Assembly: GCA_036567985.1 (NCBI GenBank)
Contig: DATCTK010000022.1
Location: 471 to 64,470, forward strand
DNA length: 64,000 nucleotides
Reading direction: 5' to 3'
From: Gammaproteobacteria bacterium
GTDB lineage: Bacteria > Pseudomonadota > Gammaproteobacteria > SZUA-229
Part shown: in pieces, positions 1 to 64,000 of the stretch
Layout: every line of letters starts with the position of its first letter
Numbering within the stretch: the first letter of the stretch is position 1
Notes under the pieces: generated by a model
Seen by the model: only the letters and a program-made list of their open reading frames with translations
What the model was told of the DNA's origin: nothing
The model's database searches: none
Position numbers and translations under genes: made by a program

Positions 1-80
1 GCAGCTGGGAAATCGCAGGTCCAGTTGGGTAATCGGGCAACCGATACTCTTACGGGGAAGGTGGCGTACCCCCATGATGG

Positions 81-1328
81 TCACAGTTCACCTTCTAACA
101 CATCATAAAACGCTTTATCTTTTAGATTGCTGATACTCACTAAGCCACCTGTTCTGAGGCTGTTTGTTCTGATCGTGTGCCGGGTACCATCGGCAGCTTT
201 CCCCTTCATTTTGTAATTCACCCGGATAACCAGCTTACCTTTTCGGTCCTCACCTGGGGCATCAAATACATACAATACTGCGGGATCTCGCTTGTCCCAT
301 AGTATGCTTTTGGGGTTATTGATGGCGTCCGGCATGGCACGCACCAGGTCTTTTGGGATGTGCCTGCCATCCTTTGAGTCACGCAGCAGGTGCATGATCT
401 CTTTATCGGTTACTGTAATCAGTGCGGTTTTTGGTGCCTGGTCGCGCTCGACCAGGGCGCTGACTATGGACGGTTTGAGGTAGCCTACTGTCTTAATTTC
501 ACCTTGTGGCTGTTTGCGATCGAGCAGCTGATTAACCCATGGGCTGAATGCCCTGGATAGTTTAGGTGACAGTGTCTGGGCCTCATTCAAAGCCTGGTTG
601 CGTAGTGCTTCAGGCATTCTCATTACCTGCTCACCCAGCGCGGTATCTGGCCCTAGCCAGGCTTTGCCCACATTGTAATCAAAGCCGGTATCAATGCCCT
701 GTGGCACCAGGCCATAATCTTCTCCGGTTTTTCGGTTAATACGGCGCTGGTAGTTAATGGCTGGTGCCTGGCTAAGTTCCAGTTTTTCCCGACGCATTTG
801 CCTGGGTGACAGCGTGCGTGCTGTACAGCGACAGCCCCAGCCATTGGGTGGGTAGAATGTAATCCAGAAGTCGTCATCAATGGCTAGCACCAGCCCATCC
901 CATGCCTCATGTTCAGGCCTTACACGTGCATCACCCACTGTCTGGTACTGCATATAGGGTCTGGTTTCTTTAACCCGCTGAATTTGCTGCCAGCGTCCCG
1001 CCATATGAGCCGATCGCATATTGGTGTCGTAGATTACCCGTGTGCGCCAACCGCGCTTTCCCTTGTAGTTCCAGCCGTGCTTGGCCACCAGGCCATCAAA
1101 TTGCTTGCGGAACTGACCTATGCTCATGCCGTCAGATATCGCCTGGTCGACGGTATTTCTCAGGTCCATTAGCAGATCATTTTTAGTGGCACCGGCCACG
1201 GTGAAAGCCTTGGCATGCACCTCGGCATTGAGGTCATCCCAGTACTGAGTGGGTAGATTCAACTTGCCTTTAAAGAAGCTGATCGCTTCTTCAAATTTGA
1301 CAGAACCTATATCGACAGTTGTTGGCAT
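81..1328 (-). CDS. Phage head morphogenesis protein, MuF/SPP1 gp7 family, with an extra C-terminal ~140-aa domain
   Basis: 415 aa. Conserved MuF core RPEHEAWDGLVLAIDDDFWITFYPPNGWGCRCT. Lies downstream of the portal in the packaging block. The C-terminal segment (KTALITVTDKEIMHLL...GKLVIRVNYKMKGK...) is outside the usual MuF core. Confidence 0.85.
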   Translation of the reverse strand: MPTTVDIGSVKFEEAISFFKGKLNLPTQYWDDLNAEVHAKAFTVAGATKNDLLMDLRNTVDQAISDGMSIGQFRKQFDGLVAKHGWNYKGKRGWRTRVIYDTNMRSAHMAGRWQQIQRVKETRPYMQYQTVGDARVRPEHEAWDGLVLAIDDDFWITFYPPNGWGCRCTARTLSPRQMRREKLELSQAPAINYQRRINRKTGEDYGLVPQGIDTGFDYNVGKAWLGPDTALGEQVMRMPEALRNQALNEAQTLSPKLSRAFSPWVNQLLDRKQPQGEIKTVGYLKPSIVSALVERDQAPKTALITVTDKEIMHLLRDSKDGRHIPKDLVRAMPDAINNPKSILWDKRDPAVLYVFDAPGEDRKGKLVIRVNYKMKGKAADGTRHTIRTNSLRTGGLVSISNLKDKAFYDVLEGEL

Positions 1329-1532
1329 CAGAAATTAGCTTTTGTGAGTGCAGCAGGTATCGTGACGTGGGGGATAATTTTTCCAGAACAATTAAAGCCA
1401 AAAAGCGTAGTTGCTTTGCTATTACTGCCTTGGTTCAGCTGATCGGTTGCAGCCTTTGGAAAGCCATACTCTTTAATTTTTTGGTGTTGATCTCGCAATT
1501 TCATATCCTCGCTAGTCGGTATGATATAAATA

Positions 1533-1739
1533 CTATGCCTGCACACTGAGCTTCACCTCAATGGCCGCCAACAACTTATCTCGGTGTTGCTTTATTTCAA
1601 TATACTTGGCACTGATATCAGCATTCTCTTCATCCTTGCATAGTGGACATGCAGGTGGTGAGATACCTAGTTCACTCCAGTTGCCAGGGTACTCATATTT
1701 AAGCTCATGCTTTCTGCACTCGAATGTTGGATGTTTCAT
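1533..1739 (-). CDS. Small zinc-ribbon protein (hypothetical, phage moron cluster)
   Basis: 68 aa with two Cys pairs (FECRKHE... PACPLCKDEE). Follows the minus-strand gene chain. Confidence 0.4.
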   Translation of the reverse strand: MKHPTFECRKHELKYEYPGNWSELGISPPACPLCKDEENADISAKYIEIKQHRDKLLAAIEVKLSVQA

Positions 1740-1748
1740 AATTGAGGA

Positions 1749-2015
1749 TTATGGATGCTTCGTTTTAACCACTTCACTCAGCTCATCTTTACTCAGGTAC
1801 CAGAATGGTTTCTGTCCATTCGAGTACTGCATCCTGGCAAAGTCGCCTGGCCGGGTGGAGAGGTGCGCCAGCACACGGTAGATGTTGGTCATATTGCTGT
1901 TATCCCAGGCACTGCTGCGTCGTGCACGTAAGAACATGACCAGTGGGAAGCACAGTAGCCCCAGTAAAAATGCCAGTATTGCGATAATTAAACTGATCAT
2001 TAGTAATTTCTCCAA
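1749..2015 (-). CDS. Small membrane protein (hypothetical)
   Basis: 88 aa. N-terminal hydrophobic stretch LLMISLIIAILAFLLGLLCFPLVMFL. Packed between neighbouring ORFs on the same strand. Confidence 0.4.
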   Translation of the reverse strand: MEKLLMISLIIAILAFLLGLLCFPLVMFLRARRSSAWDNSNMTNIYRVLAHLSTRPGDFARMQYSNGQKPFWYLSKDELSEVVKTKHP

Positions 2016-2061
2016 TTGAGTATGAGCTTCCCAGCCCCGTATATTCTGTTGTTAGCTGGCC

Positions 2062-2337
2062 TTAGTCCGGCAGTTGGCTCCACCACTCGACGCCGCAATT
2101 TTTACAGCGGCATCTGTCATAATCACCGCCGCCGCTAAGGCCGCCATAGTCTTCATCAATAATCTCAGCATCCGCGTGTGCCCATTGTCCTGGCGCACCT
2201 TTTGGCATTGGATGGACAGAGTTGCAAAGATAACGCGTGCCGTCTTTCGGCCAGCTAACGGGCAGTTCAACCGGACGCTCGGCATCGGTGCGGTTTTCAC
2301 TGTCAGTGCTCATAGTCAATCCCCCTGTGTGTTCCAT
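2062..2337 (-). CDS. Hypothetical protein
   Basis: 91-aa ORF in the same-strand chain; contains CRCKNCG motif; no recognisable family. Confidence 0.35.
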   Translation of the reverse strand: MEHTGGLTMSTDSENRTDAERPVELPVSWPKDGTRYLCNSVHPMPKGAPGQWAHADAEIIDEDYGGLSGGGDYDRCRCKNCGVEWWSQLPD

Positions 2338-2355
2338 GCGCCGGTTAACGGCGCG

Positions 2356-2676
2356 TTAGTTGTCTAATGTTCCGCACTCTTTCGAGTACAATAAATATTC
2401 TTCAACTTTTTTCTTTTTCTTCTCAATAAAACTTTCGTCTCGGTACATTATTCCTTTATCGGTATATGTAATTCCCTTGCTTGTAGAAATTACTGATTCA
2501 TTGACCATGTCAACCATCGCCAATAGATCGTTAAATTCCTTAAAAATGCGCTCGGCATTTGATGTTGATAGGTCGCGCTGCTCGTTAATGCCGAAACGTA
2601 GAGCTTTACATAACTCTTGATGCAGCTCAGAGCATTCTTCGCCCAATATTGTTAATAGGTGTTCTTGTCTATTCAT
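2356..2676 (-). CDS. Hypothetical protein, possibly MazG-like NTP pyrophosphohydrolase fold
   Basis: 106 aa. LLTILGEECSELHQE ... EFNDLLAMVDMV resembles the EExxE/DxxD helices of small MazG-like phage proteins. Sits in a locally AT-rich stretch (2360-2520). Confidence 0.35.
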   Translation of the reverse strand: MNRQEHLLTILGEECSELHQELCKALRFGINEQRDLSTSNAERIFKEFNDLLAMVDMVNESVISTSKGITYTDKGIMYRDESFIEKKKKKVEEYLLYSKECGTLDN

Positions 2677-2854
2677 GCGCCAGCCTCCACAGCTAACAAG
2701 TTAATAAAGTTCGCTACGCTTGGACCCGCAAACAGCGCGGGCCACTTATCACAGCGTTATATTTCTCACGCATTCCACAGCGCATAAAGCAGTAACCCAA
2801 CCAGCGCCCCAAACAATGGAAAGTAATACCACTCCATCATGATAACCCCTCTTG

Positions 2855-3151
2855 TTATAGGCATTGCGTCACGTCGATGGCATACACCATCACCGGCTTG
2901 TCACCAAAATGCGGGTGAGTGATCTGCTTTTGTGGGGGATATGAAACCCACTTTCGACGTAGTGTTTTAGATTCATCCCCGCGCTTTGGATAACCCAACT
3001 TGAGATGAATCTCGTCATATGGCGCACCACGCAGACGACGTTCCCAGTAGTCATTTGCCAGCCGGTATTCTTCTGGTTTCTCACCATTAGCTATCGCATG
3101 CCAGTGCACGGCCTTCAAGTGCAGTATCAAAATACGCATAAATCTAAGCAT
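2855..3151 (-). CDS. Hypothetical protein
   Basis: 98-aa ORF in the same-strand chain between portal and F; no recognisable motifs. Confidence 0.35.
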   Translation of the reverse strand: MLRFMRILILHLKAVHWHAIANGEKPEEYRLANDYWERRLRGAPYDEIHLKLGYPKRGDESKTLRRKWVSYPPQKQITHPHFGDKPVMVYAIDVTQCL

Positions 3152-3650
3152 CCCGCCAATTCGGCCATTTATTACACATCATCTGCCCGTCGCATTCCTC
3201 ATGTATGCAGGTACACTGATCATCGTAGGTCATGTTCTCCTTGTAGCGTGCAACACAGCCACATTGAGTGCACTTTAAAAAACCTTCATCCGGCTTCGTA
3301 AATCGTACCTTCGTAATCGGACCTGAAAACTGGGAATGAACATAGTCACGGGCGGCCTTTTCAAGCGGTTCGAACATGTCTACGGTGCGGGTACAGCGGT
3401 AGTGGTTTTTATCCGTGGTAAATGCTGTGCACACGGGCTTGTTATGTTCGTCGTAGGTCCACTCATCAGGGTATGCCGGGTCATCAATGCCGAAGCTGAT
3501 GGCGCGTAAATGGATATCGCAGGCATCGATATCGCCTGTCATTTCATCAACTGACTCATTGATGCAGTGGTAGCAAAATTCGGCTTCGAAGCCAGCGCCT
3601 TCAGACTGGTTGGAGGGTCGGTATAATTTAGTCATTTCGATCGATCTCAT
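3144..3650 (-). CDS. Cys-rich hypothetical protein
   Basis: 168 aa with about 14 Cys (CYHC, CTQCGCV, CTCIHEECDG). Its start overlaps the portal stop, so it is translationally coupled. Confidence 0.45.
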   Translation of the reverse strand: MRSIEMTKLYRPSNQSEGAGFEAEFCYHCINESVDEMTGDIDACDIHLRAISFGIDDPAYPDEWTYDEHNKPVCTAFTTDKNHYRCTRTVDMFEPLEKAARDYVHSQFSGPITKVRFTKPDEGFLKCTQCGCVARYKENMTYDDQCTCIHEECDGQMMCNKWPNWRDA

Positions 3651-5142
3651 GCATGCCGTCCAGCTGTCCTGACAGTAATGCCAGGGCTGTCATCTCACCT
3701 AGGCGTTTTTCATCCATTTCCGGCGCAATGGTTTCCAGGCCATCACGGAATTCTTCAAGCGTGGCGGCCTTCTTGAGCAGGTTTTTAATGGGTTGTGCCA
3801 GATCCGCAATTAATGCATCTGCCTCGGTTGCTGCCTGTTCAGAAAACTGGTCGATAGAAGTGGTATTATCAGCCGCTGCAAACTGATGGTGCCCACCGCA
3901 GTTTGGACACTGGCTAAATTCAGCCTGTACAGGGGCTGGGGTTTTATTGGCACGGGGTAAAACAGCCTCACCATCCTGTGGCAATGGAATTTGTAAACGG
4001 TCATGTGCGAAGCTTGCAGGGATATTTACAAATTCACGGGCTGTATCCAGCACGTCTGCCCAGTCTTTCCGGGCCTCGCTCTCTTCAAAAAACTCAAACT
4101 GAGGCGCAACCGCACCGGCAAAGTTTAATTGGGTCACCCACTCAAATAACTGATTGAAGGTGTCACAGATGATCTGCCGATCGGATGCATTCACCGACTG
4201 TTCGCGCTCCCGGTGTGTTTCACTGGCAGCACGTGAACCCTGGCCCTGAATTTCAGTGGCCAATGTTTGGGAGGTAATCGCCTTTGAAAGCTCCTTGTTG
4301 CACATATTCACCAGGCGTTCATGCACCACCTCACCCGAATGTTTAGTTTCCAGCAGCTCCACTGCACCGGTATCGGGGATTGCGGCCACACCGTCTTCGA
4401 CCATGTCAGCCAGCTGATCGGCCAGCTCGTTCTGTTCTGCAAGCGGTGTGCCCTGTGGGTACTTGCCGATTGCCCAGGGAATACCGTACTTTTCACAGAA
4501 CTTCATGAAGTACTTCAGGCCATTGTGCTTAAATATATACGGCCAGAAACACGAGCTGAACACTGCAACACCATAGGGGTTTTCATAGCTGTGCATATGG
4601 CGTGTGAGTAGCCATTTCTTGTCGCCCAGCTCTTCACCCTCTGACGGATTGTTCTGCGTTAACAGACGCAGCTCATTGTCCGGTGAGAAAATAAAACGGC
4701 GATTGGGCCGGTCCACGACCTTGCCGGGTACCAGAAACTGCCCATCGCGTTGCCACACCACTTCATGCACCTGATAGCCACGAAATACGCCCTGAGCCAT
4801 ATTCCAGATGGTATCAGACCACTGCATGCCGTGAGATGGCTTACCGCTCATGATCTTCTGGCACAGTTCGAGTGCCTGGATATCCACCGCGGATTCACCC
4901 TTGGTGGTTAAACGATATTCAAAGCCCAGCAGGGATGAGCGTACTGAGCGCAGGTCACCGATTACATGGCTATCGAGCACGATGGCATCATAGACTTCCT
5001 GTGACTTACCCATTTTACGCAGTACCACATCCGGGTTGGGTAAAAACGAAAGCCCCGCATAAAAGTTGGGGTCATTTCTGCGAGTGGCTATGTCGCTTTT
5101 GAGTGTGCCCTGTGAGGCTTTTTTAATGTCTGATGTATTCAT
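3628..5142 (-). CDS. Portal protein, Mu gp29-like (DUF935)
   Basis: 504 aa, immediately downstream of TerL. N-terminal region matches the DUF935 portal architecture (NPDVVLRKMGKSQEVYDAIVLDSHV...). Confidence 0.85.
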   Translation of the reverse strand: MNTSDIKKASQGTLKSDIATRRNDPNFYAGLSFLPNPDVVLRKMGKSQEVYDAIVLDSHVIGDLRSVRSSLLGFEYRLTTKGESAVDIQALELCQKIMSGKPSHGMQWSDTIWNMAQGVFRGYQVHEVVWQRDGQFLVPGKVVDRPNRRFIFSPDNELRLLTQNNPSEGEELGDKKWLLTRHMHSYENPYGVAVFSSCFWPYIFKHNGLKYFMKFCEKYGIPWAIGKYPQGTPLAEQNELADQLADMVEDGVAAIPDTGAVELLETKHSGEVVHERLVNMCNKELSKAITSQTLATEIQGQGSRAASETHREREQSVNASDRQIICDTFNQLFEWVTQLNFAGAVAPQFEFFEESEARKDWADVLDTAREFVNIPASFAHDRLQIPLPQDGEAVLPRANKTPAPVQAEFSQCPNCGGHHQFAAADNTTSIDQFSEQAATEADALIADLAQPIKNLLKKAATLEEFRDGLETIAPEMDEKRLGEMTALALLSGQLDGMHEIDRND

Positions 5143-5144
5143 GG

Positions 5145-6905
5145 TTAATAACCTGGTATATGACGCCTGGACGAATTGCTGCGCCTGCCAGCGGTTGCAA
5201 TTTTAGGAATGCCACTGGCACGAGTTGACGCCACCATCCATAGAATGTGCAAAGCTACCAGGGCATCGAAATGGTGATGGGTTTGTTTTTCTGGCCACTC
5301 ATCCAGTTGATCTAATAACTGGGTGAGTGATGAGTGCAGCACGATTTGTGGAGATGCATCATTAATAAAGGGTTCAAGTGACTCAATGCGCACACCCATA
5401 TCGACTGATGCAGTTACACCCACCAACGGCAATGCAATGCCGTGCTCTGACAATGCCTGTGTGCGGAACTCTGTGCGCATGTACTCATAGGCATTATTGT
5501 TTTCAAAACCGATTGCCTGGCAATTGTATTCACGTTGAATCTTGATTAAATCGGCTTTCAAGGTGCTTGATAACCGTCGTTTAGATAATGCTTCAACCAC
5601 ACACAGCTGCGTGGTTTCTGTATCCCAGGCACCCACCAGTATTGCACTCGGGTCTGATGTCTGACCCTTGCCCATGGATGGGTCACAGGCACCAAAATGC
5701 ACCCAGTGGTGCTTTTTCATTACCCAAAACTTGATATCAGTGAAGACCTTGTCATCGTCACTGCGTGGGTCACCCTGCATTTCGGTACCGAACGCCCGAC
5801 GATTTTTAGCACGGGCTTTCATCAGGCCAAACAGCGAACGTACAGATGGCCATGAGACCACAGCGCCTTTGTCCATTCGCTTTTTATTCTTCAAATAGAA
5901 CTTATATGATGGCAACTCAGTTTCATCGAGCATAATACCCTTGTCATCCGCCTGCCGTTCTGCCTTGGGGTCCTGGTTGCGCATGATCTCTTCGCAACGT
6001 GCCCACAAGTCATCATGTATTGGGAATTGCTCAATCGCCTTAAAGTGATGAACCTTGTAGCCAATGGTGTTCTTAGCACGTGATATAGGGTCATCTTTAT
6101 TTAAGATGGTACCCACGCCCATGAATTTAACCGAGCCATCCGGAGGGCCAAGATAATCAATCGCTTTCTCAATCCAGTCCCAGCGGTTATCACGCTCGGT
6201 AGGGCTTTTGGCTTCTTTATCAGTGATCAGATCATCACCTAATAGAATTTTGGGGCGGCTGGCACCGTGGAATGTTCCTCGAATTGCCTGTTCCGCCCCA
6301 AAGGGTTCAATCTTCACGTTAGTTCTGGTGACAAGTTCCCCAACTTTCCAAACAGGTCCACGGCCACAGACTTCAGGAAAGTCCATGCGCAACATCGCGT
6401 TGCTTTCCAACTCTGTTTTTATCACCATCAATAACTTGGTGGGCAGCTTCGTTTCGGCACCCAGTAGAACCACGTAGTCCAGGAAAGCAGGGATTTTATC
6501 AATGCCAACAGCCGCACGTATTTCAGGGCGCTGAAGTAAGCCAAGCACAGCAATGAATACCGGTCCCACCTTGGTGAGCAGGGACGATTTCGCCTCGCCA
6601 CGCGGAGCGACCCAGAATTGTTTACTACCGGCTTCCTGCGCCAGGGTAGATGGAAAGGTTCGGCAAAAATGTGCCTGAAATGAGGATGACTCACCTCGAA
6701 TGTGATGAGGAAAGTAAGTGTAAGCAAAGAATGTAAAATCAAGATTAAGCACCCTTTTTCTGCGTTCGGATACGGCTTGCGGACTATCATCCAGACCCGC
6801 TGCAAAGGCTTCGATAGATTGACGTAACCCGACCTGTAACTCAGCCAGCTCATTTAAGAATTCACGTTCATGCATTGGAAAGCACCTTGCTGATATGCTG
6901 TCCAA
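5145..6905 (-). CDS. Terminase large subunit
   Basis: 586 aa. N-terminal ATPase with PRGEAKSS Walker-A-like motif. C-terminal nuclease region (FGACDPSMGKGQTSDPSAILV). Positioned between small terminase and portal. Confidence 0.85.
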   Translation of the reverse strand: MDSISARCFPMHEREFLNELAELQVGLRQSIEAFAAGLDDSPQAVSERRKRVLNLDFTFFAYTYFPHHIRGESSSFQAHFCRTFPSTLAQEAGSKQFWVAPRGEAKSSLLTKVGPVFIAVLGLLQRPEIRAAVGIDKIPAFLDYVVLLGAETKLPTKLLMVIKTELESNAMLRMDFPEVCGRGPVWKVGELVTRTNVKIEPFGAEQAIRGTFHGASRPKILLGDDLITDKEAKSPTERDNRWDWIEKAIDYLGPPDGSVKFMGVGTILNKDDPISRAKNTIGYKVHHFKAIEQFPIHDDLWARCEEIMRNQDPKAERQADDKGIMLDETELPSYKFYLKNKKRMDKGAVVSWPSVRSLFGLMKARAKNRRAFGTEMQGDPRSDDDKVFTDIKFWVMKKHHWVHFGACDPSMGKGQTSDPSAILVGAWDTETTQLCVVEALSKRRLSSTLKADLIKIQREYNCQAIGFENNNAYEYMRTEFRTQALSEHGIALPLVGVTASVDMGVRIESLEPFINDASPQIVLHSSLTQLLDQLDEWPEKQTHHHFDALVALHILWMVASTRASGIPKIATAGRRSNSSRRHIPGY

Positions 6906-7371
6906 ATGGTTCGAGAATCAATACAAACCGTTCAAGGTCATGCGGTGAGTGCTTGCGAATGTATTTAGCCAGCTCTTCAAGTACTTCCATGGCGATAGAG
7001 AGTTGCGCAATTTTGGGGTTAGAGTTACCGGCCGCCTTCATGGTTTTAGTGTATGCATCAGATAAGCGACTGATCACTTCAGCCTTTTGAATAGCCGTGA
7101 AGTCACCTTCTTTCAACTCCGTGATAGTAGTTTGAAACAGGCGTGCAAAGTCTTCGAGTACTTCTGCAGTCATTTCACCGACACCGCCACCGGCCATGCG
7201 TGATGCGGCGCGGGCCTTGTCCCAGTCATCGCCATCATTCTCGGCTTTCTTTTTCCAGCTGCGAGCCGTCTGGTAATTTATATTGTGCAGCTGTGCAGCA
7301 TGCTGTAATGATTTTTTGTCATACACATAAGAACGTCTTACAGCCAGCTTTGTCTCTTCAGAATGGGCCAC
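6868..7371 (-). CDS. Terminase small subunit-like protein, Mu gp27-like
   Basis: 167 aa with an N-terminal HTH-like region (KKSLQHAAQLHNINYQTARSWKKK). Directly upstream of, and overlapping, TerL. Confidence 0.6.
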   Translation of the reverse strand: MAHSEETKLAVRRSYVYDKKSLQHAAQLHNINYQTARSWKKKAENDGDDWDKARAASRMAGGGVGEMTAEVLEDFARLFQTTITELKEGDFTAIQKAEVISRLSDAYTKTMKAAGNSNPKIAQLSIAMEVLEELAKYIRKHSPHDLERFVLILEPFGQHISKVLSNA

Positions 7372-7374
7372 CGA

Positions 7375-7602
7375 TCAACTCACCACGCCCTTGAAGGTTT
7401 CTTTTAAAAAGTACAGTGCGGTCGCCATTACGCCGCCAGACACCATGCCATTGCGTGCACCATTCATTTCTGCTTTACGTAAGCGTGAATCCATACTGGA
7501 TCTGGCCTCATGCTCTTTTTCCTGATTTTCGAGTATGGAATCCACCTTACCTTCCAACTGTCCAATCGCGCGGTGTAAATCATTAATATCAGCCATGCTC
7601 AA
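7375..7602 (-). CDS. Hypothetical coiled-coil protein with C-terminal hydrophobic segment (possible lysis accessory protein)
   Basis: 75 aa. C-terminal GMVSGGVMATALYFL hydrophobic tail. Sits in the lysis/packaging junction. Confidence 0.35.
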   Translation of the reverse strand: MSMADINDLHRAIGQLEGKVDSILENQEKEHEARSSMDSRLRKAEMNGARNGMVSGGVMATALYFLKETFKGVVS

Positions 7603-7835
7603 GCCTTACCCTTGTTTTTAATTTCCAGAATGTTTTCACAATCAACACACCGTACACAGGTAGGTACGGTTTCAATGCGTTGCTTTGGAATCGGCTCTTC
7701 GCACTCTTTACAACAACGAGAACCATCAATAATTAAGGGTGACTCAACAGGCCGAAATTTGTGGGCATTGAGAATGCGCTCACGCTCCTGTTCTTCGTGG
7801 TGAGTAGCGACATCACTAGGATCGGGTATACGCAT
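7599..7835 (-). CDS. TraR/DksA-family C4 zinc-finger protein
   Basis: 78 aa with CCKEC...CVRCVDC four-Cys arrangement at the C-terminus, typical of phage TraR/DksA-like proteins. Confidence 0.65.
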   Translation of the reverse strand: MRIPDPSDVATHHEEQERERILNAHKFRPVESPLIIDGSRCCKECEEPIPKQRIETVPTCVRCVDCENILEIKNKGKA

Positions 7836-7837
7836 AC

Positions 7838-8404
7838 TTATTTACCCATAATCCGTTGAGCGACGGCGCTCATGATGCCAGGCGGCTGAGGCAGGCCTAC
7901 AGCTGTCTGCTTGTCTTTACTTCGCTGCTGCACATTAACGCCCAGAACCGCCATGGCAATGCCCCACATAAATGACAATGATGCCATCGCGGCAATAATA
8001 GCGGGTGCTTCTTTGGGTGAATCGAAGATGGCATAGCTTAAGGCTGCCATCATTAGAAACCACGATAATGCAACCAGGTAACCGAACGTGGGTCGCCAGC
8101 TCGAAACATACCGGCTTTTGCTAGCATACTCAGCACGCATGGTCTGGTTAACGGCTTCGAGGCGCTTGGTGCGCTCTTCCATGCGGGAAATAATCACAGG
8201 CTGCATGGCCTGCTGGAATTGAATTTGTAATGCAGGGTCGTTTTTGATTTGTGTAGCAGCATCCTGTGGGTCATCAACACCGGTTACCGTTTTCGCCACC
8301 TCAATCAGGGTTTCAGTGGTTTTAACATCATCGTCATCACCAAACCAGCTGACCACCTGCGGTACCAGTTTGCTCAAGCCCAGCGCTATTGAAATTGGCT
8401 CCAT
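7838..8404 (-). CDS. Membrane protein downstream of endolysin (putative holin or lysis regulator)
   Basis: 188 aa. Soluble N-terminus, then two strong TM helices (FGYLVALSWFLMMAALSYAIF; AIIAAMASLSFMWGIAMAVLGV). Its start abuts the lysin stop. Confidence 0.45.
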   Translation of the reverse strand: MEPISIALGLSKLVPQVVSWFGDDDDVKTTETLIEVAKTVTGVDDPQDAATQIKNDPALQIQFQQAMQPVIISRMEERTKRLEAVNQTMRAEYASKSRYVSSWRPTFGYLVALSWFLMMAALSYAIFDSPKEAPAIIAAMASLSFMWGIAMAVLGVNVQQRSKDKQTAVGLPQPPGIMSAVAQRIMGK

Positions 8405-8997
8405 TATTCCCCCAGTACAAACTGCTGTAGTTTAAATAGACGGTTGAACCAGCCCCGCAGGAATTCAGCCTGGCTAGAGTCTGCTCGAACGATGGAGTGA
8501 TAAAACATCGCGCGATAGCCAAGAAACTCCACAATCACTTCACCCATACCCAAATGACCAATTCGGGTATTTAATGCGTGAATGGTTTTGGGGCCAATTA
8601 CACCGTCTATTCGTGTGCGCACGGTTTGCTGCAGCAGCTTCACTGCATCACGTGGGTCGTGGTTCACTGCAGAGCCGAACACCATAATTGCAAACTCAGT
8701 CGGCAACTGACCGCATCTGGCCTTATCCCAGTACTCGACCTTGTAAAAATCCTCAACCATCTGGTTGAGGCTATCCAGTTGATAGAGAATGTCTGGGAAT
8801 AGCGGATGACGTTTATAATCATCAATGATGTTCCAGCCTTCCCAGGTGGGATGCCAGCGGCGCGAAATACCTTTGTAGGTCTCACGACCTTTATCATTGT
8901 CATGATTCGAATAGCCGCCTTCTACATCAAGCAGAAAGGTGTAGGCCAGGCGAAACAGTTCGAGTTCTTCAATTTGAGGTTTCATGCAGCAAAGCAT
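8404..8997 (-). CDS. Endolysin: GH108 N-acetylmuramidase with C-terminal peptidoglycan-binding (PG_binding_3-like) domain
   Basis: EGGYSNHDNDKGRETYKGI is the hallmark GH108 catalytic motif. C-terminal IDGVIGPKTIHALN is PG-binding-like. The true start may be the internal Met at 8982. Confidence 0.85.
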   Translation of the reverse strand: MLCCMKPQIEELELFRLAYTFLLDVEGGYSNHDNDKGRETYKGISRRWHPTWEGWNIIDDYKRHPLFPDILYQLDSLNQMVEDFYKVEYWDKARCGQLPTEFAIMVFGSAVNHDPRDAVKLLQQTVRTRIDGVIGPKTIHALNTRIGHLGMGEVIVEFLGYRAMFYHSIVRADSSQAEFLRGWFNRLFKLQQFVLGE

Positions 8998-9012
8998 GAA
9001 TTATGGAAGGGG

Positions 9013-9042
9013 CAAAAATAAGGGGAGACAAGTGTCTCCCCG
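9013..9042 (-). terminator. Palindrome GGGGAGACAAGTGTCTCCCC with T-tract on the minus strand (intrinsic terminator after the Mor-family gene and/or late-promoter operator)
   Basis: Perfect 8-bp stem at 9023-9042, preceded on the plus strand by AAAAATAA. The same stem sequence recurs at 18954-18986. Confidence 0.55.
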
Positions 9043-9072
9043 GAAGTGTTACAGCCAGTATTGAGAGTTGCA

Positions 9073-9480
9073 TCATCCCATCATGTCATCAAACATGTCA
9101 AGGGTCGGGTTATCATCGTCATCATTTCGTATGCGCTGCACCTGCCTCACGGTCAGGTTGTATTGCCTGGCAAGAACCGATTTCGGCACATTGGGTGATG
9201 ATTGAATGTGTAGATTACGTATCTGGCTTAATATCTTATCAGCCTTGGGTAAGGTAAGGCGCTGACCAGCATATTGACTGGACGCCAGTTTCATAACCGA
9301 TTCATGGCTAATCGTTTTGTGCAGGTAAGTATCGTGGCTCTTACCCAGGGGTATCCATACACGTTGACCACCATAGGCCTCTAACAGCTTTATGGTATCC
9401 GGCAGGTCAATGATCTTCACCAGCTCGCGCGTTTGCGGTGGCAGTAAACATTCATCAACCAGCTGTAACACATCATCCAT
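9073..9480 (-). CDS. Mor/C-family transcriptional activator (middle/late gene activator)
   Basis: 135 aa. C-terminal HTH (SVLARQYNLTVRQVQRIRN) and size typical of Mu Mor/C. Lies directly upstream of the lysis/late block. Confidence 0.7.
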   Translation of the reverse strand: MDDVLQLVDECLLPPQTRELVKIIDLPDTIKLLEAYGGQRVWIPLGKSHDTYLHKTISHESVMKLASSQYAGQRLTLPKADKILSQIRNLHIQSSPNVPKSVLARQYNLTVRQVQRIRNDDDDNPTLDMFDDMMG

Positions 9481-9913
9481 TCAACTCAACTCCATGCCGA
9501 TCAGCCATCGACTTTAATGCCTCAATGCAGTTGTTTAAATCATTCGGGTTCGCCCACTGCAGCTTGTCGCTTTTCATCACGCTTTGACAGAAAGCCTGCA
9601 TGGCTTCTTCACTTCTGTTGTTAACCACGCCTGCATCCGCCAGTGTGCACCACAGGGCGGTTATCTTTTTAATGCGTGGCTGGCGCCAGTTGCTGGTGCT
9701 TAAGGCAGACTTGCGCACGGGGGTGAAGCCCAGCTTTTTCATGTCTTCAACCGCTGCCACCAGCTCACCGGTGGTCATTGTGGTGGCAGATATCCGGCCG
9801 TTCTTCCTGGTTGCACCGTGCGCCTCCAGGAAGTAACGGTAGGTGTCGTCATCCATATTCAGTTGCTGCTTACCCACCCGCAGCAGGGTGTAGTATTTAT
9901 TTGCATGGCTCAT
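9473..9913 (-). CDS. GemA/gp16-like regulatory protein (DUF1018-like)
   Basis: 146 aa. Position and size match Mu gp16 (GemA) upstream of Mor; RQPRIKKITALWCTLADAG is reminiscent of DUF1018. Confidence 0.45.
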   Translation of the reverse strand: MSHANKYYTLLRVGKQQLNMDDDTYRYFLEAHGATRKNGRISATTMTTGELVAAVEDMKKLGFTPVRKSALSTSNWRQPRIKKITALWCTLADAGVVNNRSEEAMQAFCQSVMKSDKLQWANPNDLNNCIEALKSMADRHGVELNG

Positions 9914-9915
9914 GG

Positions 9916-10293
9916 CTAGGCCCCATTAACCCATCGTTTGTGCAGCTGATCGAAGTCGTTAATCAGATCCTGTACACCGCTCAGATTCGACCCAGCTTCT
10001 TTGGCTTCATCCATCAGCTCCTGCAGTTCCTGTGACATGCGGCAGCCCACTTCCATAGCCTGATCTAGCGTCAATGCAACTACCTTATCTAGGCGATTCT
10101 GTATAAGGCGCTCCAACTCATCATATTCAGCCGAACCAGCGTAAAACACATGGGCTTGCAATGTTTGCCCATGCATTAAAGGATCGGGGTTGATTACATG
10201 ATGGTGAGGGTATGTATTCAGATCACTTAAATAATTGATACCACCGAGTAAATCTGGCCGTTTCAGTACAAGATATGAATTATTGTTTATCAT
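9916..10293 (-). CDS. Hypothetical early-region protein
   Basis: Start taken at the internal Met (MINNNSYLV) preceded by GGAAG. The longer track ORF would overlap the DUF3164 gene. Confidence 0.4.
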   Translation of the reverse strand: MINNNSYLVLKRPDLLGGINYLSDLNTYPHHHVINPDPLMHGQTLQAHVFYAGSAEYDELERLIQNRLDKVVALTLDQAMEVGCRMSQELQELMDEAKEAGSNLSGVQDLINDFDQLHKRWVNGA

Positions 10294-10303
10294 GATATGC
10301 TTC

Positions 10304-10936
10304 CTACACCGATGCCAGATCCAGTGACACCGGTTGATAGTTGCCCTCGGCATCGCGCTCATAAATACGCACGTAGCTTTTACGGCTGGCCACCTGAATT
10401 GAATCATTAATGGCCTGCATGGCTTTCAACCACTTCTCATCGGTGATATCCAGGCGCTTAAGCCCCAGCACACGATCGCGTGAAATATTGCCCTGTGAGT
10501 CCACCTGAAAGGCGTGCTGCACCAGTGCTTTAATATTGGCATTGGAGCCTTTCGACCAGTCCAGTATGCATTCATCAATCAGCGATTTAGCCACCTGAAT
10601 ACGCTCATCAAACACCAGCTGCTCACTGAATGCGCGCATGACTTTAAACTGCCCATCGTAGCTGTACAGTGTGATATTGCCTTTCTTGCCACCCACTGTC
10701 GCATCATAGGTATCTGCAGAGTGTTGAATAAAAGCATCGATCTGCTGCTGTACATCCCTCTTAAACTCAGCCAGTGGGTCACGCAACTTTTGTGCCCTGG
10801 CTGCAATGCCGCGTACCAGTTTGTCACGGTCCAGGTCGATTTCTGCCACCTTGCTTTTGGGCACAAGGTGTCCCTCTGCATTCATCAGGTAGCCTTTGGG
10901 TATTACCATTTCGTTTTGTTCTGCTGAATCGTTCAT
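10304..10936 (-). CDS. DUF3164-like Mu early-region protein
   Basis: 210 aa. N-terminus MVIPKGYLMNAEGHLVPKSKV is typical of the DUF3164 family that follows transposase B in Mu-like phages. Confidence 0.5.
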   Translation of the reverse strand: MNDSAEQNEMVIPKGYLMNAEGHLVPKSKVAEIDLDRDKLVRGIAARAQKLRDPLAEFKRDVQQQIDAFIQHSADTYDATVGGKKGNITLYSYDGQFKVMRAFSEQLVFDERIQVAKSLIDECILDWSKGSNANIKALVQHAFQVDSQGNISRDRVLGLKRLDITDEKWLKAMQAINDSIQVASRKSYVRIYERDAEGNYQPVSLDLASV

Positions 10937-10965
10937 GTCTATCTCACTTTAAAGTTGGTTTAAAA

Positions 10966-11511
10966 TTACTTTGCAGGCTTTTTAATGCCTAATATACTCA
11001 GTGCCTCGCCACGCGCCTGTTCAGATACTTCTGACGATATCAACGTGCTCGCAGCCACGGGCTTTTTCTCGCTGCCGTCCCTCGCTTTGTTTCTAAGCTG
11101 CTCATCCTTTTTCAGCTCTGCCTGGTTTAGTTGCTGCTCTGCCTGGTTAGCCAGCATGCCCAGCAAATAGCCATTGCCTTTGAGTGGCAACACCAGTGAC
11201 TCGGGCCGGGTGTCCACCAGGTAGGTCATCGCCCTGGCAAACTTCACCGCAGGCACACTGTAGGTGTTGCTGTTGCGGGTAATTTCTGCGGCCTTTATCA
11301 TTGGTGTCAGCTCCTTAACAATGCGTATCATCTTCAGGGTGCGCACCTTGTGCTTGCCCCTGAATAGCGACAGGTATTGCCATAGTGGACGGTGCACGAC
11401 CTCAGGCAGGGCCATAATCATCACCACCAGGTCACGCCAGTCGTCATCATTGCGCGCCATGTTCAGATCGAACTCGGCACCGCATTTCGGGCAGGTAATA
11501 TCTAGTGACAT
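10966..11511 (-). CDS. Hypothetical zinc-ribbon protein (early region)
   Basis: 181 aa. N-terminal CPKCGAEF...; Lys/Glu-rich C-terminus. Confidence 0.4.
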   Translation of the reverse strand: MSLDITCPKCGAEFDLNMARNDDDWRDLVVMIMALPEVVHRPLWQYLSLFRGKHKVRTLKMIRIVKELTPMIKAAEITRNSNTYSVPAVKFARAMTYLVDTRPESLVLPLKGNGYLLGMLANQAEQQLNQAELKKDEQLRNKARDGSEKKPVAASTLISSEVSEQARGEALSILGIKKPAK

Positions 11512-11819
11512 GGTGGGCTTATCCGTTCCATCAGTAACGACATCATCAGGCTGTTATTGTCACGGCCATCAATGTAATCGCCATATTGCAGCCCACCCAG
11601 CGGCAGCTCTTTAACAGGTAAGGCGTTGCGCTGAATGCGATCGTGCACATGCTGCGTTAAATTAATGATGTGAATATACTGGTCAGGGTTTCGAATAAAT
11701 TCGTCAAACCGCACACCACGATCAATTAAATTATGCCGCTGGTTCAGCGTGGCATATAAATCCGCCACTGCATTCAGGTACTCATCACTGTAAGTTTCTA
11801 TGGTTGCCTGGTGCATCAC
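11502..11819 (-). CDS. Hypothetical early-region protein
   Basis: 105-aa ORF whose start overlaps the B-gene stop; no recognisable motifs. Confidence 0.35.
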   Translation of the reverse strand: MMHQATIETYSDEYLNAVADLYATLNQRHNLIDRGVRFDEFIRNPDQYIHIINLTQHVHDRIQRNALPVKELPLGGLQYGDYIDGRDNNSLMMSLLMERISPPCH

Positions 11820-12898
11820 TTTCTCCTTTTAATCGGGCGTTCAAAGCCCAGCAGTTGCTCACCCACCTGGTAAATCATATTCGCCGTTAGTTCCTTGCCC
11901 TTACGCAGGCCATAATCACGCACGCCAGTGATTAAGCTGTGTGCGAGTACACGTGCGGACCCGTCGCACATTTCATATAAGGCACGGTGGATATCCGGGG
12001 TCAGTTCGGCTTCGTCCATCAGCGCCGCTTCAACGATGGCTTTGGCATCTTTATCGGTAATGCCACGAATCACCGGTGGCCAGTAGAGAATGCGTGACGA
12101 TATCTGCCCAAAGCGTCCGCGTGGGTCGCGAATCATCGGCTGCAGCATTTCCGTACCTGACAGCACCACGCCCACCTTGGCGATATCCGATATGCGACGA
12201 ATGTATTCAAGCGTTTGCGTGTTTGTCTTTTCCGCCTCATCCAGAATGATCAGTTTGTCGCTGCCCGTTAAAGTTGCGATGATGGCTTCCATCATGTCGC
12301 TCTTGGTGCCACGTGCCCACTTGTGGCTTTTGTGAACGATGGCATTGGTTTTTTCCACCAGCTCGCGCAGCAAAACGGTGGCATTCATGTCGGGCGTAGC
12401 CTCAACCAATACCGTATTGGGGTGCAGCTCGGCATAACGCTTCAGTGACTTGGTTTTACCGGTACCTACAAAGGCACTGACAACTGAGAAGCTGCGGTAT
12501 TTATGTGCACGTTTACAGGCAGCATTCACTGCGACATAAATAGAGGTTTCAACAAACGGGTTATCACCAATCTTTTCGTTTTCCCGCTCACTCTGACGTT
12601 CTATTGCATCAATCACCTTATTCAGGCGATCGGTGGGTGAGCTGGGATACTTGCCTCGAATAATCGCATTGAGCGTGGTCTGGCCCTGTGAGGATGCGCG
12701 GGCAAGCTTTGTTTGCGAGCGCTTATTGTCGTGCTCATGCTCCTGGCCTTCGTTCAGCCAGTTCACAATTTGTATTACCTTGCGTTTGTCGTCTTCGGTA
12801 TACGCATCGGTGTAAGCCTCGGGTAGTTCAGCAATGCATTGTGTGAACGTGTTCGGTGAACTCATAGTTATATGTCTCTCATGGCTGTTGTTATTCAA
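11816..12898 (-). CDS. Mu B-like AAA+ DNA transposition ATPase (target-DNA activator)
   Basis: 360 aa. Walker A VGTGKTKS and Walker B IILDEAE. Immediately downstream of transposase A. Confidence 0.85.
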   Translation of the reverse strand: MNNNSHERHITMSSPNTFTQCIAELPEAYTDAYTEDDKRKVIQIVNWLNEGQEHEHDNKRSQTKLARASSQGQTTLNAIIRGKYPSSPTDRLNKVIDAIERQSERENEKIGDNPFVETSIYVAVNAACKRAHKYRSFSVVSAFVGTGKTKSLKRYAELHPNTVLVEATPDMNATVLLRELVEKTNAIVHKSHKWARGTKSDMMEAIIATLTGSDKLIILDEAEKTNTQTLEYIRRISDIAKVGVVLSGTEMLQPMIRDPRGRFGQISSRILYWPPVIRGITDKDAKAIVEAALMDEAELTPDIHRALYEMCDGSARVLAHSLITGVRDYGLRKGKELTANMIYQVGEQLLGFERPIKRRK

Positions 12899-14560
12899 TT
12901 AGTCGTAACTGGTATCAAAAATATCAATACTGCAATCTTCGGTGTTTAATTCATCCATATCCTCCATTGTGTTGAATAAGGGTTCACTCTCATGCTGCTC
13001 CAGCCCTGCTGGCAGGTTGTCTGAATCCAGCTCATGTGAGATAGCCTCGTGGTCCACAAGCAGTTTTGCCTGGGCGCGTTTTTCATCAGCGTGCTTTTCA
13101 AGGCGTTTTATTTGACCTTTCAGTCTGTTCTGCTGCATGTCTTCCATGCGACTTTCACTTACATAAGCCGTGCGCTGTGTGATTTCCGCATCGCAAATCA
13201 GGCGTTCATCTTTAGTGAGTACTCGCACCATTGAATCGTTATGCAAATCGTATTCAACATGTACCTGCTGTGTGTTAAAACGAATTAACTCGGGGTGACG
13301 GTATTCACGGTTGAATAATGTAATGGAGCCACGTCGAATGGTGCGCTCAATGCGTGGGCGCACAATAGCCTCAGATGTCATGTGCACTGGCACACGCTCC
13401 AGCTGTTTCCACAGGCTGGCTGGTGTTGCACCGTTAAGTGCCTTGTGAGGCCGGTTGTTGTAGAAGTTGATAAATTCTTTCAGGCCGTCCAGGTAGGTTT
13501 GCAAACTGGGCAGTGGCTTTTTCCCTGACTTTGCATCGGTCAATACTTTTTTAATGGAATCCTGTGCCATATCGTGGCCGCAATATGAATGAAAGGTTTT
13601 ATCGAACTTGTCGCGCAGTGTTCTAAACCAGCGTTCCACCTGACCTTTACCCTTCGGGTTGCCGGGTATTGAGAACATCACGTTCAAATCAAAACGTGAA
13701 TAAAAGCCGGTCGATTCATCATGCATCATCTTGCTGCGAAAGCCCGAACCATTGTCAATGTGCAATGCGGCTGGCACATGATCATGGCTGATTAATGCAT
13801 GGCTTAATGAAAACAGTGTGGAATAACTCGATTCTGCAACGCTCATATACCAGCCCGCAATGTATCGACTGCGCACATCAATCCATACCGTGAGTTCTGG
13901 CCGCCATGGGTTACCAGTTAGTGGGTGTGCCAGGTACGCATCAATGGTGTGACCATCGCCCTGGTAAATACCGCCCACCGGAATGCACTCTGTGTCACGT
14001 ACCCGTGAAGGGGTTTGCGTGTCATGATATAACTTGCTGCCCATGCGGCGCTTCTCACGCACATCATGTGGCAGGCTTTTTATAAAGCGGCTTACCCGGC
14101 TATAGGTTGCATCGCTAAAACCTTCCTGTTGCAGCAGCTCGGCCACGGTGGACATCGCCAGCTTTTGTGGTTGCTGGTACCAGTACAATGCACGAGCCTC
14201 CCAGCTGCCCAGCTTCCGCTGACGGCCTTTATGCGCAGACACCAGCCCATTCACACCATCTTCACTGTACGCCTTTACCCAGCGAGCAACCGTGGGGTGG
14301 CTGGGTGGTTTACCTTTACTGCCCAGGTCATCCGCTAACTTCTGCAACTCATCTGATGCGGCCTGGCACTTGATAGATACCAGCAGGTTTTCAATGGCGG
14401 CTCTTTGCGACACCCCGCGCTGTATATCATTTAATATTGGCTGTATAAATTGCTCACGTGTGCGTGCAAGTCTTCGCTTTGCCTGGGGCAACTTATCAAA
14501 CTCTGTTGTCAGTTGATCAGGCACAATGCCGTACTCTGGTCTGATGGCGACAACATTCAT
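12899..14560 (-). CDS. DDE transposase, Mu A / rve integrase-core family
   Basis: 553 aa. Integrase core with WIDVRSRYIAGWY ... HIDNGSGFRS ... catalytic pattern; N-terminal HTH/winged-helix region. Paired with the B ATPase. Confidence 0.9.
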   Translation of the reverse strand: MNVVAIRPEYGIVPDQLTTEFDKLPQAKRRLARTREQFIQPILNDIQRGVSQRAAIENLLVSIKCQAASDELQKLADDLGSKGKPPSHPTVARWVKAYSEDGVNGLVSAHKGRQRKLGSWEARALYWYQQPQKLAMSTVAELLQQEGFSDATYSRVSRFIKSLPHDVREKRRMGSKLYHDTQTPSRVRDTECIPVGGIYQGDGHTIDAYLAHPLTGNPWRPELTVWIDVRSRYIAGWYMSVAESSYSTLFSLSHALISHDHVPAALHIDNGSGFRSKMMHDESTGFYSRFDLNVMFSIPGNPKGKGQVERWFRTLRDKFDKTFHSYCGHDMAQDSIKKVLTDAKSGKKPLPSLQTYLDGLKEFINFYNNRPHKALNGATPASLWKQLERVPVHMTSEAIVRPRIERTIRRGSITLFNREYRHPELIRFNTQQVHVEYDLHNDSMVRVLTKDERLICDAEITQRTAYVSESRMEDMQQNRLKGQIKRLEKHADEKRAQAKLLVDHEAISHELDSDNLPAGLEQHESEPLFNTMEDMDELNTEDCSIDIFDTSYD

Positions 14561-15576
14561 TTGCCACCACCTTTAGCTGGTCGTCCACGGCCTCGTGGCT
14601 TCTGCATATCTCGCTGGTTTTTCCGAATTACCGCTTCATGCGTATGCTGCTCTATCAACAGTTCGCGTTCATTAACGGCTGCAGTGATTTCATTTGGCTC
14701 AAGATAATAGGCAGGCGATACCGGACCGGTAACTTCCTCAGGCAAGGTGTCATCGAGCTCCTTTAAAAACTTTTCTGAGCGTGCAATGACACCGCGCAGG
14801 TTGTGATACAAACTGGTGGCAGCTATGTTCCAGTTGCGCGCGTGTTCGGTGTCGTTGCCTTTCAGGCGGCCCAGGTCTTCCAGCTGCTGATACATCTTCT
14901 CCATATCATCGAAACACAATGATGCTTTATCCATCAGTGCGGTTGACTCATGGCGAATGGTTTCAACAAATTCCGGGTAGGTGCTGTTCCGCTGCTTGTT
15001 GCTGAGCTGCTTTTTGAGTTCGGTGTTCTCAATCGTTGCGGTTTCTAGCCGCTTGTCCAGGGTATTGAGTTTCTTTTCCAGTTCCGATTCCGGGCGGCTT
15101 TCCTTGATGCGGCTTTGTAATTCACGAAGGGGTTCGGTTTGTGCATCTTCAATGGTGATGCCGCGCACCATGGCGCCCTCGAAAAACTGGCCCAGTTCGT
15201 CATCAGTCCATGAACACATTAGCTCCAACTTGCTCGCTTCTATTACAGCGAGTGCGGGCCATACGTTAGCCGGTGTGCGGCAGGCAAGGCTGTACAGGCT
15301 GATGCTTTTGCTGGCAGTGCGTGGCGCTATGGTTTCTTTTGCTAAACCGGCCAAATAATTACCGTGACCTAGCTCCTCTTTCAGGCCATATAGGGCATAG
15401 CCCTGATACAGCTTACCCGCCAGCGCCAGTTTTCCGCCCTGACCTGCAGCATTGAAACGTTTGGCCGGTGTGAGGTTAGGTATGTCCTTCACGGGCACGA
15501 GTTGTATCTTGTTAATGAAATCCGCTATGTGCCTGGGTGGCGTTGTCAGTTCTTTGTTGCTCATCGTAAACCCCAT
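14557..15576 (-). CDS. Hypothetical protein with C-terminal AT-hook (possibly DUF3102-like)
   Basis: 339 aa. Central coiled coil. C-terminal KPRGRGRPAKGGGK AT-hook. HGNYLAGL resembles the DUF3102 core. Overlaps the transposase start by 4 bp. Confidence 0.4.
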   Translation of the reverse strand: MGFTMSNKELTTPPRHIADFINKIQLVPVKDIPNLTPAKRFNAAGQGGKLALAGKLYQGYALYGLKEELGHGNYLAGLAKETIAPRTASKSISLYSLACRTPANVWPALAVIEASKLELMCSWTDDELGQFFEGAMVRGITIEDAQTEPLRELQSRIKESRPESELEKKLNTLDKRLETATIENTELKKQLSNKQRNSTYPEFVETIRHESTALMDKASLCFDDMEKMYQQLEDLGRLKGNDTEHARNWNIAATSLYHNLRGVIARSEKFLKELDDTLPEEVTGPVSPAYYLEPNEITAAVNERELLIEQHTHEAVIRKNQRDMQKPRGRGRPAKGGGK

Positions 15577-15757
15577 AATTAAAAAGTAAGACAGTTGTCT
15601 AAATCGGCATGCGCAGGCCGATTTGAATTAAAACCAGATAGAAACTTCAAGCCAGAAACCAGCCAGCAGTGCCAGCACAGCCCAGACCCTCCAGTTGATT
15701 CGTGAATAGTTAATGGGTGGTAGTGGTGGTACGTGTTTCATTGTTCTCAATCCTTCT

Positions 15758-16249
15758 TTAAATGCCCGTGTTACGGGGGTGTAATATCTGTTCAAGCCGC
15801 TTGATATCGCGCCGGGCTTTTGCCTGGTCCAGCAGCTTGCTGCCCAGCTCGGCCACCAGCTGGTCGCGGCCATCAACCAGGTCGTAACCAAGTGGTTGTA
15901 CTAATGCCAGCAACGGCACCAGCGACTGGGTGGCCCAGCAAAACGCTGGCAGGTAGCGGGCTGGCATGTTGTGGTATTCCTTGCTGTGGGCTGTCCAGGC
16001 ATTGAGCTGTCGCAGGGTTATCTGCTCTCGCGTGTCCGCTTCTGGCAGGCACATGTTCATGCGCTCCACGATGCGTTCACGGCTATACCCCAGCTGGCGG
16101 GCTTCACGGATCGCATGCTTGGTGGCCGCCATCAGCTCCAGGTTAATGTCCAGATCCTGTGCATCACGGGCCTCCAGTGCGGTGGTTTCGGCCAGTTGCT
16201 GGAACATATCGGGCTGAATACTGGTAAAAGGTTTTGTGCTTTTAGCCAT
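15758..16249 (-). CDS. Hypothetical early protein
   Basis: 163-aa ORF in the ner-to-A gene chain; no recognisable motifs. Confidence 0.4.
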   Translation of the reverse strand: MAKSTKPFTSIQPDMFQQLAETTALEARDAQDLDINLELMAATKHAIREARQLGYSRERIVERMNMCLPEADTREQITLRQLNAWTAHSKEYHNMPARYLPAFCWATQSLVPLLALVQPLGYDLVDGRDQLVAELGSKLLDQAKARRDIKRLEQILHPRNTGI

Positions 16250-16799
16250 TAACCGGATCCTCGGCGGGTGTTAGGCTGGTGTCGTCGTTAGCATTTGCCT
16301 GACGTGCCTTTTTAGATAATGGGCGGTGCGGCCACAGTGGGCAGCCGAAGTAACTACCGGGCTGGTTAAGCTTTCTATCTAATGGGAACACGTTGTTGCA
16401 GTTGTCTATAAACTGGCGGTTGTTGCCCGTGCATTCGGCGCACTTGGCATTAACCGCTTTGCGGCGTGATTTAGGCTGGTTCACCACGGCCAGTTCAGTT
16501 TTTGAGCTGTAGTCAGCCAGTGCAGCCTGACGCTGTGCCTGGCCGTAATCGTCTGCAACCATGTGTTGCCAGGGCCGCAGGCTCCATAACGGGCAAGCCC
16601 AGGCGGTGCATTGCGCCACTTCTTTGCGAGGGTTGGCATCAGAACCAGCGCCCACGCATTCATAGCAGGTGGCCTTAATGGCATTGGTCAGTGAGGTCGG
16701 TGTGCGGATTGAGCGTTGAACTGGGTTGAGCTTTTCAAGTTCTCCGGTTTGACGCAGCTCCTGTTGGGCAAGCCTGGCTTTTTCGAGTGGATTGGTCAT
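16242..16799 (-). CDS. Hypothetical protein with duplicated Cys motif
   Basis: 185 aa. Two copies of C-x2-C...C...CPLW(x)RP(W) (CYECVG...CPLWSLRPW and CAECTG...CPLWPHRP). Confidence 0.45.
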   Translation of the reverse strand: MTNPLEKARLAQQELRQTGELEKLNPVQRSIRTPTSLTNAIKATCYECVGAGSDANPRKEVAQCTAWACPLWSLRPWQHMVADDYGQAQRQAALADYSSKTELAVVNQPKSRRKAVNAKCAECTGNNRQFIDNCNNVFPLDRKLNQPGSYFGCPLWPHRPLSKKARQANANDDTSLTPAEDPVNG

Positions 16800-17029
16800 G
16801 CCGCTGACCTCCGGCCGCGCCTGGGTGGCTGGCTATAGCGGCCGTCGGGAAACAGCCGGTTCAGCGGTATATTGGTGACTGCTGCGATGTGGCTGGCGAT
16901 GTTGTAAGATGCAATCTGGCCGCGAATGGTCTGGCTTACAGCATTGTGCTGTACGCCCAGTGCCTTCGCTGCCTGGCCAGGGGATGACCCGGCCTTATAT
17001 AAAGCGGCATTAATGTCTGCCCAGTGCAT
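16796..17029 (-). CDS. ner: Ner-like DNA-binding protein
   Basis: 77 aa. HTH region AAKALGVQHNAVSQTIRG... typical of Mu Ner/Nlp. Divergent from the repressor gene. Confidence 0.75.
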   Translation of the reverse strand: MHWADINAALYKAGSSPGQAAKALGVQHNAVSQTIRGQIASYNIASHIAAVTNIPLNRLFPDGRYSQPPRRGRRSAA

Positions 17030-17164
17030 GATGTGCTCCTTTATAACTAGGTGGCGACCTGGCGGGGTCGCCGTTTTTTGGTTTGATTAGATGCCTTTTG
17101 GCATGATGTGAGATGAATATAGCCTCCATACGGAGGCTTTGTCAAGCATCAATAAGGGGGCTTT
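17030..17164. promoter_or_regulatory. Divergent early/repressor control region with operator-like palindromes
   Basis: Contains the hairpin GGCGACCTGGCGGGGTCGCC followed by TTTTTT (17063-17091), and the palindromes ATGCCTTTTGGCAT and AGCCTCCATACGGAGGCT, between ner and the XRE repressor. Confidence 0.5.
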
Positions 17165-17503
17165 TTGAAAAAAGCTGAACAAGGCTCTATTGGTGAGCGT
17201 TTACGTGATTTGCGTGCTGGTATGAGCCAGAAAGAATTTGCGGAGCTGTTAGCTATCGGTCGAGCAACACTTCAGCGTTATGAAGGTAATGAGCGAAATC
17301 CAGACGCTGAACTAATAATCAAGCTTAACGTGCTGTTTGGTGCAGATCCTCTGTGGTTGCTTACAGGTAAAGAACCAGACACAGGTGGGCCAGCACTCAC
17401 CGCAAAAGAACAGCAGTTGCTGAAGGGTTACAGGCAACTGGATAATGAGAGAAGAGCGGCTATTGATGGTATGGTGCAGGCGCTGGTAAAACAGGGTAAA
17501 TAA
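17165..17503 (+). CDS. XRE-family HTH repressor (phage c/cI-like immunity repressor, no peptidase domain)
   Basis: 112 aa. HTH MSQKEFAELLAIGRATLQRYEGNER. Divergently transcribed from ner, as in Mu-like phages. Confidence 0.8.
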   Translation: MKKAEQGSIGERLRDLRAGMSQKEFAELLAIGRATLQRYEGNERNPDAELIIKLNVLFGADPLWLLTGKEPDTGGPALTAKEQQLLKGYRQLDNERRAAIDGMVQALVKQGK

Positions 17504-17507
17504 TGCA

Positions 17508-18311
17508 GTGAATTGTTTTTATGAACCAGGGTTGCCATATCCACATGTTTATTATCCTGAGCTATATGGCGTTTTTATTGGTTTTGCGAAGATACCAGGC
17601 GGTAGCATCTATTTATGCAGTTGCCATAAGTTTGCACTTTCCAGATATATAGCAAATCGTTATACCGCTAAGACATGTCTTAAAGGCCGATGGTGTGTAG
17701 TAGAAGAACAAGATTTTCCCCCGGCACTGATTGACCAATTACACACTAAAGCCGGAATGTCAGCATATGAGTTATTGCATACATTCAAATTTGCACTGCA
17801 TATTTGCCACCGCTGCAACCAGACGCAGCCACTAAATATTTATTGTCTTGCTATGTATGGTAATTTATTCAAGCAGCATTTCGGCTGGTATGTAAAAACC
17901 CACATGCTTTCATTTGGTAATGATGAAAAAAGTGCCGAGCTGAATGTCAGGGCTGCTTTTGGATTTCCGGCAACGGGCAAGCCGCATGTAACTGAAAAGA
18001 TTCTCATGGGTTACATCAAAACCATATACCCGAATAATATTGTCGAATATAGAGTAAGGCTAAAAGAGCTGGAAGGCATGGAGCTCGATATATATTTGCC
18101 TGAATTGAGGCTTGGAATTGAATACCAGGGAAAACAGCATTACAAACCAGTAGGACATTGGGGTGGTGAAGAAGCATTACGCGAGACAAAAATCAGAGAC
18201 CGCCGCAAGAAGCGATTATGCAAACAGCATGGCATTAAATTTGTTACATTTAATTACAGGCAAAAGCTTTCAATTGATTATGTAGAAGACAAACTGAGAA
18301 AGGAGAAATAA
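17508..18311 (+). CDS. Zinc-finger protein with C-terminal DUF559/Vsr-like PD-(D/E)xK endonuclease domain (candidate defence/exclusion nuclease)
   Basis: 267 aa with a GTG start 4 nt after the repressor stop. N-terminal Cys pairs (CSCH, CLKGRWC, CHRCN). C-terminal ELDIYLPELRLGIEYQGKQHY...RDRRKKRLCKQHGIKFVTFNY matches the DUF559 pattern (D..E.K core; RDxxR...G..V.RF). Strongly AT-rich compared with the flanking phage DNA. Confidence 0.6.
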   Translation: MNCFYEPGLPYPHVYYPELYGVFIGFAKIPGGSIYLCSCHKFALSRYIANRYTAKTCLKGRWCVVEEQDFPPALIDQLHTKAGMSAYELLHTFKFALHICHRCNQTQPLNIYCLAMYGNLFKQHFGWYVKTHMLSFGNDEKSAELNVRAAFGFPATGKPHVTEKILMGYIKTIYPNNIVEYRVRLKELEGMELDIYLPELRLGIEYQGKQHYKPVGHWGGEEALRETKIRDRRKKRLCKQHGIKFVTFNYRQKLSIDYVEDKLRKEK

Positions 18312-18312
18312 A

Positions 18313-18504
18313 ATGCCAATCTTTTTATTTATATGTGCGGTACTGGTGCTCCTCTGGAGCATGTTGATGTATATGGGGTCGACAACCGCGTTCCATGAGA
18401 TACAGGCCAGCATTATTTTCATGACGTCTGCACTGTTGTTTACAGGTGCCGCCATTATCGAGGCCGTAAATAAGTTGCAAAACAGTATCAAACAAAAGGG
18501 CTAA
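18313..18504 (+). CDS. Small two-TM membrane protein, co-operonic with the nuclease
   Basis: 63 aa with strong RBS AAGGAGAAATAAAATG. Two hydrophobic helices (IFLFICAVLVLLWSMLMYM; IIFMTSALLFTGAAII). Confidence 0.55.
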   Translation: MPIFLFICAVLVLLWSMLMYMGSTTAFHEIQASIIFMTSALLFTGAAIIEAVNKLQNSIKQKG

Positions 18505-18953
18505 TCACAGCGGTCACCACTAATATTAATAATGGTGTTGTTATATGCTTCTATGTGATTTGTGGGCCCGGTTGACGACAGGGCTGATATAATGACGTAA
18601 GCTACTAATGCACCGAAGCCGAAAGCGATTGCGGTTTTTAAGGTGGTACTGTTACTGGTTTGCTGTTTCATGACGCTTTAATTATACACATGAATTAAAT
18701 CGCTTTTACCTGTCTGCAATGCGGTTGCCAGGCGGATTTTGCTGAATGCACAAAACAGCCCCTAAAACGGCGCAAAAACCCCGACCCGCACCATTGGCCC
18801 ACGATTCGCTCAAACGCGTCTTAGAAATCGCTTTGCCCTATACCCAAAACAAGCAAAAAAAGTGACTTGAATGCTGTTAAAGGTGTGATTAGTGGATATT
18901 CCATTGCGAGCGGTTAAAACCTGATGTAACCTTGCAATTACACCACCACCCAG

Positions 18954-18986
18954 AAGAGGGGAGACAAAAGTCTCCCCTCTTTTTTT
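18954..18986 (+). terminator. Palindrome AGAGGGGAGAC-AAAA-GTCTCCCCTCT plus T7 (intrinsic terminator ending the repressor operon and/or late-promoter element)
   Basis: 11-bp stem, 4-nt loop, TTTTTTT tail. Stem core is identical to the 9023-9042 palindrome. Lies 9 bp upstream of the protease ATG. Confidence 0.6.
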
Positions 18987-18994
18987 ATGCCTGC

Positions 18995-20173
18995 ATGGCA
19001 CACACTCTCGCCATGCCAAATTCAAACACACACATCGACTTCAAAGGTTTCGGCGACTGGATAGAACTGTTTCGCGCAGGCGAACAAACCTCCAGCGACG
19101 GCACTACCCGCAATTTCACCCAGGCAGATCTCGATCAGATGGTGGCCAACCATACCCCGGCCCCCATGGTTGTGGGGCATCCTAAGGTAGATGCACCAGC
19201 CTATGGCTGGTCACAGGCACTCAAGCGTGATGGTGACACTTTACTGGGTAAGTTTAGCGATGTAGACGATGCCTTCAGTGAAATGGTGGAGAAGAAGCGA
19301 TTCCCGAACCGTTCTATTCGTATTGGCAAAAACGATAACGGCTGGTACCTGAAGCACGTTGGCTGGCTTGGCGCGGCTGCGCCTGCCGTGGAAGGTCTGA
19401 AGCCGGTGCAGTTTAACAATGCCGACGATGAAGCATACGACTTTGTAAGCGATGCCTACACCACCAGCAGCATTGTGCGCACGTTCCGACGCCTGCGTGA
19501 TTTCATTGTTGACAAATTCGACCTGGAAACAGCCGACCAGGTAATTCCCGATTACACCCTCGAAAGCCTGGAACAAATTGCAGCCGATCAGCGCAGCGAA
19601 CCAGATGATTCCCACTTTAATCAACCCAACAACGGAGACACAGCCGTGCCGAAAGAATATACCGATGAGCAGATTGAACAAATCCGCAAAGACGCAGCGG
19701 ACGAAGCGACCGCCCAGTTCAGCAGTGAAAACGACACACTGAAAAAACAGCTGGCCGATGCCAACAGCGCCAAAACAGCGATTGAGTTCCAGGCATTTGC
19801 TGATGATCTGCAAGATGCAGGCAAGCTTACACCGGCTTTGGCTACTGGCTTTGTTGAGTTTATGCAGGCACTGGCCGCTGCACCCGTAGAGCTGGAATTC
19901 AGCCAGGGCGAAGGTGATGCCAAAACCGCGATTAAAAAATCGCCCATCGACTGGTTCAAGGAATTTGCCCAGCAGCTGCCTAAGCAGGTGGATATGGGTG
20001 AGTCGGCTGCCGGTGGCAATGTCGACACAGTGGATGCCGCTGCGCAATTTAATGCACCAGCGGGTGCGGTGGTAGACCCTGAGCGCCTGGCACTGGATAA
20101 AAAGGCCCAGGAATACGCCCGTGTAAACAATGTTGATTACGTTGAAGCGGTGATAGCCGTCAGCAACGGTTAA
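18995..20173 (+). CDS. Head maturation protease / scaffold, Mu I-like
   Basis: About 392 aa from the Met after the hairpin (the track ORF start lies inside the hairpin). N-terminal protease-like region, C-terminal acidic/Ala-rich scaffold-like region. Upstream of the capsid gene. Confidence 0.65.
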   Translation: MAHTLAMPNSNTHIDFKGFGDWIELFRAGEQTSSDGTTRNFTQADLDQMVANHTPAPMVVGHPKVDAPAYGWSQALKRDGDTLLGKFSDVDDAFSEMVEKKRFPNRSIRIGKNDNGWYLKHVGWLGAAAPAVEGLKPVQFNNADDEAYDFVSDAYTTSSIVRTFRRLRDFIVDKFDLETADQVIPDYTLESLEQIAADQRSEPDDSHFNQPNNGDTAVPKEYTDEQIEQIRKDAADEATAQFSSENDTLKKQLADANSAKTAIEFQAFADDLQDAGKLTPALATGFVEFMQALAAAPVELEFSQGEGDAKTAIKKSPIDWFKEFAQQLPKQVDMGESAAGGNVDTVDAAAQFNAPAGAVVDPERLALDKKAQEYARVNNVDYVEAVIAVSNG

Positions 20174-20232
20174 TTGCCAGGGTTAATCGAAACGGTTAAT
20201 TCAATCACTCATATATATAGAAGGTAAACGCT

Positions 20233-20574
20233 ATGCCATCCACTAAAAACCCCATTCTTATTTTATCTATTACTGCAGCGGCACTGCTGCTTGAGCACCG
20301 CGCCGTTGGCCAGGACGGCAACTACGCCGCAGCAGGTGAAAAGATGTTCGGCATTGGTACGGAAGACGTAAACGCCATTGGTGATGAACTGCCGGTGGAC
20401 ACCCTGGGCACCAGTATTGCAACCGCCGGTGCGGCGGTGCTGAAAGATGCTGACCTGGAAGTGGGTGCCGACGGCAAGCTGGTAACAGCCGCGGCTGGTG
20501 TTGTGGTGGCGAAAGCCATGCAGGCTGCCGGTGCAGACGGCGACGAATTCGAAGTGTTCCTGCTGCCCAAGTAG
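20233..20574 (+). CDS. Small Gly/Ala-rich head protein (DUF2190-like, possible decoration protein)
   Basis: 113 aa between protease/scaffold and major capsid; composition and position typical of DUF2190. Confidence 0.45.
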   Translation: MPSTKNPILILSITAAALLLEHRAVGQDGNYAAAGEKMFGIGTEDVNAIGDELPVDTLGTSIATAGAAVLKDADLEVGADGKLVTAAAGVVVAKAMQAAGADGDEFEVFLLPK

Positions 20575-20643
20575 TCCACTTTCAAACTTAATTTAAACGC
20601 AGATTGATACGGCATTAAACGCATTTTCAGGAGACTTTAAACC

Positions 20644-21576
20644 ATGCCAAATAACGCACAAAACCAGGTGATTGACCCTATTCTTTCAAAAGTGGCACTG
20701 GGCTATCGTCACCCAGAACATGTGGGCAGTACGCTGTTCCCTGTTGTGCCGGTTAATTCCAGTGGCGGCAAGATCATTCAGTTTGATAAAAGCTCTTTCC
20801 GTCTGTTCAACACCAAGCGTGCGCCGGGTGCTAAAGCCAAGCGTGCATCATTCGGCCACGAAGGTGCCCCCTATGCACTGGAAAACCACGCACTGGATGC
20901 GGTGGTGCCCCGTGAGCGCATGCGTGACGCCAGTGTAGTGCCAGGCATTAATCTCGCCACTCGCGCAGTTAACCTGGTGCTGAAGTCCAGCTCGCTGGTG
21001 CTGGAAAACGCGCAGGCCAGCATTGCAACCAACCTGGCCAACTACGGTGCCAATAACCAGGTGACACTGGCAGGTACAGACCAGTGGAATGACTACGCTA
21101 ACTCCACACCTTTTCAGGATGTTGAAGAAGGCAAAGAAGCTGTTCGCAGCCGCATAGGTGTTTACCCTAACACGATGGAAATCTCGGCCAAGGTATACAA
21201 ACACCTTAAGCAGCACCCAGCCGTGATCGATCGTACCAAGTACACCAGCTCTGAATCAATCACCCCTGAGATTCTGGCGGGTCTGTTCGATGTAGAGAAA
21301 GTAGTCATCGGTAAAGCCATTGCGTTTGCAGATGACGACACCACCATCGATATCTGGGGCCGTGACGTGGTGCTGACCTACTCACCCCAAAACGCCACCG
21401 GTGCGGAAGAACCCAGCTTCGGTTACACCTACCAGATGGAGGGCCACCCCATGGTTGAAGTGCCCTACTGGGATCAGGATGCACGTAGCTGGGTGTATGG
21501 CATGACCCACGAACGCGATGCTGTACTCACCGGTATGGACGCAGGCTTCATTATCAAGAACGCCGTAGCCGCATAA
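20644..21576 (+). CDS. Major capsid protein (Mu T-like)
   Basis: 310 aa, follows protease/scaffold. Good RBS GGAGACTTTAAACCATG. Confidence 0.75.
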   Translation: MPNNAQNQVIDPILSKVALGYRHPEHVGSTLFPVVPVNSSGGKIIQFDKSSFRLFNTKRAPGAKAKRASFGHEGAPYALENHALDAVVPRERMRDASVVPGINLATRAVNLVLKSSSLVLENAQASIATNLANYGANNQVTLAGTDQWNDYANSTPFQDVEEGKEAVRSRIGVYPNTMEISAKVYKHLKQHPAVIDRTKYTSSESITPEILAGLFDVEKVVIGKAIAFADDDTTIDIWGRDVVLTYSPQNATGAEEPSFGYTYQMEGHPMVEVPYWDQDARSWVYGMTHERDAVLTGMDAGFIIKNAVAA

Positions 21577-21647
21577 CACATAACCACGACGACGGGTAAG
21601 GACAACTCAGCCAGGGACGGCTCAACCGGAACTAAAGGTTTAAAAAC

Positions 21648-22022
21648 ATGAGCAAAGAAACAGCAATTACCCTGTTTGCCGAACACCCAGTGAAGGTGGG
21701 TGGCAAGCGACGTTACCAGGAAGAGGTGGTGCTTAAGGATGAAGCCGTAGCACGCCAGCTGGTAACCGATGGCATCTGTAAGGATGTGAATGACCACTTT
21801 AACAAAGTTGCTTCTGATGAAGGTGTTGATGCGGGGGACGCACGCACTAATGCCCTCATTGAGGCTATTAACGGCCTCAGCCCAGATGACAATGCAGCAT
21901 GGGAAAAAGATGGAAGGCCTGCATTGAAGAAACTGACCAAGGCGCTTGATTCCCCAGTGAGCAAGGAAGAACGTGATGCAGCCTGGTTAAAGGTTCAGGA
22001 GATGAGCAATGGCCCAGAATAG
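21648..22022 (+). CDS. Hypothetical head-module protein
   Basis: 124 aa, RBS AAAGG upstream; Lys/Glu-rich. Confidence 0.45.
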   Translation: MSKETAITLFAEHPVKVGGKRRYQEEVVLKDEAVARQLVTDGICKDVNDHFNKVASDEGVDAGDARTNALIEAINGLSPDDNAAWEKDGRPALKKLTKALDSPVSKEERDAAWLKVQEMSNGPE

Positions 22023-22215
22023 CAATAATCAGAACCAGGTAAAGCAACCAACAGGCCGTGTGCTGTCTTACTTCCGCCCTACTGAAACATTCGAGTGTGA
22101 GGAAAATGGCAGCGTGTACGTTAAAGGCCAGCGTTACCAGGTGCGTGAAGGCAACGAGCAGTTGCAGCAGCTGGTGGCTGACTGGGAAGAGCTGGGCAAA
22201 GTAGAGCGGGGTTAA
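22009..22215 (+). CDS. Hypothetical small protein
   Basis: 68-aa ORF overlapping the previous stop; no recognisable motifs. Confidence 0.35.
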   Translation: MAQNSNNQNQVKQPTGRVLSYFRPTETFECEENGSVYVKGQRYQVREGNEQLQQLVADWEELGKVERG

Positions 22216-22222
22216 TCACATT

Positions 22223-22606
22223 ATGTCTATTACACATGTAGCAGCAGTACGTAATGCACTGGCCGATGCAGTGGTTGATCTGATTGATGCAGGCGCAGCC
22301 GATGCCAATGGTGACCTGGTGTTGATGGCAGCCGGTGATGTGACAGTTGCCACACTGGCATTTGCCAACCCAGCGTATGGTGCATCGGCTAACGGCACTG
22401 CAAGTAGCAATGCCATTTCAGATGATACCAACGCAGTGGGCGGCACATTGGCTTTGTTCAAGGTGCAGGACCGCGACAACGGTGAAGTGTTTCGTGGCAC
22501 CATTACCGGTATTGGTGGCGGTGGTGACATTGAAGCCAGCAACACCATCGTTGGTGCAGGTGATACTGTTCAATGCACTGGTCTTGATTACTCTGCGTCT
22601 GCCTAA
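22223..22606 (+). CDS. Hypothetical Gly/Ala-rich head-module protein
   Basis: 127-aa ORF in the head module; its stop overlaps the next start. Confidence 0.4.
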   Translation: MSITHVAAVRNALADAVVDLIDAGAADANGDLVLMAAGDVTVATLAFANPAYGASANGTASSNAISDDTNAVGGTLALFKVQDRDNGEVFRGTITGIGGGGDIEASNTIVGAGDTVQCTGLDYSASA

Positions 22607-24228
22607 TGCCACAGCTGAGCAACTTAACGATTACCGGTTCACTGATAGCCGGGTATGTGGTTACCGTTACAACAAATGTTGCAATGGGAACCGCCTACCT
22701 GGTTGCTGTTCCAGCGGGTGAGCAAGCCCCGAGTAAAGTTCAAATTGCTGCCGGGCAGAATTACCAGGGTAATGCTGCGGTTGCACAACAAACGACAGTT
22801 GAATCAACGAATATTACATTCCCTGCCATTACGGGCTTGAGTTCAAACACATCATACGATGTGCATTGCATACACGATGCATCACCGGTGATATCTGGTT
22901 TGATTGAGGGCATGGATAGCACACCAATGCCCAGTGGTATACCAAGGCCTGCCAAAGGTACGGTGTTTACTGATCCGACCTACGGTACAGAAATACACCG
23001 CATAACAGATCATGTGAATGATTTAACAGGTACCTTACCAGCCTGGGTAAGAAGCGAATACTCACGCTGGAACCCACTGAATGCGGATGAATCCATGTTT
23101 ATGTTCCTGGCTACTGATGGCTGGATTCATATTTATGATGCAAATACATATCAGTGGATTAGGAAATTCACACCTACCGGTGAACAAACCGAAACACTAT
23201 GGCACAAAACTGACCCGAATCTGATTTATCGGCTACCCCCGAACGGCGGCCTCGTTATGTACACACACAATGTACTAACCGATGAATTAATAACTATTGC
23301 CGACTTTGCTAATGTCGCTGCCATTGAAGGTGACCCACTATTAACTGATATTCGTCAGGTACCCGGCTTTGAGAATGCAGCTCGCTGCAGAACGAAGGCT
23401 GAGGGTCGGCCAAGCATGGATGGACGCTACTGGGCATTTATGGTTGACGCTGCAGACTTTTCCGGGCTGGGGCTGATGGTATACGATCTGGTGGCAAATG
23501 AGATAACTGGCACCTATGTCTTTGCAACCGATGGTGGTGGTATTGGCCAGCCAGATCATTGCAGCATGTCACCGTCCGGTGAGTACATTGTGGCGTCCTG
23601 GTATTACCCACAAGATTGTTCAACCAGAACAGGCTTTCAGTTTTATGAGCCAGGAGGTCGAGGCGGCCTGAATAACCCGTGTGGCGCATATGCATTTAGT
23701 CGAGACTTTACTGTAGGTATCGCACTGTCTGAAATTGGCGAGCACTCTGATATGGTGATTGATGCTGCTGGCTACGACTGGTTTGTGTTTATCGACTTTC
23801 AGCAGCATTCAGTTCAGTACGATGACAATATGGTGCGATCAGTTCGGATAACGCCTGATGCACAGGGCAATCAGATTTACCACAACCTGGTGAATTTCAA
23901 ATCGACCGTAAACGGAACTGCAATGCACTTCTCAGGTGCATCGTTTAATAAACCTGGCTGGGTATTAATGTCGGATTATGGCAGCAGTGCTGGCTGGTAT
24001 AACAACAGTATGTGGGCCATGCAGGTGGATGTTCCTAACCCAGCCGTTTATAAGCTGGCACATACTCAGTGGGCACCTGGCCTTGGTTATTTTGGTGAGC
24101 CACATGCAGCAGTAAATCAAGATTTTTCCCGAATTATCTGGAACACCACCTGGCGCAGTGACCAAATAACTGATCTTGAAGTGTTTGAGATTAAGATAAA
24201 CCCGGCAGATTTGGTGGGTAATCTGTAA
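22606..24228 (+). CDS. Large virion-associated protein: N-terminal FN3-like domain plus probable beta-propeller (oligogalacturonate-lyase/TolB-like) domain
   Basis: 540 aa. FN3-like N-terminus (TSYDVHC). GTVFTDPTYGTEIHRITDH start, typical of 7-bladed propellers. Embedded in the head-gene cluster. Confidence 0.5.
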   Translation: MPQLSNLTITGSLIAGYVVTVTTNVAMGTAYLVAVPAGEQAPSKVQIAAGQNYQGNAAVAQQTTVESTNITFPAITGLSSNTSYDVHCIHDASPVISGLIEGMDSTPMPSGIPRPAKGTVFTDPTYGTEIHRITDHVNDLTGTLPAWVRSEYSRWNPLNADESMFMFLATDGWIHIYDANTYQWIRKFTPTGEQTETLWHKTDPNLIYRLPPNGGLVMYTHNVLTDELITIADFANVAAIEGDPLLTDIRQVPGFENAARCRTKAEGRPSMDGRYWAFMVDAADFSGLGLMVYDLVANEITGTYVFATDGGGIGQPDHCSMSPSGEYIVASWYYPQDCSTRTGFQFYEPGGRGGLNNPCGAYAFSRDFTVGIALSEIGEHSDMVIDAAGYDWFVFIDFQQHSVQYDDNMVRSVRITPDAQGNQIYHNLVNFKSTVNGTAMHFSGASFNKPGWVLMSDYGSSAGWYNNSMWAMQVDVPNPAVYKLAHTQWAPGLGYFGEPHAAVNQDFSRIIWNTTWRSDQITDLEVFEIKINPADLVGNL

Positions 24229-26123
24229 TGGCGGAAATAATTCGATACGTAGATCCGGATGCCCAGGGTGCAAATAACGGACTCACACCAGCTGATGCAT
24301 ACACATCGCTCAATGCATGGAATGCGGCGGAGGCGACAGATCTGGTAGCAGCTGGTGATACACATCTATGTATTTGTTCAGCGTCTGCTGGAACAATCAG
24401 TACCGGACAGTTCGCTATTAATGGCTGGACCACCAGTGAAACCAACTTTATTACAATACGCGGGAACCTTTCAACCGGTATCGAAACTGAAGCGAACGTG
24501 TTCCAGCTGCTGGCGACTACTGATTATGACACCACGCTGGATGTGACTGCGAATCATGTCATTTTTGAGGATTTGATACTCGGTAATCAGTCTGTTGGTT
24601 CAGGCTACAATAATGTGCTGTCACTCGCACCGACTGGCCTCAGCCAGTACATAGTACGTAAATCAATCATACATAAAGAGTCAGACGATTCCCTGGCGGG
24701 TGCTGCACGTGGGCTGGGTATTGTGCTGGGTGCTAATACTGGCCTTGTTGTGATTGAGAACAGTATCATCCACGGCAATTTCAATCACATGATACAGGCC
24801 GCATATCCAAACAATATGAACCTGCGCCTATATAACTCCGTGCTACGAGGACGTGCGGTTCGTGCTTTGAGCATGGAAGGCACTATTACTTCCGAAGTTA
24901 AAAACAATATTTTCGAAGCAGATGTCGGTGGGTTTTCAGAGTTTGTGGAAAATTACCGTGCCTTATATGGTACACATACTGAAGATTATAATATTGCTTC
25001 TGACGCGTCACTGACCGGCGTAAACAGCATAAACAATACAGCGCTTGTCTATGCAGATGCTGCAAACCACGACTACAGCTTAAATGCCTCGGATACCGTT
25101 GCAATTGGTTCAGGTACCGGGCCTGCGGCTGATGCAAATGTACCGATAACTGATATTGTTGGTGCTACGCGTTCTGGTAGCACAACTGATATTGGTAGCA
25201 AGATTTACGATGGACCAATGACATCGGTAATAACCGGTTTGCTGCAGGCTGATTCAGCTGTTGTCACTAGTGCGATTGTTATAGATTCAAACATTGATGT
25301 GACAGTAAGCGGCAGCATACAAGCAGAGGCAGCCGCCGTATCAGGCATACTATCGAACGATCCGGTTTCTGAAATAGTCACTGACACCATCACCACGGCT
25401 GCTGGTGTCGGTGGCAGTATCCAGGCACAGGATGCTGTTATTAGTGGCTCACTGAGCGTTACATCATCTGCTGTCAATTCAACTGTGAGTGGTTCTGTAC
25501 AGGCCGTTCCTGCAAGTGTTGACGCTACCCTGTTAGTAGTCCCACCTCAAACGGCGGTGATCAGTGGAGGTGTGCAGGCACAGCCAGCAACTCTGTCCGG
25601 TTCATTACTGGCATTTATTCCATACCGATTCAAGTACACAACGGCTGCAAAACTATTCAGTGCTTTTGGCAAAACCGAAATGGCCTTAATCACATCGCCT
25701 GAGCACGCCACGGTCAGCGGTGATCTGTTTTACGCGGTGATGATGAATAACGATGTATCTGCCTGGTCACTTCAGCAAATTGCAGATGCCAATGATGCTG
25801 CAAGTCGTCTCGCTGATACTATTCAATCGGCAGAACATCTGATCGACTCTTACATCAGCCCGCGTTATGCCTTGCCATTGTCACAGGAACTCGTTGACAC
25901 AAGCCCGCTACCTACCTACTGCAATCACATTGTGCGCTTTATGCTAATGGACGATCGCACCACCGATGAAGTGGACAAGCGATACGACCAGGCAATGAAA
26001 TGGCTGCGTGATGTAAGCATGAACAAAGCCAGCCTGGGTGCGGACGACACCGCCGTGGCCAGTTCACCTGGGCGTATGGTGAGCCGTCGTGGCCGCAGCA
26101 AACTCAACTGGGATGGTTTCTAA
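24228..26123 (+). CDS. Fusion protein: right-handed beta-helix (pectate-lyase/NosD-like) domain plus Ser/Val-rich repeats plus C-terminal Mu gp36-like (DUF1320) head-completion domain
   Basis: 631 aa. Beta-helix repeats (GNQSVGSGYNNVLSL; IENSIIHGNFNH). Six repeats of ...VSGSIQA.... C-terminus IDSYISPRYALPLSQELVDTSPLPTYCNHIVRFMLMDDRTTDEVDKRYDQAMKWLRDV matches the gp36/DUF1320 signature. Confidence 0.6.
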   Translation: MAEIIRYVDPDAQGANNGLTPADAYTSLNAWNAAEATDLVAAGDTHLCICSASAGTISTGQFAINGWTTSETNFITIRGNLSTGIETEANVFQLLATTDYDTTLDVTANHVIFEDLILGNQSVGSGYNNVLSLAPTGLSQYIVRKSIIHKESDDSLAGAARGLGIVLGANTGLVVIENSIIHGNFNHMIQAAYPNNMNLRLYNSVLRGRAVRALSMEGTITSEVKNNIFEADVGGFSEFVENYRALYGTHTEDYNIASDASLTGVNSINNTALVYADAANHDYSLNASDTVAIGSGTGPAADANVPITDIVGATRSGSTTDIGSKIYDGPMTSVITGLLQADSAVVTSAIVIDSNIDVTVSGSIQAEAAAVSGILSNDPVSEIVTDTITTAAGVGGSIQAQDAVISGSLSVTSSAVNSTVSGSVQAVPASVDATLLVVPPQTAVISGGVQAQPATLSGSLLAFIPYRFKYTTAAKLFSAFGKTEMALITSPEHATVSGDLFYAVMMNNDVSAWSLQQIADANDAASRLADTIQSAEHLIDSYISPRYALPLSQELVDTSPLPTYCNHIVRFMLMDDRTTDEVDKRYDQAMKWLRDVSMNKASLGADDTAVASSPGRMVSRRGRSKLNWDGF

Positions 26124-26566
26124 TGGCTGGCGTAAGGCTTGATTACAGGTTTGATGACAAACAGGTGCTTAATGCGCTGAAGCGTATGGAAGATTTCAAT
26201 GCGCGGCCCATGTTCGATGAGATTGGTGGCTATCTGGATTCATCTGTAACCCAGCGTTTTAAGGAAGGTGTTGGCCCAGATGGCATTGCCTGGGAAGAAA
26301 GTGAGCGGGCAAAAAATGAAGGCGGTAAAACCCTGGTTGATTTTGGTCACCTGCGAGATTCTGTTACATCTTTTATTTATCTTGATGGCAGTGGCCTGGA
26401 GCATGGTAGCGACATGGTGTATGCCGCGATTCATCAGTTTGGTGGCAAGACCGGTCGCAATAAATCGGTTGAATTAGTGGCGCGTCCTTTCATTGGTATT
26501 AACGGTGATGATGAAGATGAGATAAATAGCATTGCCCGCGACTTTGTACAGCAGGTGATGCCGTAA
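26123..26566 (+). CDS. Virion morphogenesis / tail completion protein (Mu G, P2 gpS family)
   Basis: 147 aa. TQRFKEGVGPDGIAWEE motif typical of the family. Confidence 0.7.
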   Translation: MAGVRLDYRFDDKQVLNALKRMEDFNARPMFDEIGGYLDSSVTQRFKEGVGPDGIAWEESERAKNEGGKTLVDFGHLRDSVTSFIYLDGSGLEHGSDMVYAAIHQFGGKTGRNKSVELVARPFIGINGDDEDEINSIARDFVQQVMP

Positions 26567-27108
26567 TGATCACAACTGTTGAGAATTATTTAATCGAAAA
26601 AATCACTGAGCTTTTCAGCGGCCGCCTACGCCTTGTTGATTCATTGCCAGGTCAACTGGACCAGGCACTGATAAAAGCCATGGCCGTAAATACACCGGCT
26701 GTATATGTCACCTTTCTGGGTGGTCGCTCGAATAACAGTGCTTGGGTAGCTAACTGGGGGCTGTATGTGTCAACCGGGCTGGGTGACCACAAGCTGCGCC
26801 GCCAGGGCGATGCACGCATTATTGGTGCCTATGAAATTATCAATCTACTCATCAGCTACTTCGATGATCACACGGTACCAGAGGTTGGGTCATTCAGCTT
26901 CGAGCGTGTTCAAAACCTGTTTAATCTGAAACTCGACAGCAATGGCGTAAGTGTATACGGGATTACCCTGAATTTACCCATGCCGTTCGATGATGTATCT
27001 GAAGCGGACGGTGCACTGCAGAACTTCATTACCTACCGTGCTGAACATTCACTGGTGCCTGGTGATGATGAACCCACCGCAATTGATGAAATTACACTGG
27101 ATCAATGA
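26566..27108 (+). CDS. Mu gp37-like protein (DUF1834)
   Basis: 180 aa, position between G and sheath; family-typical size. Confidence 0.5.
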   Translation: MITTVENYLIEKITELFSGRLRLVDSLPGQLDQALIKAMAVNTPAVYVTFLGGRSNNSAWVANWGLYVSTGLGDHKLRRQGDARIIGAYEIINLLISYFDDHTVPEVGSFSFERVQNLFNLKLDSNGVSVYGITLNLPMPFDDVSEADGALQNFITYRAEHSLVPGDDEPTAIDEITLDQ

Positions 27109-27135
27109 TCTGAATGAACGAACCGGAGCAATGAA

Positions 27136-27339
27136 ATGAGCATGCTGAATGTTAAACCAAAGATGATTAATGGCGTTGCCTGCATTGTGCGCATGCCAGA
27201 GATGAACAACCAGGTGCTACCTGAGAAAGGTACGCACGTACCAGATAACAGCTACTGGCGTCGTCGCTTGCGTGATGGCGATATCGAGCGTGTGCCTGCT
27301 GCCAGGCCTGCAAAATCAAATACTCAAACGGAGAGCTAA
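27136..27339 (+). CDS. DUF2635-like small protein (Mu gp38-like)
   Basis: 67 aa. VPDNSYWRRRLRDGDIERV matches the DUF2635 core. Immediately upstream of the sheath gene. Confidence 0.6.
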   Translation: MSMLNVKPKMINGVACIVRMPEMNNQVLPEKGTHVPDNSYWRRRLRDGDIERVPAARPAKSNTQTES

Positions 27340-27342
27340 GCC

Positions 27343-28797
27343 ATGCAATTTAACGATATTCCTGCCAACCTGCGTGTACCAGGTGTTTACATTGAATTCG
27401 ACTCATCGCTCGCCGGTAACAGTGTTGTTGCATTCAAGTTGCTGGTGATTGGCCAGCGCCTGGCAACCGGTACGGTAGCCGAAGGCGTGCCCACGCTGGT
27501 AAGCAACCCAGACGATGCCGAGACTTATTTCGGCCGTGGCTCTATGTTGGCCGAGCAGATTAAGGCGTTGAAGCACGCTAACCAGTTTATTGAGACCTGG
27601 GCAATTGCACTGGATGATGACGGCGCTGCGGTTGATGCCACCGGAACCATCACCGCAACCGGCGCGGCCACGGCCAATGGCACCATTCCGCTGATGATTG
27701 CCGGTAAGAAAGTGAATGTTGCCGTATTCAGTGGTGATACACAGGACGATATGGCCACTGCGATCGCTGCGGCCATTACGGCAGACACCACGCTACCTGT
27801 TACCGCAGCAGTTAATGGTGTGACAACCAACCAGGTAGACCTTACCTGCAAGTGGGCCGGTGAAACCGGTAATGACATCGACCTGCGCGTGGGTTACTAC
27901 GGCGAGAAACTGCCCGCCGGTACCGCCATTGCCTTTGGTGCAATGGCAGGTGGAACCACTAACCCGGATCTTGCTACAGCAATTAATGCATTTGGTGATG
28001 AGTGGTGGAACTGGATAGTGATGCCCTACACCGACACTGCCAACCTGGTGGCACTGGAAACCGAACTGGAATCGCGCTGGGGCCCGATGGTGCAGAAAGG
28101 TGCGCGCGCCTTTACCGCGTACAAAAATACACTGGCCTTAACCTCTACCTTCGGCAACGGCCGTAACAGCCCGCATGTGAGCACTATGGGCATTAACACC
28201 TCACCCACACCACCGTGGAACTGGGCGGCGATTAATGCGGTGGTTGCCGCCGCATCACTTTCAATCGACCCCGCACGGCCACTGCAAACGCTGACATTGC
28301 CTGGTGTATTGGCACCGGCCATTGAAGACCGCTGGACCACCACGGAGCGCAATACATTGCTGTATGACGGGATTGCAACCCACGTAGTGAATGCGGACGG
28401 CACGGTTTCGATTGAGCGTCAAATCACCATGTACCAGCTCAACGCAGCGGGCAATGCAGATGATGCCTACCTGGACATTAACACCCCGGAAACACTGGAG
28501 CGGATTCGCTTCACCCAGCGCAGCCTGTTTGCACGTAAGTTTCCGCGCCACAAACTAGCAAATGACAGTGCAAAAGGTGGCGAAGGTGTGATGCAACCGA
28601 AAATTGCCAGGGCCGAACTGCTGATGCTGTACCGCGACATGGAAGACCTAGGCTGGGTGCAGGGTTATGACGACTACAAGGCGAGCGTTCAGGTTGAGGT
28701 TGATGCAAATGACCCCACGCGACTGAATGTGCAGGACTCACCCATGCTGGTTGGCCAGTACCGGGTGCATGCCCAAAAAGCACAGTTTTTACGTTAA
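27343..28797 (+). CDS. Contractile tail sheath protein (Mu L-like)
   Basis: 484 aa. N-terminal IPANLRVPGVYIEFDSS sheath signature. Confidence 0.9.
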   Translation: MQFNDIPANLRVPGVYIEFDSSLAGNSVVAFKLLVIGQRLATGTVAEGVPTLVSNPDDAETYFGRGSMLAEQIKALKHANQFIETWAIALDDDGAAVDATGTITATGAATANGTIPLMIAGKKVNVAVFSGDTQDDMATAIAAAITADTTLPVTAAVNGVTTNQVDLTCKWAGETGNDIDLRVGYYGEKLPAGTAIAFGAMAGGTTNPDLATAINAFGDEWWNWIVMPYTDTANLVALETELESRWGPMVQKGARAFTAYKNTLALTSTFGNGRNSPHVSTMGINTSPTPPWNWAAINAVVAAASLSIDPARPLQTLTLPGVLAPAIEDRWTTTERNTLLYDGIATHVVNADGTVSIERQITMYQLNAAGNADDAYLDINTPETLERIRFTQRSLFARKFPRHKLANDSAKGGEGVMQPKIARAELLMLYRDMEDLGWVQGYDDYKASVQVEVDANDPTRLNVQDSPMLVGQYRVHAQKAQFLR

Positions 28798-28822
28798 CGA
28801 TTAACCAGCAAAGGTAAACGAC

Positions 28823-29179
28823 ATGGCAAAACAATTTACAGGCAGGGTCACCATTCGTGTTGATGGCCAGGAATATAAGTCGATGGATGGCGCCACACTG
28901 AACCCCGGTGGTGTTAACCGCTCCACGGTTAAAGGTGGCGGCCGCGTGCATGGCTACACCGAGGAAGACCAGGAACCGACGATGGACTTCAAGTTGCCAC
29001 ACAATGCCGGTGTGTCGCTTAAGCGACTGGGTTCACTGACTGATGCGACAGTGATGTTTGAGACAGACAGCGGCGTGCAGTTTATTACCCGCGGCTGTTA
29101 CACCACCGAACCACCCAGCCTGTCTGGCAATGAGGTGGACGTGAAGATGGCCGGTGTTGAATGTGACGAACTGGTGTAG
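28823..29179 (+). CDS. Tail tube protein (Mu M-like)
   Basis: 118 aa directly after sheath. Confidence 0.8.
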   Translation: MAKQFTGRVTIRVDGQEYKSMDGATLNPGGVNRSTVKGGGRVHGYTEEDQEPTMDFKLPHNAGVSLKRLGSLTDATVMFETDSGVQFITRGCYTTEPPSLSGNEVDVKMAGVECDELV

Positions 29180-29186
29180 GTGAGAT

Positions 29187-29567
29187 ATGGCTGAGATAAA
29201 CGTACTTCTAATTAATGGCTACAAGCTGGGTGATGCTGTCATAAAGGATGTAGTGATTCGCGATATTACTGCTGGTGACATTATCGAATCTCAAATTGAG
29301 GCTGAGCGTCTGGTACAGACAGAAGATGGGCCAGAACTCGTGACAAGCCCCACGCTGGCCGGTGTTCATATGCTGCGTCGCCAGATCGTTTCGATTGGTG
29401 ATATTCAGGGCCCCATTAGCCTTCATGAAATAAAGCGGCTGGATCCGGTTGATTTCAACCTGCTGCAGGCTAAGGCCAGTGAGCTTGAATCGGCCTGTAT
29501 GAAGAAAGCCAGTGGGGAGGCAGCGGTACAGCGGGGGCGAGATCATCAGGGCGAGTCGATCGATTAA
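29187..29567 (+). CDS. Tail assembly chaperone (Mu gp41-like); candidate programmed frameshift site
   Basis: 126 aa between tube and tape measure. An overlapping 58-codon open frame (29503-29679, +1 frame) runs exactly to the TMP start. Confidence 0.6.
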   Translation: MAEINVLLINGYKLGDAVIKDVVIRDITAGDIIESQIEAERLVQTEDGPELVTSPTLAGVHMLRRQIVSIGDIQGPISLHEIKRLDPVDFNLLQAKASELESACMKKASGEAAVQRGRDHQGESID

Positions 29568-29671
29568 TACAATTGTGCTGGCCCTGGCATTACACGTTGG
29601 CTGGACTGAACAGGTGATACACGCCCTGCCGCTACAACGTTTGATGAGTTATTTAAAGTTACTGGATAGAG

Positions 29672-31072
29672 ATGGCTGATTTAAAAACATCTGTTGTTAT
29701 TGACCTGAAAGGTAATCTGCTGCGTCGTTCGCGGCAGTATACGCAGAGCATGGTCAACTTCGCACAAAAATCGCGCAGCAGTAACAAGCTTTTGAGTCGT
29801 TCTATTGCAGCAACAGGCCGCGGCATACGTCGCATGGGTAATCAGTACACTGCGTTGTTAGGCGGCGTGGCGACGGGTGCGGCGGTTAAAAATGTAATGA
29901 ACTTGCAGGAGCGTTTTGTTCGCCTGGGCATTCAGGCAAATGTGAGCAATGAAAAGGTGAACGGGCTGAAGAAAAGGATTTTTGAGGTGGCCTCTGCCCC
30001 TGATATTCGGGTTAACGCCAGCCAGGTTACATCCGCCATTGAGGAAATTGTTGAAAAGACCGGTGACCTGGAGTTTGCCGAGAAGAACATGCGTAACATT
30101 GGTATAGCGATACAAGCAACAGGTGCCGACGGCAGTGCCATTGGTGGCATTATGGCCGAGTTTCAGAAAATGGGAATTACCTCGACACGTGAGGTTATGC
30201 AGGCGCTCGACACACTCAATGTACAAGGTAAAGAAGGTGCCTTTACATTGCAAAATCTGGCTGCGCTCGGTCCGCGTGTTGTTACTGCGTATACATCACT
30301 TGGGCGAACCGGTGTTGGTTCTCTGAGAGAAATGGGCGCAGCCCTGCAGGTGATACGTCAGGGTACCGGATCCAGTGAGCAGGCGGCGACCTCGTTTGAG
30401 GCGCTGCTGCGTACATTTGGTGATAAGGCAAAAGTAGCCAAGCTCGAAGCCAGTGGAATTCAGGTGTTCGACCCGGACGAACTCAAAAAAGGCAATGAAG
30501 TTCTGCGACCGATTAATCAGCTGATGAAAGAAATTATTGAGAAGACCGGCGGCAAGAAAACCCTACTCAGCAATGTTTTCGATGCTGAGGCGATTCGCGC
30601 CTTTAATGCGGCGGCAGCGGAATTTCAGCGCACAGGTTCCGTTGAGTCACTTGAAAAATTCATGAATGTGCAGGCCAATGGCTCAACCACACTACGTGAT
30701 GCCGCCCGCGCCGCTGGCACAGCAAACGCGGCATTAACCAACCTGGGCACAGCTGCTGGGCGTATGGCCGATGAGCTGTTGGCAGAACCAATACAGATGG
30801 CGGCGGATGCTATTAATAACCTGATGAACAGTGGCCCCAGCCTGCAAGACCGAATTGGTGGCACGATTGATACGGTACTGGCCACTTTCGGCAGCGATGC
30901 TGCACAGCGTCGCCTTGATGCACACTTTAAACAACAGGCTATGGCCGGTTTTAATGGTCAACTGGACATAAAAGTTGATAGTGAAGGTCGCGCCTCTGTT
31001 ACCAAAATGAAAACTGATAACAAGAATATCAATATGGACGTCGACACCGGCACCCAGATGGTGAACCCATGA
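29672..31072 (+). CDS. Tail tape measure protein
   Basis: 466 aa, alpha-helical, Ala/Gly-rich. Position after chaperone. Short for a myophage TMP. Confidence 0.75.
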   Translation: MADLKTSVVIDLKGNLLRRSRQYTQSMVNFAQKSRSSNKLLSRSIAATGRGIRRMGNQYTALLGGVATGAAVKNVMNLQERFVRLGIQANVSNEKVNGLKKRIFEVASAPDIRVNASQVTSAIEEIVEKTGDLEFAEKNMRNIGIAIQATGADGSAIGGIMAEFQKMGITSTREVMQALDTLNVQGKEGAFTLQNLAALGPRVVTAYTSLGRTGVGSLREMGAALQVIRQGTGSSEQAATSFEALLRTFGDKAKVAKLEASGIQVFDPDELKKGNEVLRPINQLMKEIIEKTGGKKTLLSNVFDAEAIRAFNAAAAEFQRTGSVESLEKFMNVQANGSTTLRDAARAAGTANAALTNLGTAAGRMADELLAEPIQMAADAINNLMNSGPSLQDRIGGTIDTVLATFGSDAAQRRLDAHFKQQAMAGFNGQLDIKVDSEGRASVTKMKTDNKNINMDVDTGTQMVNP

Positions 31073-32217
31073 GCTGGCGCGAGCGCTACACACCAGGCGG
31101 TAAATTTCGCACAGCTGATTTCTGGGTGGAGACAGATGAGCTGGAGTTCGGCCGCCGTGTGGTGGTTCATGAATTTCCCCTGCAGGATAAACCGGTTTCG
31201 GAAGACCTTGGTCGACGTGCCCGCAAGTTCAGCATTAGTGTGTTTGTGCTGGGCGCAGATTACGACTTTGCGCGTAACCGGCTGATTGATGAAATAGAAA
31301 AGCCTGGCCCCGGCGTGCTGGTACACCCCTACCTGGGCACCATGAAGGTGGTGATTACTGAGGCTAAAAAAACCGAGACCACGCGCGAAGGTGGTATGGC
31401 GCGTTTTACACTCACCTGTGTTGAAGCGGGTGATATTAGTTTCAACTTTGAGCAACCAGACACACCCGAAGTTGTTGAGACTGATGCAGATAAAACGATT
31501 GCTGAGACTATTCTGGAGTTTGGTGAAAATTTCAATACTGTGACCCAGGCACAGGAATTTGTGGAGGCCGTTCAAAGCAGCATAGAAACGGCTTTAAATG
31601 CACTTGAAACGGTGGTGAGTGGTGTCACTGACCCGGTTACCTCGCTGATTCGCACACCGGCCGAGTTGGCATCGAAGTTAGCGGGCACCCTGGGTAACCT
31701 GCGCAACTCCCTGGGTAATCCACGCCGTGCGCTGGATATTTATAAAACACTGTTTAACACCCGCAGTGATATATCCAGTATTCCAACCACCACCAGTAAC
31801 CGCCTGCAGCAGATTGTCAATACCCAGGCATTCGATGCGTTGCTGGCACGCATTGCCATTGCCGAAGCCTGCAAGACGGTGGCAGCTATCAATTGGCCCA
31901 CACGGGATGATGCCATTGCAATTCGTGATGTCATTCTTAATGCGATTGATGAGCAAATGGACGCTGATATGACCGATGGCGTGTACGACAGCATGAGTGC
32001 CCTACGCGCAGCACTGGCTGAGGATGTGCGCATTCGCAGTGCCCGTTTACCGCGCCTGGCGTTTCACACGCCGGTAACTGTGTTGCCTGCTTTGGTACTG
32101 GCACACCAGATTCATAACGATGCCTCACGCGCGGATGAATTGATTACGCGCAATAACATTGCTCACCCTGGTTTTGTGGGGGGCGGCCAACCGCTGGAGT
32201 ACATCAAGGATGTCTAG
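31069..32217 (+). CDS. DNA circularisation protein N (Mu gpN family)
   Basis: 382 aa. N-terminus GKFRTADFWVETDELEFGRRVVVHEFPLQDKPVSEDLGRRARKFSISVFV matches the DNA_circ_N signature. Confidence 0.8.
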   Translation: MSWRERYTPGGKFRTADFWVETDELEFGRRVVVHEFPLQDKPVSEDLGRRARKFSISVFVLGADYDFARNRLIDEIEKPGPGVLVHPYLGTMKVVITEAKKTETTREGGMARFTLTCVEAGDISFNFEQPDTPEVVETDADKTIAETILEFGENFNTVTQAQEFVEAVQSSIETALNALETVVSGVTDPVTSLIRTPAELASKLAGTLGNLRNSLGNPRRALDIYKTLFNTRSDISSIPTTTSNRLQQIVNTQAFDALLARIAIAEACKTVAAINWPTRDDAIAIRDVILNAIDEQMDADMTDGVYDSMSALRAALAEDVRIRSARLPRLAFHTPVTVLPALVLAHQIHNDASRADELITRNNIAHPGFVGGGQPLEYIKDV

Positions 32218-33250
32218 CATTGTACTTAAAGCAAATGGCATTGTGCACAGCGGCTGGAAAATCATTACGGTGCAGCGCTCGTTAGAGCAGCTGGCTGATA
32301 CCTTCAGCCTGACACTCAGCGAACGCTGGGCGGACAGCGACCGTCAACGCTCTATTAAGGTGGGCATGCCGTGTGAAATTGCCATTGACGATGAGACCAT
32401 TATCACCGGCTATGTGGATGACGTGCTGCCTAATTATGATGCGCAAACCCATGAAATTGAGATTGTGGGCCGTTCTGCCTTGTGTGACCTGGTGGACTGC
32501 TCACTGGAGGGTAAACAGTACAAAAACAAAAAACTGGATGAGCTGGCGCGCATTGTGTGTAAGCCGTTTGGTATTGGTGTGATGGTTGCCACCGATATTG
32601 GCGCGCCATTTAAGTCTCCCACCATTGAGTCGGGCCAATCGCCCTTCGAATTTCTTGAGCAATTTGCTCGCAGCCGTGCGGTGCGCATGGTGAGCGATCG
32701 TGACAGTAACCTGGTGTTTACCCGTACCGGTACCGTGCGCATTCGCACAGCTTTGGAATTGGGCAAAAACATTAAGGGTGCATCGGCTGAATTTACTCAG
32801 CGTGATCGCTTCGACAAATACACGGTGCTTGGGCAGCAGGCTGGTGGCAATACATTAACCGGTGCTGCAGCTGCAGAGGTGAAAGGCTCGGCCATTGATA
32901 AACAGGTGATTCGACACCGCCCGATGGTGAGCCAGGCTGAAGGTTCGGTTAATGCTGAAGATGCAAAAATTCGTGCACGCTGGGAAAGCAATACCCGTTT
33001 TGGCCGAAGCCAGGCTGTGGTGTACACGGTGCTGGGCTGGCGTCATGCCGATGGCTTGTGGGCACCCAATACCCTGGTACCGGTGAAAGACCATTATCTC
33101 GATATTAATGATGATCGCCTGATTGTGGGTGTGCAGTTCATTATGGATGAAGCCGGTCAACGCACCGAGCTGCAGGTGATGCCCAAACAGGCCTTTGACC
33201 TGATTGCATTGCCCGAGCCTGAAACCGATGAAGGGGGCTTTGGCTTATGA
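32210..33250 (+). CDS. Baseplate hub / tail protein P (gpD-like)
   Basis: About 346 aa. Start at ATG 32210, overlapping the N stop. Position after the N gene. Confidence 0.7.
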   Translation: MSSIVLKANGIVHSGWKIITVQRSLEQLADTFSLTLSERWADSDRQRSIKVGMPCEIAIDDETIITGYVDDVLPNYDAQTHEIEIVGRSALCDLVDCSLEGKQYKNKKLDELARIVCKPFGIGVMVATDIGAPFKSPTIESGQSPFEFLEQFARSRAVRMVSDRDSNLVFTRTGTVRIRTALELGKNIKGASAEFTQRDRFDKYTVLGQQAGGNTLTGAAAAEVKGSAIDKQVIRHRPMVSQAEGSVNAEDAKIRARWESNTRFGRSQAVVYTVLGWRHADGLWAPNTLVPVKDHYLDINDDRLIVGVQFIMDEAGQRTELQVMPKQAFDLIALPEPETDEGGFGL

Positions 33251-33789
33251 ACCTGCGCAGCCTGCAGAAAATATTAAAGCCCTACCATCGCCGCATTACG
33301 AATTTGCTGGCACGGGGTGTGGTGAGGCTGGTGGATGCATCGACGTTTATGCAGTCGATTCAGTTGTCTGTGTTATCTGGTGAGCTGCTGGATAACGTAG
33401 AGCATTTTGAACCCTACGGCTTTACCGCACACCCGCATGCCGGCGCTGAGGCATTGGTGGCCAGCCTGGGTGGTAATCGCAGCCACGCGGTGGTTATTAG
33501 CATTGCCGATCGCCAGTTTCGTTTACGCGAACTCGCGCCTGGTGAAGTGGCGCTGTATACCGATGAAGGTGACAGTATTGTTTTACGCCGTGGAAACAAT
33601 ATTGAGCTTAATGCAACCACACAGGTCACCATCAATTCACCCGTCGCGCATTTCTCCGGCAATATTACCGCGGATGGCGATATTAGCGATGCCAACGGAT
33701 CCATGCAGGATATGCGTGGTACTTACAACACCCACACGCACAGCAACCCGGAAGGCGGCAGTGTTGGTCCAGCCGTGGGGCAGATGTAA
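33247..33789 (+). CDS. Baseplate assembly protein V / spike (Mu gp45-like)
   Basis: 180 aa. HFEPYGFTAHPHAGAE is the gpV family hallmark. Confidence 0.8.
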   Translation: MNLRSLQKILKPYHRRITNLLARGVVRLVDASTFMQSIQLSVLSGELLDNVEHFEPYGFTAHPHAGAEALVASLGGNRSHAVVISIADRQFRLRELAPGEVALYTDEGDSIVLRRGNNIELNATTQVTINSPVAHFSGNITADGDISDANGSMQDMRGTYNTHTHSNPEGGSVGPAVGQM

Positions 33790-34236
33790 ATGGATATCGC
33801 GCTTTTACAAGCAGGCTCTGGCTTTGATTTTGATATCGGCATTGATGCGCCGGATCTTACCACCGACCATGGCTTACGCACCGCTATCACTATTTCACTG
33901 TTTACCGATCGCAGTGCTGAGGTGTCGGATGATGTGGACACAAACACGAATCGACGTGGCTGGTGGGCTGATATTCTCAGTGAGGTTCAGGGTGACAACA
34001 CTGGCTCACGTTTGTGGTTGCTGGGCCGCTCGAAGCAAACAAAGGACACGTTACTACGTGCGAAAGAACATGCCCAGGAAGCACTGCAATGGCTGCTGGA
34101 CGACGGTGCGGCCAGTCGCCTGCTGATAGAAACCGAATGGGTTGCACGCGGCACCCTGGGTATACGCGTGCAAATTTACAAAGCAGCTGGGGAACCATTT
34201 GACCAGGTGTTTGAATACAGTTTGGAGGCTTTATAA
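33790..34236 (+). CDS. Mu gp46-like baseplate protein (GP46 family)
   Basis: 148 aa. DLTTDHGLRTAITISLFTDRSA...RRGWWADIL matches GP46. Confidence 0.7.
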   Translation: MDIALLQAGSGFDFDIGIDAPDLTTDHGLRTAITISLFTDRSAEVSDDVDTNTNRRGWWADILSEVQGDNTGSRLWLLGRSKQTKDTLLRAKEHAQEALQWLLDDGAASRLLIETEWVARGTLGIRVQIYKAAGEPFDQVFEYSLEAL

Positions 34237-35301
34237 ATGCCCTTTAACCGGCCCGCTCTTAAAGTGATTAATGCCCGTATTCAATCGGATATACAGAGCC
34301 GTTTACCAGGCACTGACCCGAGGCTGCGCCATAGCATGCTGGGTATTCTCGGCAAGGTGCATGCGGGTGCATCGCACGGCCTGCATGGCCATATTGACTG
34401 GCTATCAAAACAGATACTACCTGACACTGCAGAGTCGGCATATCTCGATCGATGGGCGCAAATATGGGGCAAGCCGCGAAAGGATGCGGTGCCTGCACAG
34501 GGTGATGTGATTTGTACGGGTACGAACGCGACGCTGATACCTGCAGGCATAACGCTGCAACGATCTGACGGCGTTGAATTTACCACCGATGCGGATGCCA
34601 CCATTGCAGCCGGTACCGTAACGGTTTCGGTTACTGCCACGAGTGGTGGTACGGCATCAAATACCGTCGCGGCCAGTGTGCTTACTTTTGCATCGCCGAT
34701 TGCTGGCATTAACAGCAACGCGTCGGTTGACGTTGACGGTTTGACCGGTGGCATTGATGTTGAAAGTGATGATGACCTGCGTAATCGTTTGCTGGATCGC
34801 ATTCAGAAGCCACCACAGGGCGGTGCTGCCCATGACTATGTGGCCTGGGCACTGGAGGTGCCAGGTGTGACACGTGCATGGTGTTATCCACTTGAGAACG
34901 GTGCGGGTACCGTGGTGGTTAGGTTTATGATGGACGAGACCTATGCCGATGGTATTCCACTCGCGGCTGATGTTGCCGAAGTGCAGGATTACATTGATGC
35001 GCGTCGACCCATTGGCCTGGCATTGAACGGCTTTACTGCAGTTGCACCGACTGCCTCACCGATTGATTTCACCATTACTGTTGCACCTAACACCCAGGAC
35101 GTGCAGGACGCGGTTGAGGCTGAACTGGCGGATATGATTTTGCGTGACAGTGAGCCGGGTGGCACCATTCTGATCAGTCGCATTCATGAAGCAATTAGCC
35201 TGGCAGCAGGTGAAACCGATCATGTGTTGGTTGCCCCTGCCGCCGATGTGGCGCATACAGTGAACCAGGTGGCTACACTGGGCACGGTGACCTTTAACTG
35301 A
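34237..35301 (+). CDS. Baseplate J-like protein (Mu gp47)
   Basis: 354 aa; position and size; N-terminal region as in the Baseplate_J family. Confidence 0.7.
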   Translation: MPFNRPALKVINARIQSDIQSRLPGTDPRLRHSMLGILGKVHAGASHGLHGHIDWLSKQILPDTAESAYLDRWAQIWGKPRKDAVPAQGDVICTGTNATLIPAGITLQRSDGVEFTTDADATIAAGTVTVSVTATSGGTASNTVAASVLTFASPIAGINSNASVDVDGLTGGIDVESDDDLRNRLLDRIQKPPQGGAAHDYVAWALEVPGVTRAWCYPLENGAGTVVVRFMMDETYADGIPLAADVAEVQDYIDARRPIGLALNGFTAVAPTASPIDFTITVAPNTQDVQDAVEAELADMILRDSEPGGTILISRIHEAISLAAGETDHVLVAPAADVAHTVNQVATLGTVTFN

Positions 35302-35834
35302 TGAACACAGAAGACTACAAACAGCAGCTGATTTCATTGTTGCCAGTGGGTGGCATCTGGCCATCACCCCAGGTGGTCAATAACCTCACCAAGCTGCTGG
35401 ATGCGATGGCTGAAGAGCTGGCGCGCATCGATGGCCGCATTCAGAACCTGGTTGATGAAGCATTCCCCAACACCGCGCTTGAGATGATAACCGATTGGGA
35501 ACGCAACACGGGCTTGCCGTTTACCTGCACCGGCGCATTGGAAACATTACAGCAGCGTCGGGCTGCCATATTGAGTGTGCTGACTGTTGAACGCAGTTTA
35601 TCTGCTTCGTATTACATTGAGCTGGCCAGCAGGCTTGGGTTCGATATCACGATAGCAGAAACGGCGGCTTATACATGGGAAGTGACAGCAGCTATCGACG
35701 AAAATGCGGTGTATTTTCGCGCTGGCCAATCCAGTGCTGGCCAACCATTAATTCAAACATCAAATAACCTGCTGGAGTGCGTCATGCAATTGCTTAAGCC
35801 TGCTCACACGGTTGTTACATTTAATTATATATAG
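35301..35834 (+). CDS. Mu gp48-like tail protein (DUF2313 / P2 gpI-like)
   Basis: 177 aa following J-like baseplate protein. Confidence 0.6.
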   Translation: MNTEDYKQQLISLLPVGGIWPSPQVVNNLTKLLDAMAEELARIDGRIQNLVDEAFPNTALEMITDWERNTGLPFTCTGALETLQQRRAAILSVLTVERSLSASYYIELASRLGFDITIAETAAYTWEVTAAIDENAVYFRAGQSSAGQPLIQTSNNLLECVMQLLKPAHTVVTFNYI

Positions 35835-35843
35835 AGGTGATTT

Positions 35844-36503
35844 ATGCATCGCGTCGATAATGCCACGTCAGCAATAACACGCCCGGTACCCCAGGTTGTT
35901 GGGCCGAACCCGAATGGCTACTACCAGAACAATACGGTAGTTGATGCCGACTGGCTTAACGCCGTGCAGGAAGAAATTGTAGGCGTCATCCTGGCGGCGG
36001 GTATGAGCCTCAGCAAAAGCTATGTTACCCAGTTAAACGAGGCCATCGATGTCAAGATCGAAGATGGCATTCAGAGCGTGCTGGAAACCAATACCAGGGC
36101 GTTATTTGTGCAGGCTGCAGCACCTACAGGCTGGACGCAGGACAACAGCTATAACGACCGTGTGATTCGTGTGGTGAATACTGCTAATGGCGGTAATACG
36201 GGTGGTAGCTGGACGATATCTGGATTGTCTGTCAATGGTCACCAGCTGTCAGTGAATGAAATGCCTAGCCATAACCACGGTGTCACTGACCCGTCTCACC
36301 GTCATCAGTTTCAGACAGGATCTGGGGGAACGTCTGGTAGTGCTGGTGGCGTCGGGGGGGATATCAATGTGACGTCTGATTATGCAACCACTGGCATATC
36401 AATACAAAACCGAGGTGGCAACCTGGCTCACAGCCATGGCCTAACCGCAAATGGTGCCTGGCGTCCGGCCTACGTCGACGTTATCGCATGTGTAAGAAAC
36501 TAG
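35844..36503 (+). CDS. Tail fibre protein with C-terminal tail-collar (MdpB-like) domain
   Basis: 219 aa. C-terminal LSVNEMPSHNHGV...HRHQF...HSHGL His-rich collar-domain motifs. Confidence 0.65.
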   Translation: MHRVDNATSAITRPVPQVVGPNPNGYYQNNTVVDADWLNAVQEEIVGVILAAGMSLSKSYVTQLNEAIDVKIEDGIQSVLETNTRALFVQAAAPTGWTQDNSYNDRVIRVVNTANGGNTGGSWTISGLSVNGHQLSVNEMPSHNHGVTDPSHRHQFQTGSGGTSGSAGGVGGDINVTSDYATTGISIQNRGGNLAHSHGLTANGAWRPAYVDVIACVRN

Positions 36504-36513
36504 AGGAAATATC

Positions 36514-36843
36514 ATGGCATACAGTTATCAGTTAAATACTATCGACTTCGTTATCAAGATTGAGCGTGTCTCAATATCACCAGTGCAGAAAAACATTGAG
36601 CTGACCGTGAGCATACTCAATCTGGCCACTTACAATGTCCAGCATGCGTTTGTTCATATCGAGGGTGATGATTTTCTGGCCATGGCGAGCCTCACACCGA
36701 ATCAGGGCAACGATATGTACAGCGTGATCAAGCAGGCTGCCTGGTCGCACCTTCTGTCATCTGAGGTGGATATGGCGCTGATCGTCTTCGGGCGACCGCT
36801 TGAAGAAGGTGAAACGCTTCCAGCTATGACCGAGGTTGCCTGA
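36514..36843 (+). CDS. Hypothetical protein (possible fibre accessory)
   Basis: 109-aa ORF with RBS GGAGG; no recognisable motifs. Confidence 0.4.
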   Translation: MAYSYQLNTIDFVIKIERVSISPVQKNIELTVSILNLATYNVQHAFVHIEGDDFLAMASLTPNQGNDMYSVIKQAAWSHLLSSEVDMALIVFGRPLEEGETLPAMTEVA

Positions 36844-37163
36844 TGAGGTACAAGAACGCTGAGAAGTGCCATAAATGCCCACAGAGCAATGGAGAAGATG
36901 GCTGCCCCTGGTGGTGGGAGTTGATGGAACGTAACGAACAGGGCCAGGAGCGCCTCAATAAGCAGTGTGGCAAGGCCTATATACCGACGCTGTTGGTTGA
37001 GGTCATAAAGGCCAGCAACCGGCCTGCAGCTGAAATGGGGGCTATGCGTCAGGAAGTTGCACAGGCCGTGTCACAGGCTGTGTCATTAACCATGGAGAAG
37101 GTAGCCCAGATACAAGGACCAGATAATGGCAGGCATCAACCCCTGCCGAAGAGGGAGGATTAA
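36843..37163 (+). CDS. Cys-rich hypothetical protein (last prophage gene)
   Basis: 106 aa with CHKC...C...C motifs; overlaps the previous stop. Confidence 0.4.
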   Translation: MRYKNAEKCHKCPQSNGEDGCPWWWELMERNEQGQERLNKQCGKAYIPTLLVEVIKASNRPAAEMGAMRQEVAQAVSQAVSLTMEKVAQIQGPDNGRHQPLPKRED

Positions 37164-37210
37164 ACCGGATTTAAACGCAGATACATGGACGTTCGAAGCA
37201 TCATAAATAA

Positions 37211-37309
37211 GCCTTTCAATCGCGACTGTCTCATATCAAGTGCAAAATAGCCGTTTATTCACGTATCATTTCAAACGCTAAACTGTCTCATTTCAAGCCG
37301 CGTGCTACA
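37211..37309. promoter_or_regulatory. Prophage right-end (attR-like) transposase-binding repeats and terminal CA
   Basis: Direct repeats ACTGTCTCATATCAAG (37225-37240), TATCATTTCAAACGC (37264-37278) and ACTGTCTCATTTCAAG (37282-37296), plus CTTTCAATCGCG at 37213. The element ends ...GCTACA at 37309. The bottom strand reads 5'-TGTAGC, like Mu TGTATTG. Confidence 0.6.
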
Positions 37310-37436
37310 ACCCCGCTGCTTTTTGCGGGCAAGTGACCGGGAACGGCATTTTCTTGCTTACTTCTTTTCTGCTGGAGGAAAAGAAGTGAGTCGCCAGAAA
37401 GGCGAAACAGCACAGTTCAGAATTTCGTGAAGGTGA
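37310..37436 (+). repeat. Host ~125-bp interspersed repeat, copy 1 (double hairpin CTTCTTTTC...GAAAAGAAG / TCGCCAGAAAGGCGA)
   Basis: Near-identical to the reverse complement of 47121-47253 and to 47641-47700. Confidence 0.8.
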
Positions 37437-37475
37437 ATTTAGATAAGATAATTAAATTAATTGCTAGAGAATGCT

Positions 37476-37581
37476 TTGCTCGTTCCCACGCTCCCGCGTG
37501 GGAATGCATATGCGGGGAGACATTAATGAAAACAACCTGCATCGTACAGCAAAGGGTTCCCCGCAGGAGCATGGGAACCAG
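37476..37581 (+). repeat. REP family B element, copy 1 (double hairpin TTCCCACGC...GCGTGGGAA and GGTTCCC...GGGAACC)
   Basis: About 90% identical to 42062-42163; a fragment recurs at 63173-63204. Source of spurious ORF 37427..37639. Confidence 0.8.
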
Positions 37582-37620
37582 GCAATACATAATTTATAGC
37601 TGTGCTTGTATGGGAATCAG

Positions 37621-37699
37621 GTGGATCCACTTCGTTTGATCCACCCTACGGGAAAATGAAGGCTTTTGTAGGGTGGCATCAAGCGTTAGCGGATCCACC
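37621..37699. repeat. Inverted pair of REP family A units (GTAGGGTGGATCAAGCGAAGCGGATCCACC)
   Basis: 37621-37649 (reverse) and 37668-37699 (forward). Further copies at 42029-42058, 42429-42457 and 47020-47049. Confidence 0.8.
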
Positions 37700-37779
37700 G
37701 GTTGTCGTGCGCATGATGGGGTTTATAAGCGTTGTATGCACAAACACCTATCACGCCCCAGCATATTTCAACTGGTACG

Positions 37780-39459
37780 TTAACTCTCACCCGCCTGACG
37801 GGTAACATCCACATACAGTTTCAGCATCTGCCCCGGCTGCAGGTACTTACCGGTAAACTGGTTCCAGCGTTTCAGGTCGTTGACCGCTACCCTGAACTTG
37901 GAAGCAATCAGGTACAGCGAATCACCGTTGCGCACCCGGTAGGAAATGCGCTGGATGGTATTGGCCTGGCCCCGGCTGGTTGAGGTTGAAATCAGCCCCG
38001 GGCTGGATTTGGTCCAGATCACCAGTTTCTGTCCGGCGCGCAGTGGGTCACGCACGGCCATGCCGTTCCAGCGGGCAATCTTGTGTGTGCTCACCTTGTA
38101 CTTACGCGACAGATCCCAGAAGGTGTCACCCGGCTGCACGATGTGGGTGACCTTGTGTCCCTGGCGGTTGATATTCTGCAGGGTTTTTTTGCGCTGGTAG
38201 GCGGTGAGGTTGTAGTCCGACAGGCTGCGGCTGGCGACCGGAATTACCAGGTGGCGGCCGGCGCGGATAATTTGTGAATCCAGGTTATTGTGGCGCTTCA
38301 GGCTGGCTACCGAAACCGAGTAGCGGTCGGCTATGTGACTCAGGGTTTCACCTTCACGGATACGGTGGCGTTTCCACTTAATGCGCTCGTCTTCGGGAAT
38401 CATCGCCAGGTTGGTTTTAAACACATCCGTATGGTTCACAGGAATCAGCAGGTGGTGCGGCCCAAAGGGGTCGGTTGCCCAGTGGTTAAACGCCGGGTTC
38501 AGCCGGTAGAGCTCGTCCAGTTCCAGCCCGGCCATTTCCGCGGCCATGGCCAGGTCCAGCTGTGATTCAGTATCCACCACTTCAAAGTAGGGGATATCCG
38601 CCACGCAGTTAAGGGTAATGCCGTATTCTTCGGGTGTGTCGACCAGGCGTTTCAGCGCCAGCAGCTTGGGTACATAGGCGCGGGTTTCCCTGGGCAGGTC
38701 CAGGTTCCAGAAGTCGGTGGGCTTGCCGCGTTTCTGGTTATTGCGAATAGCTCGGCGCACGGTGCCGGAACCCGAGTTATAGGCGGCCAGTGCGTGCAGC
38801 CAGTCGCCCTTGAATTCCCGGTGCAGGCTTTCCAGGTAATCGAACGCCGCCATGGTGGAGGCATAGATGTCGCGGCGACCGTCGTACCACCAGTTCTGTT
38901 TCAGGCCGTAGATTTTGCCGGTGGAGGGAATAAACTGCCAGATGCCGGCAGCGCGGCCGTGGGAATAGGCAAAGGCCTGGAAGGCGCTTTCCACCACCGG
39001 CAGCAGTACCAGTTCGGTGGGCAGATTGCGCTTTTCAGCCTCGTTCAGAATAAAGTGCATAAACGGCTCGGCGCGTTCCACCACGCGATCGAGGTAGTTC
39101 TGGTGTTTAGCATACCAGTTCAGCTCGGAAATCAGTCGTGGGTTATCGGTGATATCCTCAATTGCGAAGCCGGCGCGTAGGCGGGGCCAGATATCGGTGA
39201 TGTCGCTGCGGTAATCATCGGGGTTGATGGCAAACAGCAGATCGTCATTCGGTTCTGCCGCCTGTAGCGGTTTCACTGTTTCGGTCGCTTCCTCTGCATC
39301 GGCCCTGTGGCTCAGGCTGGCAGAGCAGGCGAGCAGTGAACTGCCCAGCAGGGCAATGCCCAGGGTGCTGGAAACGGCTTTAAAAATGGCGGGTAGATTT
39401 GGCGAAATAGGTATAGTAAACAATGGCCTGGCTTCTTTATCTAAATTCATGATGAGCAA
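37780..39459 (-). CDS. mltD: Membrane-bound lytic murein transglycosylase D-like protein with LysM domains
   Basis: 559 aa. Signal peptide, SLT catalytic region (ESAFQAFAYSHGRAAGIWQF), C-terminal LysM repeats (GDTFWDLSRKY...; GDSLYLIASKF...). Confidence 0.85.
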   Translation of the reverse strand: MLIMNLDKEARPLFTIPISPNLPAIFKAVSSTLGIALLGSSLLACSASLSHRADAEEATETVKPLQAAEPNDDLLFAINPDDYRSDITDIWPRLRAGFAIEDITDNPRLISELNWYAKHQNYLDRVVERAEPFMHFILNEAEKRNLPTELVLLPVVESAFQAFAYSHGRAAGIWQFIPSTGKIYGLKQNWWYDGRRDIYASTMAAFDYLESLHREFKGDWLHALAAYNSGSGTVRRAIRNNQKRGKPTDFWNLDLPRETRAYVPKLLALKRLVDTPEEYGITLNCVADIPYFEVVDTESQLDLAMAAEMAGLELDELYRLNPAFNHWATDPFGPHHLLIPVNHTDVFKTNLAMIPEDERIKWKRHRIREGETLSHIADRYSVSVASLKRHNNLDSQIIRAGRHLVIPVASRSLSDYNLTAYQRKKTLQNINRQGHKVTHIVQPGDTFWDLSRKYKVSTHKIARWNGMAVRDPLRAGQKLVIWTKSSPGLISTSTSRGQANTIQRISYRVRNGDSLYLIASKFRVAVNDLKRWNQFTGKYLQPGQMLKLYVDVTRQAGES

Positions 39460-39548
39460 GTTTAATAGACCAGCAAGTGTAAATCATCATCTTCGCTTTT
39501 GCTTGATTAATTTCTCAAACTGCGAGCTGATCGGTTACTATTCGCCCC

Positions 39549-40004
39549 ATGAAAAATACTACTGATAAAGTCGAACTATACACCGATGGCGCCTGCCGCG
39601 GCAATCCGGGCCCCGGCGGCTGGGGTGTGTGGATGCGCTACGGTGAGCATGAGAAAGAATTATGCGGAGGTGAGGCGGAAACCACCAATAACCGCATGGA
39701 ACTGATGGCGGCCATTATGGCGCTGGAGTCACTGAATCGCCGCTGCGAGGCGGTGATCTACACCGATTCAAAGTACGTGATGCAGGGCATTACCGAGTGG
39801 ATGGATAACTGGAAAGCACGGGGCTGGAAAACAGCGGCAAAAAAGCCGGTGAAAAACGTCGATCTATGGCAGCGCCTCGATAAGGCGCGGCTGGAACATA
39901 ATGTTGAGTGGCAATGGGTAAAAGGCCATTCCGGGCATAATGGCAATGACAAGGCGGACGAACTGGCCAACCGGGGCATTGACCAGATGCTGGCAGGGAG
40001 CTAG
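39549..40004 (+). CDS. rnhA: Ribonuclease HI
   Basis: 151 aa. [19 protein letters not shown]...TNNRMEL...DSKYV classic RNase H motifs. Confidence 0.95.
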
Positions 40005-40044
40005 CACAGGCGTCTATAGTCGTTGGTCGGATTAAAAAAATATC

Positions 40045-40123
40045 GTAGGTTGGGGTGACGCAGGAACCCCAACGATCATGGTCGTATTGTTGGTGTTGGG
40101 GTTCCTGCGTCACCCCAACCTAC
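40045..40123. repeat. Perfect 29-bp inverted repeat pair (GTAGGTTGGGGTGACGCAGGAACCCCAAC / rc) with 21-bp spacer
   Basis: Arms at 40045-40073 and 40095-40123. Each arm also contains its own TTGGGG...CCCCAA hairpin. Confidence 0.85.
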
Positions 40124-40229
40124 ATCATAATTACGTTCATTAGCGTTTCCTTTTTACACGTGCATTTACGGACTGTGTCGTTGCCGACAATGGTTTAGAC
40201 TTATACCAACACCGAGATAAAGAATAAAT

Positions 40230-40943
40230 ATGCGACAGATAGTACTGGATACTGAAACCACCGGCCTTGAACCCAAGCAGGGGCACCGGATTATTGAAAT
40301 CGGTTGCGTCGAGATCGTTAATCGCCGCCTCACGGAAAACACCTACCACCAGTATATTCAGCCCGACCGTGAAATCGACGAGGGGGCCTATGAGGTTCAT
40401 GGCATCAGCAACGAGTTTCTGGCGGACAAGCCCCGCTTTGTTGATGTTGTGGAGGACTTTATCGCCTTCGTCAACGGTGCCGAGCTGATAATTCACAACG
40501 CGCCTTTCGATATTGGCTTCCTTGATCACGAGCTGGCAATGCTGGACCCGGTGTGGGGCAAGATGAGTGATCATTGCCGCATTACCGACAGCCTGGTGAT
40601 GGCGCGTAAAAAACACCCGGGTCAGAAGAATAACCTGGATGCGCTGTGTAAACGCTATGAAGTAAATAATGCGCGCCGCGAGTTGCACGGCGCACTGCTG
40701 GATGCCGAGCTGCTGGCGGAAGTGTACCTGAGCATGACCGGCGGGCAGGAAGCACTGGCGCTGTCCGCAGAGGGCAGTGAGTCCCATGAAGGTGTGGTCA
40801 GCCCGGTGCGCCGTATAGACAGTAACCGTCCACCGCTGAGTGTGATTCGTGCCACCGTGGAGGAGCTGGAAGCCCACCAGGAGCGCCTGGGTAAACTGGG
40901 TGAGGCCTGTATCTGGAAACGTGAGGAAACGGGACAGGCCTGA
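40230..40943 (+). CDS. dnaQ: DNA polymerase III epsilon subunit (3'-5' proofreading exonuclease)
   Basis: 237 aa. MRQIVLDTETTGL Exo I motif, HNAPFDIGFL Exo II, H..LxDA Exo III. Confidence 0.95.
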   Translation: MRQIVLDTETTGLEPKQGHRIIEIGCVEIVNRRLTENTYHQYIQPDREIDEGAYEVHGISNEFLADKPRFVDVVEDFIAFVNGAELIIHNAPFDIGFLDHELAMLDPVWGKMSDHCRITDSLVMARKKHPGQKNNLDALCKRYEVNNARRELHGALLDAELLAEVYLSMTGGQEALALSAEGSESHEGVVSPVRRIDSNRPPLSVIRATVEELEAHQERLGKLGEACIWKREETGQA

Positions 40944-41026
40944 GCCGGGCCTGTTGGATCGAACTCCATCTGGCAGCTCGGGTCTACCAGACATGAATTG
41001 CATTATTAATACAGGCGGACACCAAA

Positions 41027-42004
41027 GTGAGCATGCTGATTAAACATAAAGATAAACAGGCCATTAAACCGTCCGAGATTACCCCGGAAGCTGATTTTCT
41101 TAATCGGCGTGAATTTATCAAACAGTCCGGCCTGTTTGCCACCGCCCTGTGTACCAGCAGCCTGTTGTCATCCCCTGCATCTGCCAGTAGTGAATATGCC
41201 AATGACTTCAGCGATGTGATTAAAACCCCCTACGGCCAGGGTGAAAAACTCAACAGCTTCCGCGATGCCACCACCTACAATAATTTTTACGAATTTGGCA
41301 CTTCAAAAACAGATCCCTTCGAGAATGCACAGGACTTTGTCACCGACCCCTGGTCTGTTGAGATTGCCGGTGAAGCGGCGAAAACCGGTACCTATCATCT
41401 GGAAGATATACTTGGCAAAGTGCAGCTGGAAGAACGTATTTACCGTTTCCGCTGTGTTGAAGGCTGGTCGATGGTGGTGCCCTGGACCGGCTTTTCACTG
41501 GCGGATCTGTTGAAGCGTTTTGAGCCGAACAGCCGTGCTAAGTATGTCGCCTTCGAAACCCTGTATGACCCGCAACAAATGCCGGGGCAGAAACGCCGCG
41601 TGCTCGACTGGCCTTACCGTGAAGGTCTGCGTATGGACGAGGCGATGAACCCCTTGAGTTTTATGGCAGTGGGCCTGTATGGCCATGAAATGCCCAACCA
41701 GAATGGCGCACCGATTCGTTTGCTGGTGCCCTGGAAATACGGCTTTAAAAGCATCAAGTCGATTGTAAAAATCAGTTTTACTGAACAGCAACCGGTATCT
41801 ACCTGGAATGTCTCCGCACCCCATGAGTACGGTTTTTATTCCAATGTTAATCCAGATGTAGATCACCCGCGCTGGAGCCAGGCAACCGAGCGCAGGCTGG
41901 GCGCAAATTTCTGGGAACCGAAAATCGATACCCAGCTGTTTAACGGCTATGCCGAGCAGGTGGCGCATCTGTACAAGGGTATGGATTTAAAGAAGTATTT
42001 TTAA
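41027..42004 (+). CDS. msrP: Protein-methionine-sulfoxide reductase catalytic subunit MsrP (YedY), Tat-secreted molybdoenzyme
   Basis: 325 aa. Twin-arginine signal RREFIKQSGLFATAL. Sulfite-oxidase-family fold. Confidence 0.85.
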   Translation: MSMLIKHKDKQAIKPSEITPEADFLNRREFIKQSGLFATALCTSSLLSSPASASSEYANDFSDVIKTPYGQGEKLNSFRDATTYNNFYEFGTSKTDPFENAQDFVTDPWSVEIAGEAAKTGTYHLEDILGKVQLEERIYRFRCVEGWSMVVPWTGFSLADLLKRFEPNSRAKYVAFETLYDPQQMPGQKRRVLDWPYREGLRMDEAMNPLSFMAVGLYGHEMPNQNGAPIRLLVPWKYGFKSIKSIVKISFTEQQPVSTWNVSAPHEYGFYSNVNPDVDHPRWSQATERRLGANFWEPKIDTQLFNGYAEQVAHLYKGMDLKKYF

Positions 42005-42028
42005 GTCGTTGCTTGTTTGTATTTGTTC

Positions 42029-42457
42029 GTAGGGTGGATCAAGCGAAGCGGATACACCTTATTGCTCGTTTCCACGCTCCTGCGTGGGAATGCATGCACA
42101 GCAGAGGCGTTAATAAAACAACCTGCATAGCAACGGGTTTCCACGCAGGAGCATGGGAACCAGCTCAGTCTTTTATTAATATCTCAATCTGCAGAGTTAT
42201 GTGAAAGGTTTCTAGTCGGGCTGTTTTGAAGATTGTTCTTCGGCCAGGTGCCAGCGCTTTTTACAGTTTTGGCATTCATGCTGCGGGTAAAATGCCGGAC
42301 TACCACATTAAAATATTTGCGTTTATTTATTCCGCACATCCTGTGCTCCACCCTTCGGGCCGAGCATTCGCTCGTTCAAAGTGCTCCAGCACTTTAGTGC
42401 GTTCATTGGCGGACTTTACTGAAATCAAGTGGATCCGCTTCGCTTGATTCACCCTAC
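42029..42457. repeat. Mosaic BIME-like repeat cluster: A(+), B copy 2, C-type arm pair with nested B fragment, A(-)
   Basis: Family A at 42029-42058 and 42429-42457. Family B at 42062-42163. Family C-like TTTGCGTTTATTTATTCCGC...GTGCGTTCATTGGCGGAC at 42310-42418. Source of spurious ORFs 42013..42204 and 42226..42447. Confidence 0.75.
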
Positions 42458-42519
42458 GGTTTTATTATTTGAAGATGACATCCAATTCCATATCATCCAG
42501 ATTTTCATTCAGTGCATGG

Positions 42520-43107
42520 ATGATGCCTAAATACATTAAACCGCTGTTATTCATATTGTGTCTGACGCCGTTGATGTCCCTGCTGTATTCTGCATTCACC
42601 CAGCAACTTGGTCCCAATCCGGCGGAAGCGTTGATTCGCGGTTTTGGTGACTGGGGGCTGTATTTTCTATTGCTGGGGCTGGCCATAACCCCGTTGCGGA
42701 AACTGCTGAACCTGTCCTCGTTGATTGCCTACCGTCGTATGCTGGGGCTGTTTGCGTTTTTTTATGTGTGCCTGCATTTTTTAAGTTACATCTGGTTTGA
42801 TATGTTTTTCGACTGGTCGGAGATTGTGCGGGATATTATCAAGCGGCCGTTTATAACGGTTGGCTTTATCTGTTTTTTATTATTGTGGCCACTGGCGCTG
42901 ACCTCGACCAATAAAATGATGCGACGCCTGAAGAAAAACTGGGGGCGCTTGCATAAACTGGTGTACCCGGTTTCGCTGCTGGCCATGCTGCATTATTTTA
43001 TGATGACCCGCGCGGATTACCTGCAGCCCAGTTTATTGCTGCTGGTGCTGTTGTTATTACTGGGCTATCGCCTTTACAAACGACAGACTGGTAAGGCAGC
43101 GCAATGA
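42520..43107 (+). CDS. msrQ: MsrQ (YedZ) haem-binding membrane subunit of MsrPQ
   Basis: About 195 aa from the internal Met (the track ORF N-terminus lies in the repeat region). Multiple TM helices with conserved His. Downstream of msrP. Confidence 0.8.
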
Positions 43108-43829
43108 AATTTGACTCACCCCTGGTGGAAGGGCGTCTGCTCAAACGTTACAAACGCTTCCTTGCGGATATTCGACTGCCGGATGGACGCGAACTGACCG
43201 CCCACTGTGCCAATACCGGTGCCATGACCGGCTGTGCCCCCGAGGGTGCCAGGGTGTGGCTGAGCCGTTCTGATAATGCCAAACGCAAATACCCCTACAG
43301 CTGGCAGCTGGTGGAAGTGGCAAGCGGGGTGCTGGCCTGTATCAATACGGCACTCACCAATAAGCTGGTGGCTGAAGCGCTGGCTGAAGGTAAAATAGCG
43401 GAACTGGCCGGGTACGATGTGTGCCAGAGTGAAGTGCGCTATGGTGACGAGCGAAGCCGCATTGATTTTTTGCTCAGTCACAGTGAGCCACATCATCAGC
43501 CCTCCAGCCCGCCGGCCTATGTCGAAGTCAAACATGTCACCCTGAGTTTACAGCCGGGGGTGGGCAGTTTTCCCGATGCGGTAACAAAGCGTGGCCAGAA
43601 GCATCTACGGGAGTTGATGCAGCAGGTGCAACAGGGTTACCGCGCGGTATTAGTGTTTATAATCATGCGCACTGATGTTACTCTTGTGAAGCCGGAAGAC
43701 GCCATTGACAGGGATTATGGCCAGTTACTCAGGCAGGCGGTTGCGCAGGGGGTGGAGGTTATCGCCTATGCCACTGATATCAGCCCGCAGCAAATCCGCC
43801 TGAGCCATGCCATACCGGTTGTACTCTGA
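43104..43829 (+). CDS. sfsA: Sugar fermentation stimulation protein A (SfsA)
   Basis: 241 aa. Family-typical N-terminus ([30 protein letters not shown]). Confidence 0.85.
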
Positions 43830-43894
43830 TTTCTATACATATCAGGTAAATTTAACTAACGTGAACCGCCTAACCGAGATGAACCCCCTGGACC

Positions 43895-45142
43895 ATGTTT
43901 AGACCCAAAGAGCTTTTTATTGGCCTCAGATACACCCGCGCCAAACGCCGTAACGGTTTCGTTTCCTTTATTGCATTGCTTTCCATGATCGGCATCGCCC
44001 TCGGTGTGGCGGCCTTGATAGTGGTGTTGTCGGTAATGAATGGCTTTGGTAAGGAACTGCGTGAGCGCACCCTGGGGATGACCGCCCATGCCACGGTCAC
44101 CGGCCAGGACGGCACCCTGTCCGACTGGCAGGCTATCGAACGCCGGGTGCGGGCGCATCGCAGTGTGATCAATGCCGCGCCCTATACCCAGAACGAAGCC
44201 ATGTTGAGTAATCGCAGCCGGGTGAGTGGTGCGATTATTCGCGGCGTCTACCCGAAACTTGAACCCCGTGTATCGGATATTGATACCAAGATGGTGTCGG
44301 GCGCACTGGCGGATCTGCAGCCGGGGGAGTTCGGTATTATTCTGGGACGGGAGCTGGCCAATGCCATGGGTGTGTTTGAAGGTGAAAAAATCACCGTGAT
44401 CACGCCCCAGGCGAATGTTACCCCGGTGGGCGTAATGCCACGGCTCAAACGCTTTACCGTGGTAGGGGTGTTCGAAGCCGGTATGCATCAGTTTGATCGT
44501 TCCATGGCACTGATGCACATCGAGGATGCACAGACCCTGTTCAGTAAAGCGGATAAGGTGGATGGGCTGCGTCTCAAGCTGGACGATATGCTCAATTCCT
44601 ATAAAGTCACTGGCGAACTGAATCAACTGGTGGGTGAAGACTACTGGGTTCGCGACTGGACCAAAATGCACAGCAACCTGTTCAAGGCCTTGCAAACTGA
44701 AAAGGTGGTGATGTTTATTATCCTGTTGCTGATCGTCGCTGTGGCGGCCTTCAATATTATTTCCACCCTGGTGATGACGGTAAATGAAAAACAGGCGGAC
44801 ATCGCTATTCTGCGTACCATTGGCATGACACCCAACAGTTTAATGTGGGTGTTTATTGTGCAGGGCGTGGTGATCGGTCTGGTGGGTACCCTGCTTGGGG
44901 TTGCCATTGGTGTGCCGATGGCATTGAACGTTAACGAGATTGTGGTGTTTTTTGAAACCCTGTTGCACACCAAGTTCCTGCCGGCGGATGTGTATTACAT
45001 CTCCGATATAAAATCCGATTTACATGCCAGTGATGTGCTGGTGTATGCCGCAGCGGCGTTTGGTTTGTCGGTGCTGGCCACTATTTACCCGGCATGGCGT
45101 GCGGCCCGTGTGCAACCCGCCGATGCGCTGCGTTATGAATAA
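43895..45142 (+). CDS. Lipoprotein-release ABC transporter permease (LolC/E family; single copy, possibly LolF-type)
   Basis: 415 aa. MacB-like periplasmic domain plus FtsX C-terminal TM bundle. Directly upstream of lolD; no second permease gene adjacent. Confidence 0.85.
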   Translation: MFRPKELFIGLRYTRAKRRNGFVSFIALLSMIGIALGVAALIVVLSVMNGFGKELRERTLGMTAHATVTGQDGTLSDWQAIERRVRAHRSVINAAPYTQNEAMLSNRSRVSGAIIRGVYPKLEPRVSDIDTKMVSGALADLQPGEFGIILGRELANAMGVFEGEKITVITPQANVTPVGVMPRLKRFTVVGVFEAGMHQFDRSMALMHIEDAQTLFSKADKVDGLRLKLDDMLNSYKVTGELNQLVGEDYWVRDWTKMHSNLFKALQTEKVVMFIILLLIVAVAAFNIISTLVMTVNEKQADIAILRTIGMTPNSLMWVFIVQGVVIGLVGTLLGVAIGVPMALNVNEIVVFFETLLHTKFLPADVYYISDIKSDLHASDVLVYAAAAFGLSVLATIYPAWRAARVQPADALRYE

Positions 45143-45148
45143 GTTTAA

Positions 45149-45895
45149 GTGAGTTTATTGATGGTATCCCAGAACCGCTTTACCGAAACCAGTATTTTCC
45201 CCAGCAGCGCGGCCCAGCCGGTTGTGCTGGAGGCAGAAAACCTGTGTAAATCCTATGCAGAAGCCGGTGGTGGCCGCCTGGATGTGCTGGTTGATGTGAA
45301 TCTGACCGTGCGCAGTGGCGAGAAGGTAGCCATTGTGGGTGCGTCCGGTTCCGGCAAAAGCAGCCTGTTGCATCTGCTGGGCGGACTGGATACGCCGACG
45401 TCGGGACAGGTGTATATCGATGACAAAAATCTTAATCGCATGAAGGAAAAAGAGCGCTGTCGTATTCGCAATAATTACCTGGGTTTCGTCTATCAGTTCC
45501 ATCACCTGTTACCGGAGTTCAGCGCCCAGGAAAATGTTGCCATGCCGGCACTGGTGCGGGGCACGGCACCGTCACAGGCACTGAGTAAGGCTGCCATGTT
45601 ACTGGACAAAGTGGGTATGACACGACGGGTGCATCATAAACCATCGGAGTTATCTGGCGGTGAACGGCAACGTGCGGCCATTGCCCGTGCGGTGATTAAC
45701 GAACCCCGTTGTATCTGTGCCGATGAACCCACCGGTAACCTGGATCGGGCCACTGCCAACCAGGTGGTGCAGGTGTTGATGCGGCTGAATAATGAATTCG
45801 GCACCAGCCTGATTGTGGTTACCCATGACATGGAGCTGGCGAGAAAAATGGATACAATTTACACGATTGAAAACGGGCAGCTGAAACGGCTGTAA
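45149..45895 (+). CDS. lolD: Lipoprotein-releasing system ATP-binding protein LolD
   Basis: Walker A GASGSGKSSLLH, signature LSGGERQR, Walker B ICADEPTGNLD. Near-collinear with E. coli LolD. Confidence 0.9.
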   Translation: MSLLMVSQNRFTETSIFPSSAAQPVVLEAENLCKSYAEAGGGRLDVLVDVNLTVRSGEKVAIVGASGSGKSSLLHLLGGLDTPTSGQVYIDDKNLNRMKEKERCRIRNNYLGFVYQFHHLLPEFSAQENVAMPALVRGTAPSQALSKAAMLLDKVGMTRRVHHKPSELSGGERQRAAIARAVINEPRCICADEPTGNLDRATANQVVQVLMRLNNEFGTSLIVVTHDMELARKMDTIYTIENGQLKRL

Positions 45896-45924
45896 TCTTT
45901 TACGATTTTCAGAGTCTGTTAAAG

Positions 45925-46980
45925 ATGTCACAACCCCGCGCCAACAAAGCACTGAATGAACGTGCGCAATACCTGCTGAAAACCCTGATCAACTGCTACG
46001 TGGAAGAGGGCGTGCCGGTAGGGTCAAAAACCCTGGCAGAAAGTGCCGGCCTGAATATTTCCACCGCCACCATTCGCAATGTAATGGCCAACCTTGATTC
46101 CATGGGGCTGGTTACCTCACCCCATACTTCCGCTGGCCGAGTGCCCACCAATAAAGGCTTTCGTGTCTATGTCGACTCGATGCTGGAGCTAAGCCCGATT
46201 GAAGCGGCAATTAAAGAGCGCATTAAACAGCAACTGCATGGTGATCAGGACAAGGATCGGCTGATTAATATTGCCAACAATCTGCTCACCGATATTACCC
46301 AGATGGCAGGGGTGATTACCCTGCCCAAGGCCGGGCAGCTGAACCTCCGCCGCATTGAATTTCTGCCCCTGCCGGATAAAAAAATACTCGCCATACTGGT
46401 GGTGAATGAGCGGGATGTGCAGAATCGCATTGTGCATGTCGAGCGCGAATACAGTCAGAATGAGTTGCTGAAAATCTCCAATTACCTGAACCAGCATTTT
46501 ATGGGTACGGATATTTTCCAGATCCGCAACAAGCTGATGCAGGAACTGCAAACCGCGCGCAACCAGGTGGACGAAATGATGGCCGCAGCGGTAGCGCTGG
46601 CAGACCAGGCAATGCAGCCAGCGGAAGAAGATGAACCCTATCGCGTACAGGGGCAGGCGAACCTGATTCGTTTTGACGAAACCAATAACGCCAACCAGCT
46701 GCAGCAGCTGTTCCAGGTGTTTCAAAGCAAGCGGGATATGCTGGGTTTGCTGGATCGATGCATACAGTCCGATGATATGCAGGTGTTTATCGGTTCGGAA
46801 GCGGGCATTGAAGGCGTAGAGGATTTTTCCATAATCTCCGCACCCTATGGCAGCAAGGGGAATACACTGGGTGTGCTTGGTGTTATCGGCCCAACGCGTA
46901 TGGAATACAGTAAGGTGATTGCGACGGTGGATATTACTGCGCGGTTGCTGAGTTTGGCGTTGGGGTCGGATCAGAAATAG
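45925..46980 (+). CDS. hrcA: Heat-inducible transcription repressor HrcA
   Basis: 351 aa. N-terminal winged helix (GVPVGSKTLAE...SSATIRNVMANLD), typical HrcA length. Confidence 0.85.
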   Translation: MSQPRANKALNERAQYLLKTLINCYVEEGVPVGSKTLAESAGLNISTATIRNVMANLDSMGLVTSPHTSAGRVPTNKGFRVYVDSMLELSPIEAAIKERIKQQLHGDQDKDRLINIANNLLTDITQMAGVITLPKAGQLNLRRIEFLPLPDKKILAILVVNERDVQNRIVHVEREYSQNELLKISNYLNQHFMGTDIFQIRNKLMQELQTARNQVDEMMAAAVALADQAMQPAEEDEPYRVQGQANLIRFDETNNANQLQQLFQVFQSKRDMLGLLDRCIQSDDMQVFIGSEAGIEGVEDFSIISAPYGSKGNTLGVLGVIGPTRMEYSKVIATVDITARLLSLALGSDQK

Positions 46981-47120
46981 TTATTCAGGTTTATCGCCTG
47001 GTGCATATGGACTGCTGTTGTAGGGTGGATCAAGCGAAGCGGATCCACCGATTGACGTGCAGGAAAGTGTGCTGTTGATAGTTTTCTGTGGTAATTAACC
47101 TTACTGTCTTATGAAGATTT

Positions 47121-47253
47121 ACTTTCACGATATTCTGATCTGTGCTGTTTCGCCTCTCTGGCGACTCACTTCTTTTCCTTCAGCAGAAAAGAAGTAAGCA
47201 AGAAAATGCCGTTCCCGGTCACTTGCCCGCAAAAAGCGCGGGTTCCCGAAAAT
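47121..47253 (-). repeat. Host ~125-bp interspersed repeat, copy 2 (inverted relative to copy 1)
   Basis: The reverse complement aligns base-for-base with 37310-37436, apart from about 6 mismatches. Upstream homology is lost exactly at the prophage junction. Confidence 0.8.
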
Positions 47254-47640
47254 GCTATGAGAAGGTGTTTTTCTTAGATAAGTATATTGATGGCTTTATC
47301 TTCGTTTCCGGGTCGTGCTGGAGTGCCGTCCAGGCACATCATCACTCAAAATCACATCCCTGTGATTTTGCCCCTGTGTCGTAAGCATTTTCGGCAAGTG
47401 ACAGGGAAGGTTGTCGCAAGCTCATCGTTTGAGAAGCAATTTGACCGTTGGGTACGAAGCTGTTCCCCTTCACGCAAGCTGATGAACGAGAGATTTTTGT
47501 GGAGGCTTTATTCCGGGCGTCCTGCCCTCCAGCCTTCGGCTCAGGCAGAGCTTGTTTAAATTTGATCCAGTAAAATTTATCTCTTGCCTACACCTTGTTG
47601 CTGTTGGCACTAAACCCATGGAGCGTTTTAGAACAGGCTT

Positions 47641-47700
47641 TCATAAAGAAGTGAGTCGCCAGAGAGGCGAAACGGCACAGTTCAGAATTCCGCGAAGATC
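47641..47700 (+). repeat. Host interspersed repeat, partial copy 3 (distal half), inverted partner of copy 2
   Basis: AAGAAGTGAGTCGCCAGAGAGGCGAAACGGCACAGTTCAGAATTCCGCGAAG matches 37379-37435. Lies immediately 3' of the reductase gene, so it is a possible terminator. Confidence 0.75.
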
Positions 47701-48727
47701 AAACCTTATGCATATCCCTTGTCTCAAACGGATCGGTATGAATATCCTGCATCGCCACGCCTGCAAGGTAAACCCGTTGCTGTAATGATTTCACCATCGC
47801 CGGTGCGCCGCAGAGATACACTTTCCAGCCTTTCAAATCAGAGTTATCGCTGAGCGCCTGATCGCAGCCTTTTCCCTTGAGCACAATTTCTTCCGGCATT
47901 TCACCGGTAATAATGCTGTGGTATTCAATATTCGGTACCTGCGCGGCCAGTTCGTTGAGCTGTTGGTGCAGATACAGTTCCTGCTGGTTAAACGCGCCGT
48001 GGTAAATCTTGATCGGGCCGGTGTGCTGTTTGTGTAATGCATCGCGCACAACGCCGATCAGTGGCGCGAGTCCGGTGCTGGAACCGACCAGTAAAATCGG
48101 TTGCTCGGTGTTTTCACATGAATAAAAGCAGTCGCCCACCGGGCCTTCGATGTCGATGTTGTCATTGACTTCAAAATGGTCCGCCAGCCAGTTGCTGAGA
48201 TCACCACCGGGCATGCGTTTGACATGTAACTCAAGAAACGAGTCTTCACTGGGCAGGCTGGCCAGTGAGTAGCTGCGAATCACGCCGTCTTCGCGTTTTA
48301 GATTAATAAACTGCCCGGCATGGTAATACATGGGAGTAGCGGTTTGCAGGCGCAGCCGGGTGACAGTCGGCGAGAGGGCAGTTTTTTCCAGCAGTCGGGC
48401 ACTCACATACAGCTGTTTGCTGTCGGGTAATTCAACATGCATATCGCTTTGCGGCTTGCACTGGCAGGAGAGGAAATAACCCAGGGTTCGCAGATTGGGT
48501 TTCAATTCGCTTTGCGCTTCAGCCGGAATCTCGCCTTCGCTACAGCGCAACATACAGGTCTGGCAGATACCGGCCTGGCAGGAATAGGGTGCATCGATTT
48601 TATGGCGAATCAGTGCATCCAGCACTGATTCGTTTTCTGCGCACTCGACTGCCTGGTCATTAAAATAAATGGTTGGCATGTCGGGAATCCTAGCGATTGA
48701 GTACGTCGTCTTTGGTGCTGCCGGCAA
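47699..48727 (-). CDS. FNR-family oxidoreductase with N-terminal plant-type 2Fe-2S ferredoxin domain (putative truncated-haemoglobin reductase)
   Basis: 342 aa. CQAGICQTC...C 2Fe-2S motif, RSYSLAS FAD motif, LLVGSSTGLAPL NAD(P) motif. Its start overlaps the trHb gene stop. Confidence 0.8.
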   Translation of the reverse strand: MPAAPKTTYSIARIPDMPTIYFNDQAVECAENESVLDALIRHKIDAPYSCQAGICQTCMLRCSEGEIPAEAQSELKPNLRTLGYFLSCQCKPQSDMHVELPDSKQLYVSARLLEKTALSPTVTRLRLQTATPMYYHAGQFINLKREDGVIRSYSLASLPSEDSFLELHVKRMPGGDLSNWLADHFEVNDNIDIEGPVGDCFYSCENTEQPILLVGSSTGLAPLIGVVRDALHKQHTGPIKIYHGAFNQQELYLHQQLNELAAQVPNIEYHSIITGEMPEEIVLKGKGCDQALSDNSDLKGWKVYLCGAPAMVKSLQQRVYLAGVAMQDIHTDPFETRDMHKV

Positions 48728-49055
48728 TGTTCATTACCTCGGCAATCAGCTCATCTGCCACCTTCAGCTCCTGCAGGGTGGATTGCAGATGACCGGCAAC
48801 CGCATTGAAGTGGTCTTCGTTGAGGCCTTTGGCCACCAGTGGTGCGTGGGCTGTGCGCATGTCGTCGCCGCTGTAGTTATTGGGGCCGCCGAAAGCCATG
48901 GTCAGAAAGGATTTCTGCTTGGCATGTTGTGCCGCCATATCAGTGGTTTCGAAAAAGTGGTTGATGCTGTCATCGGCCAGCACCTTGCGGTAAAAGATAT
49001 CCACGGCGGCGTTTACGGCGGCTTCTCCACCAATTTGGTCAAACAATGAGCTCAT
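48690..49055 (-). CDS. Group I truncated haemoglobin (trHbN)
   Basis: 121 aa. LFDQIGGEAAVNAAVDIFYRKVLADDSINHFF is the canonical trHbN start. Confidence 0.85.
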   Translation of the reverse strand: MSSLFDQIGGEAAVNAAVDIFYRKVLADDSINHFFETTDMAAQHAKQKSFLTMAFGGPNNYSGDDMRTAHAPLVAKGLNEDHFNAVAGHLQSTLQELKVADELIAEVMNIAGSTKDDVLNR

Positions 49056-49167
49056 GTTTTGTCCTGTGTCATTAAAGGGTTAAATTTATTAATATGTATT
49101 CTATATACATATTAAGATGCGGTAGTATAGGGAAGTCGAATTAATTTACAAGTTGTAGTGAGTTTTT

Positions 49168-49608
49168 ATGCAGTTAACACGTCACACCGATTACGCCCTG
49201 CGGGTATTGATGTTTCTTGGCGCGGAGCCTGGGCGTAAGGCCAGCGTGGCGCAAATCGCCAGTTATTTTCGCATCTCGCGCAATCACCTGGTGAAGGTGG
49301 TGCAGGGGCTGACCGAGCACGGCTTTGTCAGCACCGTGCGTGGCAAGCACGGTGGTATGGTGCTGGCACGGGATCCGGCGGATATCACCATCGGTGAAGT
49401 GGTGCGGCGTATGGAAAACCATTTCAACCTGGTGAGCTGTCTGGAGTCATCCAGCGAAATCTGTATGGTGGATAAAACCTGTCCATTGAAGAATATCCTG
49501 CGGCATGCCACCGAAACCTTTCTGCTCGAGCTGGACGCCATTACCCTGGCGGAGGTACTACAGGATGACCTGCGCCGGCAACTGGTAAAAGTCCCGGTTA
49601 ATTTCTGA
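49168..49608 (+). CDS. nsrR: Rrf2-family transcriptional regulator (NsrR-like NO sensor)
   Basis: 146 aa. MQLTRHTDYALRVLMFL Rrf2 HTH, three C-terminal Cys. Divergent from the trHb operon. Confidence 0.8.
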   Translation: MQLTRHTDYALRVLMFLGAEPGRKASVAQIASYFRISRNHLVKVVQGLTEHGFVSTVRGKHGGMVLARDPADITIGEVVRRMENHFNLVSCLESSSEICMVDKTCPLKNILRHATETFLLELDAITLAEVLQDDLRRQLVKVPVNF

Positions 49609-49785
49609 GCCGGCTCCACAGCTTATCTTTTCCATTCGTTTTTTACTCTGCAGTTGCCGGGGCTGATTCAGGGCCCCGACCGCACTCGATGACTGGATGC
49701 GCGGTTCGGCGGCGGTTGAAGCCCTGTTCATAATCTCCCGGCCGAGCAGTCTATAGCCCGCCGATAAAATTCCCGCACTTTTTTA

Positions 49786-49813
49786 CTTGAATCTCGGATA
49801 CCTGCCCCCATAT
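49786..49813 (+). promoter_or_regulatory. Sigma-32 (RpoH) heat-shock promoter of grpE
   Basis: CTTGAA-N14-CCCCATAT (positions 49786-49791 and 49806-49813), 35 bp upstream of the grpE ATG. Confidence 0.7.
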
Positions 49814-49847
49814 GCGCTTCAGTAGTCACATATTTGGAGAGTCTGTA

Positions 49848-50438
49848 ATGTCAAACGAGGAAACCCTCGATAAAAATCAACAAGATACGCAAGGCGATGT
49901 GAACCCTGAGGCGACCGACGAGATTCTTGAATCGGTTGACGAAACAGAGGCACAGGCGCTGTCTCCTGAAGAGCTGATTGACCGACTGGACCAGGCAGAG
50001 AAGAAAGCTTCGGAAAACTGGGATCAGCTGCTGCGCACCAAGGCGGAGATGGATAATATCCGTCGCCGCACCCAGAAAGACCTGGAAAATGCCCACAAGT
50101 ATGCACTGGAAAAGTTTATTGGCGAGCTGCTGGCGGTCAAGGACAGCCTGGAGCTGGGTGTAAACGCGGCGCAGCAGGAGAATGTCACGGTTGACAGTTT
50201 GCGCGAGGGTAGCGAGATGACACTGAGCATGCTGGCCAATGTGTTCGAAAAATTTAATGTGGTTGAGCTGAACCCTGAAGGCGAGAAGTTCAACCCGGAC
50301 CATCACCAGGCAATGTCGATGCAGCCAACGGCTGAAATGGAACCGAATACGGTGATGGCAGTGATGCAGAAAGGCTATTTATTAAACGACCGGCTGGTAC
50401 GTCCGGCGATGGTGATGGTGTCAAAAGCGGCTGAATAG
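49848..50438 (+). CDS. grpE: Nucleotide exchange factor GrpE
   Basis: Start at the ATG after GGAGAG. The track ORF start at 49812 overlaps the promoter -10. Coiled-coil plus conserved C-terminal GrpE domain. Confidence 0.9.
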   Translation: MSNEETLDKNQQDTQGDVNPEATDEILESVDETEAQALSPEELIDRLDQAEKKASENWDQLLRTKAEMDNIRRRTQKDLENAHKYALEKFIGELLAVKDSLELGVNAAQQENVTVDSLREGSEMTLSMLANVFEKFNVVELNPEGEKFNPDHHQAMSMQPTAEMEPNTVMAVMQKGYLLNDRLVRPAMVMVSKAAE

Positions 50439-50442
50439 CCTG

Positions 50443-50469
50443 TTGAAATATAAAAACCCGCCCCTATCT
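50443..50469 (+). promoter_or_regulatory. Probable sigma-32 promoter of dnaK
   Basis: TTGAAA-N12-CCCCTATCT upstream of dnaK. Overlaps a CCCCTA..TAGGGG palindrome. Confidence 0.5.
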
Positions 50470-50511
50470 AGGGGTTAAGTTACGAATTTACGTTTTTTAC
50501 TGGAGTTAAAA

Positions 50512-52437
50512 ATGGGAAAAATTATCGGTATAGATCTGGGTACGACCAACTCTTGTGTCGCAATTATGGATGGTGACAAGCCACGCGTAATTGAAAACTC
50601 GGAAGGTGATCGCACCACCCCGTCGATCATTGCCTTTGGTGACGGTGAAGAAGTGATGGTTGGCCAGTCTGCCAAGCGCCAGGCGGTGACCAACCCTGAA
50701 AACACCCTGTTCGCCATCAAGCGCCTGATCGGCCGTCGTTTCGACGAAGACGTGGTGCAGCGCGACATCAAGCTGGTGCCTTATAAAATTATCAAGGCAG
50801 ACAACGGTGATGCATGGGTTGAGGTCAAGGGCCAGAAGATGGCACCACCGGAAATTTCTGCCCGTGTACTGCAGAAGATGAAGAAAACAGCGGAAGAGTA
50901 CCTGGGTGAAGAAGTCACCGAAGCGGTGGTGACCGTACCGGCCTACTTCAATGACTCACAGCGTCAGGCAACCAAGGACGCAGGCAAGATCGCGGGTCTT
51001 GATGTTAAGCGTATCATTAACGAGCCAACCGCAGCGGCGCTGGCCTATGGTATGGATAAGAAACTCAAGGGTGATAACACCATTGCGGTTTATGACCTGG
51101 GCGGCGGTACCTTCGACGTATCAATTATTGAAATAGCCGATATCGATGGCGAACACCAGTTTGAAGTACTGGCTACCAACGGTGATACCTTCCTGGGTGG
51201 TGAAGACTTCGATATGCGCCTGATCGATTACCTGGCGGACGAATTCAAGAAAGACACCGGCATGGATTTACACAATGATCCACTGGCACTGCAGCGCCTG
51301 AAAGAAGCAGCGGAAAAAGCCAAGATCGAACTGTCATCCAGCCAGCAAACCGATGTCAACCTGCCGTACATCACAGCGGATGCATCAGGTCCCAAGCACC
51401 TGAACATCAAGCTGTCACGTGCCAAGCTGGAATCACTGGTTGATGACCTGGTACAGCGTACCATCGAGCCATGCAAGGTAGCACTGAAAGATGCCGGCCT
51501 GAGTGTGGGTGACATCAACGATGTTATCCTGGTGGGCGGCCAGAGCCGTATGCCCAAGGTTCAGGAAGCGGTTAAGAACTTCTTTGGCAAAGAGCCACGT
51601 AAGGACGTAAACCCGGATGAAGCGGTTGCACTGGGTGCATCGATTCAGGGCGGCGTACTGGGTGGCGATGTCAATGACATCCTGCTGCTGGACGTAACCC
51701 CGCTGTCACTGGGTATAGAAACCATGGGTGGCGTAATGACCAAGCTGGTAGAGAAAAACACCACGATTCCAACCAAGGCATCACAGGTGTTCTCGACTGC
51801 CGATGACAACCAGGGTGCGGTAACCGTGCATGTACTGCAGGGTGAGCGTGAAATTGCCTCCGGTAACAAGTCACTGGGCCGTTTTGACCTGGCAGACATT
51901 CCACCGGCACCACGTGGTGTACCGCAGATTGAAGTGTCCTTCGACATCGATGCCAACGGTATTCTGAATGTATCGGCGAAAGACAAGGCAACCGGCAAGG
52001 AACAGTCAATTGTAATCAAGGCCTCTTCCGGTCTGTCCGATGAAGAAGTGGAAAAAATGGTGAAGGATGCCGAAGCCCATGCGGACGAAGACCGTAAGCA
52101 GAAGGCACTGGTTGAAGCGCGCAACACCGCTGAAAACCTGATTCACGCCACAGAAAAATCACTCAAGGATCTGGGTGACAAGGTGGAAGACGGTGAGAAA
52201 ACCGCGATTGAAGGCGCGATTGCCGAGCTGCGTGAAGCCATGGCAGGTGATGACAAGGACCTGATCGAGCAGAAGACCACGGCGCTGACCGAAGCGGCGG
52301 GCAAGATTGCCGAGAAGGCCTATGCTCAGTCACAGCAGAAAGAAGGCGCGGCAGATGCATCTGCTGATCAGGCTTCATCTGCCGATGACGAAGTGGTTGA
52401 TGCCGAGTTTGAAGAAGTTAAAGACGACAACAAGTAA
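50512..52437 (+). CDS. dnaK: Chaperone DnaK (Hsp70)
   Basis: 641 aa. [20 protein letters not shown] and other canonical Hsp70 motifs. Confidence 0.98.
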
Positions 52438-52528
52438 GGCCGTCTTTTGCCGAAGGGCATTTACCACACCGAAATGCCCGGTTTTTTAAGCCGGGCATTT
52501 TGTGTGTCTAATAGTGTTTAAAAATGAA

Positions 52529-52652
52529 GTCCGCAAATGAACGCAAATGAACGCAAATGAACGCAAATAAAAGCGAATCTTTTTAGTTATTTTTAGCGCC
52601 TGCGGCGCTAAAAACTATAAAATTTGCGTTTATTAGCGTTCATTTGCGGACT
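52529..52652. repeat. Family C composite element: 3x tandem AAATGAACGC + central terminator hairpin + inverted arm GCGTTCATTTGCGGAC
   Basis: Left arm GTCCGCAAATGAACGCAAATGAACGCAAATGAACGCAAATAAAAGCG. Centre TTTTTAGCGCCTGCGGCGCTAAAAA (52590-52614). Right arm TTTGCGTTTATTAGCGTTCATTTGCGGAC. Confidence 0.85.
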
Positions 52653-52680
52653 TAAAAAGTCATAAAAGAGACAGTAGAGC

Positions 52681-53805
52681 ATGTCAAAACGAGATTATTA
52701 CGAAGTTCTGGGTGTCGCCAGGGATGCCAATGACGCGGCGATTAAAAAGGCCTTCAAGCGTCTGGCAATGAAATACCACCCCGACCGCAACCAGGATAAC
52801 CCGGAAGCAATCGACAAGTTCAAGGAAGCCAGGGAAGCCTACGATATCCTCTCGGATGCACAGAAACGTGCGGCCTATGATCAATACGGCCATGCCGGTG
52901 TGGATGGCTCGGCCGGTGCCGGTTTCGGTGGCGGTGGTGCCAATTTCAGTGATATTTTCGGTGATGTATTCGGCGATATCTTTGGTGGTGGCGGTGGTCG
53001 CAGCCGCTCATTCCGCGGCTCCGACCTGCGTTACAATATGGAACTGGGGCTGGAAGATGCAGTGGCGGGAACCACGGTGCAGATCAAGATTCCAACCCTG
53101 GTAGCCTGTAAAACCTGTGATGGCAGTGGCGCTAAAAAAGGCTCGTCGCCGGTTACCTGCAGCACCTGTGGTGGAACCGGTCAGGTACGCATCCAGCAGG
53201 GCTTTTTCTCGGTACAGCAAACCTGTCCCCACTGTCATGGCCAGGGCAAGACCATTACCGACCCCTGTGGTGACTGCCACGGCCAGGGCCGCATAGAAGA
53301 ACGCAAGACCCTGTCAGTTAAGGTACCACCCGGCGTGGATAACGGCGACCGTATTCGCCTGTCCGGCGAAGGCGAGGCAGGGGAGAACGGTGGGCCTCCG
53401 GGGGATCTGTATGTGCAGATTCATGTGATGCCGCATCCGATTTTCGAGCGGGATGGCAGCAATCTACTGTGCCAGGTGCCCATCAGTGTGGCTACTGCTG
53501 CGCTGGGTGGTGAGCTGGAAGTGCCAACCCTTAACGGTCGTGTTAAGCTGAAGATTCCCGCAGAAACCCAGACCGGGCGTATGTTCCGTCTGAAGGGCAA
53601 GGGGGTTAAGCCGGTACGTGGTGGTATTGTTGGTGATCTGATCTGCAAGGTGGTGATTGAAACCCCGGTCAAGCTCACCGCAAAACAGAAAGAACTGTTA
53701 CGCGAGTTTGATGAAAGCGTACACGGTGATAACAAGAACCATAACCCGCAGGGCAGCTCCTGGATGGACGGGGTAAAAAAATTCTTTGACGACATGAAGC
53801 TTTGA
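52681..53805 (+). CDS. dnaJ: Chaperone DnaJ
   Basis: 374 aa. J domain with HPD, Gly/Phe-rich region, four CxxCxGxG zinc-finger repeats. Confidence 0.98.
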
Positions 53806-54287
53806 TTATGACAACACGCAGAAAATTACTCGCCGCACTAGCGGGTCTCGCCGGTGGCGCCTTACTCAGCCGTAAGGCTGCAGCACAGCAGGATTCAGCC
53901 GAAACGCTGCGCTTTCCCGGTGACCCCACCGAACATAATGTGATCTACCAGCTGAATAAAAGCAGCGAGCAGTACCATGATGCGGTACTGTTTTCGGTGG
54001 GGGAGATGCTGCGCAAATACGGTGACAATATCACCATCGTAGTGACCGCGTTTGGCCCTGGTATTCACCTGCTGGGTAAAAAGCCTGAGCGCATGGTCAC
54101 AGAAAAAAACAAACAAACGGTAAAAAGTCTGGCGGCCTATGGTGTAAAATTCCACGCCTGCGGCAACACCATGGATACGCTTGGCTGGAATCAGTCTAAT
54201 CTGTATGATTTCGCCGAAGTCGTTCAGGTAGGAGCAGCGGATCTGCTGGAGCATCAGGAAAAAGGCTTTGCCTATATCAGCCTGTAG
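53802..54287 (+). CDS. DsrE/DsrF-like family protein with twin-arginine signal peptide
   Basis: 161 aa. [17 protein letters not shown] Tat signal. DsrE-like fold inferred from size and the conserved Cys region (FHACGNTM). Confidence 0.5.
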
Positions 54288-54367
54288 CCTGCTGCAGGTT
54301 CGGATGCTATCTGGCCGTTGACGCTTAGGTGCGTGGCGATCAGACGTTATTCCCGCATCACCCGTAA

Positions 54368-55189
<822 letters not shown>

Positions 55190-55223
55190 AAACACGGGTA
55201 AAGCGTATAAAAAAAGCACAAGA

Positions 55224-55352
55224 AAACGCGAATGAACGCAAATGCACGCAAATAAAAAGCAGAAGCATTTAGAGTTCAATGTCAATGTGTTGTAACGCTA
55301 TATAAAATAATATTTGCATTCATTCGCGTTAATTAGCGTTCATTTGCGTTTT
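55224..55352. repeat. Family C composite element (tandem AAATGAACGC/AAATGCACGC left arm, inverted right arm)
   Basis: AAAACGCGAATGAACGCAAATGCACGCAAATAAAAAGC ... GCATTCATTCGCGTTAATTAGCGTTCATTTGCGTTTT. Confidence 0.85.
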
Positions 55353-55394
55353 CTTTTAAAGTTTAAAAAATAATTATTAAATTAAGGTAAATAT

Positions 55395-56333
55395 ATGAAA
55401 TTTGCATGCGTGTTTCCCGGTCAGGGATCACAGGCCATTGGCATGATGGCAGAACTGGCAGAGGCCTATCCAGTGGTTAAGGAACTGTTTGACAAAGCCT
55501 CCGAAGTACTGGGATACGATTTATGGAAGATAGTACAGGAAGGTCCGGCGGAAGAGCTGAATAAAACTGAAATTACCCAGCCGGCGATGCTCACCTCCGG
55601 GGTGGCAGTGTATGAAATTCTCAAATCAAAAATCGATGTGGAGCCGGAGCTGTTTGCCGGCCACAGCCTGGGTGAATACACCGCGCTGGTGTGTGCCGGT
55701 GCGATTGATTTCGCCGATGCGGTGAAACTGGTGTCACAGCGGGGCAAACTGATGCAGGAAGCGGTGCCGCCGGGTATCGGTGCCATGGCGGCAATCCTGG
55801 GGCTGGAAGATGCGGTGATCAAGGACATCTGCAAAACTGCCAGCGATGATAATTTCTCCGTGCAGGCAGTGAATTTCAACTCGCCGGGACAGGTGGTGAT
55901 TGCCGGCAACAAGCAGGCGGTTGAAATGGCAATGGCACTGGCCAAGGAAGCGGGGGCCAAGCGCGCGCTTAAACTGCCGGTGAGTGTGCCTTCCCATTCC
56001 AGCCTGATGGAAGGCGCGGCGCAGCAGCTGGCCGAGTTTATCAAGGCGGAAATCAAAATCAGCAAGCCGGCTAAACCGGTGTTACAGAATGTGACCGCCA
56101 AAGCCTATACGCGCCCGGCGGACATTAGCAAGAACCTGGTGAAGCAATTGCACAACCCGGTGCTCTGGGTCGACACGGTGAACAACCTGCTGGCCGAAGG
56201 CATTGAAGGCATTATCGAGTGTGGCCCCGGCAAGGTGCTGGTGGGGCTGAATAAACGCATTAACAAAGACGTCGCGCATCACACCGTGTGTGATCTGGCC
56301 ACCCTGGACGAAACCGTGCAGGCGTTGGCATAA
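55395..56333 (+). CDS. fabD: Malonyl-CoA:ACP transacylase
   Basis: 312 aa. FPGQGSQ and GHSLGEYTAL active-site motifs. Confidence 0.95.
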   Translation: MKFACVFPGQGSQAIGMMAELAEAYPVVKELFDKASEVLGYDLWKIVQEGPAEELNKTEITQPAMLTSGVAVYEILKSKIDVEPELFAGHSLGEYTALVCAGAIDFADAVKLVSQRGKLMQEAVPPGIGAMAAILGLEDAVIKDICKTASDDNFSVQAVNFNSPGQVVIAGNKQAVEMAMALAKEAGAKRALKLPVSVPSHSSLMEGAAQQLAEFIKAEIKISKPAKPVLQNVTAKAYTRPADISKNLVKQLHNPVLWVDTVNNLLAEGIEGIIECGPGKVLVGLNKRINKDVAHHTVCDLATLDETVQALA

Positions 56334-56351
56334 GCTGCGATCAGTTGAGGA

Positions 56352-57095
56352 ATGAATATGAATCTGGAAAATGAAGTTGCACTGGTCACCGGTGCGAGTC
56401 GCGGCATTGGTAAGGCCATTGCGGAAACCCTGGCCGCAGCAGGCGCGAAAGTGATTGGTACCGCCACCTCGGACAGCGGTGCGGAAAACATCTCCGGCTA
56501 CCTCGCGGCGTCTGGCGGCAAGGGCATGTGCCTGAATGTCACCGATGATGCGTCTATCAAGCAGGTACTGAAAGACATTACGGATGAATTCGGTGCGATC
56601 AGTGTGCTGGTGAACAACGCCGGCATTACCCGTGATAACCTGCTAATGATGATGAAAGACGAACAGTGGGACGAGATTATCCAGACCAATCTGACCTCGG
56701 TATTCAAGTTATCCAAAAGCGTGATTCGCCCGATGATGAAGGCGCGTCACGGCCGCATTATCAATATCGGTTCGGTGGTGGGTTTAACCGGTAACCCGGG
56801 TCAGACCAACTATTCAGCCGCCAAGGCGGGCCTGCTTGGCTTTACCAAATCACTGGCGCGGGAAATCGGTTCGCGTAATATCACGGTGAATACCGTGGCG
56901 CCGGGCTTTATCGACACCGACATGACACGGGAGTTGCCAGAAGAGCAGCGTGAGGCTTTGACCAAACAGATTCCGCTGAACAAACTGGGTGATCCACAGG
57001 ATATTGCCAACGCGGTTGCTTTCCTGGCATCGCCACTGGCAGCCTATATTACCGGTGAAACCATCAATGTGAATGGCGGCATGTACATGCCATAG
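56352..57095 (+). CDS. fabG: 3-oxoacyl-ACP reductase
   Basis: 247 aa. TGASRGIGKAIA Rossmann motif, YSAAKAG catalytic triad region. Confidence 0.95.
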   Translation: MNMNLENEVALVTGASRGIGKAIAETLAAAGAKVIGTATSDSGAENISGYLAASGGKGMCLNVTDDASIKQVLKDITDEFGAISVLVNNAGITRDNLLMMMKDEQWDEIIQTNLTSVFKLSKSVIRPMMKARHGRIINIGSVVGLTGNPGQTNYSAAKAGLLGFTKSLAREIGSRNITVNTVAPGFIDTDMTRELPEEQREALTKQIPLNKLGDPQDIANAVAFLASPLAAYITGETINVNGGMYMP

Positions 57096-57248
57096 GGTGA
57101 TATTTTGCTTTTAAAATATCGTTTAATTAATTGAAATATATGATTTTTTTAGCCTCCCAAATCGCTTAAAAAATAGCTGGTAGTCTGTGGCGTTATTCTC
57201 TAAAATACCGCGCAGCTCACATATATTCGAAATCAAGAGGAAAACTAC

Positions 57249-57482
57249 ATGAGCAGTGTTGAAGAACGCGTTCGCAAAATTGTTATTGAACAGCTAGGTG
57301 TTAAAGAAGATCAGGTAACTAACGAAGCATCTTTCGTTGATGATCTGGGTGCAGATTCACTGGATACCGTTGAACTGGTAATGGCTCTGGAAGAGGAATT
57401 CGAGTGCGAAATTCCTGATGAAGACGCTGAAAAAATTACGACAGTTCAGCAGGCACTGGATTACGTTAACGCTAACAGCTAA
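57249..57482 (+). CDS. acpP: Acyl carrier protein
   Basis: 77 aa. [20 protein letters not shown] phosphopantetheine site. Confidence 0.98.
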
Positions 57483-57498
57483 TCTGGTCCAAATAAAA

Positions 57499-57525
57499 GG
57501 GCAGGCGTAGTTGCCTGCCCTTTTT
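57499..57525 (+). terminator. Rho-independent terminator after acpP
   Basis: GGGCAGGC-GTAGTT-GCCTGCCC followed by TTTTT. Confidence 0.8.
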
Positions 57526-57682
57526 GCGTTTATGGCGGGGTATAATTCAGGCTCGCCTTACGCAAACCTCTTTTTAATGATTGTTACTGTGCATCAGTCA
57601 CTCTGGGCAGGCCGGAAATATCCTGGGCAGGCTCTGGCTGTGCGCAGTAAACGTTTTTCAAATACACATCTGGAGAGCGCTC

Positions 57683-58921
57683 TTGGCTAAACGTCGCGTT
57701 GTCGTTACCGGCTTAGGTATAGTTTCACCTGTAGGCAATGATTTAAAATCAACCTGGGAGAATATTCTTGCAGGTAAAAGCGGTGCCGCGCTGATTACGG
57801 ATTTTGATACCAGCGATCATGCGGTCAAGTTCGCCTGCACCGTTAAGGATTTTGATGCCAGCCAGTATATTCCGCTGAAAGAGCTGAAAAAAATGGATAC
57901 CTTTATCCATTACGGCATAGCGGCAGCGGATCAGGCAATTAAGGATTCCGGTATTGAAATTACCGACGCCAATGCCGAGCGCATCGGTGTGGCGGTGGGC
58001 TCCGGTATCGGTGGTCTGCCGATGATCGAGAAAAACAAGGAAGCCCTGGATAACGGCGGCCCGCGTAAAATCTCGCCCTTCCTGATTCCCGGCTCCATTA
58101 TCAATATGATCTCCGGCAACCTGTCGATTATCTACGGCATTAAAGGCCCGAATATCGCACCGGTCACCGCCTGTACCACCGGCACCCACAGTGTGGGCCT
58201 GGCGGCGCGCATGATCGCCTACGGTGATGCGGATGTAATGATTGCTGGCGGCGCAGAAAAAGCCTCATCGCCACTGGGCATGGGTGGCTTTGCTGCCGCC
58301 CGTGCACTGTCACGCAATAACGACAACCCCGAGGCGGCGAGTCGCCCCTGGGACAGGGACCGTGATGGCTTTGTGCTGGGCGACGGTGCCGGGGTGATGA
58401 TTCTGGAAGAATACGAACACGCCAAAGCCCGGGGTGCGAAAATCTACGCCGAAATGGCGGGCTTTGGTATGAGCGGTGATGCCTACCATATGACCAGCCC
58501 CTCGGAAGGTGGTGAAGGCGCAGCGCGCTGTATGGTCAATGCGATCAAGGATGCGGGTCTCAATCCGGATCAGGTGGATTTTGTGAACGCCCACGGCACC
58601 TCGACCCCGGCGGGTGATGTGGCCGAAACCGAGGCGGTAAAACGCGCCTTTGGGGATCATGCGAAAAAGCTCGCAGTGACCTCGACCAAGTCCATGACCG
58701 GTCACCTGTTAGGTGCCGCCGGTGGGGTTGAAGCGGTGTTCACGGTGATGAGCCTGTACCACCAGGTGGCCACGCCCACCATTAACCTGGATAACCAGGA
58801 CCCTGCCTGTGACCTGGATTATGTGCCCAATGTTGCACGGGACATGAAGATCGAGGTGGCGCTGTCCAACTCCTTCGGTTTTGGTGGCACTAACGGCACG
58901 GTGCTGTTCAAAAAAATCTAG
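57683..58921 (+). CDS. fabF: 3-oxoacyl-ACP synthase II
   Basis: Probable TTG start giving (M)[11 protein letters not shown]. The track ORF N-terminal 34 aa is likely non-coding. Active-site Cys region TACTTGTHS, and [13 protein letters not shown] motifs. Confidence 0.9.
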
Positions 58922-59050
58922 GCTACCTCACCTTGCCGATGCATATATCGGCAAGGTGGTATCTGCTGTTATGCATCTCGTATCGACAGATTGTCGCTCA
59001 AGGCTGATAGTACAGATGCAAATCCCAGACTCACTCCCGGTTGCTAATCC

Positions 59051-60499
59051 ATGGCGCAAGATCAGATAAAGCAGGCATTGATCATAAAGACGCTGACCTG
59101 TAAGGCTCTGGCCAGTGTTCCCGATCTGCTGGCTCTGCATGCCCGGCATCCCGCTCGTTATCCCCATTTACTCAGCAGTAATGCGCAGCGGATTAAGCCG
59201 CAGCAGTCATCACAAACGCAAACCCCATCTCAGTCCCATACCCCACGCTTTGATATTCTGTTCGCCTGCCCGCAGCAAACCATTCACAGTGAACAGACGG
59301 GTTTTCTCGAGCAGCTGGATGTGGCCTGGCAGGCTGAAGCGGAGCAGTTCCGCCGGGCGCAGCCGCTGAACCATGCAGATGATCCAGTATTAGCTGATTT
59401 ACCGTTTACCGGTGGCTGGTTTCTCTACCTCGGTTACGAGTTGGCACAGCAGATCGAGCCGGGCCTGCAGTTGCCAGCGGCAGAAGATGGCCTGCCGGTG
59501 GCCTTTGCCACACGTTTTCCGGCGGCGATTATAATCGATGCCCATAACGAGCAGGCCTATCTGCTGTGTGAGGCATCCTTTGCCGATTGCCTGGCGCAGA
59601 TCGAAACAGACCTGGCTGAAGCGGCAGATAGCAGCCTCTACCGCCAGCCATTCGAGATAGGCGCGATCAGCGAAGATAATGAGGCGGAGTATCTGCAACA
59701 GCTGGAGAGGCTGCATCGTTATATTGTGGATGGGGATGTGTTCCAGGTGAATCTGTCACGACGCTGGCAAACCCGGCTGAGCTCACAGGTGAATCACGCC
59801 AGCCTGTATCACCAGTTAAGCCGATCCAATCCCGGGCCGTTCAATGCGCTGATGACCCTGGGTGAACGGGCGGTGATTAGCTCATCGCCGGAGCGGTTGA
59901 TTCAGCTGAAAAACGGCTGGCTGGAGACCCGGCCAATTGCCGGCACGCGACCCCGTTCGGACGACCAGTCGGCGGACACCGCGCTGTCTACAGAGCTGAT
60001 GGCCCACCCCAAGGAACGCGCCGAGCACATTATGCTGATTGACCTGGAACGCAACGACCTGGGGCGGGTGTGTGAGCCGGGCAGCATCGAAGTGAATGAA
60101 CTGATGGTGCTGGAAAGTTATCGCCATGTGCATCACATTGTCTCCAATGTGCGCGGCCGCCCCCGTGCGGATATAACGCCGGGGCAGTTGATTGCCGCGG
60201 TGTTTCCCGGCGGTACCATCACCGGTTGCCCCAAGGTGCGCTGCATGGAGATTCTGGCAGAGCTGGAGCAGTGTGGGCGGGGTGCCTATACCGGCTCGCT
60301 GGGTTATCTAAACCACGATGGCAGTATGGATCTGAATATCCTGATCCGTAGCATCAGCCGCAATGGAGACCAGTTGCAGTTTAGAGCCGGCGGCGGCATC
60401 GTGGTAGACTCGAATCCGCACAACGAACTCAATGAAACCCGCGCCAAGGCCAGGGGCCTGTTGCATGCGTTACGGGCGGGTAATAAAAACGAATTATAA
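59051..60499 (+). CDS. pabB: Aminodeoxychorismate synthase component I (chorismate-binding, TrpE/PabB family)
   Basis: 482 aa. Chorismate-binding C-terminal domain (GTITGCPKVRCMEI...GAYTGSLGY). Followed by pabC. Confidence 0.8.
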   Translation: MAQDQIKQALIIKTLTCKALASVPDLLALHARHPARYPHLLSSNAQRIKPQQSSQTQTPSQSHTPRFDILFACPQQTIHSEQTGFLEQLDVAWQAEAEQFRRAQPLNHADDPVLADLPFTGGWFLYLGYELAQQIEPGLQLPAAEDGLPVAFATRFPAAIIIDAHNEQAYLLCEASFADCLAQIETDLAEAADSSLYRQPFEIGAISEDNEAEYLQQLERLHRYIVDGDVFQVNLSRRWQTRLSSQVNHASLYHQLSRSNPGPFNALMTLGERAVISSSPERLIQLKNGWLETRPIAGTRPRSDDQSADTALSTELMAHPKERAEHIMLIDLERNDLGRVCEPGSIEVNELMVLESYRHVHHIVSNVRGRPRADITPGQLIAAVFPGGTITGCPKVRCMEILAELEQCGRGAYTGSLGYLNHDGSMDLNILIRSISRNGDQLQFRAGGGIVVDSNPHNELNETRAKARGLLHALRAGNKNEL

Positions 60500-60524
60500 A
60501 ATTTGATCAAAAGCTGAATAAGCT

Positions 60525-61367
60525 ATGCAAAATATTTTAATCAATGGACAGGCCGCATCACAGATTGATGTGCGTGATCGTGGTTTTCAGTATGGCGACG
60601 GTGTGTTTGAAACCATTGCCTGTAAAAACGGCCAGCTAGAGTTCTGGCAGGCGCATATGCAGCGGCTTGCGGATGCCTGTGAGCGCCTGAATCTTCCCGC
60701 TGTTCCTGCGCAACAGTGGCTGGATGATATTGCCGCACTGCAGCCACAGGGTGAGGCGGTGATCAAGTTGATTCTGACGCGCGGGGTGTCCGGTCGAGGT
60801 TATGCCTATAGCGACAGCGAGCAACAGCCGCTGCGCGTGTGCGCGCTTTATCCCTGGCCGGATTACCCACCACAGAATCAGCAGGGCATCAACGCGATCA
60901 TCTGCAAAACCCCGGTATCAATGAATGCGGCACTGGCGGGCATCAAGCATTTAAACCGGCTGGATAATGTGCTGGCACGTAATGAATGGCGTGACCCGCA
61001 TATCGCAGAAGGCCTGATGCTGGACCACCAGCAGCATGTGATTGAAGGCACCATGAGCAATGTGTTCTGTGTGCTGGATGATCAACTTTATACCCCATCC
61101 CTTGATCGCTGCGGGGTGCGGGGCGTGATGCGCGAGCAGATTATACAGCTGGCACAGTCGCAGGGAATTACGCTGAATGAAATTGAAATCAGTCAGCAGA
61201 ATTTTCTGCAGATGGATGAGATATTTGTCAGTAACAGCCTGATTGGCATCTGGCCGGTAAGCCGCATTGTTGATCAGCCAGAGCGACAATACACTACCTC
61301 TATGGCGCAACAGTTACAGCGACAGCTACAGCAACTCGATGTGCACAGGGCACTTGAAGCAAACTAG
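60525..61367 (+). CDS. pabC: Aminodeoxychorismate lyase (class IV aminotransferase fold)
   Basis: 280 aa. GDGVFET start typical of PabC/IlvE-like fold-IV enzymes. Located between pabB and mltG, as in many gammaproteobacteria. Confidence 0.85.
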   Translation: MQNILINGQAASQIDVRDRGFQYGDGVFETIACKNGQLEFWQAHMQRLADACERLNLPAVPAQQWLDDIAALQPQGEAVIKLILTRGVSGRGYAYSDSEQQPLRVCALYPWPDYPPQNQQGINAIICKTPVSMNAALAGIKHLNRLDNVLARNEWRDPHIAEGLMLDHQQHVIEGTMSNVFCVLDDQLYTPSLDRCGVRGVMREQIIQLAQSQGITLNEIEISQQNFLQMDEIFVSNSLIGIWPVSRIVDQPERQYTTSMAQQLQRQLQQLDVHRALEAN

Positions 61368-61375
61368 ACGAAACC

Positions 61376-62371
61376 ATGATAAAAAAACTGATTGCACTGT
61401 TGTTTATTCTTGCCGCGGCACTGTTACTGGATGTCTATTTCTTTCTGCAGAAACCACTGGGACTGGATCAGTCCATAAGTTACGACTTCAAACCCGGTAG
61501 CAGCGTGTCGGCGCTGGCGCGTGATCTGGAAAAGCAGCAGATCATTTCCAACCGGCTGTATTTTTCCGTACTCACCCGCCTCACTGGCAGTGCAAAACAG
61601 TTAAGAGCGGGTGAATACGAACTGACGCCCGGGATGACGGTATGGCAGCTACATGAGCTGCTGAAAAAAGGCAAGGTTCGTCTGTACGCCCTGACCCTGG
61701 TGGAAGGCTTTAATTTCCGTCAGATGATGCAGGCAGTGCATGCCTCTGAATACCTTGATCACCAGTTAAAAGGACTGAGTGATCAACAGATTATGCAGAA
61801 AATCGGTTATCCGGATGAGCATCCCGAAGGCCGCTTTTTTCCCGATACCTATCATTTTCCCCGAGGTACCAGCGACATTCAGTTACTGCGCCAGGCCTAT
61901 GGGGAAATGCAGCGACGACTGGCGCAGGCCTGGCAACAACGGGATGTTGGCCTGCCGATAAAAAGTGCCTATGAGTTGCTGACACTGGCATCGATTGTGG
62001 AAAAGGAAAGTGCCGTAGCCGAAGAACGGGGCATTATTGCCGGTGTGTTTGTTAACCGCTTGCGTAAGGGCATGCGACTGCAAACCGATCCTACGGTTAT
62101 CTATGGGATCAAGGATTATGATGGGGATATTCGCTTCCGTGATTTACGCAGGGATACGCCCTATAACACCTATACCCGTCATGGTCTGCCACCCACACCG
62201 ATCGCGATGCCGGGGCAGGGTGCGCTGGATGCCGCAAGTCAGCCGGAAGATACCGATTATATTTACTTTGTTGCTACTTCGGATCAGTCCGGGCGGCATA
62301 TTTTTTCCACGACACTGGCAGAACATGAACGGGCCGTGGACATTCATCAACGTAAAATAAAGCGCAACTAA
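61376..62371 (+). CDS. mltG: Endolytic murein transglycosylase MltG (YceG)
   Basis: 331 aa. N-terminal TM, YceG-like domain. Conserved position between pabC and tmk. Confidence 0.9.
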   Translation: MIKKLIALLFILAAALLLDVYFFLQKPLGLDQSISYDFKPGSSVSALARDLEKQQIISNRLYFSVLTRLTGSAKQLRAGEYELTPGMTVWQLHELLKKGKVRLYALTLVEGFNFRQMMQAVHASEYLDHQLKGLSDQQIMQKIGYPDEHPEGRFFPDTYHFPRGTSDIQLLRQAYGEMQRRLAQAWQQRDVGLPIKSAYELLTLASIVEKESAVAEERGIIAGVFVNRLRKGMRLQTDPTVIYGIKDYDGDIRFRDLRRDTPYNTYTRHGLPPTPIAMPGQGALDAASQPEDTDYIYFVATSDQSGRHIFSTTLAEHERAVDIHQRKIKRN

Positions 62372-62441
62372 TGTCTGTGAGAAATTCTGCTATGATTCGC
62401 CGCCTGTTTATTTTTTCTGCAAGCATTGTGGGGGCAAAAAA

Positions 62442-63089
62442 ATGAGTCGGCCATTATTTATTACACTTGAAGGTTCAGAGGGCGTCGGCAAGACCTCCAA
62501 TATGCAGTTTATTCAATCATTGCTGCAACAGCAGCAGATTGATTTTATTGAAACCCGTGAGCCGGGCGGGACACCTTTAGGTGAGGCTCTGCGTGAAATG
62601 TTACTGGGTGAAGCCTTTAAAGGCATGTCATCCGACACCGAACTGATGCTGATGTTCGCCGCCCGTGCCGAACATGTGGCGCAGGTGATTAAACCGGCCC
62701 TGGCGAAAGGCCAGTGGGTGTTGTGCGACCGTTTTACTGATGCTACTTATGCCTATCAGGGCGGAGGGCGTCAACTGGATATGCAGCGCATTGCCGGGCT
62801 GGAAAACTGGGTGCTGGGGGAATTGCGACCTGACCTGACCATTCTGCTGGATGCGCCCATTGAAGTCGGTCGTGAGCGTGCAGGTAAACGCAGTGCGCCG
62901 GATCGCTTTGAGCAGGAGCGCGATGCGTTTTTTAACCGGGTCAGGGAAACCTATCTGGTCAGGGCAAAAGCCGAGCCGCAGCGCATTAAAGTGGTGGATG
63001 CCTCGCTTGAATTAGCCGCCGTGCAGGCGCAGATAAAAGAAATATTACAGCAGTATATCCAGGCTGCTTCTTCAACACCCGCGGTTTAA
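62442..63089 (+). CDS. tmk: Thymidylate kinase
   Basis: 215 aa. FITLEGSEGVGKTS P-loop, DRF motif. Confidence 0.95.
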   Translation: MSRPLFITLEGSEGVGKTSNMQFIQSLLQQQQIDFIETREPGGTPLGEALREMLLGEAFKGMSSDTELMLMFAARAEHVAQVIKPALAKGQWVLCDRFTDATYAYQGGGRQLDMQRIAGLENWVLGELRPDLTILLDAPIEVGRERAGKRSAPDRFEQERDAFFNRVRETYLVRAKAEPQRIKVVDASLELAAVQAQIKEILQQYIQAASSTPAV

Positions 63090-63238
63090 AAAAGAAAACG
63101 CAAATAAACGCAAATAAACGCAAATGTTTATATAAAACGATCCAGGTACAGTGAAATCTGCATGTGTCATTATGCTCGTTCCCACGCAGGAGCATGCGAA
63201 CCAGTCATAAAATTGCGTTTATTAGCGGACTTTTTATG
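63089..63238. repeat. Family C composite element with nested family B fragment
   Basis: Left arm AAAACGCAAATAAACGCAAATAAACGCAAATG. Centre contains TGCTCGTTCCCACGCAGGAGCATGCGAACCAG (63173-63204). Right arm AAAATTGCGTTTATTAGCGGAC. Confidence 0.8.
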
Positions 63239-63244
63239 GTCTTT

Positions 63245-63520
63245 GCCTAGGGTACCTCTGAATAATGATGACATATCTCTGGCTTACAGGTGTGTTCGCA
63301 ATCAAGGCAGTGTTTTGAAAGCAGGCTCAAGCCTGGTGAGAAACACTAACGCAGAGTGCGGACACACCTGTAAGCCCCGCAGGGCGAGGCCTGAAGCGCA
63401 CATCTACGGTGTTGTGCTTCTTATGAAGGATCGGGCCATTCACTGCGAAGCACGCCTTGTAGCTGCACGCTTCAGGTCTCGCAGAGACATATCAGCATTG
63501 TTCAGAGGTACCCTAGAGTT
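63245..63520. mobile_element. MITE-like or structured-RNA-like element with ~33-bp imperfect terminal inverted repeats and nested internal palindromes
   Basis: TIRs CTAGGGTACCTCTGAATAATGATGACATATCTCT (63247-63280) and AGAGACATATCAGCATTGTTCAGAGGTACCCTAG (63486-63518). Internal pairs CTTACAGGTGTGT/ACACACCTGTAAG and CCTGAAGCG/CGCTTCAGG. Confidence 0.5.
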
Positions 63521-64000
63521 TTATTTCAACACCGGCAATCGCATCCGCCGCGTATTCTGCCTCACATTCAACCAGGCGGCTCGCGCTTATCTTATGGCTG
63601 TTGATCAGGTACTGCTTGACCACCGAGCTGCGTAAGCCAGCCAGTTGCAGTAGCTGTTGTCGTTGCTCGGCACTGATTTCTACAGCTGGTTTGCCAGTGG
63701 CTGGTTGACTTGCTGTGTTCGCAGCCGACTGAGGCAGGTCGTTTTTATTAGTGAAGCCGCACAGGGTGAGGTGAATGCCGGGGCGTTCATTCATCACGGT
63801 GGCCAGTTTGTCCAGTTCCGCCTTGCCGGCGTCGGTGAGGCTGGCTTCAGCCGGGTTGAAGATAACCGGCTGGAATTTCAGTGCGGTGGCCAGATCAAAC
63901 AGCGATTCCGCAACAAACACCAGGCCGAACGGCGTGTAGTAATTCACAATGGCGCTGCTTACCGATTTGGACAGTGCCTTGTAGATCACCGGCTTGATAT
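63513..64000 (-). CDS. Hypothetical protein, C-terminal part only (gene continues beyond window end); possible OmpA-like C-terminal fold
   Basis: Open frame continues upstream of the listed Met to the window edge (...IKPVIYKALS). No confident family assignment. Confidence 0.4.
   Translation of the reverse strand, partial: IKPVIYKALSKSVSSAIVNYYTPFGLVFVAESLFDLATALKFQPVIFNPAEASLTDAGKAELDKLATVMNERPGIHLTLCGFTNKNDLPQSAANTASQPATGKPAVEISAEQRQQLLQLAGLRSSVVKQYLINSHKISASRLVECEAEYAADAIAGVEIKL

Follow-up and report, generated by a model that had tools for sequence, protein, structure and literature searches.

The window, i.e. the whole stretch of 64,000 nucleotides that was analysed, contains at least 37.3 kb of a Mu-type prophage (transposable phages typically span about 36-40 kb), in which every expected gene is represented by a long ORF. 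The genes lie in two arms on either side of a divergent regulatory region (17030-17164) between a ner-like gene and a repressor gene; the best sigma-70-like promoter of this region (17145-17116, TTGACA-18-TATATT) is directed into ner. The minus-strand arm starts with an early operon (9916-17029) for the ner-like protein (16796-17029; HTH_35, E 4e-5, just under the Pfam cut-off), a regulator, a gp10-like protein, a DDE-type transposase A (12899-14560; Mu-transpos_C (PF09299), rve and DDE_2), an AAA+ MuB-type ATPase B (11816-12898; AAA_22), a DUF3164 protein (10304-10936) and small genes, followed by GemA (9473-9913; PF06252) and a Mor-family late activator (9073-9480; PF08765, above its cut-off). 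The lysis block (7375-8997) comprises a GH108 endolysin (8404-8997), a holin-like protein with three transmembrane segments (7838-8404), a DksA/TraR-like zinc finger protein (7599-7835) and one small ORF, and the packaging block comprises terS (6868-7371; DUF1804), terL (5145-6905; phrog_38, 6e-89) and a Mu-type portal gene (3628-5142; PF06074, 5.5e-93). Between portal and F lie seven small accessory ORFs (1328-3650), including one for a MazG-like NTP pyrophosphohydrolase (2356-2676); in relatives, this slot holds one to three small genes, which differ from those of the window. The last gene identified in the leftward arm is F (81-1328; PF04233, E 1.6e-20), for a MuF-type minor head/morphogenesis protein; a 100% identical protein is encoded on the contig of a Gammaproteobacteria MAG at NCBI.

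The plus-strand arm starts with an HTH repressor (17165-17503), which together with two accessory ORFs extends to 18504; the latter encode a 267-aa protein with an HNH-like C-terminal region and a 63-aa protein, gave no match with PADLOC, and occupy a slot whose contents vary among relatives. The head maturation protease/scaffold gene (phrog_976, 1e-86) ends at 20173 and had been listed from a TTG at 18932. This ORF is over-extended, since a regulatory palindrome occupies 18958-18977, and the true start is probably the ATG at 18995 or at 19013. Downstream are genes for a 113-aa head protein (20233-20574) and the major capsid protein (20644-21576), and a region for head completion and a contractile tail with tube, tape measure, baseplate and fibre (21648-37163), in which a gp36-type adaptor is fused into a 631-aa protein (24228-26123), followed by a Mu G homolog (26123-26566) and the sheath gene (27343-28797); the baseplate and fibre genes reach as far as 37163. 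Thus, the gene identities and strands of the initial annotation are confirmed, with ner to F (81-17029) on the minus strand and everything from the repressor through protease and capsid to the tail (17165-37163) on the plus strand, and so is its description of the architecture as non-canonical: a Mor/C-family activator, GemA, a Mu-type portal, F, gp36, G and a contractile tail are all present, but the Mu order with these genes collinear on one strand is not.

The right end of the prophage (37226-37309, plus strand) consists of two direct copies of CTGTCTCAT[AT]TCAAG and a terminal ...GCTACA, i.e. the terminal CA and repeated subterminal transposase-binding sites of Mu-like phages, beyond which (from 37309) host DNA follows. 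It can be aligned to the tail-side end of a related element on IMG/VR contig UViG_3300032257_000056, with the similarity stopping immediately outside, and its terminal site at 37309 matches the F-side ends of three related loci (L009, L007 and L002). No inverted copy of the right-end motif was found anywhere in the window, and the left end therefore lies outside, just beyond position 1, as the initial annotation had supposed. Directly after the stop codon of F, a conserved non-coding stretch (1-80, minus strand; no Rfam family) continues off the window; this block recurs after F in L009, L007 and L002, where the phage end is 0.37-1.4 kb further on. The F-side ends of these three loci and of L022 all terminate in ...CCCCACA followed by unrelated DNA, and relatives with the layout of the window have a left end that starts with TG and carries inverted copies of the sites. 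For the prophage in the window, a target duplication of ACCCC is predicted.

The same gene order and strands were found in the metagenomic relatives L110, L005/L006, L011, L012 and L013 (transposase A 93%, 75%, 68%, 62% and 45% identical, respectively), and were recovered from independent IMG/VR, ENA, JGI, Logan and NCBI assemblies. In a survey of 80 species-representative genomes with this transposase clade (transposase tree by neighbour-joining, without support values), 19 were clearly of the window type and six more compatible with it, 30 were of the type of Burkholderia phage KS10 and 13 more compatible with that, and one was split between terL and portal. Cultured carriers of the window type include Vibrio injensis M12-1144, Colwellia psychrerythraea ND2E and Pseudoalteromonas spp., with Bowmanella dokdonensis JCM 30855 among the compatible loci; the variant is common in environmental and marine Gammaproteobacteria. 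The relatives that share the layout are prophages, identified here by genome sequence, and the exact layout was absent from the sequenced phage records examined. Near-identity DNA searches of phage records and E. coli genomes gave no matches, nor did a first genome scan with Mor as the query. Chromohalobacter phage YPCBV-1, which gave the best capsid match (51%) and has its capsid gene at a similar coordinate, was rejected as an isolate with the window layout for its canonical Mu order, and Ralstonia YO002_1 was found to be KS10-type. L033 and L048 were rejected as representatives of the layout of Burkholderia phage BcepMu, for they carry protease and capsid genes (PHROGs) after Mor and are KS10-type with a different head module. 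A split between portal and F, suggested by short 'F' matches in the head arm of L019, L038, L058 and L110, was dropped because these matches are stand-alone mini-MuF ORFs of 65-88 aa that correspond to F residues 95-186.

We conclude, with a probability of roughly 0.8, that the region described in the initial annotation forms the left half of an apparently intact Mu-type prophage of an uncultured gammaproteobacterium, whose two-armed layout with two palindrome-headed late operons is inherited in a widespread lineage; since many other bacteria carry the same arrangement, the layout is read as an inherited design and not as damage. The initial annotation had left the choice between a distinct lineage with bidirectional late transcription, which is now favoured, and a rearranged, possibly defective prophage. 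A recent inversion private to this prophage would agree with an order that is geometrically that of Mu with the c-to-F segment inverted, and with a left end that is not visible in the window, but the same order occurs in independent assemblies and in at least 19 species-level genomes, no expected gene lacks a long ORF, and one relative is complete. This relative, the element on UViG_3300032257_000056 (transposase 75% identical), comprises 36,546 bp with termini TGT...ACA and an inverted (A/G)AATGAGA(C/T)A motif 17-26 nt from either tip, and is flanked on both sides by the 5-bp direct repeat CTTCG as target duplication; a private inversion is accordingly considered very improbable. Related functional phages with the same divergent layout had been named as the finding that would make it a lineage trait, and this expectation is largely borne out, the many relatives with the layout being prophages. 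The geometric equivalence to an inversion of c to F in Mu stands, but not a literal inversion as the origin: it would have buried attL inside the element. In this lineage, a true transposon end adjoins F, or a Dam methylase gene after F. As the source is a metagenome-assembled genome, a chimeric contig with two phage halves joined in the wrong orientation was also considered, but the ner/repressor junction and both palindrome junctions recur in many independent assemblies, isolate genomes included, which leaves a negligible probability for an assembly artefact.

What is new here is the finding of the paired palindromes. A 20-bp palindrome of the form GGGGAGAC-N4-GTCTCCCC, followed by a T-run, occurs in exactly two copies in the 64 kb (none expected by chance): one on the minus strand, past the stop codon of Mor and ahead of the endolysin gene (9022-9041), and the other on the plus strand immediately upstream of the protease gene (18958-18977). 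Each copy heads one of two outward-facing late blocks, and together they flank the early segment. The F/protease junction, where the initial annotation had pointed to an independent late promoter (PI) in Mu, thus has a putative late control element of its own. The location of the first palindrome is conserved in L005, L011, L012 and L110, and that of the second in L012 and L110, with a degenerate form in L005 and L011; among 115 loci, the motif was confined to these two positions and to close relatives. In other lineages (L013, L021, L069, L070, L072, L090, L048 and Curvibacter phage TJ1), dyad pairs of their own occupy these two places; the spacer is invariably 4 nt, and a T-run is often absent. 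BcepMu has a 19-mer common to the regions upstream of holin and of protease.

The palindromes are probably sites for the Mor-type activator. The C protein of Mu binds a 16-bp imperfect dyad centred at -43.5 in promoters with no -35 element (PMC2582627). The Mor and C sites in the middle and late promoters of Mu are dyad-symmetric, and on this analogy the single Mor/C-family activator may bind both palindromes. The late genes would then form two self-contained operons, each headed by one copy of the palindrome, and the two-armed layout would be workable for this reason. No -10 hexamer or transcription start that would suit both late promoters consistently could be derived; a conserved -10 is visible at the lysis site and not clearly at the protease site, and the distance to the best -10-like hexamer places the dyad centre near -38.5, versus -43.5 in Mu.

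This difference in spacing would also suit palindromes that, in the same inherited layout, are only intrinsic terminators or attenuators. They would end the early transcript downstream of Mor and keep the repressor transcript from reaching the protease gene, or would attenuate transcripts from constitutive promoters just upstream, and late expression would proceed via read-through, antitermination or another operator. Both copies were flagged as terminator-like by a scan and have the look of textbook intrinsic terminators, combining a GC-rich stem of 8 bp with a 4-nt loop and a T-run; a promoter-like TTGACA-18-GATGAT lies about 25 nt upstream of the first, a TTGCGA...TGTAAC pair conserved in L012 lies upstream of the second, and terminators are functionally required at exactly these two places. 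However, terminators in one genome need not have a common sequence, and the dyads of other lineages at the same positions keep a fixed 4-nt spacer and often lack a T-run, a pattern more readily explained by a dimeric DNA-binding protein than by an RNA hairpin. We regard a role as terminators only as unlikely, though to be taken seriously. The two roles are also mutually compatible, and the palindromes in the clade of the window probably double as terminators that would keep early and repressor transcripts out of the late genes.

The four layouts of Mu, BcepMu, KS10/TJ1 and the window are combinations of two nested inversions, inversion being the route that we infer, and the window layout completes this simple scheme. 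A flip of the early segment (Mor to ner, repressor and cargo) between the outward-facing palindromes would convert the window layout into that of KS10 and TJ1 and would leave both late operons undisturbed; together with a second, larger nested inversion, it would yield all four layouts. As a tentative proposal, to which we give less than even odds, the early segment may be an evolutionarily invertible cassette bounded by two palindromic late operators, with repeated flips between KS10-type and window-type: recombination within the two palindromes would flip the cassette and keep the late operons intact, because their sequence is identical on either strand. Head modules differ between neighbouring clades, however, so that some changes of layout may be due to module exchange and not to inversion.

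The layout represents yet another way in which the head-assembly genes of transposable phages are split between two opposed transcription units, and a palindrome at the head of each late block would, if the proposed role is true, be a concrete control element that makes such flips harmless. According to a 2026 study, late transcription of Mu requires the beta clamp together with a nick in the non-template strand (PMC12867686), so that phages with oppositely facing late operons are useful natural test cases. The C-terminus of Mor (...NPTLDMFDDMMG) resembles a beta-clamp-binding motif and is common to the relatives; divergent late operons combined with a clamp-binding-like activator tail would, if confirmed, provide a natural test of the strand and orientation dependence of clamp-coupled late transcription, and inducible strains are conceivable among the cultured carriers. 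Genome annotators should accordingly avoid classing such prophages as rearranged or degraded.

The closest sequenced phages are KS10 and TJ1 (transposase 44% and 41% identical, respectively; F 35-39%). As in the window, the block of F, portal, terL, terS and lysis genes occupies the left end and is transcribed against protease, capsid and tail, the homolog of Mu G comes after the adaptor instead of after F, and terS is of the DUF1804 type; TJ1 also has paired dyads at the head of both late blocks. KS10 was described in 2008 as a plaque-forming phage whose packaging-to-F block is split from protease and capsid, a split head module that was unique to KS10 to its authors' knowledge (PMC2628397). 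In contrast to the window, KS10 and TJ1 have an early operon (ner-like, A, B to Mor) that reads rightward into the protease gene, and a repressor that points the same way as the lysis block and not as the protease gene. The orientation of the early segment, repressor and cargo included, is the sole difference in layout, and early genes, Mor, lysis and packaging are therefore collinear in the window, as in Mu.

BcepMu shares with the window the leftward early operon, the divergent ner/repressor junction, a rightward repressor followed by an accessory gene, and a common motif ahead of the lysis block as well as of the protease block. In BcepMu, however, the tail strand carries the lysis genes, terS, terL, portal, F and G downstream of the repressor, and the left end is just past Mor, where the window continues with lysis and packaging genes on the early (minus) strand. 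Transposable prophages of Leptospira (group TG1; PMC8705779) are unrelated in sequence and lack a Mor/C gene. Mu and D108 agree with the window in gene repertoire, in the internal order of the ner-to-F and protease-to-tail blocks, in having TG...CA ends and a Mor/C-type activator, and in assigning lysis/packaging and head to separate late operons (PMC2582627). They differ in that all these genes lie on one strand with only c divergent, G comes after F, the activators are two, Mor and C, with four late promoters, and attL adjoins c and not F.

Genes and strands were assigned from an ORF listing combined with family searches of the window, and these bore out the gene identities and strands of the initial annotation. 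The leftward arm (minus strand) comprises a ner-like HTH protein (16796-17029), a regulator (15758-16249), a BcepMu gp10-like protein (14557-15576), DDE transposase A (12899-14560), AAA+ protein B (11816-12898), DUF3164 (10304-10936), GemA (9473-9913), Mor (9073-9480), a GH108 endolysin (8404-8997), a 3TM holin-like protein (7838-8404), a DksA/TraR zinc finger (7599-7835), terS of the DUF1804 type (6868-7371), terL (5145-6905), a Mu-type portal (3628-5142), seven small accessory ORFs (1328-3650) and F (81-1328; 415 aa). The rightward arm (plus strand) begins at 17165 with an HTH repressor, followed by a 267-aa protein and a 63-aa ORF, the head protease/scaffold, a small head protein, the capsid (20644-21576), adaptor and neck proteins including a Mu G homolog (26123-26566), and the sheath, tube, tape measure, baseplate and fibre genes, to 37163. 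The top sigma-70-like site of the first 20 kb lies within the 135-bp ner/repressor spacer and is directed into ner; the same spacer holds, upstream of the repressor start, a hairpin with a 12-bp stem and a following T-run (17049-17076, plus strand), a possible operator or attenuator. Neither the phage collection nor the E. coli genomes searched yielded a close DNA match to the window. Its F is 100% identical to a protein encoded on a 65,150-bp NCBI contig ('MAG TPA: Gammaproteobacteria bacterium'); hence, the window represents nearly all of that contig.

The order and strands are identical in several fetched metagenomic loci, from close to distant relatives (L110, 93% transposase identity; L005/L006, 75%; L011, 68%; L012, 62%; L013, 45%). 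For a broader survey, a transposase alignment was scanned against species-representative genomes; this gave 80 loci, whose layouts were assigned through local tblastn of marker proteins. The window type, i.e. an early/lysis/packaging/F arm leftward and a repressor/protease/capsid/tail arm rightward, was unambiguous in 19 loci, with six shorter loci compatible; the KS10 type, in which the early operon reads into the protease, was found in 30 (plus 13 compatible), the late genes were split at terL|portal in one (L022), and 11 loci were too short for classification. Carriers of the window type are nearly all Gammaproteobacteria, among them several Pseudoalteromonas species (cultured carriers are P. 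neustonica, P. rhizosphaerae and P. gelatinilytica) and two cultured strains, Colwellia psychrerythraea ND2E and Vibrio injensis M12-1144, in each of which the early arm has F behind the portal; the locus of Bowmanella dokdonensis JCM 30855 covers the upstream head genes only and was counted as compatible. Carriers of the KS10 type are mainly Betaproteobacteria, plus Methylomonas, Nevskia/Stagnimonas and purple sulfur bacteria. A rough neighbour-joining transposase tree shows the two types interleaved, and head modules can differ between neighbouring clades, so that repeated inversion and module exchange are inseparable with these data. The divergent layout is thus a lineage trait, the outcome that the initial annotation had tied to its occurrence in related functional phages; the relatives found here are prophages.

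Locus L022 (MAG Pseudomonadota JBDKID010000006.1, 4297-20210) represents a further layout variant. Its early arm carries terS and terL after Mor and the lysis genes, and ends (...CCCCCCACA) about 180 nt past terL, whereas portal, F, G, protease and capsid are located on the repressor arm. Hence, the point at which the arms are split varies: after Mor in BcepMu, after terL in L022, and after F in the window.

The right end of the prophage contains two direct copies of CTGTCTCAT[AT]TCAAG (at 37226 and 37283), and since no inverted copy of this motif occurs within the whole window, the left end is located beyond position 1. In four relatives (L009, L007, L002, L022), the phage sequence stops at ...CCCCACA, preceded by F or by a D12 Dam methylase gene after F, and in L022 by terL; the DNA outside is unrelated (in L007, type I-F cas genes; in L022, a fragment of a host histidine kinase). 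Both ends are present in L116 (IMG/VR UViG_3300032257_000056; transposase 75% identical, same layout), whose element of 36,546 bp (contig positions 123 to 36668) starts with TGTAGCGCGCGCCTTAAAATGAGACA... and ends with ...TATCTCATTCCTAACATCCCCCCACA, with an (A/G)AATGAGA(C/T)A motif equidistant from both tips and CTTCG on both flanks as a 5-bp target duplication. Its tail-side end aligns with the right end in the window and divergence begins directly outside, which fixes the latter at 37309 (...GCTACA|ACCCC). The ends and the target duplication of L116 identify the two-armed layout as a complete Mu-type unit that was transposed as a whole. The alternative raised initially, that the prophage is rearranged and possibly defective, is contradicted by this complete unit and by the many relatives with the same layout. 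If the model is true, a left end starting with TG, preceded by ACCCC, would be found 0.3-1.3 kb beyond position 1, with inverted TGAAATGAGACA-type sites approximately 17-27 nt and 100 nt inside the tip. Several short GC-rich inverted repeats (e.g. GTTCCCACGC...GCGTGGGAATGC and GGTGGATCCAC...GGATCCACC) occur in host DNA immediately beyond the right end (37470-37700); they look like REP-type elements.

Exactly two copies of the palindrome GGGGAGAC-N4-GTCTCCCC, each with a T-run after it, are present in the window, where none is expected by chance: one (9022-9041) is directed leftward and lies in the interval that separates the Mor stop codon from the endolysin gene, the other (18958-18977) is directed rightward just before the protease gene. 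Among 115 fetched loci, the motif was found in the closest relatives only, and at the same two positions only. More distant lineages contain their own paired dyads at these positions, always with a 4-nt spacer and many without T-run: GGGGAA-CTCT-TTCCCC in L013, GGGGGAA-N4-TTCCCCC in L021, GGTGAA-N4-TTCACC in phage TJ1, and (C)TGGAA- or CGGGAA-N4-TTCC... in L069, L070, L072 and L090; in BcepMu, one 19-mer is common to the upstream regions of holin and protease. Mu C and Mor bind 16-bp imperfect dyads centred at -43.5 in promoters without a -35 element (PMC2582627; PMC4390567). By analogy, we infer that the paired palindromes would be sites of a single Mor-family activator and would define two independent late operons. 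Such sites support the initial suggestion of separate late control at the F|protease junction. Of the two alternatives raised initially, the evidence favors a distinct lineage with two late transcription units over a rearranged prophage. The palindromes of the window clade are also textbook terminators by sequence, a function that would fit their positions behind Mor and behind the repressor operon; their spacing to the best -10-like hexamer differs from that in Mu. The palindromes may have a dual role as operator and terminator. Under this model, the two late transcripts would start at or just after the palindromes and run in opposite directions, and the early and repressor transcripts would stop there. 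The early segment (9041-18958), enclosed by the two outward-facing copies, is precisely what differs in orientation between the window type and the KS10 type; on this ground the segment might be an invertible cassette bounded by the palindromes, though we consider this less likely than not.

The Mor-like activator of the window ends with ...NPTLDMFDDMMG. A C-terminal Q/x-x-[DST]-[LM]-F is shared by almost every Mor homolog from the survey, across approximately 25 loci, and by the homologs of KS10 and BcepMu; it resembles the beta-clamp-binding consensus. [quoted passage not shown] If this requirement applies here, the opposed late operons would have opposite non-template strands.

Several slots of the prophage are variable. 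The seven ORFs between portal and F include a MazG-like NTP pyrophosphohydrolase (2356-2676, minus strand); relatives hold one to three unrelated genes at this position, which marks it as a moron hot spot within the packaging operon. A variable cargo site between repressor and protease (17508-18504, plus strand) holds the 267-aa protein, whose C-terminal region is HNH-like and for which PADLOC gave no match. Several relatives carry in this slot a stand-alone mini-MuF domain ORF of approximately 84 aa that matches F residues 109-186 (L110, 6263-6517; L019, ~7040-7231; L058, ~7184-7447). Two large proteins of 540 and 631 aa are encoded between capsid and neck (22606-26123, plus strand). No family match was obtained for the former; the latter is an unusual adaptor fusion, in which the Mu gp36-type head-tail adaptor comprises the C-terminal ~180 residues only. 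Versions of this fusion in L005, L012 and L110 have 709-907 aa, whereas L013 encodes an ordinary 137-aa gp36 followed by a collagen-repeat protein. F itself is polymorphic in length within the lineage, as the match to F of the otherwise complete L116 (7968-8630) spans only ~221 residues of the N-terminal half, and a 228-aa protein cluster (P0114) shows the same partial match. A conserved non-coding element begins at the F stop codon (GGGGGTACGCCAC.TCCCCGTAAGAGTA ... CCCAACCGGACCGGCGATTTCCCGGTTG; window 1-80, minus strand; L009, 11250-11340; L007, 11250-11520; L002, 11340-11610; L097, last ~130 nt), and extends for ~250 nt up to the D12 Dam methylase gene in L007 and L002. One stem shows a compensatory change (CCGG/CCGG in the window versus CTGG/CCAG in relatives), reading frames are not conserved, and Rfam gave no match; judged from these features, the element may be a structured leader or regulatory RNA for a mom-like methylase.

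The exact layout was found in no sequenced phage record of the collection searched, where records with a transposase >35% identical to that of the window are of the KS10 type only, and no description was found in the literature searched. [quoted passage not shown] Variable module order in transposable phages is already known to specialists; the useful and testable additions are the breadth of the variant, the four-state scheme below, and the paired palindromes.

According to the annotated records, all genes of Mu are directed rightward with c alone divergent. The early operon of BcepMu (ner to Mor) is flipped leftward, and its repressor, lysis, packaging, head and tail genes are rightward. In KS10 and TJ1, the left end is occupied by the lysis-to-F block, which is leftward like the repressor, and the early operon reads rightward into the protease. 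The prophage in the window, a transposable phage whose gene order fits none of the Mu, BcepMu and KS10 layouts, is a fourth combination beside these three, which confirms the non-canonical architecture noticed initially. With segments E (c|ner...Mor) and EP (c...F), none is inverted in Mu, E in BcepMu, EP in the window, and both in KS10. The c-to-F inversion proposed in the initial annotation hence describes the geometry relative to Mu correctly, but not the actual route, since a literal EP inversion would place the attL of Mu in the interior of the element; from the KS10 type, a wholly internal flip of E would yield the window type. We would class the prophage as a new layout variant, with KS10 and TJ1 as its nearest known phages.

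Follow-up and report, generated by a model that had tools for sequence, protein, structure and literature searches.

A swappable cargo cassette directly behind the repressor gene of a Mu-like prophage was found in the stretch of 64,000 nucleotides analyzed here (the window). It bears the marks of a phage moron, namely conserved phage flanks, variability among close relatives and atypical composition. In our interpretation, which we give about even chances, the region represents a hypervariable accessory ('moron') slot of the prophage lysogenic operon and carries a lysogen-expressed, restriction-like nuclease. Judging by its context, this nuclease may serve in defence, exclusion or as a toxin, and it makes a good candidate for a novel anti-phage weapon encoded by a single gene.

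Table 1. Features of the cargo slot and its surroundings (window coordinates; nuclease domains in residues).
Feature	Position	Strand	Details
ner	16796-17029	-	Reference point for placing the early promoter
Early (Pe-like) sigma-70 promoter (putative)	17116..17145	-	TTGACA-18-TATATT, 11/12 matches (consensus match only)
XRE/CI-type prophage repressor, 112 aa	17165..17503	+	TTG start; first gene of lysogenic operon
Swappable cargo cassette	17504..18299	.	blastn breakpoints vs L185, L186, L197
267-aa solitary nuclease (predicted)	17508..18311	+	GTG start
N-terminal domain of nuclease	~aa 1-150	+	Cys4 site C37, C39, C100, C103; no solved-fold match
C-terminal Vsr/EDxHD-type PD-(D/E)xK domain of nuclease (predicted)	~aa 155-267		E192, D194, E205, H211, D231, K234
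TM63, 63 aa, two TM segments	18313..18504	+	ATG start; AAGGAG 8 nt upstream
56-aa ORF, one hydrophobic segment	18501..18671	-	phrog_4506 at 3e-7
Diverged non-coding spacer	18706..18925	.	Alignment; between cargo and conserved block upstream of protease
Intrinsic terminator	18952..18990 (stem 18952-18983)	+	Strong hairpin; 14-bp stem, AAAA loop, T7
Head maturation protease / scaffold, first late gene	19013..20173	+	phrog_976 at 1.1e-86; right slot boundary

The reading frames and spacings given in a preliminary description of this DNA were confirmed, including the Shine-Dalgarno sequence and the two hydrophobic segments of TM63. Only 4 nt separate the repressor stop codon from the GTG of the nuclease gene and 1 nt separates the nuclease stop from the ATG of TM63. 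The block from 17508 to 18504, earlier noted as visibly AT-rich, has a GC content of 0.406, whereas the window averages 0.512 (sd 0.031 over 997-bp windows). Windowed GC places the lowest-GC kilobase of the window here, the block itself ranking second among 1261 windows of this size and the lowest one starting at 17501; for the cassette alone the value is 0.399. No terminator separates the repressor, nuclease and TM63 genes, and a strong one follows at 18952-18990. Its hairpin has a folding energy of -24.4 kcal/mol (z = -6.0; 0 of 200 shuffles equally stable) and arms that pair perfectly over 12 nt. A strong hairpin with T7 had thus been rightly recognized, but it does not abut the block end at 18504: the terminator of the cassette lies about 450 nt past the TM63 stop, directly before the head-protease start. 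It belongs to a block shared with the sister phages (88-96% DNA identity to L185 and L186 from 18924 on), and would end the repressor/cargo transcript ahead of the protease gene. Promoter-like sites numbered 5, vs 4.7 expected from shuffles, and the nuclease gene appears to rely on the repressor promoter. On the other strand, a consensus promoter match may drive the ner/transposase arm, divergent from the repressor operon. An Rfam search of 16800-19100 returned nothing above threshold and a sub-threshold match to the terminator hairpin only.

Comparison with sister phages delimits the cassette sharply. Homology stops at the repressor stop codon (17503/17504) and resumes at the Shine-Dalgarno sequence of TM63 (18299/18300). 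The sister phages, with capsids 94-97% and MuA 94% identical to those of the window, lack the nuclease and carry an SNase-type nuclease, secreted proteins or a Zn-ribbon TM protein in the same slot, while L172 holds yet another cargo. An empty slot was seen in none of the five sister or related phages examined, all of which contain alternative cargo. L197 and L198 retain 29 codons from the 3' end of the nuclease gene as a remnant. The genes of the phage form two divergent arms; the repressor borders the slot on one side and the head protease/capsid genes on the other. The preliminary description had placed the cargo between c and the left end of Mu; this placement was ruled out by the head and tail genes, which come next on the cargo strand. 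The true start of the protease is probably the MPNS start at 19013 and not the listed TTG at 18932, as judged by aligning it with its counterparts in L001 and L172. A metagenome scan with the protease yielded only loci already found in IMG/VR.

TM63 is a real gene under purifying selection. Three homologues of 63 aa are 76-81% identical to it, with dN/dS values of about 0.08-0.13. It adjoins an SNase or secreted protein gene in L185, L186 and L197 and is absent from L001, L172 and L124, two of which (L001 and L124) carry the nuclease. TM63 is therefore a conserved slot resident of this phage lineage and not nuclease-specific. The earlier proposal that nuclease and two-TM protein form one module did not hold up, and since either gene is found where the other is missing, an obligate pair was rejected. 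A looser cooperation, in which TM63 would work with whichever nuclease fills the slot (Vsr-like here, SNase in the sisters) and DNA would be destroyed at its entry point, strikes us as improbable. The minus-strand 56-aa frame is present as described, with one hydrophobic segment and no recognizable Shine-Dalgarno sequence. It lies within an insertion of about 200 nt (18505 to about 18705) that spacer alignment finds only in this window and not in L185, L186 or L197, and it is possibly a small opposite-strand moron. No tblastn match was obtained for it in any fetched locus, nor for either small frame among phages, and scans of both with Pfam, NCBIfam and PADLOC gave nothing meaningful.

All motifs quoted earlier for the 267-aa protein are present in its translation. 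D194, E205, H211 and D231 never vary among 51 diverse family members, and conservation of E192 reaches at least 90%. A Cys-rich N-terminal half had been correctly noted; family-wide, only C37, C39, C100 and C103 are conserved, and the C-x5-C motif is restricted to this lineage. An AF2 model built from 51 sequences is confident (pLDDT 94.4); it replaced an earlier model from 7 sequences that was poor in the N-terminal half (pLDDT 67). Based on this model, the catalytic domain is predicted to adopt a Vsr-type fold within the Vsr-like branch of PD-(D/E)xK enzymes. A similarity to the RAP domain makes RNA conceivable as a substrate too. The anticipated Vsr-type fold and active site were thus borne out, while the DUF559 assignment was not: Pfam returned no family at E <= 10, including DUF559 (PF04480) and Vsr (PF03852). 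The N-terminal domain matches no solved fold. In structure comparison it resembled none of the known modification readers or DNA-binding folds, and no SRA, PUA/EVE/YTH, DUF3427 or winged-helix reader domain is recognizable in the protein. Presumably, its Cys4 site binds zinc. NCBIfam gave nothing relevant, a phmmer/profile search against PDB sequences gave nothing significant, and PADLOC-DB v2 had no match at E <= 1 for the nuclease, TM63 or the 56-aa frame. A match of the CHxCN...P...YGWY region to a succinate dehydrogenase Fe-S subunit was at chance level (E about 0.8) and was disregarded. The nuclease belongs to PHROG families 19778 (4e-47) and 27771 (1.5e-39), both of unknown function, so this membership adds no functional information. 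That the combination is not a named system, as first noted, agrees with the fact that no PADLOC, Pfam or NCBIfam model covers the nuclease; the literature likewise yielded no named Vsr- or DUF559-type prophage defence system.

The nuclease is a member of a large, unnamed and diverged family with at least 738 clusters at 50% identity. Its members occur in Bacteria and Archaea, on plasmids and in prophages, and none is annotated. Their distribution is sparse and patchy over phages, plasmids and IS-rich regions and includes non-phage chromosomes. A blastn search of the region against GenBank phages produced one trivial 62-nt match. DUF723, DUF4379 and CapR, seen in the distant matches P0009 and P0010, correspond to N-terminal repeats outside the nuclease domain there and therefore do not name the catalytic domain. 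No partner gene is conserved across the family (145 neighbours, 39 genome loci), and no methylase is a consistent neighbour in the 39 loci (N6_N4_Mtase occurs twice among the 145 neighbours). Broad occurrence of the pair in housekeeping contexts had been named as a finding that would speak against a defence role; the neighbours instead vary between loci and are frequently mobile-element or defence genes. On chromosomes, a family member directly follows hsdMSR, with an integrase adjoining, in L005 and L006, lies near a PLD nuclease and HsdR in L002, and directly follows a Mrr-type nuclease in a methylase/Hsp70/AAA cluster in L008. Scattered matches to pAgo, DpdF, MADS, PDC and methylase models were found among the 145 neighbours. 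Defence genes are neighbours in a minority of loci only, and the copies in L010 and L011 stand solitary among housekeeping genes. These two observations were counted against a defence reading, along with the lack of a PADLOC match, the rarity of XRE neighbours, the position of a Clostridium phage homologue before terminase genes and the selfish homing endonucleases that are the nearest annotated relatives of the catalytic domain.

Family members right behind a repressor gene are also found in more distant Mu-like phages and in unrelated prophages. In L001, a family nuclease (57% identical) lies 3 nt behind a repressor that is only 26% identical, in a phage with a 66% identical capsid. The gap is 22 nt in L124, a Vibrio injensis Mu-like prophage (nuclease 29%, capsid 26% identical), and 2 nt in L018, while the two genes overlap by 4 nt in L126, where an integrase is nearby. 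Relatives sharing the catalytic domain alone follow the repressor in L153 and L021, and in L013 and L115 a family member sits between a divergent XRE gene and ImmA. An XRE gene immediately upstream and translationally coupled is the classic layout of type II toxin-antitoxin systems. The nuclease could accordingly be the toxin of such a pair or of an abortive-infection pair, restrained by the XRE repressor or by operon control and freed to kill the cell upon prophage loss or infection. The coupled gene order, the XRE-then-nuclease arrangement in at least 7 loci, weak matches of the repressor to XRE antitoxin and control-protein models and the RES toxins among neighbours elsewhere are in line with this. 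However, the XRE protein is clearly a phage repressor: it matches HTH_3 (2.6e-10), Phage_CI_repr (4.7e-6) and PHROG transcriptional repressor families, is divergent from ner, and is 76-80% identical to the repressors of L185 and L197, which are kept without the nuclease. Further, a conserved pairing of XRE and toxin genes was not observed across the family, with an XRE gene within two ORFs of about 8 of 94 full-length members, a lower bound because a crude home-made HMM was used, and HTH_3 in 5 of the 145 neighbours. Since more than 90% of the family has neither an XRE neighbour nor any conserved partner, the nuclease must be tolerable on its own. We regard a toxin role of this kind as improbable.

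Still less probable, in our estimate, is an enzyme of the phage life cycle or of DNA repair, which would process transposition or packaging intermediates in a TnsA-like manner, degrade host DNA or nick mismatches as Vsr does. The same slot is used in three Mu-like phages with capsids only 26-66% identical, and in Clostridium phages a homologue lies directly upstream of the terminase small subunit, outside the immunity region; both would suit such an enzyme. Against it, the gene is dispensable, being absent from the closely related sister phages, the family is widespread in non-phage chromosomes and plasmids, and no cytosine methyltransferase was present among the prophage early genes scanned, which comprise part of the ORFs.

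Another explanation is a selfish free-standing homing-type endonuclease that cuts a specific site in related phages lacking it and is copied in by repair, its site next to the repressor being merely tolerated. This agrees with PHROG matches of the nuclease to homing and intron-encoded endonuclease families, with a tblastn match to a Kayvirus 'group I intron-associated VSR homing endonuclease', and with intron-associated Vsr/EDxHD homing endonucleases being the nearest annotated sequence relatives of the catalytic domain. The patchy spread, the solitary copies among housekeeping genes and the constant insertion point despite repressors diverged to 26% identity point the same way. On the other hand, the gene is an ordinary operon ORF and not located in an intron or intein, Rfam found no intron RNA, and Pfam detected neither NUMOD nor any further DNA-binding module known from homing endonucleases. 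The slot was never empty in the phages compared, and several family copies adjoin restriction systems. Nuclease and capsid have diverged to similar extents in both L001 and L124, a pattern expected more from long co-inheritance than from recent homing. Decay is common among homing endonuclease genes, whereas the catalytic residues are conserved over the 51 diverse members. Overall, we consider a homing-type element unlikely.

We favor the lysogen-expressed, restriction-like nuclease. Repressor transcription would run on through the coupled nuclease gene and TM63 and stop at the strong terminator, which would insulate the late head genes from the repressor transcript. With the cargo on this transcript, every lysogen would make the nuclease together with the repressor. 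The nuclease may act as a single-protein, restriction-like enzyme, and the absence of a conserved partner and of a cognate methylase in 39 loci fits a self-sufficient, solitary enzyme. Its N-terminal domain would pick a feature of foreign nucleic acid, be it a modification, a structure or a sequence missing from the host, and the C-terminal domain would then cut the selected nucleic acid. Being made constitutively, the nuclease would also have to spare the host chromosome, a point that was counted against this reading. Since the N-terminal domain has no counterpart among known modification readers or DNA-binding folds, this mode of target selection is purely what we infer. Heterologous phages and other mobile elements would be excluded, to the gain of both prophage and host. 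As a more tentative and on balance doubtful extension, the Cys4 plus Vsr-type protein could be the founding example of an unrecognized family of single-protein immune nucleases in Bacteria and Archaea, with the N-terminal domain as a sensor of invading nucleic acid. Several unrelated temperate lineages would have hard-wired such nucleases to their repressors, making self-immunity and competitor restriction one unit.

If the nuclease restricts phages or plasmids, it would constitute a compact single-gene defence system of 267-350 aa with an uncharacterized zinc-type sensor or targeting domain. If it is a homing-type element, the EDxHD family would gain a new targeting domain and lifestyle. The slot itself is sharply bounded and welded to the repressor of a group of Mu-like phages, with nucleases and envelope proteins swapped between near-identical phages. 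It is useful for mining further lysogen-expressed functions, and as a natural experiment it can inform on the ways in which prophages arm their hosts.

Among characterized enzymes, the E. coli repair nuclease Vsr (PDB 1cw0 / 1vsr) and the EDxHD homing endonuclease I-Bth0305I (PDB 3r3p) are relevant points of comparison. The residues in question are D51, H64, H69 and D97 in Vsr and D196, N208, H213 and D222 in I-Bth0305I (PMC3239194). The predicted catalytic residues of the nuclease follow in the same order, a correspondence drawn from motif order and not from superposition. In contrast to Vsr, the nuclease has an extra Cys4 N-terminal domain of 150 aa and no match to the Pfam Vsr or DUF559 families. 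It is prophage cargo and not a repair gene, and a Dcm-type methylase partner was found neither among the early genes scanned nor in the 39 loci. With the EDxHD homing endonucleases it shares the composite E, D, H, D motif. These enzymes carry NUMOD repeats at the N-terminus where the nuclease has its Cys4 domain, and instead of introns or inteins, the gene occupies a lysogenic operon here and defence islands elsewhere in the family. Moreover, its family is far larger and mostly located in cellular genomes.

The solitary type IV (modification-dependent) restriction enzymes PvuRts1I and AbaSI, which contain a Vsr-like domain, represent a broader class of reader-plus-nuclease MDREs (PMC6765204). 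The solitary state without a cognate methyltransferase is common to type IV enzymes and the nuclease (39 loci). However, the domain order is reversed relative to PvuRts1I and AbaSI, and structure comparison showed nothing SRA-, PUA- or DUF3427-like in the N-terminal domain. With regard to genomic setting, Pseudomonas phage Fc02 is a transposable phage with repressor-linked exclusion genes, which encode small proteins and lie upstream of the repressor (PMC9936078). The Fc02 genes and phage morons in general resemble the present case in that variable accessory genes of atypical composition are transcribed in the lysogen with the repressor of a Mu/B3-like phage, co-transcription being a prediction here. 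The cassette described here differs from that of Fc02 in that it encodes a putative nuclease and is translationally coupled behind the repressor, apparently without a promoter of its own.

The window carries a Mu-like prophage composed of two divergent arms joining at the immunity region. From ner, the minus arm runs leftward and encodes MuA, MuB, DUF3164, GemA, Mor, lysin, holin and DUF1804 as well as the large terminase, the portal and a MuF-like protein. On the plus arm, the repressor is followed by cargo, head protease and then capsid, tail sheath, tape measure and fibres. In canonical Mu, by contrast, the genes follow one left-to-right order. The cargo is therefore situated mid-prophage, between repressor and late head genes, whereas the preliminary description assumed a place between c and a genome end. 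Further, the 185-aa Cys-rich protein encoded next to ner had no significant Pfam or PHROG family and no tblastn match in the related loci L001 and L172-L186, and the 559-aa LysM protein could be right-end phage cargo or the first host gene. The hairpin between ner and the Pe-like promoter is terminator-like solely on the plus strand and may stop antisense read-in to the repressor or act as an operator structure.

Features of the prophage and of related loci (window coordinates unless a locus is named)
Feature	Position	Strand	Details
Mu-like prophage region	81-37163		two divergent arms
MuA	12899-14560	-	Mu-transpos_C 7e-16
185-aa Cys-rich protein	16242-16799	-	right downstream of ner; two CxxC-containing clusters
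ner	16796-17029	-	start 17029
Hairpin	17049-17076	+	GC-rich, then T-run
Pe-like promoter	17145-17116	-	
XRE repressor	17165-17503	+	HTH_3 2.6e-10, Phage_CI_repr 4.7e-6
Nuclease ORF, 267 aa	start 17508	+	GTG start, 4 nt past repressor stop
TM63 ORF, 63 aa	start 18313	+	1 nt past nuclease stop; AAGGAG 8 nt upstream
56-aa ORF	18501-18671	-	one hydrophobic segment
Hairpin plus T7	18952-18983		14-bp stem, -24.4 kcal/mol, z = -6.0
Head protease	probable start 19013 (MPNS)	+	phrog_976, 1e-86
559-aa protein	37780-39459	-	LysM, peptidoglycan-hydrolase similarity; just past tail-fibre genes, opposite strand
SNase-type gene	L185 4802-5227; L186 1370-1885		directly upstream of TM63
Nuclease remnant	L197 2259-2345; L198 1175-1261		ahead of TM63
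Secreted-protein family	L172 5858-6712; L197 1778-2287		284 aa; 169 aa
Vibrio prophage locus	L124 6280-7966		NZ_BDJF01000025.1
Clostridium tetani phage member	L199 4986-6074		phiCT19406A gp29
66-aa two-TM gene	L019/L020 5415-5616		just upstream of family member

ORF calling recovered all four ORFs previously claimed for the repressor-cargo block, in the layout described. Block 17508-18504 has a GC content of 0.406, compared with 0.512 on average for the window (sd 0.031), and a windowed check bore out its low GC as it is essentially the lowest-GC kilobase of the 64 kb. The hairpin plus T7 said to end the block exists and is strong; it lies ca. 450 nt past the 63-aa two-TM gene (TM63), directly ahead of the probable head protease start, and does not abut the block. 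In case of the 56-aa ORF, spacer alignment placed it within a ca. 200-nt insertion (18505-18705) missing from all sister phages. Apart from a weak PHROG match (phrog_4506, 3e-7), no further homologue and no clear Shine-Dalgarno were found, and TATAAT is positioned 9 nt upstream of its ATG. This ORF could be a very small moron on the opposite strand whose transcript would be nearly leaderless.

The 267-aa protein (hereafter nuclease) had no match in Pfam (down to E <= 10), NCBIfam or PADLOC. A 7-sequence model yielded a confident fold for the C-terminal half only, and a 51-sequence model reached a pLDDT of 94.4 and a pTM of 0.86. The Vsr-like fold predicted earlier proved right: structure comparison gave 10.9 for Vsr, and Foldseek returned 1vsr with probability 1.0. 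Further matches were the NGO0050 endonuclease-like protein (10.2), FASTKD4 and apicomplexan RAP domains (about 10), the I-Bth0305I catalytic domain (10.0), TnsA (7.0), AbaSI (6.8) and PvuRts1I (6.3). Among the matches listed there was no standout non-nuclease structure, and the first ca. 150 residues are therefore without a recognisable solved homologue. Across 51 diverse family members, D194, E205, G208, Q210, H211 and D231 are invariant while E192, K234, C37, C39, C100 and C103 are at least 90% conserved. The resulting E-x-D ... E ... H ... D order fits the EDxHD composite motif and parallels, by motif order rather than superposition, the catalytic residues of I-Bth0305I (D196/N208/H213/D222) and Vsr (D51/H64/H69/D97; PMC3239194). 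The simplest reading of the CxC...CxxC quartet is a structural zinc site. Of the cysteine motifs pointed out initially, these four positions are conserved and C-x5-C is limited to the lineage of the window nuclease.

A word-indexed homology search returned 10 relatives. Exhaustive profile searching found 738 cluster representatives (50% identity) aligning over the full length at E <= 1e-30 and 28,467 at E <= 1e-3, which we take to be mostly the catalytic domain alone. All named members are called hypothetical protein and none carries a precomputed Pfam domain. Hosts comprise Firmicutes, Bacteroidota, CPR bacteria, Proteobacteria, Acidobacteria, Halobacteria and Thermoplasmatota; members also occur on 49 plasmid records and in Clostridium tetani and Staphylococcus SPbeta-like phages. 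The usual length is 330-360 aa, and an interdomain helical insert (ca. 60-90 aa) is missing from the window nuclease and its closest relative. Some long members carry N-terminal TerB_N (P0018, P0046, P0050, P0068), ankyrin (P0014) or TPR (P0128) modules, which may hint at roles in sensing or protein interaction. The whole nuclease falls into PHROG families 19778 (4e-47) and 27771 (1.5e-39), both function-unknown, while PHROGs labelled homing, intron-encoded or HNH endonucleases match residues ca. 160-265 only. The ancestry of its catalytic domain and its patchy distribution would suit a selfish homing-type endonuclease, but we consider this unlikely as there is no intron, no NUMOD repeat and no empty site in the five sister or related phages compared, nuclease divergence parallels that of the capsid, and the catalytic residues are invariant.

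Three TM63 homologues were found, each 63 aa long with 76-81% identity, on contigs of near-identical phages (capsid 94-97%, protease 88-95%, MuA 94%). Their repressor-to-head-protease interval (hereafter slot) holds, after the repressor, a 154-aa signal-peptide protein, a MuF fragment, an SNase (PF00565) and TM63 in L185; a 152-aa Zn-ribbon/TM protein, an SNase with signal peptide and TM63 in L186; and a 157-aa Zn-ribbon/TM protein, a 169-aa secreted protein and TM63 in L197/L198. DNA homology to the window ends precisely at the repressor stop codon (17503), is back at the TM63 Shine-Dalgarno (18300; 18251 in L197) and returns again at 18924. In L197 and L198, 29 codons of the nuclease 3' end (55% identity) are left as the footprint of cassette replacement, and the nuclease-TM63 order was therefore probably ancestral there and displaced later. 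As the SNase-type gene of L185 and L186 takes the nuclease's place, a nuclease beside TM63 recurs with two unrelated folds. The two genes do not form the module initially proposed: L185, L186 and L197 keep TM63 without the nuclease, and the more distant Mu-like relative L001 has the nuclease without TM63. TM63 shows a dN/dS of 0.08-0.13 and is a genuine gene, independent of the nuclease. Conservation of the slot might suggest a life-cycle or repair enzyme, yet the nuclease gene is dispensable in near-identical phages and we give this reading very little credence.

In L001 (capsid 66%, protease 52%), the nuclease (57% identity) lies 3 nt past a repressor of just 26% identity and precedes an unrelated Zn-ribbon ORF of 64 aa. 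The slot of L172/L173 (capsid 73%) holds a 284-aa secreted protein and neither nuclease nor TM63. A Mu-like prophage of Vibrio injensis M12-1144 (L124, capsid 26%) carries a CI-type repressor, 22 nt, a 335-aa family member (29% identity) and the head protease; this isolate could serve as a culturable experimental system. The slot is thus hypervariable, yet the nuclease family recurs across a wide Mu-like span. The secreted proteins of L172 and L197 represent alternative slot cargo with homologous C-terminal halves and no Pfam match; the L172 gene has a very low GC content (0.28-0.38).

Repressor-linked members also exist in unrelated prophages. One lies 2 nt past an HTH_3 repressor with a divergent cro-like gene (L018), another overlaps an HTH_3 gene by 4 nt close to an integrase (L126), and a third is flanked by a divergent XRE gene on one side and ImmA protease on the other (L013/L115). 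In L153 and L021, HTH_3 is followed by a relative sharing the catalytic domain alone, with Rha and amidase near the former. In Clostridium phages, by contrast, the member immediately precedes the gene for the terminase small subunit. The related IMG/VR prophages L019/L020 have an unrelated two-TM gene beside their member. Chromosomal copies were found right after hsdM-hsdS-hsdR with an adjoining integrase (L005/L006), near a PLD nuclease and HsdR (L002), right behind an Mrr-type nuclease within a cluster of methylase, Hsp70 and AAA genes (L008), in an integrase island (L007) and in housekeeping-gene surroundings (L010, L011). A census of two ORFs on each side at 39 genome loci revealed no conserved partner; the 145 neighbours represented 144 Pfam families, of which HTH_3 (5) was commonest, then rve (3), methylase (2) and RES (2). 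PADLOC matches among neighbours were scattered (MADS, PDC-S01, PDC-S02, PDC-S37, DpdF, pAgo, type II methylase). Coupling to the XRE gene would be in line with a TA/Abi toxin, but sister phages keep the repressor while missing the nuclease, and any XRE neighbour is lacking for over 90% of the family (proximity within two ORFs, ca. 8 of 94 full-length members, is a lower bound), rendering a toxin very unlikely.

The defence, exclusion or toxin role suggested initially is a plausible candidate function. We propose that the protein would be a self-sufficient single-polypeptide nuclease carried as mobile-element cargo, which several temperate phage lineages may have linked to expression of the repressor operon. 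In the lysogen, it would most economically serve to exclude foreign nucleic acid in a restriction-like manner, a reading supported by two precedents: exclusion genes co-transcribed with the repressor in the transposable phage Fc02 (PMC9936078) and Vsr-type domains as predicted effectors of ARMADA and Druantia-like systems (PMC12458937). RNA may also be a substrate, which we keep in play because of the RAP similarity. Solitary type IV enzymes with Vsr-like domains exist and the nuclease has no methylase partner, making a modification- or structure-dependent mode attractive; as the N-terminal domain is unlike any known reader, such target selection is speculation. The nuclease cassette is a worthwhile experimental target and less so a conceptual surprise: it would represent a known kind, prophage nucleases expressed in the lysogen or solitary restriction-like enzymes, here built on a widespread uncharacterised protein family.

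What the first reader, a model, noticed from the sequence alone, without database searches (positions are those of the whole stretch)
22606..26123. Two large enzyme-like proteins inside the head module: FN3 plus beta-propeller protein, and beta-helix fused to gp36 (DUF1320) head-completion domain
Between the major capsid gene and the tail-completion gene lie a 540-aa protein and a 631-aa protein. The 540-aa protein has an FN3-like N-terminus and a probable 7-bladed propeller starting GTVFTDPTYGTEIHRITDH, reminiscent of oligogalacturonate-lyase or TolB-type propellers. The 631-aa protein has a pectate-lyase/NosD-like right-handed beta-helix, six Ser/Val-rich repeats (VSGSIQA...), and a C-terminus with the Mu gp36/DUF1320 signature (IDSYISPRYALPLSQELV...KRYDQAMKWLRDV). 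gp36 is normally a small standalone head-completion protein. Fusing it to a beta-helix suggests a capsid- or neck-anchored fibre with carbohydrate-binding or depolymerase activity, with the propeller protein as a second displayed enzyme. This is unusual for Mu-like phages, where depolymerases sit on tail fibres.
Basis: partly seen in the sequence, partly recalled or inferred. Interest (0 to 1): 0.7.

Follow-up and report, generated by a model that had tools for sequence, protein, structure and literature searches.

The report
Phage neck adaptor with swappable appendages
In a small clade of Mu-like prophages, the ring protein that joins head to tail carries a large exchangeable beta-helix domain, and an exchangeable lyase-like propeller gene sits beside it, so these phages probably carry slime-recognition or slime-cutting gear at the neck rather than the tail tip.

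The parts
22606..24228 (+). Gene for the 540-aa protein: conserved N-terminal anchor plus a diversifying PL22-like propeller.
   Evidence: The ORF is. There are no Pfam, PHROG or NCBIfam hits. It has 28 homologs. The start and stop overlap the neighbouring genes as TAATG.
22606..22920 (+). aa 1-105: putative Ig/FN3-like beta-sandwich, the candidate virion anchor.
   Evidence: It is 90-100% identical to the sister phage protein P0006, while the rest of the protein falls to 33-57%. Five strands are predicted at pLDDT 40-70. There is a weak PF16656 hit at E=0.054. It has no signal peptide, unlike the bacterial homologs.
22948..24210 (+). aa 115-535: seven-bladed beta-propeller with a PL22-like fold.
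24228..26123 (+). Gene for the 631-aa fused head-tail adaptor.
   Evidence: The ORF is. It holds the only gp36-like sequence in the window: an HMM of 47 standalone relatives against 816 six-frame segments gives a single hit at E=8e-60. There is no credible internal start.
24228..25217 (+). aa 1-330: right-handed parallel beta-helix domain, the exchangeable distal module.
   Evidence: pLDDT is mostly >90. Foldseek hits are PL9, GH136, CE8, PL6 and tailspikes. The family has 59 mostly standalone ~335-aa members, several carrying PF13229. In sister phage L001 this domain is replaced by an unrelated one.
25230..25631 (+). aa 335-468: Ser/Gly/Val/Gln/Ala-rich linker with five 'hSGShQA..A.hSG.L' repeats.
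   Evidence: Repeat positions are. There is no DNA tandem repeat. It is 84% identical in L001 and 50% over two repeats in L013. P0090 carries the same motif. The structure is low-confidence.
25635..26072 (+). aa 470-615: Mu gp36 (DUF1320) head-tail adaptor domain.
   Evidence: PF07030 at E=1.7e-20. phrog_195 head-tail adaptor at E=4.4e-24. PDB match to Mu gene product J, 9khx, at E=5e-5. It is 98% identical in L001.
26073..26120 (+). aa 616-631: C-terminal tail, the counterpart of the Mu gp36 C-arm that inserts into the portal clip.
   Evidence: The alignment to 9khx ends at chain residue 121 of 141 and query residue 616. The role of the C-arm is described in PMC11915804. The assignment here is an inference.
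22223..22606 (+). 127-aa protein translationally coupled upstream. It is a virion-structural PHROG and a possible partner.
   Evidence: phrog_3758 at E=4.7e-5. It is 99% identical in L001, 78% in L013, and replaced in L012. The junction is TAATG.
26123..27108 (+). Downstream coupled neck genes: Phage_tail_S/gpG-like (26123-26566) and the Mu gp37 tail terminator (26566-27108).
   Evidence: PF05069 at E=4e-24 and PF08873 at E=9.5e-16. The junctions are TAATG.

Best explanation
The 631-aa protein is this Mu-like myophage's one and only head-tail adaptor. Its C-terminal 160 aa are a normal Mu gp36 domain. In Mu, gp36 forms a 12-subunit ring under the portal, held by a C-terminal arm inserted into the portal clip. 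Extra sequence can therefore only be tolerated at the N-terminus, which is where it sits.

The extension has two parts. A ~130-aa repeat linker acts as a tether or shaft. A 330-aa right-handed beta-helix forms the distal module. Assembly of the neck would display up to twelve beta-helix modules as built-in neck appendages (inferred).

The 540-aa protein is translationally coupled just upstream. I read it as a second virion-attached protein. Its near-invariant Ig-like N-domain is the anchor, and its fast-evolving PL22-like propeller is a polysaccharide lyase or hydrolase (inferred).

Both distal modules are exchanged or diversified between otherwise near-identical phages, as receptor-binding proteins are. 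The likely job is to bind and/or cut the host's exopolysaccharide or capsule. That would let a phage with only a 219-aa tail fibre stick to, and move through, the matrix before the baseplate engages the cell.

Shown: the domain architectures, the sole-adaptor status, clade-wide conservation of the fusion, module swapping, and the genomic contexts of homologs. Inferred: the 12-fold display, virion attachment of the 540-aa protein, the substrate, and catalysis.
For: - The gp36 domain is established, and it is the only adaptor in the window.
- Mu gp36 is a dodecamer whose C-arm inserts into the portal clip (PMC11915804). In Bas63 the adaptor N-terminus (Cys2) lies at the connector periphery, next to the collar (PMC12609058).
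- The beta-helix fold is supported, and the propeller fold.
- Five lineages carry the fusion in the same slot.
- The N-domains fall into at least three non-homologous types.
- In IMG/VR, all loci with >=67% identical adaptor domains are fused, and all 13 with <=55% are standalone.
- Window against L001: flanks 91-99% identical, gp36 98%, linker 84%, beta-helix no hit, propeller protein 62%. The propeller protein's N-terminal ~120 aa are 90-100% identical against 33-57% for the propeller itself.
- Standalone beta-helix relatives sit just before the endolysin or integrase, at the end of structural modules.
- Propeller homologs are lipoproteins. The two bacterial loci examined are EPS loci with Wzy_C, a MurJ-type flippase and a polysaccharide deacetylase, and one also has a glycosyltransferase.
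- In phages the propeller is part of 950-1680-aa proteins that hit tail-fibre PHROGs. In jumbo phage LucasX it lies two genes downstream of a GTA host-specificity protein.
- The five genes are joined by TAATG junctions, and there is no internal start for a short gp36.
- The tail fibre is only 219 aa.
Against: - There is no direct evidence that either protein is in virions, or that either is catalytic.
- The window's beta-helix lacks three polar residues that are >=91% conserved in its family (R51S, D58S, Q117I).
- Membership of PL22 fails at the sequence level.
- The linker and gp36 parts of the model are low-confidence, with pLDDT <50.
- L013/L014 keep the fusion and the repeats but have lost the upstream enzyme gene, so the 540-aa protein is dispensable. 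Its attachment site is unknown.
- Twelve bulky N-domains around a neck could clash sterically, and the stoichiometry and oligomeric state are untested.
- All the sequences come from metagenomes or MAGs, with no cultured phage.
Confidence: 0.55

Rival explanations
1. The 540-aa propeller protein is not a virion component. It would be a soluble enzyme made late and released at lysis, as with free depolymerase forms, or a cargo gene serving the lysogen's polysaccharide metabolism. It would merely be lodged in the head-neck operon.
For: It is dispensable: L013/L014 retain only a 70-aa remnant or nothing in that slot, and L012 has an unrelated 359-aa protein there. It has no PHROG or Pfam structural annotation. 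Bacterial homologs are ordinary exported lipoproteins, and the two loci examined are EPS loci.
Against: It lacks any export signal and has replaced it with an N-domain that is 90-100% conserved while the enzyme domain diverges to 33-57%. That is the anchor-plus-variable-head pattern of virion proteins. It is translationally coupled on both sides to neck genes. In other phages the domain is embedded in tail-fibre-like proteins.
Confidence: 0.22
2. The N-terminal extension of the adaptor is a purely structural collar. It would reinforce the head-tail joint or manage the tail fibres, as proposed for T4 wac, XM1 gp40 and the Bas63 collar/whiskers, and would have no role in host polysaccharide recognition.
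For: Known neck decorations are often assigned structural or fibre-handling roles (PMC12609058). The distal CBM of the A-1(L) neck fibre did not bind the host (PMC10966104). The window's beta-helix has lost conserved polar residues.
Against: A structural brace should co-evolve slowly with the neck. Instead the N-domain is replaced by non-homologous domains between phages whose neck, sheath and capsid proteins are 91-99% identical. Its standalone relatives sit in tailspike/fibre positions. The fold is that of carbohydrate-active enzymes and tailspikes.
Confidence: 0.13
3. The fusion is a precursor. Proteolysis or internal initiation would yield a normal ~165-aa gp36 for the neck and free the beta-helix domain as a soluble or separately assembled protein.
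For: The linker is predicted to be disordered or low-confidence, and such linkers are protease-accessible. Mu's protease does process other head proteins, such as the portal C-terminus (PMC11915804).
Against: There is no in-frame start with a usable Shine-Dalgarno sequence near the domain boundary: only GTG449 with a mis-spaced GGAGG, and M485, which lies inside the first helix. No self-cleaving chaperone domain was detected. The adaptor binds after packaging, outside the capsid, away from the prohead protease (established assembly order; inference). The linker repeats are conserved across the clade, which argues that the linker has a function.
Confidence: 0.08
4. The long ORF is an assembly or gene-calling artefact, such as a chimeric contig or a lost stop codon.
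For: The source is a metagenome-assembled genome.
Against: Intact fused ORFs occur at the same locus on independent contigs from different samples and sources: Logan SRR33270650 and SRR31704081, JGI 3300042196, and IMG/VR 3300037755 and 3300037470. P0090 alone is seen on 6 contigs.
Confidence: 0.02

Closest known systems
Bacteriophage Mu gp36 / gene product J (Pfam PF07030, DUF1320), the dodecameric head-tail adaptor
   Same: The C-terminal 160 aa match the family well above threshold and match the solved Mu protein. The gene order is the same: capsid ... gp36, gpG-like, gp37, sheath. A C-terminal tail corresponding to the portal-inserting C-arm is present.
   Different: Mu gp36 and about 140 of the 150 closest representatives are 127-184 aa and standalone. 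Here 460 aa of beta-helix plus repeats precede the domain.
Lactococcal siphophage neck passage structure (NPS) proteins
   Same: They are neck-mounted accessory proteins and a hotspot of recent domain shuffling. This includes exchange of a pectin-lyase-like domain on a conserved anchor, and some carry carbohydrate-binding modules (PMC10684548).
   Different: NPS is a separate protein with an N-terminal anchor, found in Gram-positive siphophages. Here the module is covalently part of the adaptor, anchored at its C-terminus, in a Mu-like contractile-tailed phage of a Gammaproteobacterium.
Collar, whisker and neck-fibre systems: T4 wac, XM1 gp40, Bas63/Sf14 collar+whisker, Anabaena phage A-1(L) gp82/81/80
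   Same: They are appendages radiating from the adaptor/neck region of myophages with 12-, 6- or 5-fold arrangement. The A-1(L) fibre ends in a carbohydrate-binding module. The Bas63 collar uses a long N-terminal 'rope' to hold the whisker subunits.
   Different: All are separate gene products that dock onto the connector. None is a fusion with the adaptor itself, and none carries a beta-helix or propeller enzyme-like domain.
Tailspike and tail-fibre depolymerases (right-handed beta-helix, e.g. P22, HK620 and Klebsiella K2-2 tailspikes), and phi29 gp12 collar appendages (the latter from my own knowledge)
   Same: They share the beta-helix fold, a conserved-anchor/variable-head evolutionary pattern, and relatives in tailspike gene positions.
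   Different: In those proteins the anchor is N-terminal and the location is the tail or baseplate. Here the anchor is C-terminal and located at the neck. Trimerisation is untested. Fold matches to tailspikes are weak (E>0.4), and the best matches are PL9, GH136 and CE8.
PL22 oligogalacturonate lyase (VPA0088, PDB 3c5m)
   Different: Identity is 10-11%. There is no Pfam or profile-level sequence relationship. PL22 is a cytoplasmic oligosaccharide lyase (own knowledge), whereas this family is made up of exported lipoproteins and phage fibre domains.

Membership tests
Mu gp36 / DUF1320 head-tail adaptor (PF07030) | Sequence match to the family model above the curated threshold. | tested here: met
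   73.9 bits against a cut-off of 24.7, E=1.7e-20, aa 470-615. phrog_195 at E=4.4e-24. PDB 9khx Mu gene product J at E=5e-5.
Mu gp36 / DUF1320 head-tail adaptor (PF07030) | Gene position between the capsid genes and the gpG/gp37/sheath genes, as the single adaptor of the phage. | tested here: met
   It is the only gp36-like segment in the window.
Mu gp36 / DUF1320 head-tail adaptor (PF07030) | A small (~140-170 aa) single-domain protein. | tested here: not met
   The protein is 631 aa with a 460-aa N-terminal extension. About 140 of the 150 nearest representatives are 127-184 aa.
Mu gp36 / DUF1320 head-tail adaptor (PF07030) | A dodecameric ring under the portal with the C-arm inserted into the portal clip. 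| not testable with these tools
   This is known for Mu (PMC11915804). A C-terminal tail of similar length is present, but no multimer modelling was available.
Right-handed parallel beta-helix (pectate-lyase-like) carbohydrate-active proteins | A right-handed beta-helix fold. | tested here: met
   AF2 gives pLDDT mostly >90 over aa 1-330. All significant Foldseek hits are beta-helix enzymes: 1ru4 at E=2e-4, plus 7v6m, 1xg2 and 5c1e. Family members hit PF13229, with P0034 at E=6.5e-12.
Right-handed parallel beta-helix (pectate-lyase-like) carbohydrate-active proteins | An identifiable catalytic constellation of a specific CAZy family (PL1/PL9 Ca-binding Asp plus a Lys/Arg base, or CE8 or GH28 acid pairs). 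| tested here: inconclusive
   The query itself has no Pfam hit. It has substitutions at three polar positions that are >=91% conserved in its family: R51S, D58S and Q117I.
PL22 oligogalacturonate lyase | A seven-bladed propeller fold closest to PL22 structures. | tested here: met
PL22 oligogalacturonate lyase | Sequence membership, by the Pfam PL22 model or a profile match to PL22 structures. | tested here: not met
   There are no Pfam families at E<=10 for aa 116-540. The family profile against PDB sequences finds only weak WD40/TolB blade similarity and no PL22.
PL22 oligogalacturonate lyase | A Mn2+ site formed by His/Gln ligands, plus a catalytic His/Arg (from my own knowledge of the Yersinia enzyme). 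| not testable with these tools
   Invariant H380, D382, H441, E266, D294 and R132 exist. Their spatial arrangement could not be examined without coordinates.
FN3 / Ig-like domain (N-terminus of the 540-aa protein) | A match to an FN3 or Ig-like model, or a confident beta-sandwich prediction. | tested here: inconclusive
   PF16656 (FN3-type) only at E=0.054, 14.5 bits against a cut-off of 30. There are no PDB sequence hits. AF2 predicts five strands at pLDDT 40-70. Homologs carry Big_5, FN3 or CARDB at this position.
Virion-associated depolymerase / receptor-binding protein | A conserved virion-anchor module joined to a rapidly exchanged or diverging distal module. | tested here: met
   540-aa protein: aa 1-120 are 90-100% identical against 33-57% for the propeller. 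631-aa protein: gp36 98%, linker 84%, N-domain replaced.
Virion-associated depolymerase / receptor-binding protein | Physical presence in virions and polysaccharide-degrading activity. | not testable with these tools
   This needs proteomics, cryo-EM and enzyme assays. Only contextual support is available.
Neck fibre / collar-whisker / neck passage structure systems | A separate accessory protein that docks non-covalently, or by disulfide, onto the connector. | tested here: not met
   Here the appendage and the adaptor are one polypeptide with no internal start. The comparators are described.

The most novel reading that the evidence does not exclude
The conserved repeat linker of the adaptor acts as a 'rope', like the N-terminal rope of the Bas63 collar that holds several whisker subunits. 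One copy of the 540-aa propeller enzyme would dock on each 'hSGShQA' repeat through its near-invariant Ig-like N-domain. The neck would then carry a two-enzyme depolymerase collar of 12 beta-helices plus up to ~60 propellers. That collar, rather than the 219-aa tail fibre, would be the primary adsorption and matrix-penetration organ of this contractile-tailed phage. Whole enzyme cassettes would be swappable by recombination at the conserved linker and anchor.
Probability: 0.1. Interest if true: 0.8.

Novelty: new variant of a known kind. Interest (0 to 1): 0.55.

Why it matters
Host-recognition and depolymerase modules of tailed phages are normally looked for at the tail tip. Host-range prediction tools and depolymerase finders use that assumption.

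A clade in which the essential head-tail adaptor is itself the carrier of exchangeable carbohydrate-directed domains shows three things:
- The neck can be a site of receptor-binding-protein-style evolution in Gram-negative myophages.
- The anchoring polarity can be the reverse of the usual one, with a C-terminal anchor.
- The stoichiometry is potentially fixed at twelve copies.

The finding also supplies an uncharacterised, widespread PL22-like propeller family. It occurs as bacterial lipoproteins, with the two loci examined being EPS loci, and as phage fibre domains. This family is a candidate new class of EPS-active enzyme.

Finally, the adaptor N-terminus is a natural display scaffold that might be exploited for phage engineering.

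Tried and rejected
- Pfam, PHROGs and NCBIfam gave nothing for the 540-aa protein or for the query's own beta-helix.
- PDB sequence search of the 540-aa protein gave only spurious antibody hits. Its N-domain gave none.
- The family profile against the PDB did not reach PL22, so I do not file the propeller as PL22.
- Neighbours of the bacterial homologs resemble exosortase-A-associated EPS genes, but every hit is far below the NCBIfam cut-offs. I claim only 'EPS locus'.
- Tandem Repeats Finder found no DNA repeats under the protein repeats.
- The search for an internal start that could make a short gp36 was negative.
- hhalign of the beta-helix family against the alternative N-domains found only a 58-column cap motif in P0002 and nothing in P0090. 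They are different domains, not divergent copies.
- The GTDB genome scan for the adaptor clade found nothing.
- The L012 slot protein (359 aa) has no Pfam or PDB match.
- Pfam on the large propeller-carrying phage proteins was nearly empty.
- Literature searches found no description of an adaptor-fused appendage. The library is incomplete, so this is absence of evidence only.
- I considered an assembly artefact and rejected it, because independent contigs share the fusion.
- I considered capsid anchoring and found nothing to support it.

Full report
**Setting**

The window holds a Mu-like transposable prophage next to host genes.
- On the minus strand lie Mu F, the Mu portal, a large terminase, DUF1804, a MuB-like ATPase and the MuA transposase (81-16799).
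- On the plus strand, from about 19.0 kb, lie the protease/scaffold, the major capsid protein (20644-21576), three small ORFs, the two target genes, a Phage_tail_S/gpG-like gene, gp37, the sheath, the tube, the tape measure, the Mu baseplate genes and a 219-aa tail fibre.
- Host genes follow, including an SLT-LysM transglycosylase and DnaK.
- The exact proteins are on record from a 65-kb contig of a Gammaproteobacteria MAG.

The five genes 127 aa → 540 aa → 631 aa → 147 aa → 180 aa are chained by TAATG stop/start overlaps. They therefore belong to one translationally coupled late unit together with the bona fide neck genes.

**The 631-aa protein**

- Residues 470-615 match Pfam Phage_Mu_Gp36 at 73.9 bits (cut-off 24.7, E=1.7e-20) and phrog_195 'head-tail adaptor'. 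They also match the solved Mu gene product J, 9khx and 5ydn.
- According to the Mu virion structure paper, gp36 is a dodecameric adaptor made of a helical domain and a C-arm that inserts into the portal clip (PMC11915804). An HMM built from 47 standalone relatives finds exactly one segment in the whole window, and it is this ORF (E=8e-60). The fusion is therefore the phage's working adaptor within the sequence available.
- No in-frame start with a usable ribosome-binding site lies near the domain boundary.
- An AlphaFold2 model built on 56 sequences is confident (mostly pLDDT >90) for residues 1-330 and unreliable after that. Its Foldseek matches are all right-handed beta-helix carbohydrate enzymes: PL9 pectate lyase Pel9A at E=2e-4, GH136, CE8 pectin methylesterases and PL6 lyases, with phage tailspikes further down.
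- Residues 335-468 hold five degenerate 'hSGShQA..A.hSG.L' repeats plus two half-repeats. There is no DNA-level tandem repeat.

**The 540-aa protein**

- No Pfam, PHROG or NCBIfam family matches it.
- The model (mean pLDDT 82.9, about 90 across 105-535) is all-beta. I count seven four-stranded blades, the last closed by the N- and C-terminal strands.
- This is a resemblance of fold only. Identity is 10-11%, there is no Pfam hit even at E<=10, and a family profile does not retrieve PL22 from PDB sequences.
- The N-terminal ~105 residues are a low-confidence beta region with a sub-threshold FN3-type hit. Homologs carry Big_5, FN3, cadherin-like or CARDB domains at that position. 'Ig/FN3-like' is plausible but not shown.

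**How common is the fusion?**

- Searching 1.84 billion representatives with the adaptor domain alone gave 725 hits.
- Of the best 150, about 140 are 127-184 aa standalone proteins.
- Only the query, P0002 (588 aa), P0090 (816 aa) and P0091 (907 aa) have long N-terminal extensions, and these four are each other's closest relatives. Two other proteins show smaller additions.
- In IMG/VR, the three loci with >=67% identical adaptor domains are fused, and all thirteen with <=55% are standalone.
- Genomic contexts show five related Mu-like lineages with the fusion in the identical slot: the window, L001, L012, L013/L014/L017/L018, and L065/L066 with L016. This rules out an assembly artefact.

**Both genes evolve like receptor-binding proteins**

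- Between the window and L001 the protease, capsid, small ORFs, gpG, gp37, sheath, tube and baseplate proteins are 91-99% identical.
- The adaptor domain is 98% identical and the repeat linker 84%. The beta-helix has no detectable counterpart and has been replaced.
- hhalign finds only a 58-column cap motif shared with P0002 and nothing with P0090. The L066 version of the P0002-type domain is only 45% identical, while the L016 frame (end of the N-domain, linker and gp36) is 84% identical to P0002.
- So at least three unrelated N-domains ride on one linker+adaptor.
- The 540-aa protein is 62% identical overall, but this is unevenly spread. Residues 1-120 are 90-100% identical, the propeller is 33-57%, and the last ~50 residues are 67-77%.
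- The slot itself is variable: 540, 543 or 538 aa in three lineages, an unrelated 359-aa protein in L012, and a 70-aa remnant or nothing in L013/L014.

**What the distal domains do elsewhere**

- The beta-helix family has 59 members, mostly standalone at about 335 aa, and several carry Pfam Beta_helix. Members sit at the end of phage structural modules, just before the endolysin or integrase, which is the usual tailspike/fibre position.
- One relative, P0004, already combines the beta-helix with Ser/Gly/Ala/Leu-rich repeats but has no gp36. The helix-plus-shaft module therefore probably predates its capture by the adaptor.
- Bacterial propeller homologs mostly start with a lipoprotein signal, by a crude lipobox scan. 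The two examined lie in polysaccharide loci with Wzy_C, a MurJ-type flippase and a polysaccharide deacetylase. One also has a glycosyltransferase and the other an Asn-synthase-like amidotransferase.
- Similarity of those neighbours to exosortase-A-associated genes is far below the curated cut-offs.
- In phages the propeller occurs in 33 IMG/VR contigs, inside proteins of up to 1,681 aa. Three of these hit tail-protein and tail-fibre PHROGs outside the propeller, and none lies within 8 kb of a gp36 adaptor.
- In Xanthomonas jumbo phage LucasX the propeller is part of a 1,172-aa protein two genes downstream of a 'GTA host specificity protein'.
- The phage versions in this clade lack any signal peptide. 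They carry the conserved N-domain instead.

**Mechanism proposed**

- The gp36 C-arm must reach the portal, so added mass can only be N-terminal. In Bas63 the adaptor's residue 2 lies at the connector periphery, beside the collar.
- Assembly of the adaptor ring would therefore display up to twelve beta-helix modules on ~130-aa tethers around the neck.
- The 540-aa protein would attach through its conserved N-domain to a site still unknown. Candidates are the repeat linker, the 127-aa protein and the capsid.
- Together the two proteins would bind and/or cleave host exopolysaccharide.
- The domain architecture, sole-adaptor status, clade conservation, modular exchange and contexts are shown. Twelve-fold display, virion attachment of the propeller protein, the substrate and catalysis are inferred.

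**Evidence against**

- The propeller retains every invariant residue of its family (R132, Y152, N159, W199, E266, S270, Y275, D294, S322, H380, D382, H441, S443 and more). The window's beta-helix, by contrast, departs from its family at several >=91%-conserved positions, including R51S, D58S and Q117I. Binding or an altered specificity is at least as likely as catalysis.
- The propeller gene is dispensable in L013/L014.
- The linker and gp36 parts of the model are unreliable.
- No cultured phage represents the clade.

**Comparison with what is known**

- Neck appendages are known in several systems: T4 wac, XM1 gp40, the Bas63/Sf14 collar and whiskers, and the A-1(L) neck fibres with a distal carbohydrate-binding module.
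- Lactococcal neck passage structure proteins are a documented hotspot of domain shuffling, including a pectin-lyase-like domain on a conserved anchor (PMC10684548).
- All of these are separate proteins docked onto the connector.
- What is new here is the covalent fusion to the Mu-type adaptor itself, the C-terminal anchoring polarity, the pairing with a PL22-like propeller gene, and the setting in a Gram-negative contractile-tailed transposable phage.
- I found no description of this in the searchable literature, but that library is incomplete.
- I rate it a new variant of a known kind, of moderate-to-good interest.

Noticed in passing
window 81-16799 (- strand) versus 17165-36503 (+ strand); L012:3824-4078; L013:1-4062: Unlike Mu, this clade splits its genome into two divergent arms. 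Early genes, terminase, portal and Mu F run leftward, and the protease through the tail genes run rightward. The same junction occurs in L001, L012 and L013. L012 keeps an 84-aa Mu F fragment (PF04233) on the rightward arm just upstream of the protease, which hints at an ancestral inversion with a breakpoint between F and the protease.
   Followed up: partly
window 29672-31072: The tape measure protein is only 32-33% identical to those of L001, L012 and L013, although the sheath, tube and baseplate genes around it are 85-97% identical. This is a second mosaic replacement in the tail module.
   Followed up: no
window 17165-18504: This is a variable accessory slot at the divergent junction. A 112-aa HTH protein gives a PADLOC capH-like hit (E=3e-8) and is probably a phage regulator. 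A 267-aa protein has no Pfam or PADLOC match, and by eye its C-terminus resembles a DUF559/Vsr-type nuclease motif. In L001 and L012 the corresponding position holds an SNase-domain protein.
   Followed up: partly
window 35844-36503: The only tail-fibre candidate is 219 aa, with a C-terminal His-rich 'NEMPSHNHGV..HRH' motif reminiscent of a tail-collar domain. It has no Pfam hit. The equivalent gene in L013 is 447 aa. There is no depolymerase-sized protein at the tail tip.
   Followed up: partly
L012:8921-10000 and L013:9788-10000: The L012 slot protein (359 aa, no Pfam or PDB match) and the 70-aa L013 ORF share a C-terminal tail ('FAM..V.SGG.G...LPVY'). The L013 ORF looks like a deletion remnant of an L012-type gene. 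The slot upstream of the adaptor gains and loses cargo.
   Followed up: partly
P0220 (278 aa) and P0235 (350 aa): These are other, unrelated elaborations of gp36 adaptors. P0220 has a ~110-aa N-terminal extension. P0235 has a ~200-aa insertion after the first helix. The adaptor seems to tolerate decoration more widely than in the clade studied here.
   Followed up: no
P0004 (L003:882-2417): This standalone beta-helix relative carries about eight 20-aa 'LxGxLxGQSxAxAALxVxR' repeats and a short C-terminal tail but no gp36. It is preceded by a PF23140 'Gp80' protein. It may represent the free-standing fibre from which the adaptor fusion was assembled.
   Followed up: no
L054-L060 (about 1,665-aa ORFs, e.g. 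L054:6540-11546): These giant phage proteins contain the propeller domain at about aa 487. The one scanned (L054) also has a sub-threshold Pfam Beta_helix hit at aa 183-286. Beta-helix and propeller may therefore also be combined in a single polypeptide in other phages.
   Followed up: no
L009, L016 and L065 (all from JGI metagenome 3300033553): One metagenome holds a phage of this clade (a 538-aa propeller gene, and a fused adaptor whose gp36 domain is 93% identical to the window's). It also holds a bacterial contig whose EPS locus encodes a 42%-identical propeller lipoprotein. This is a possible phage-host or gene-exchange pairing and worth checking.
   Followed up: no
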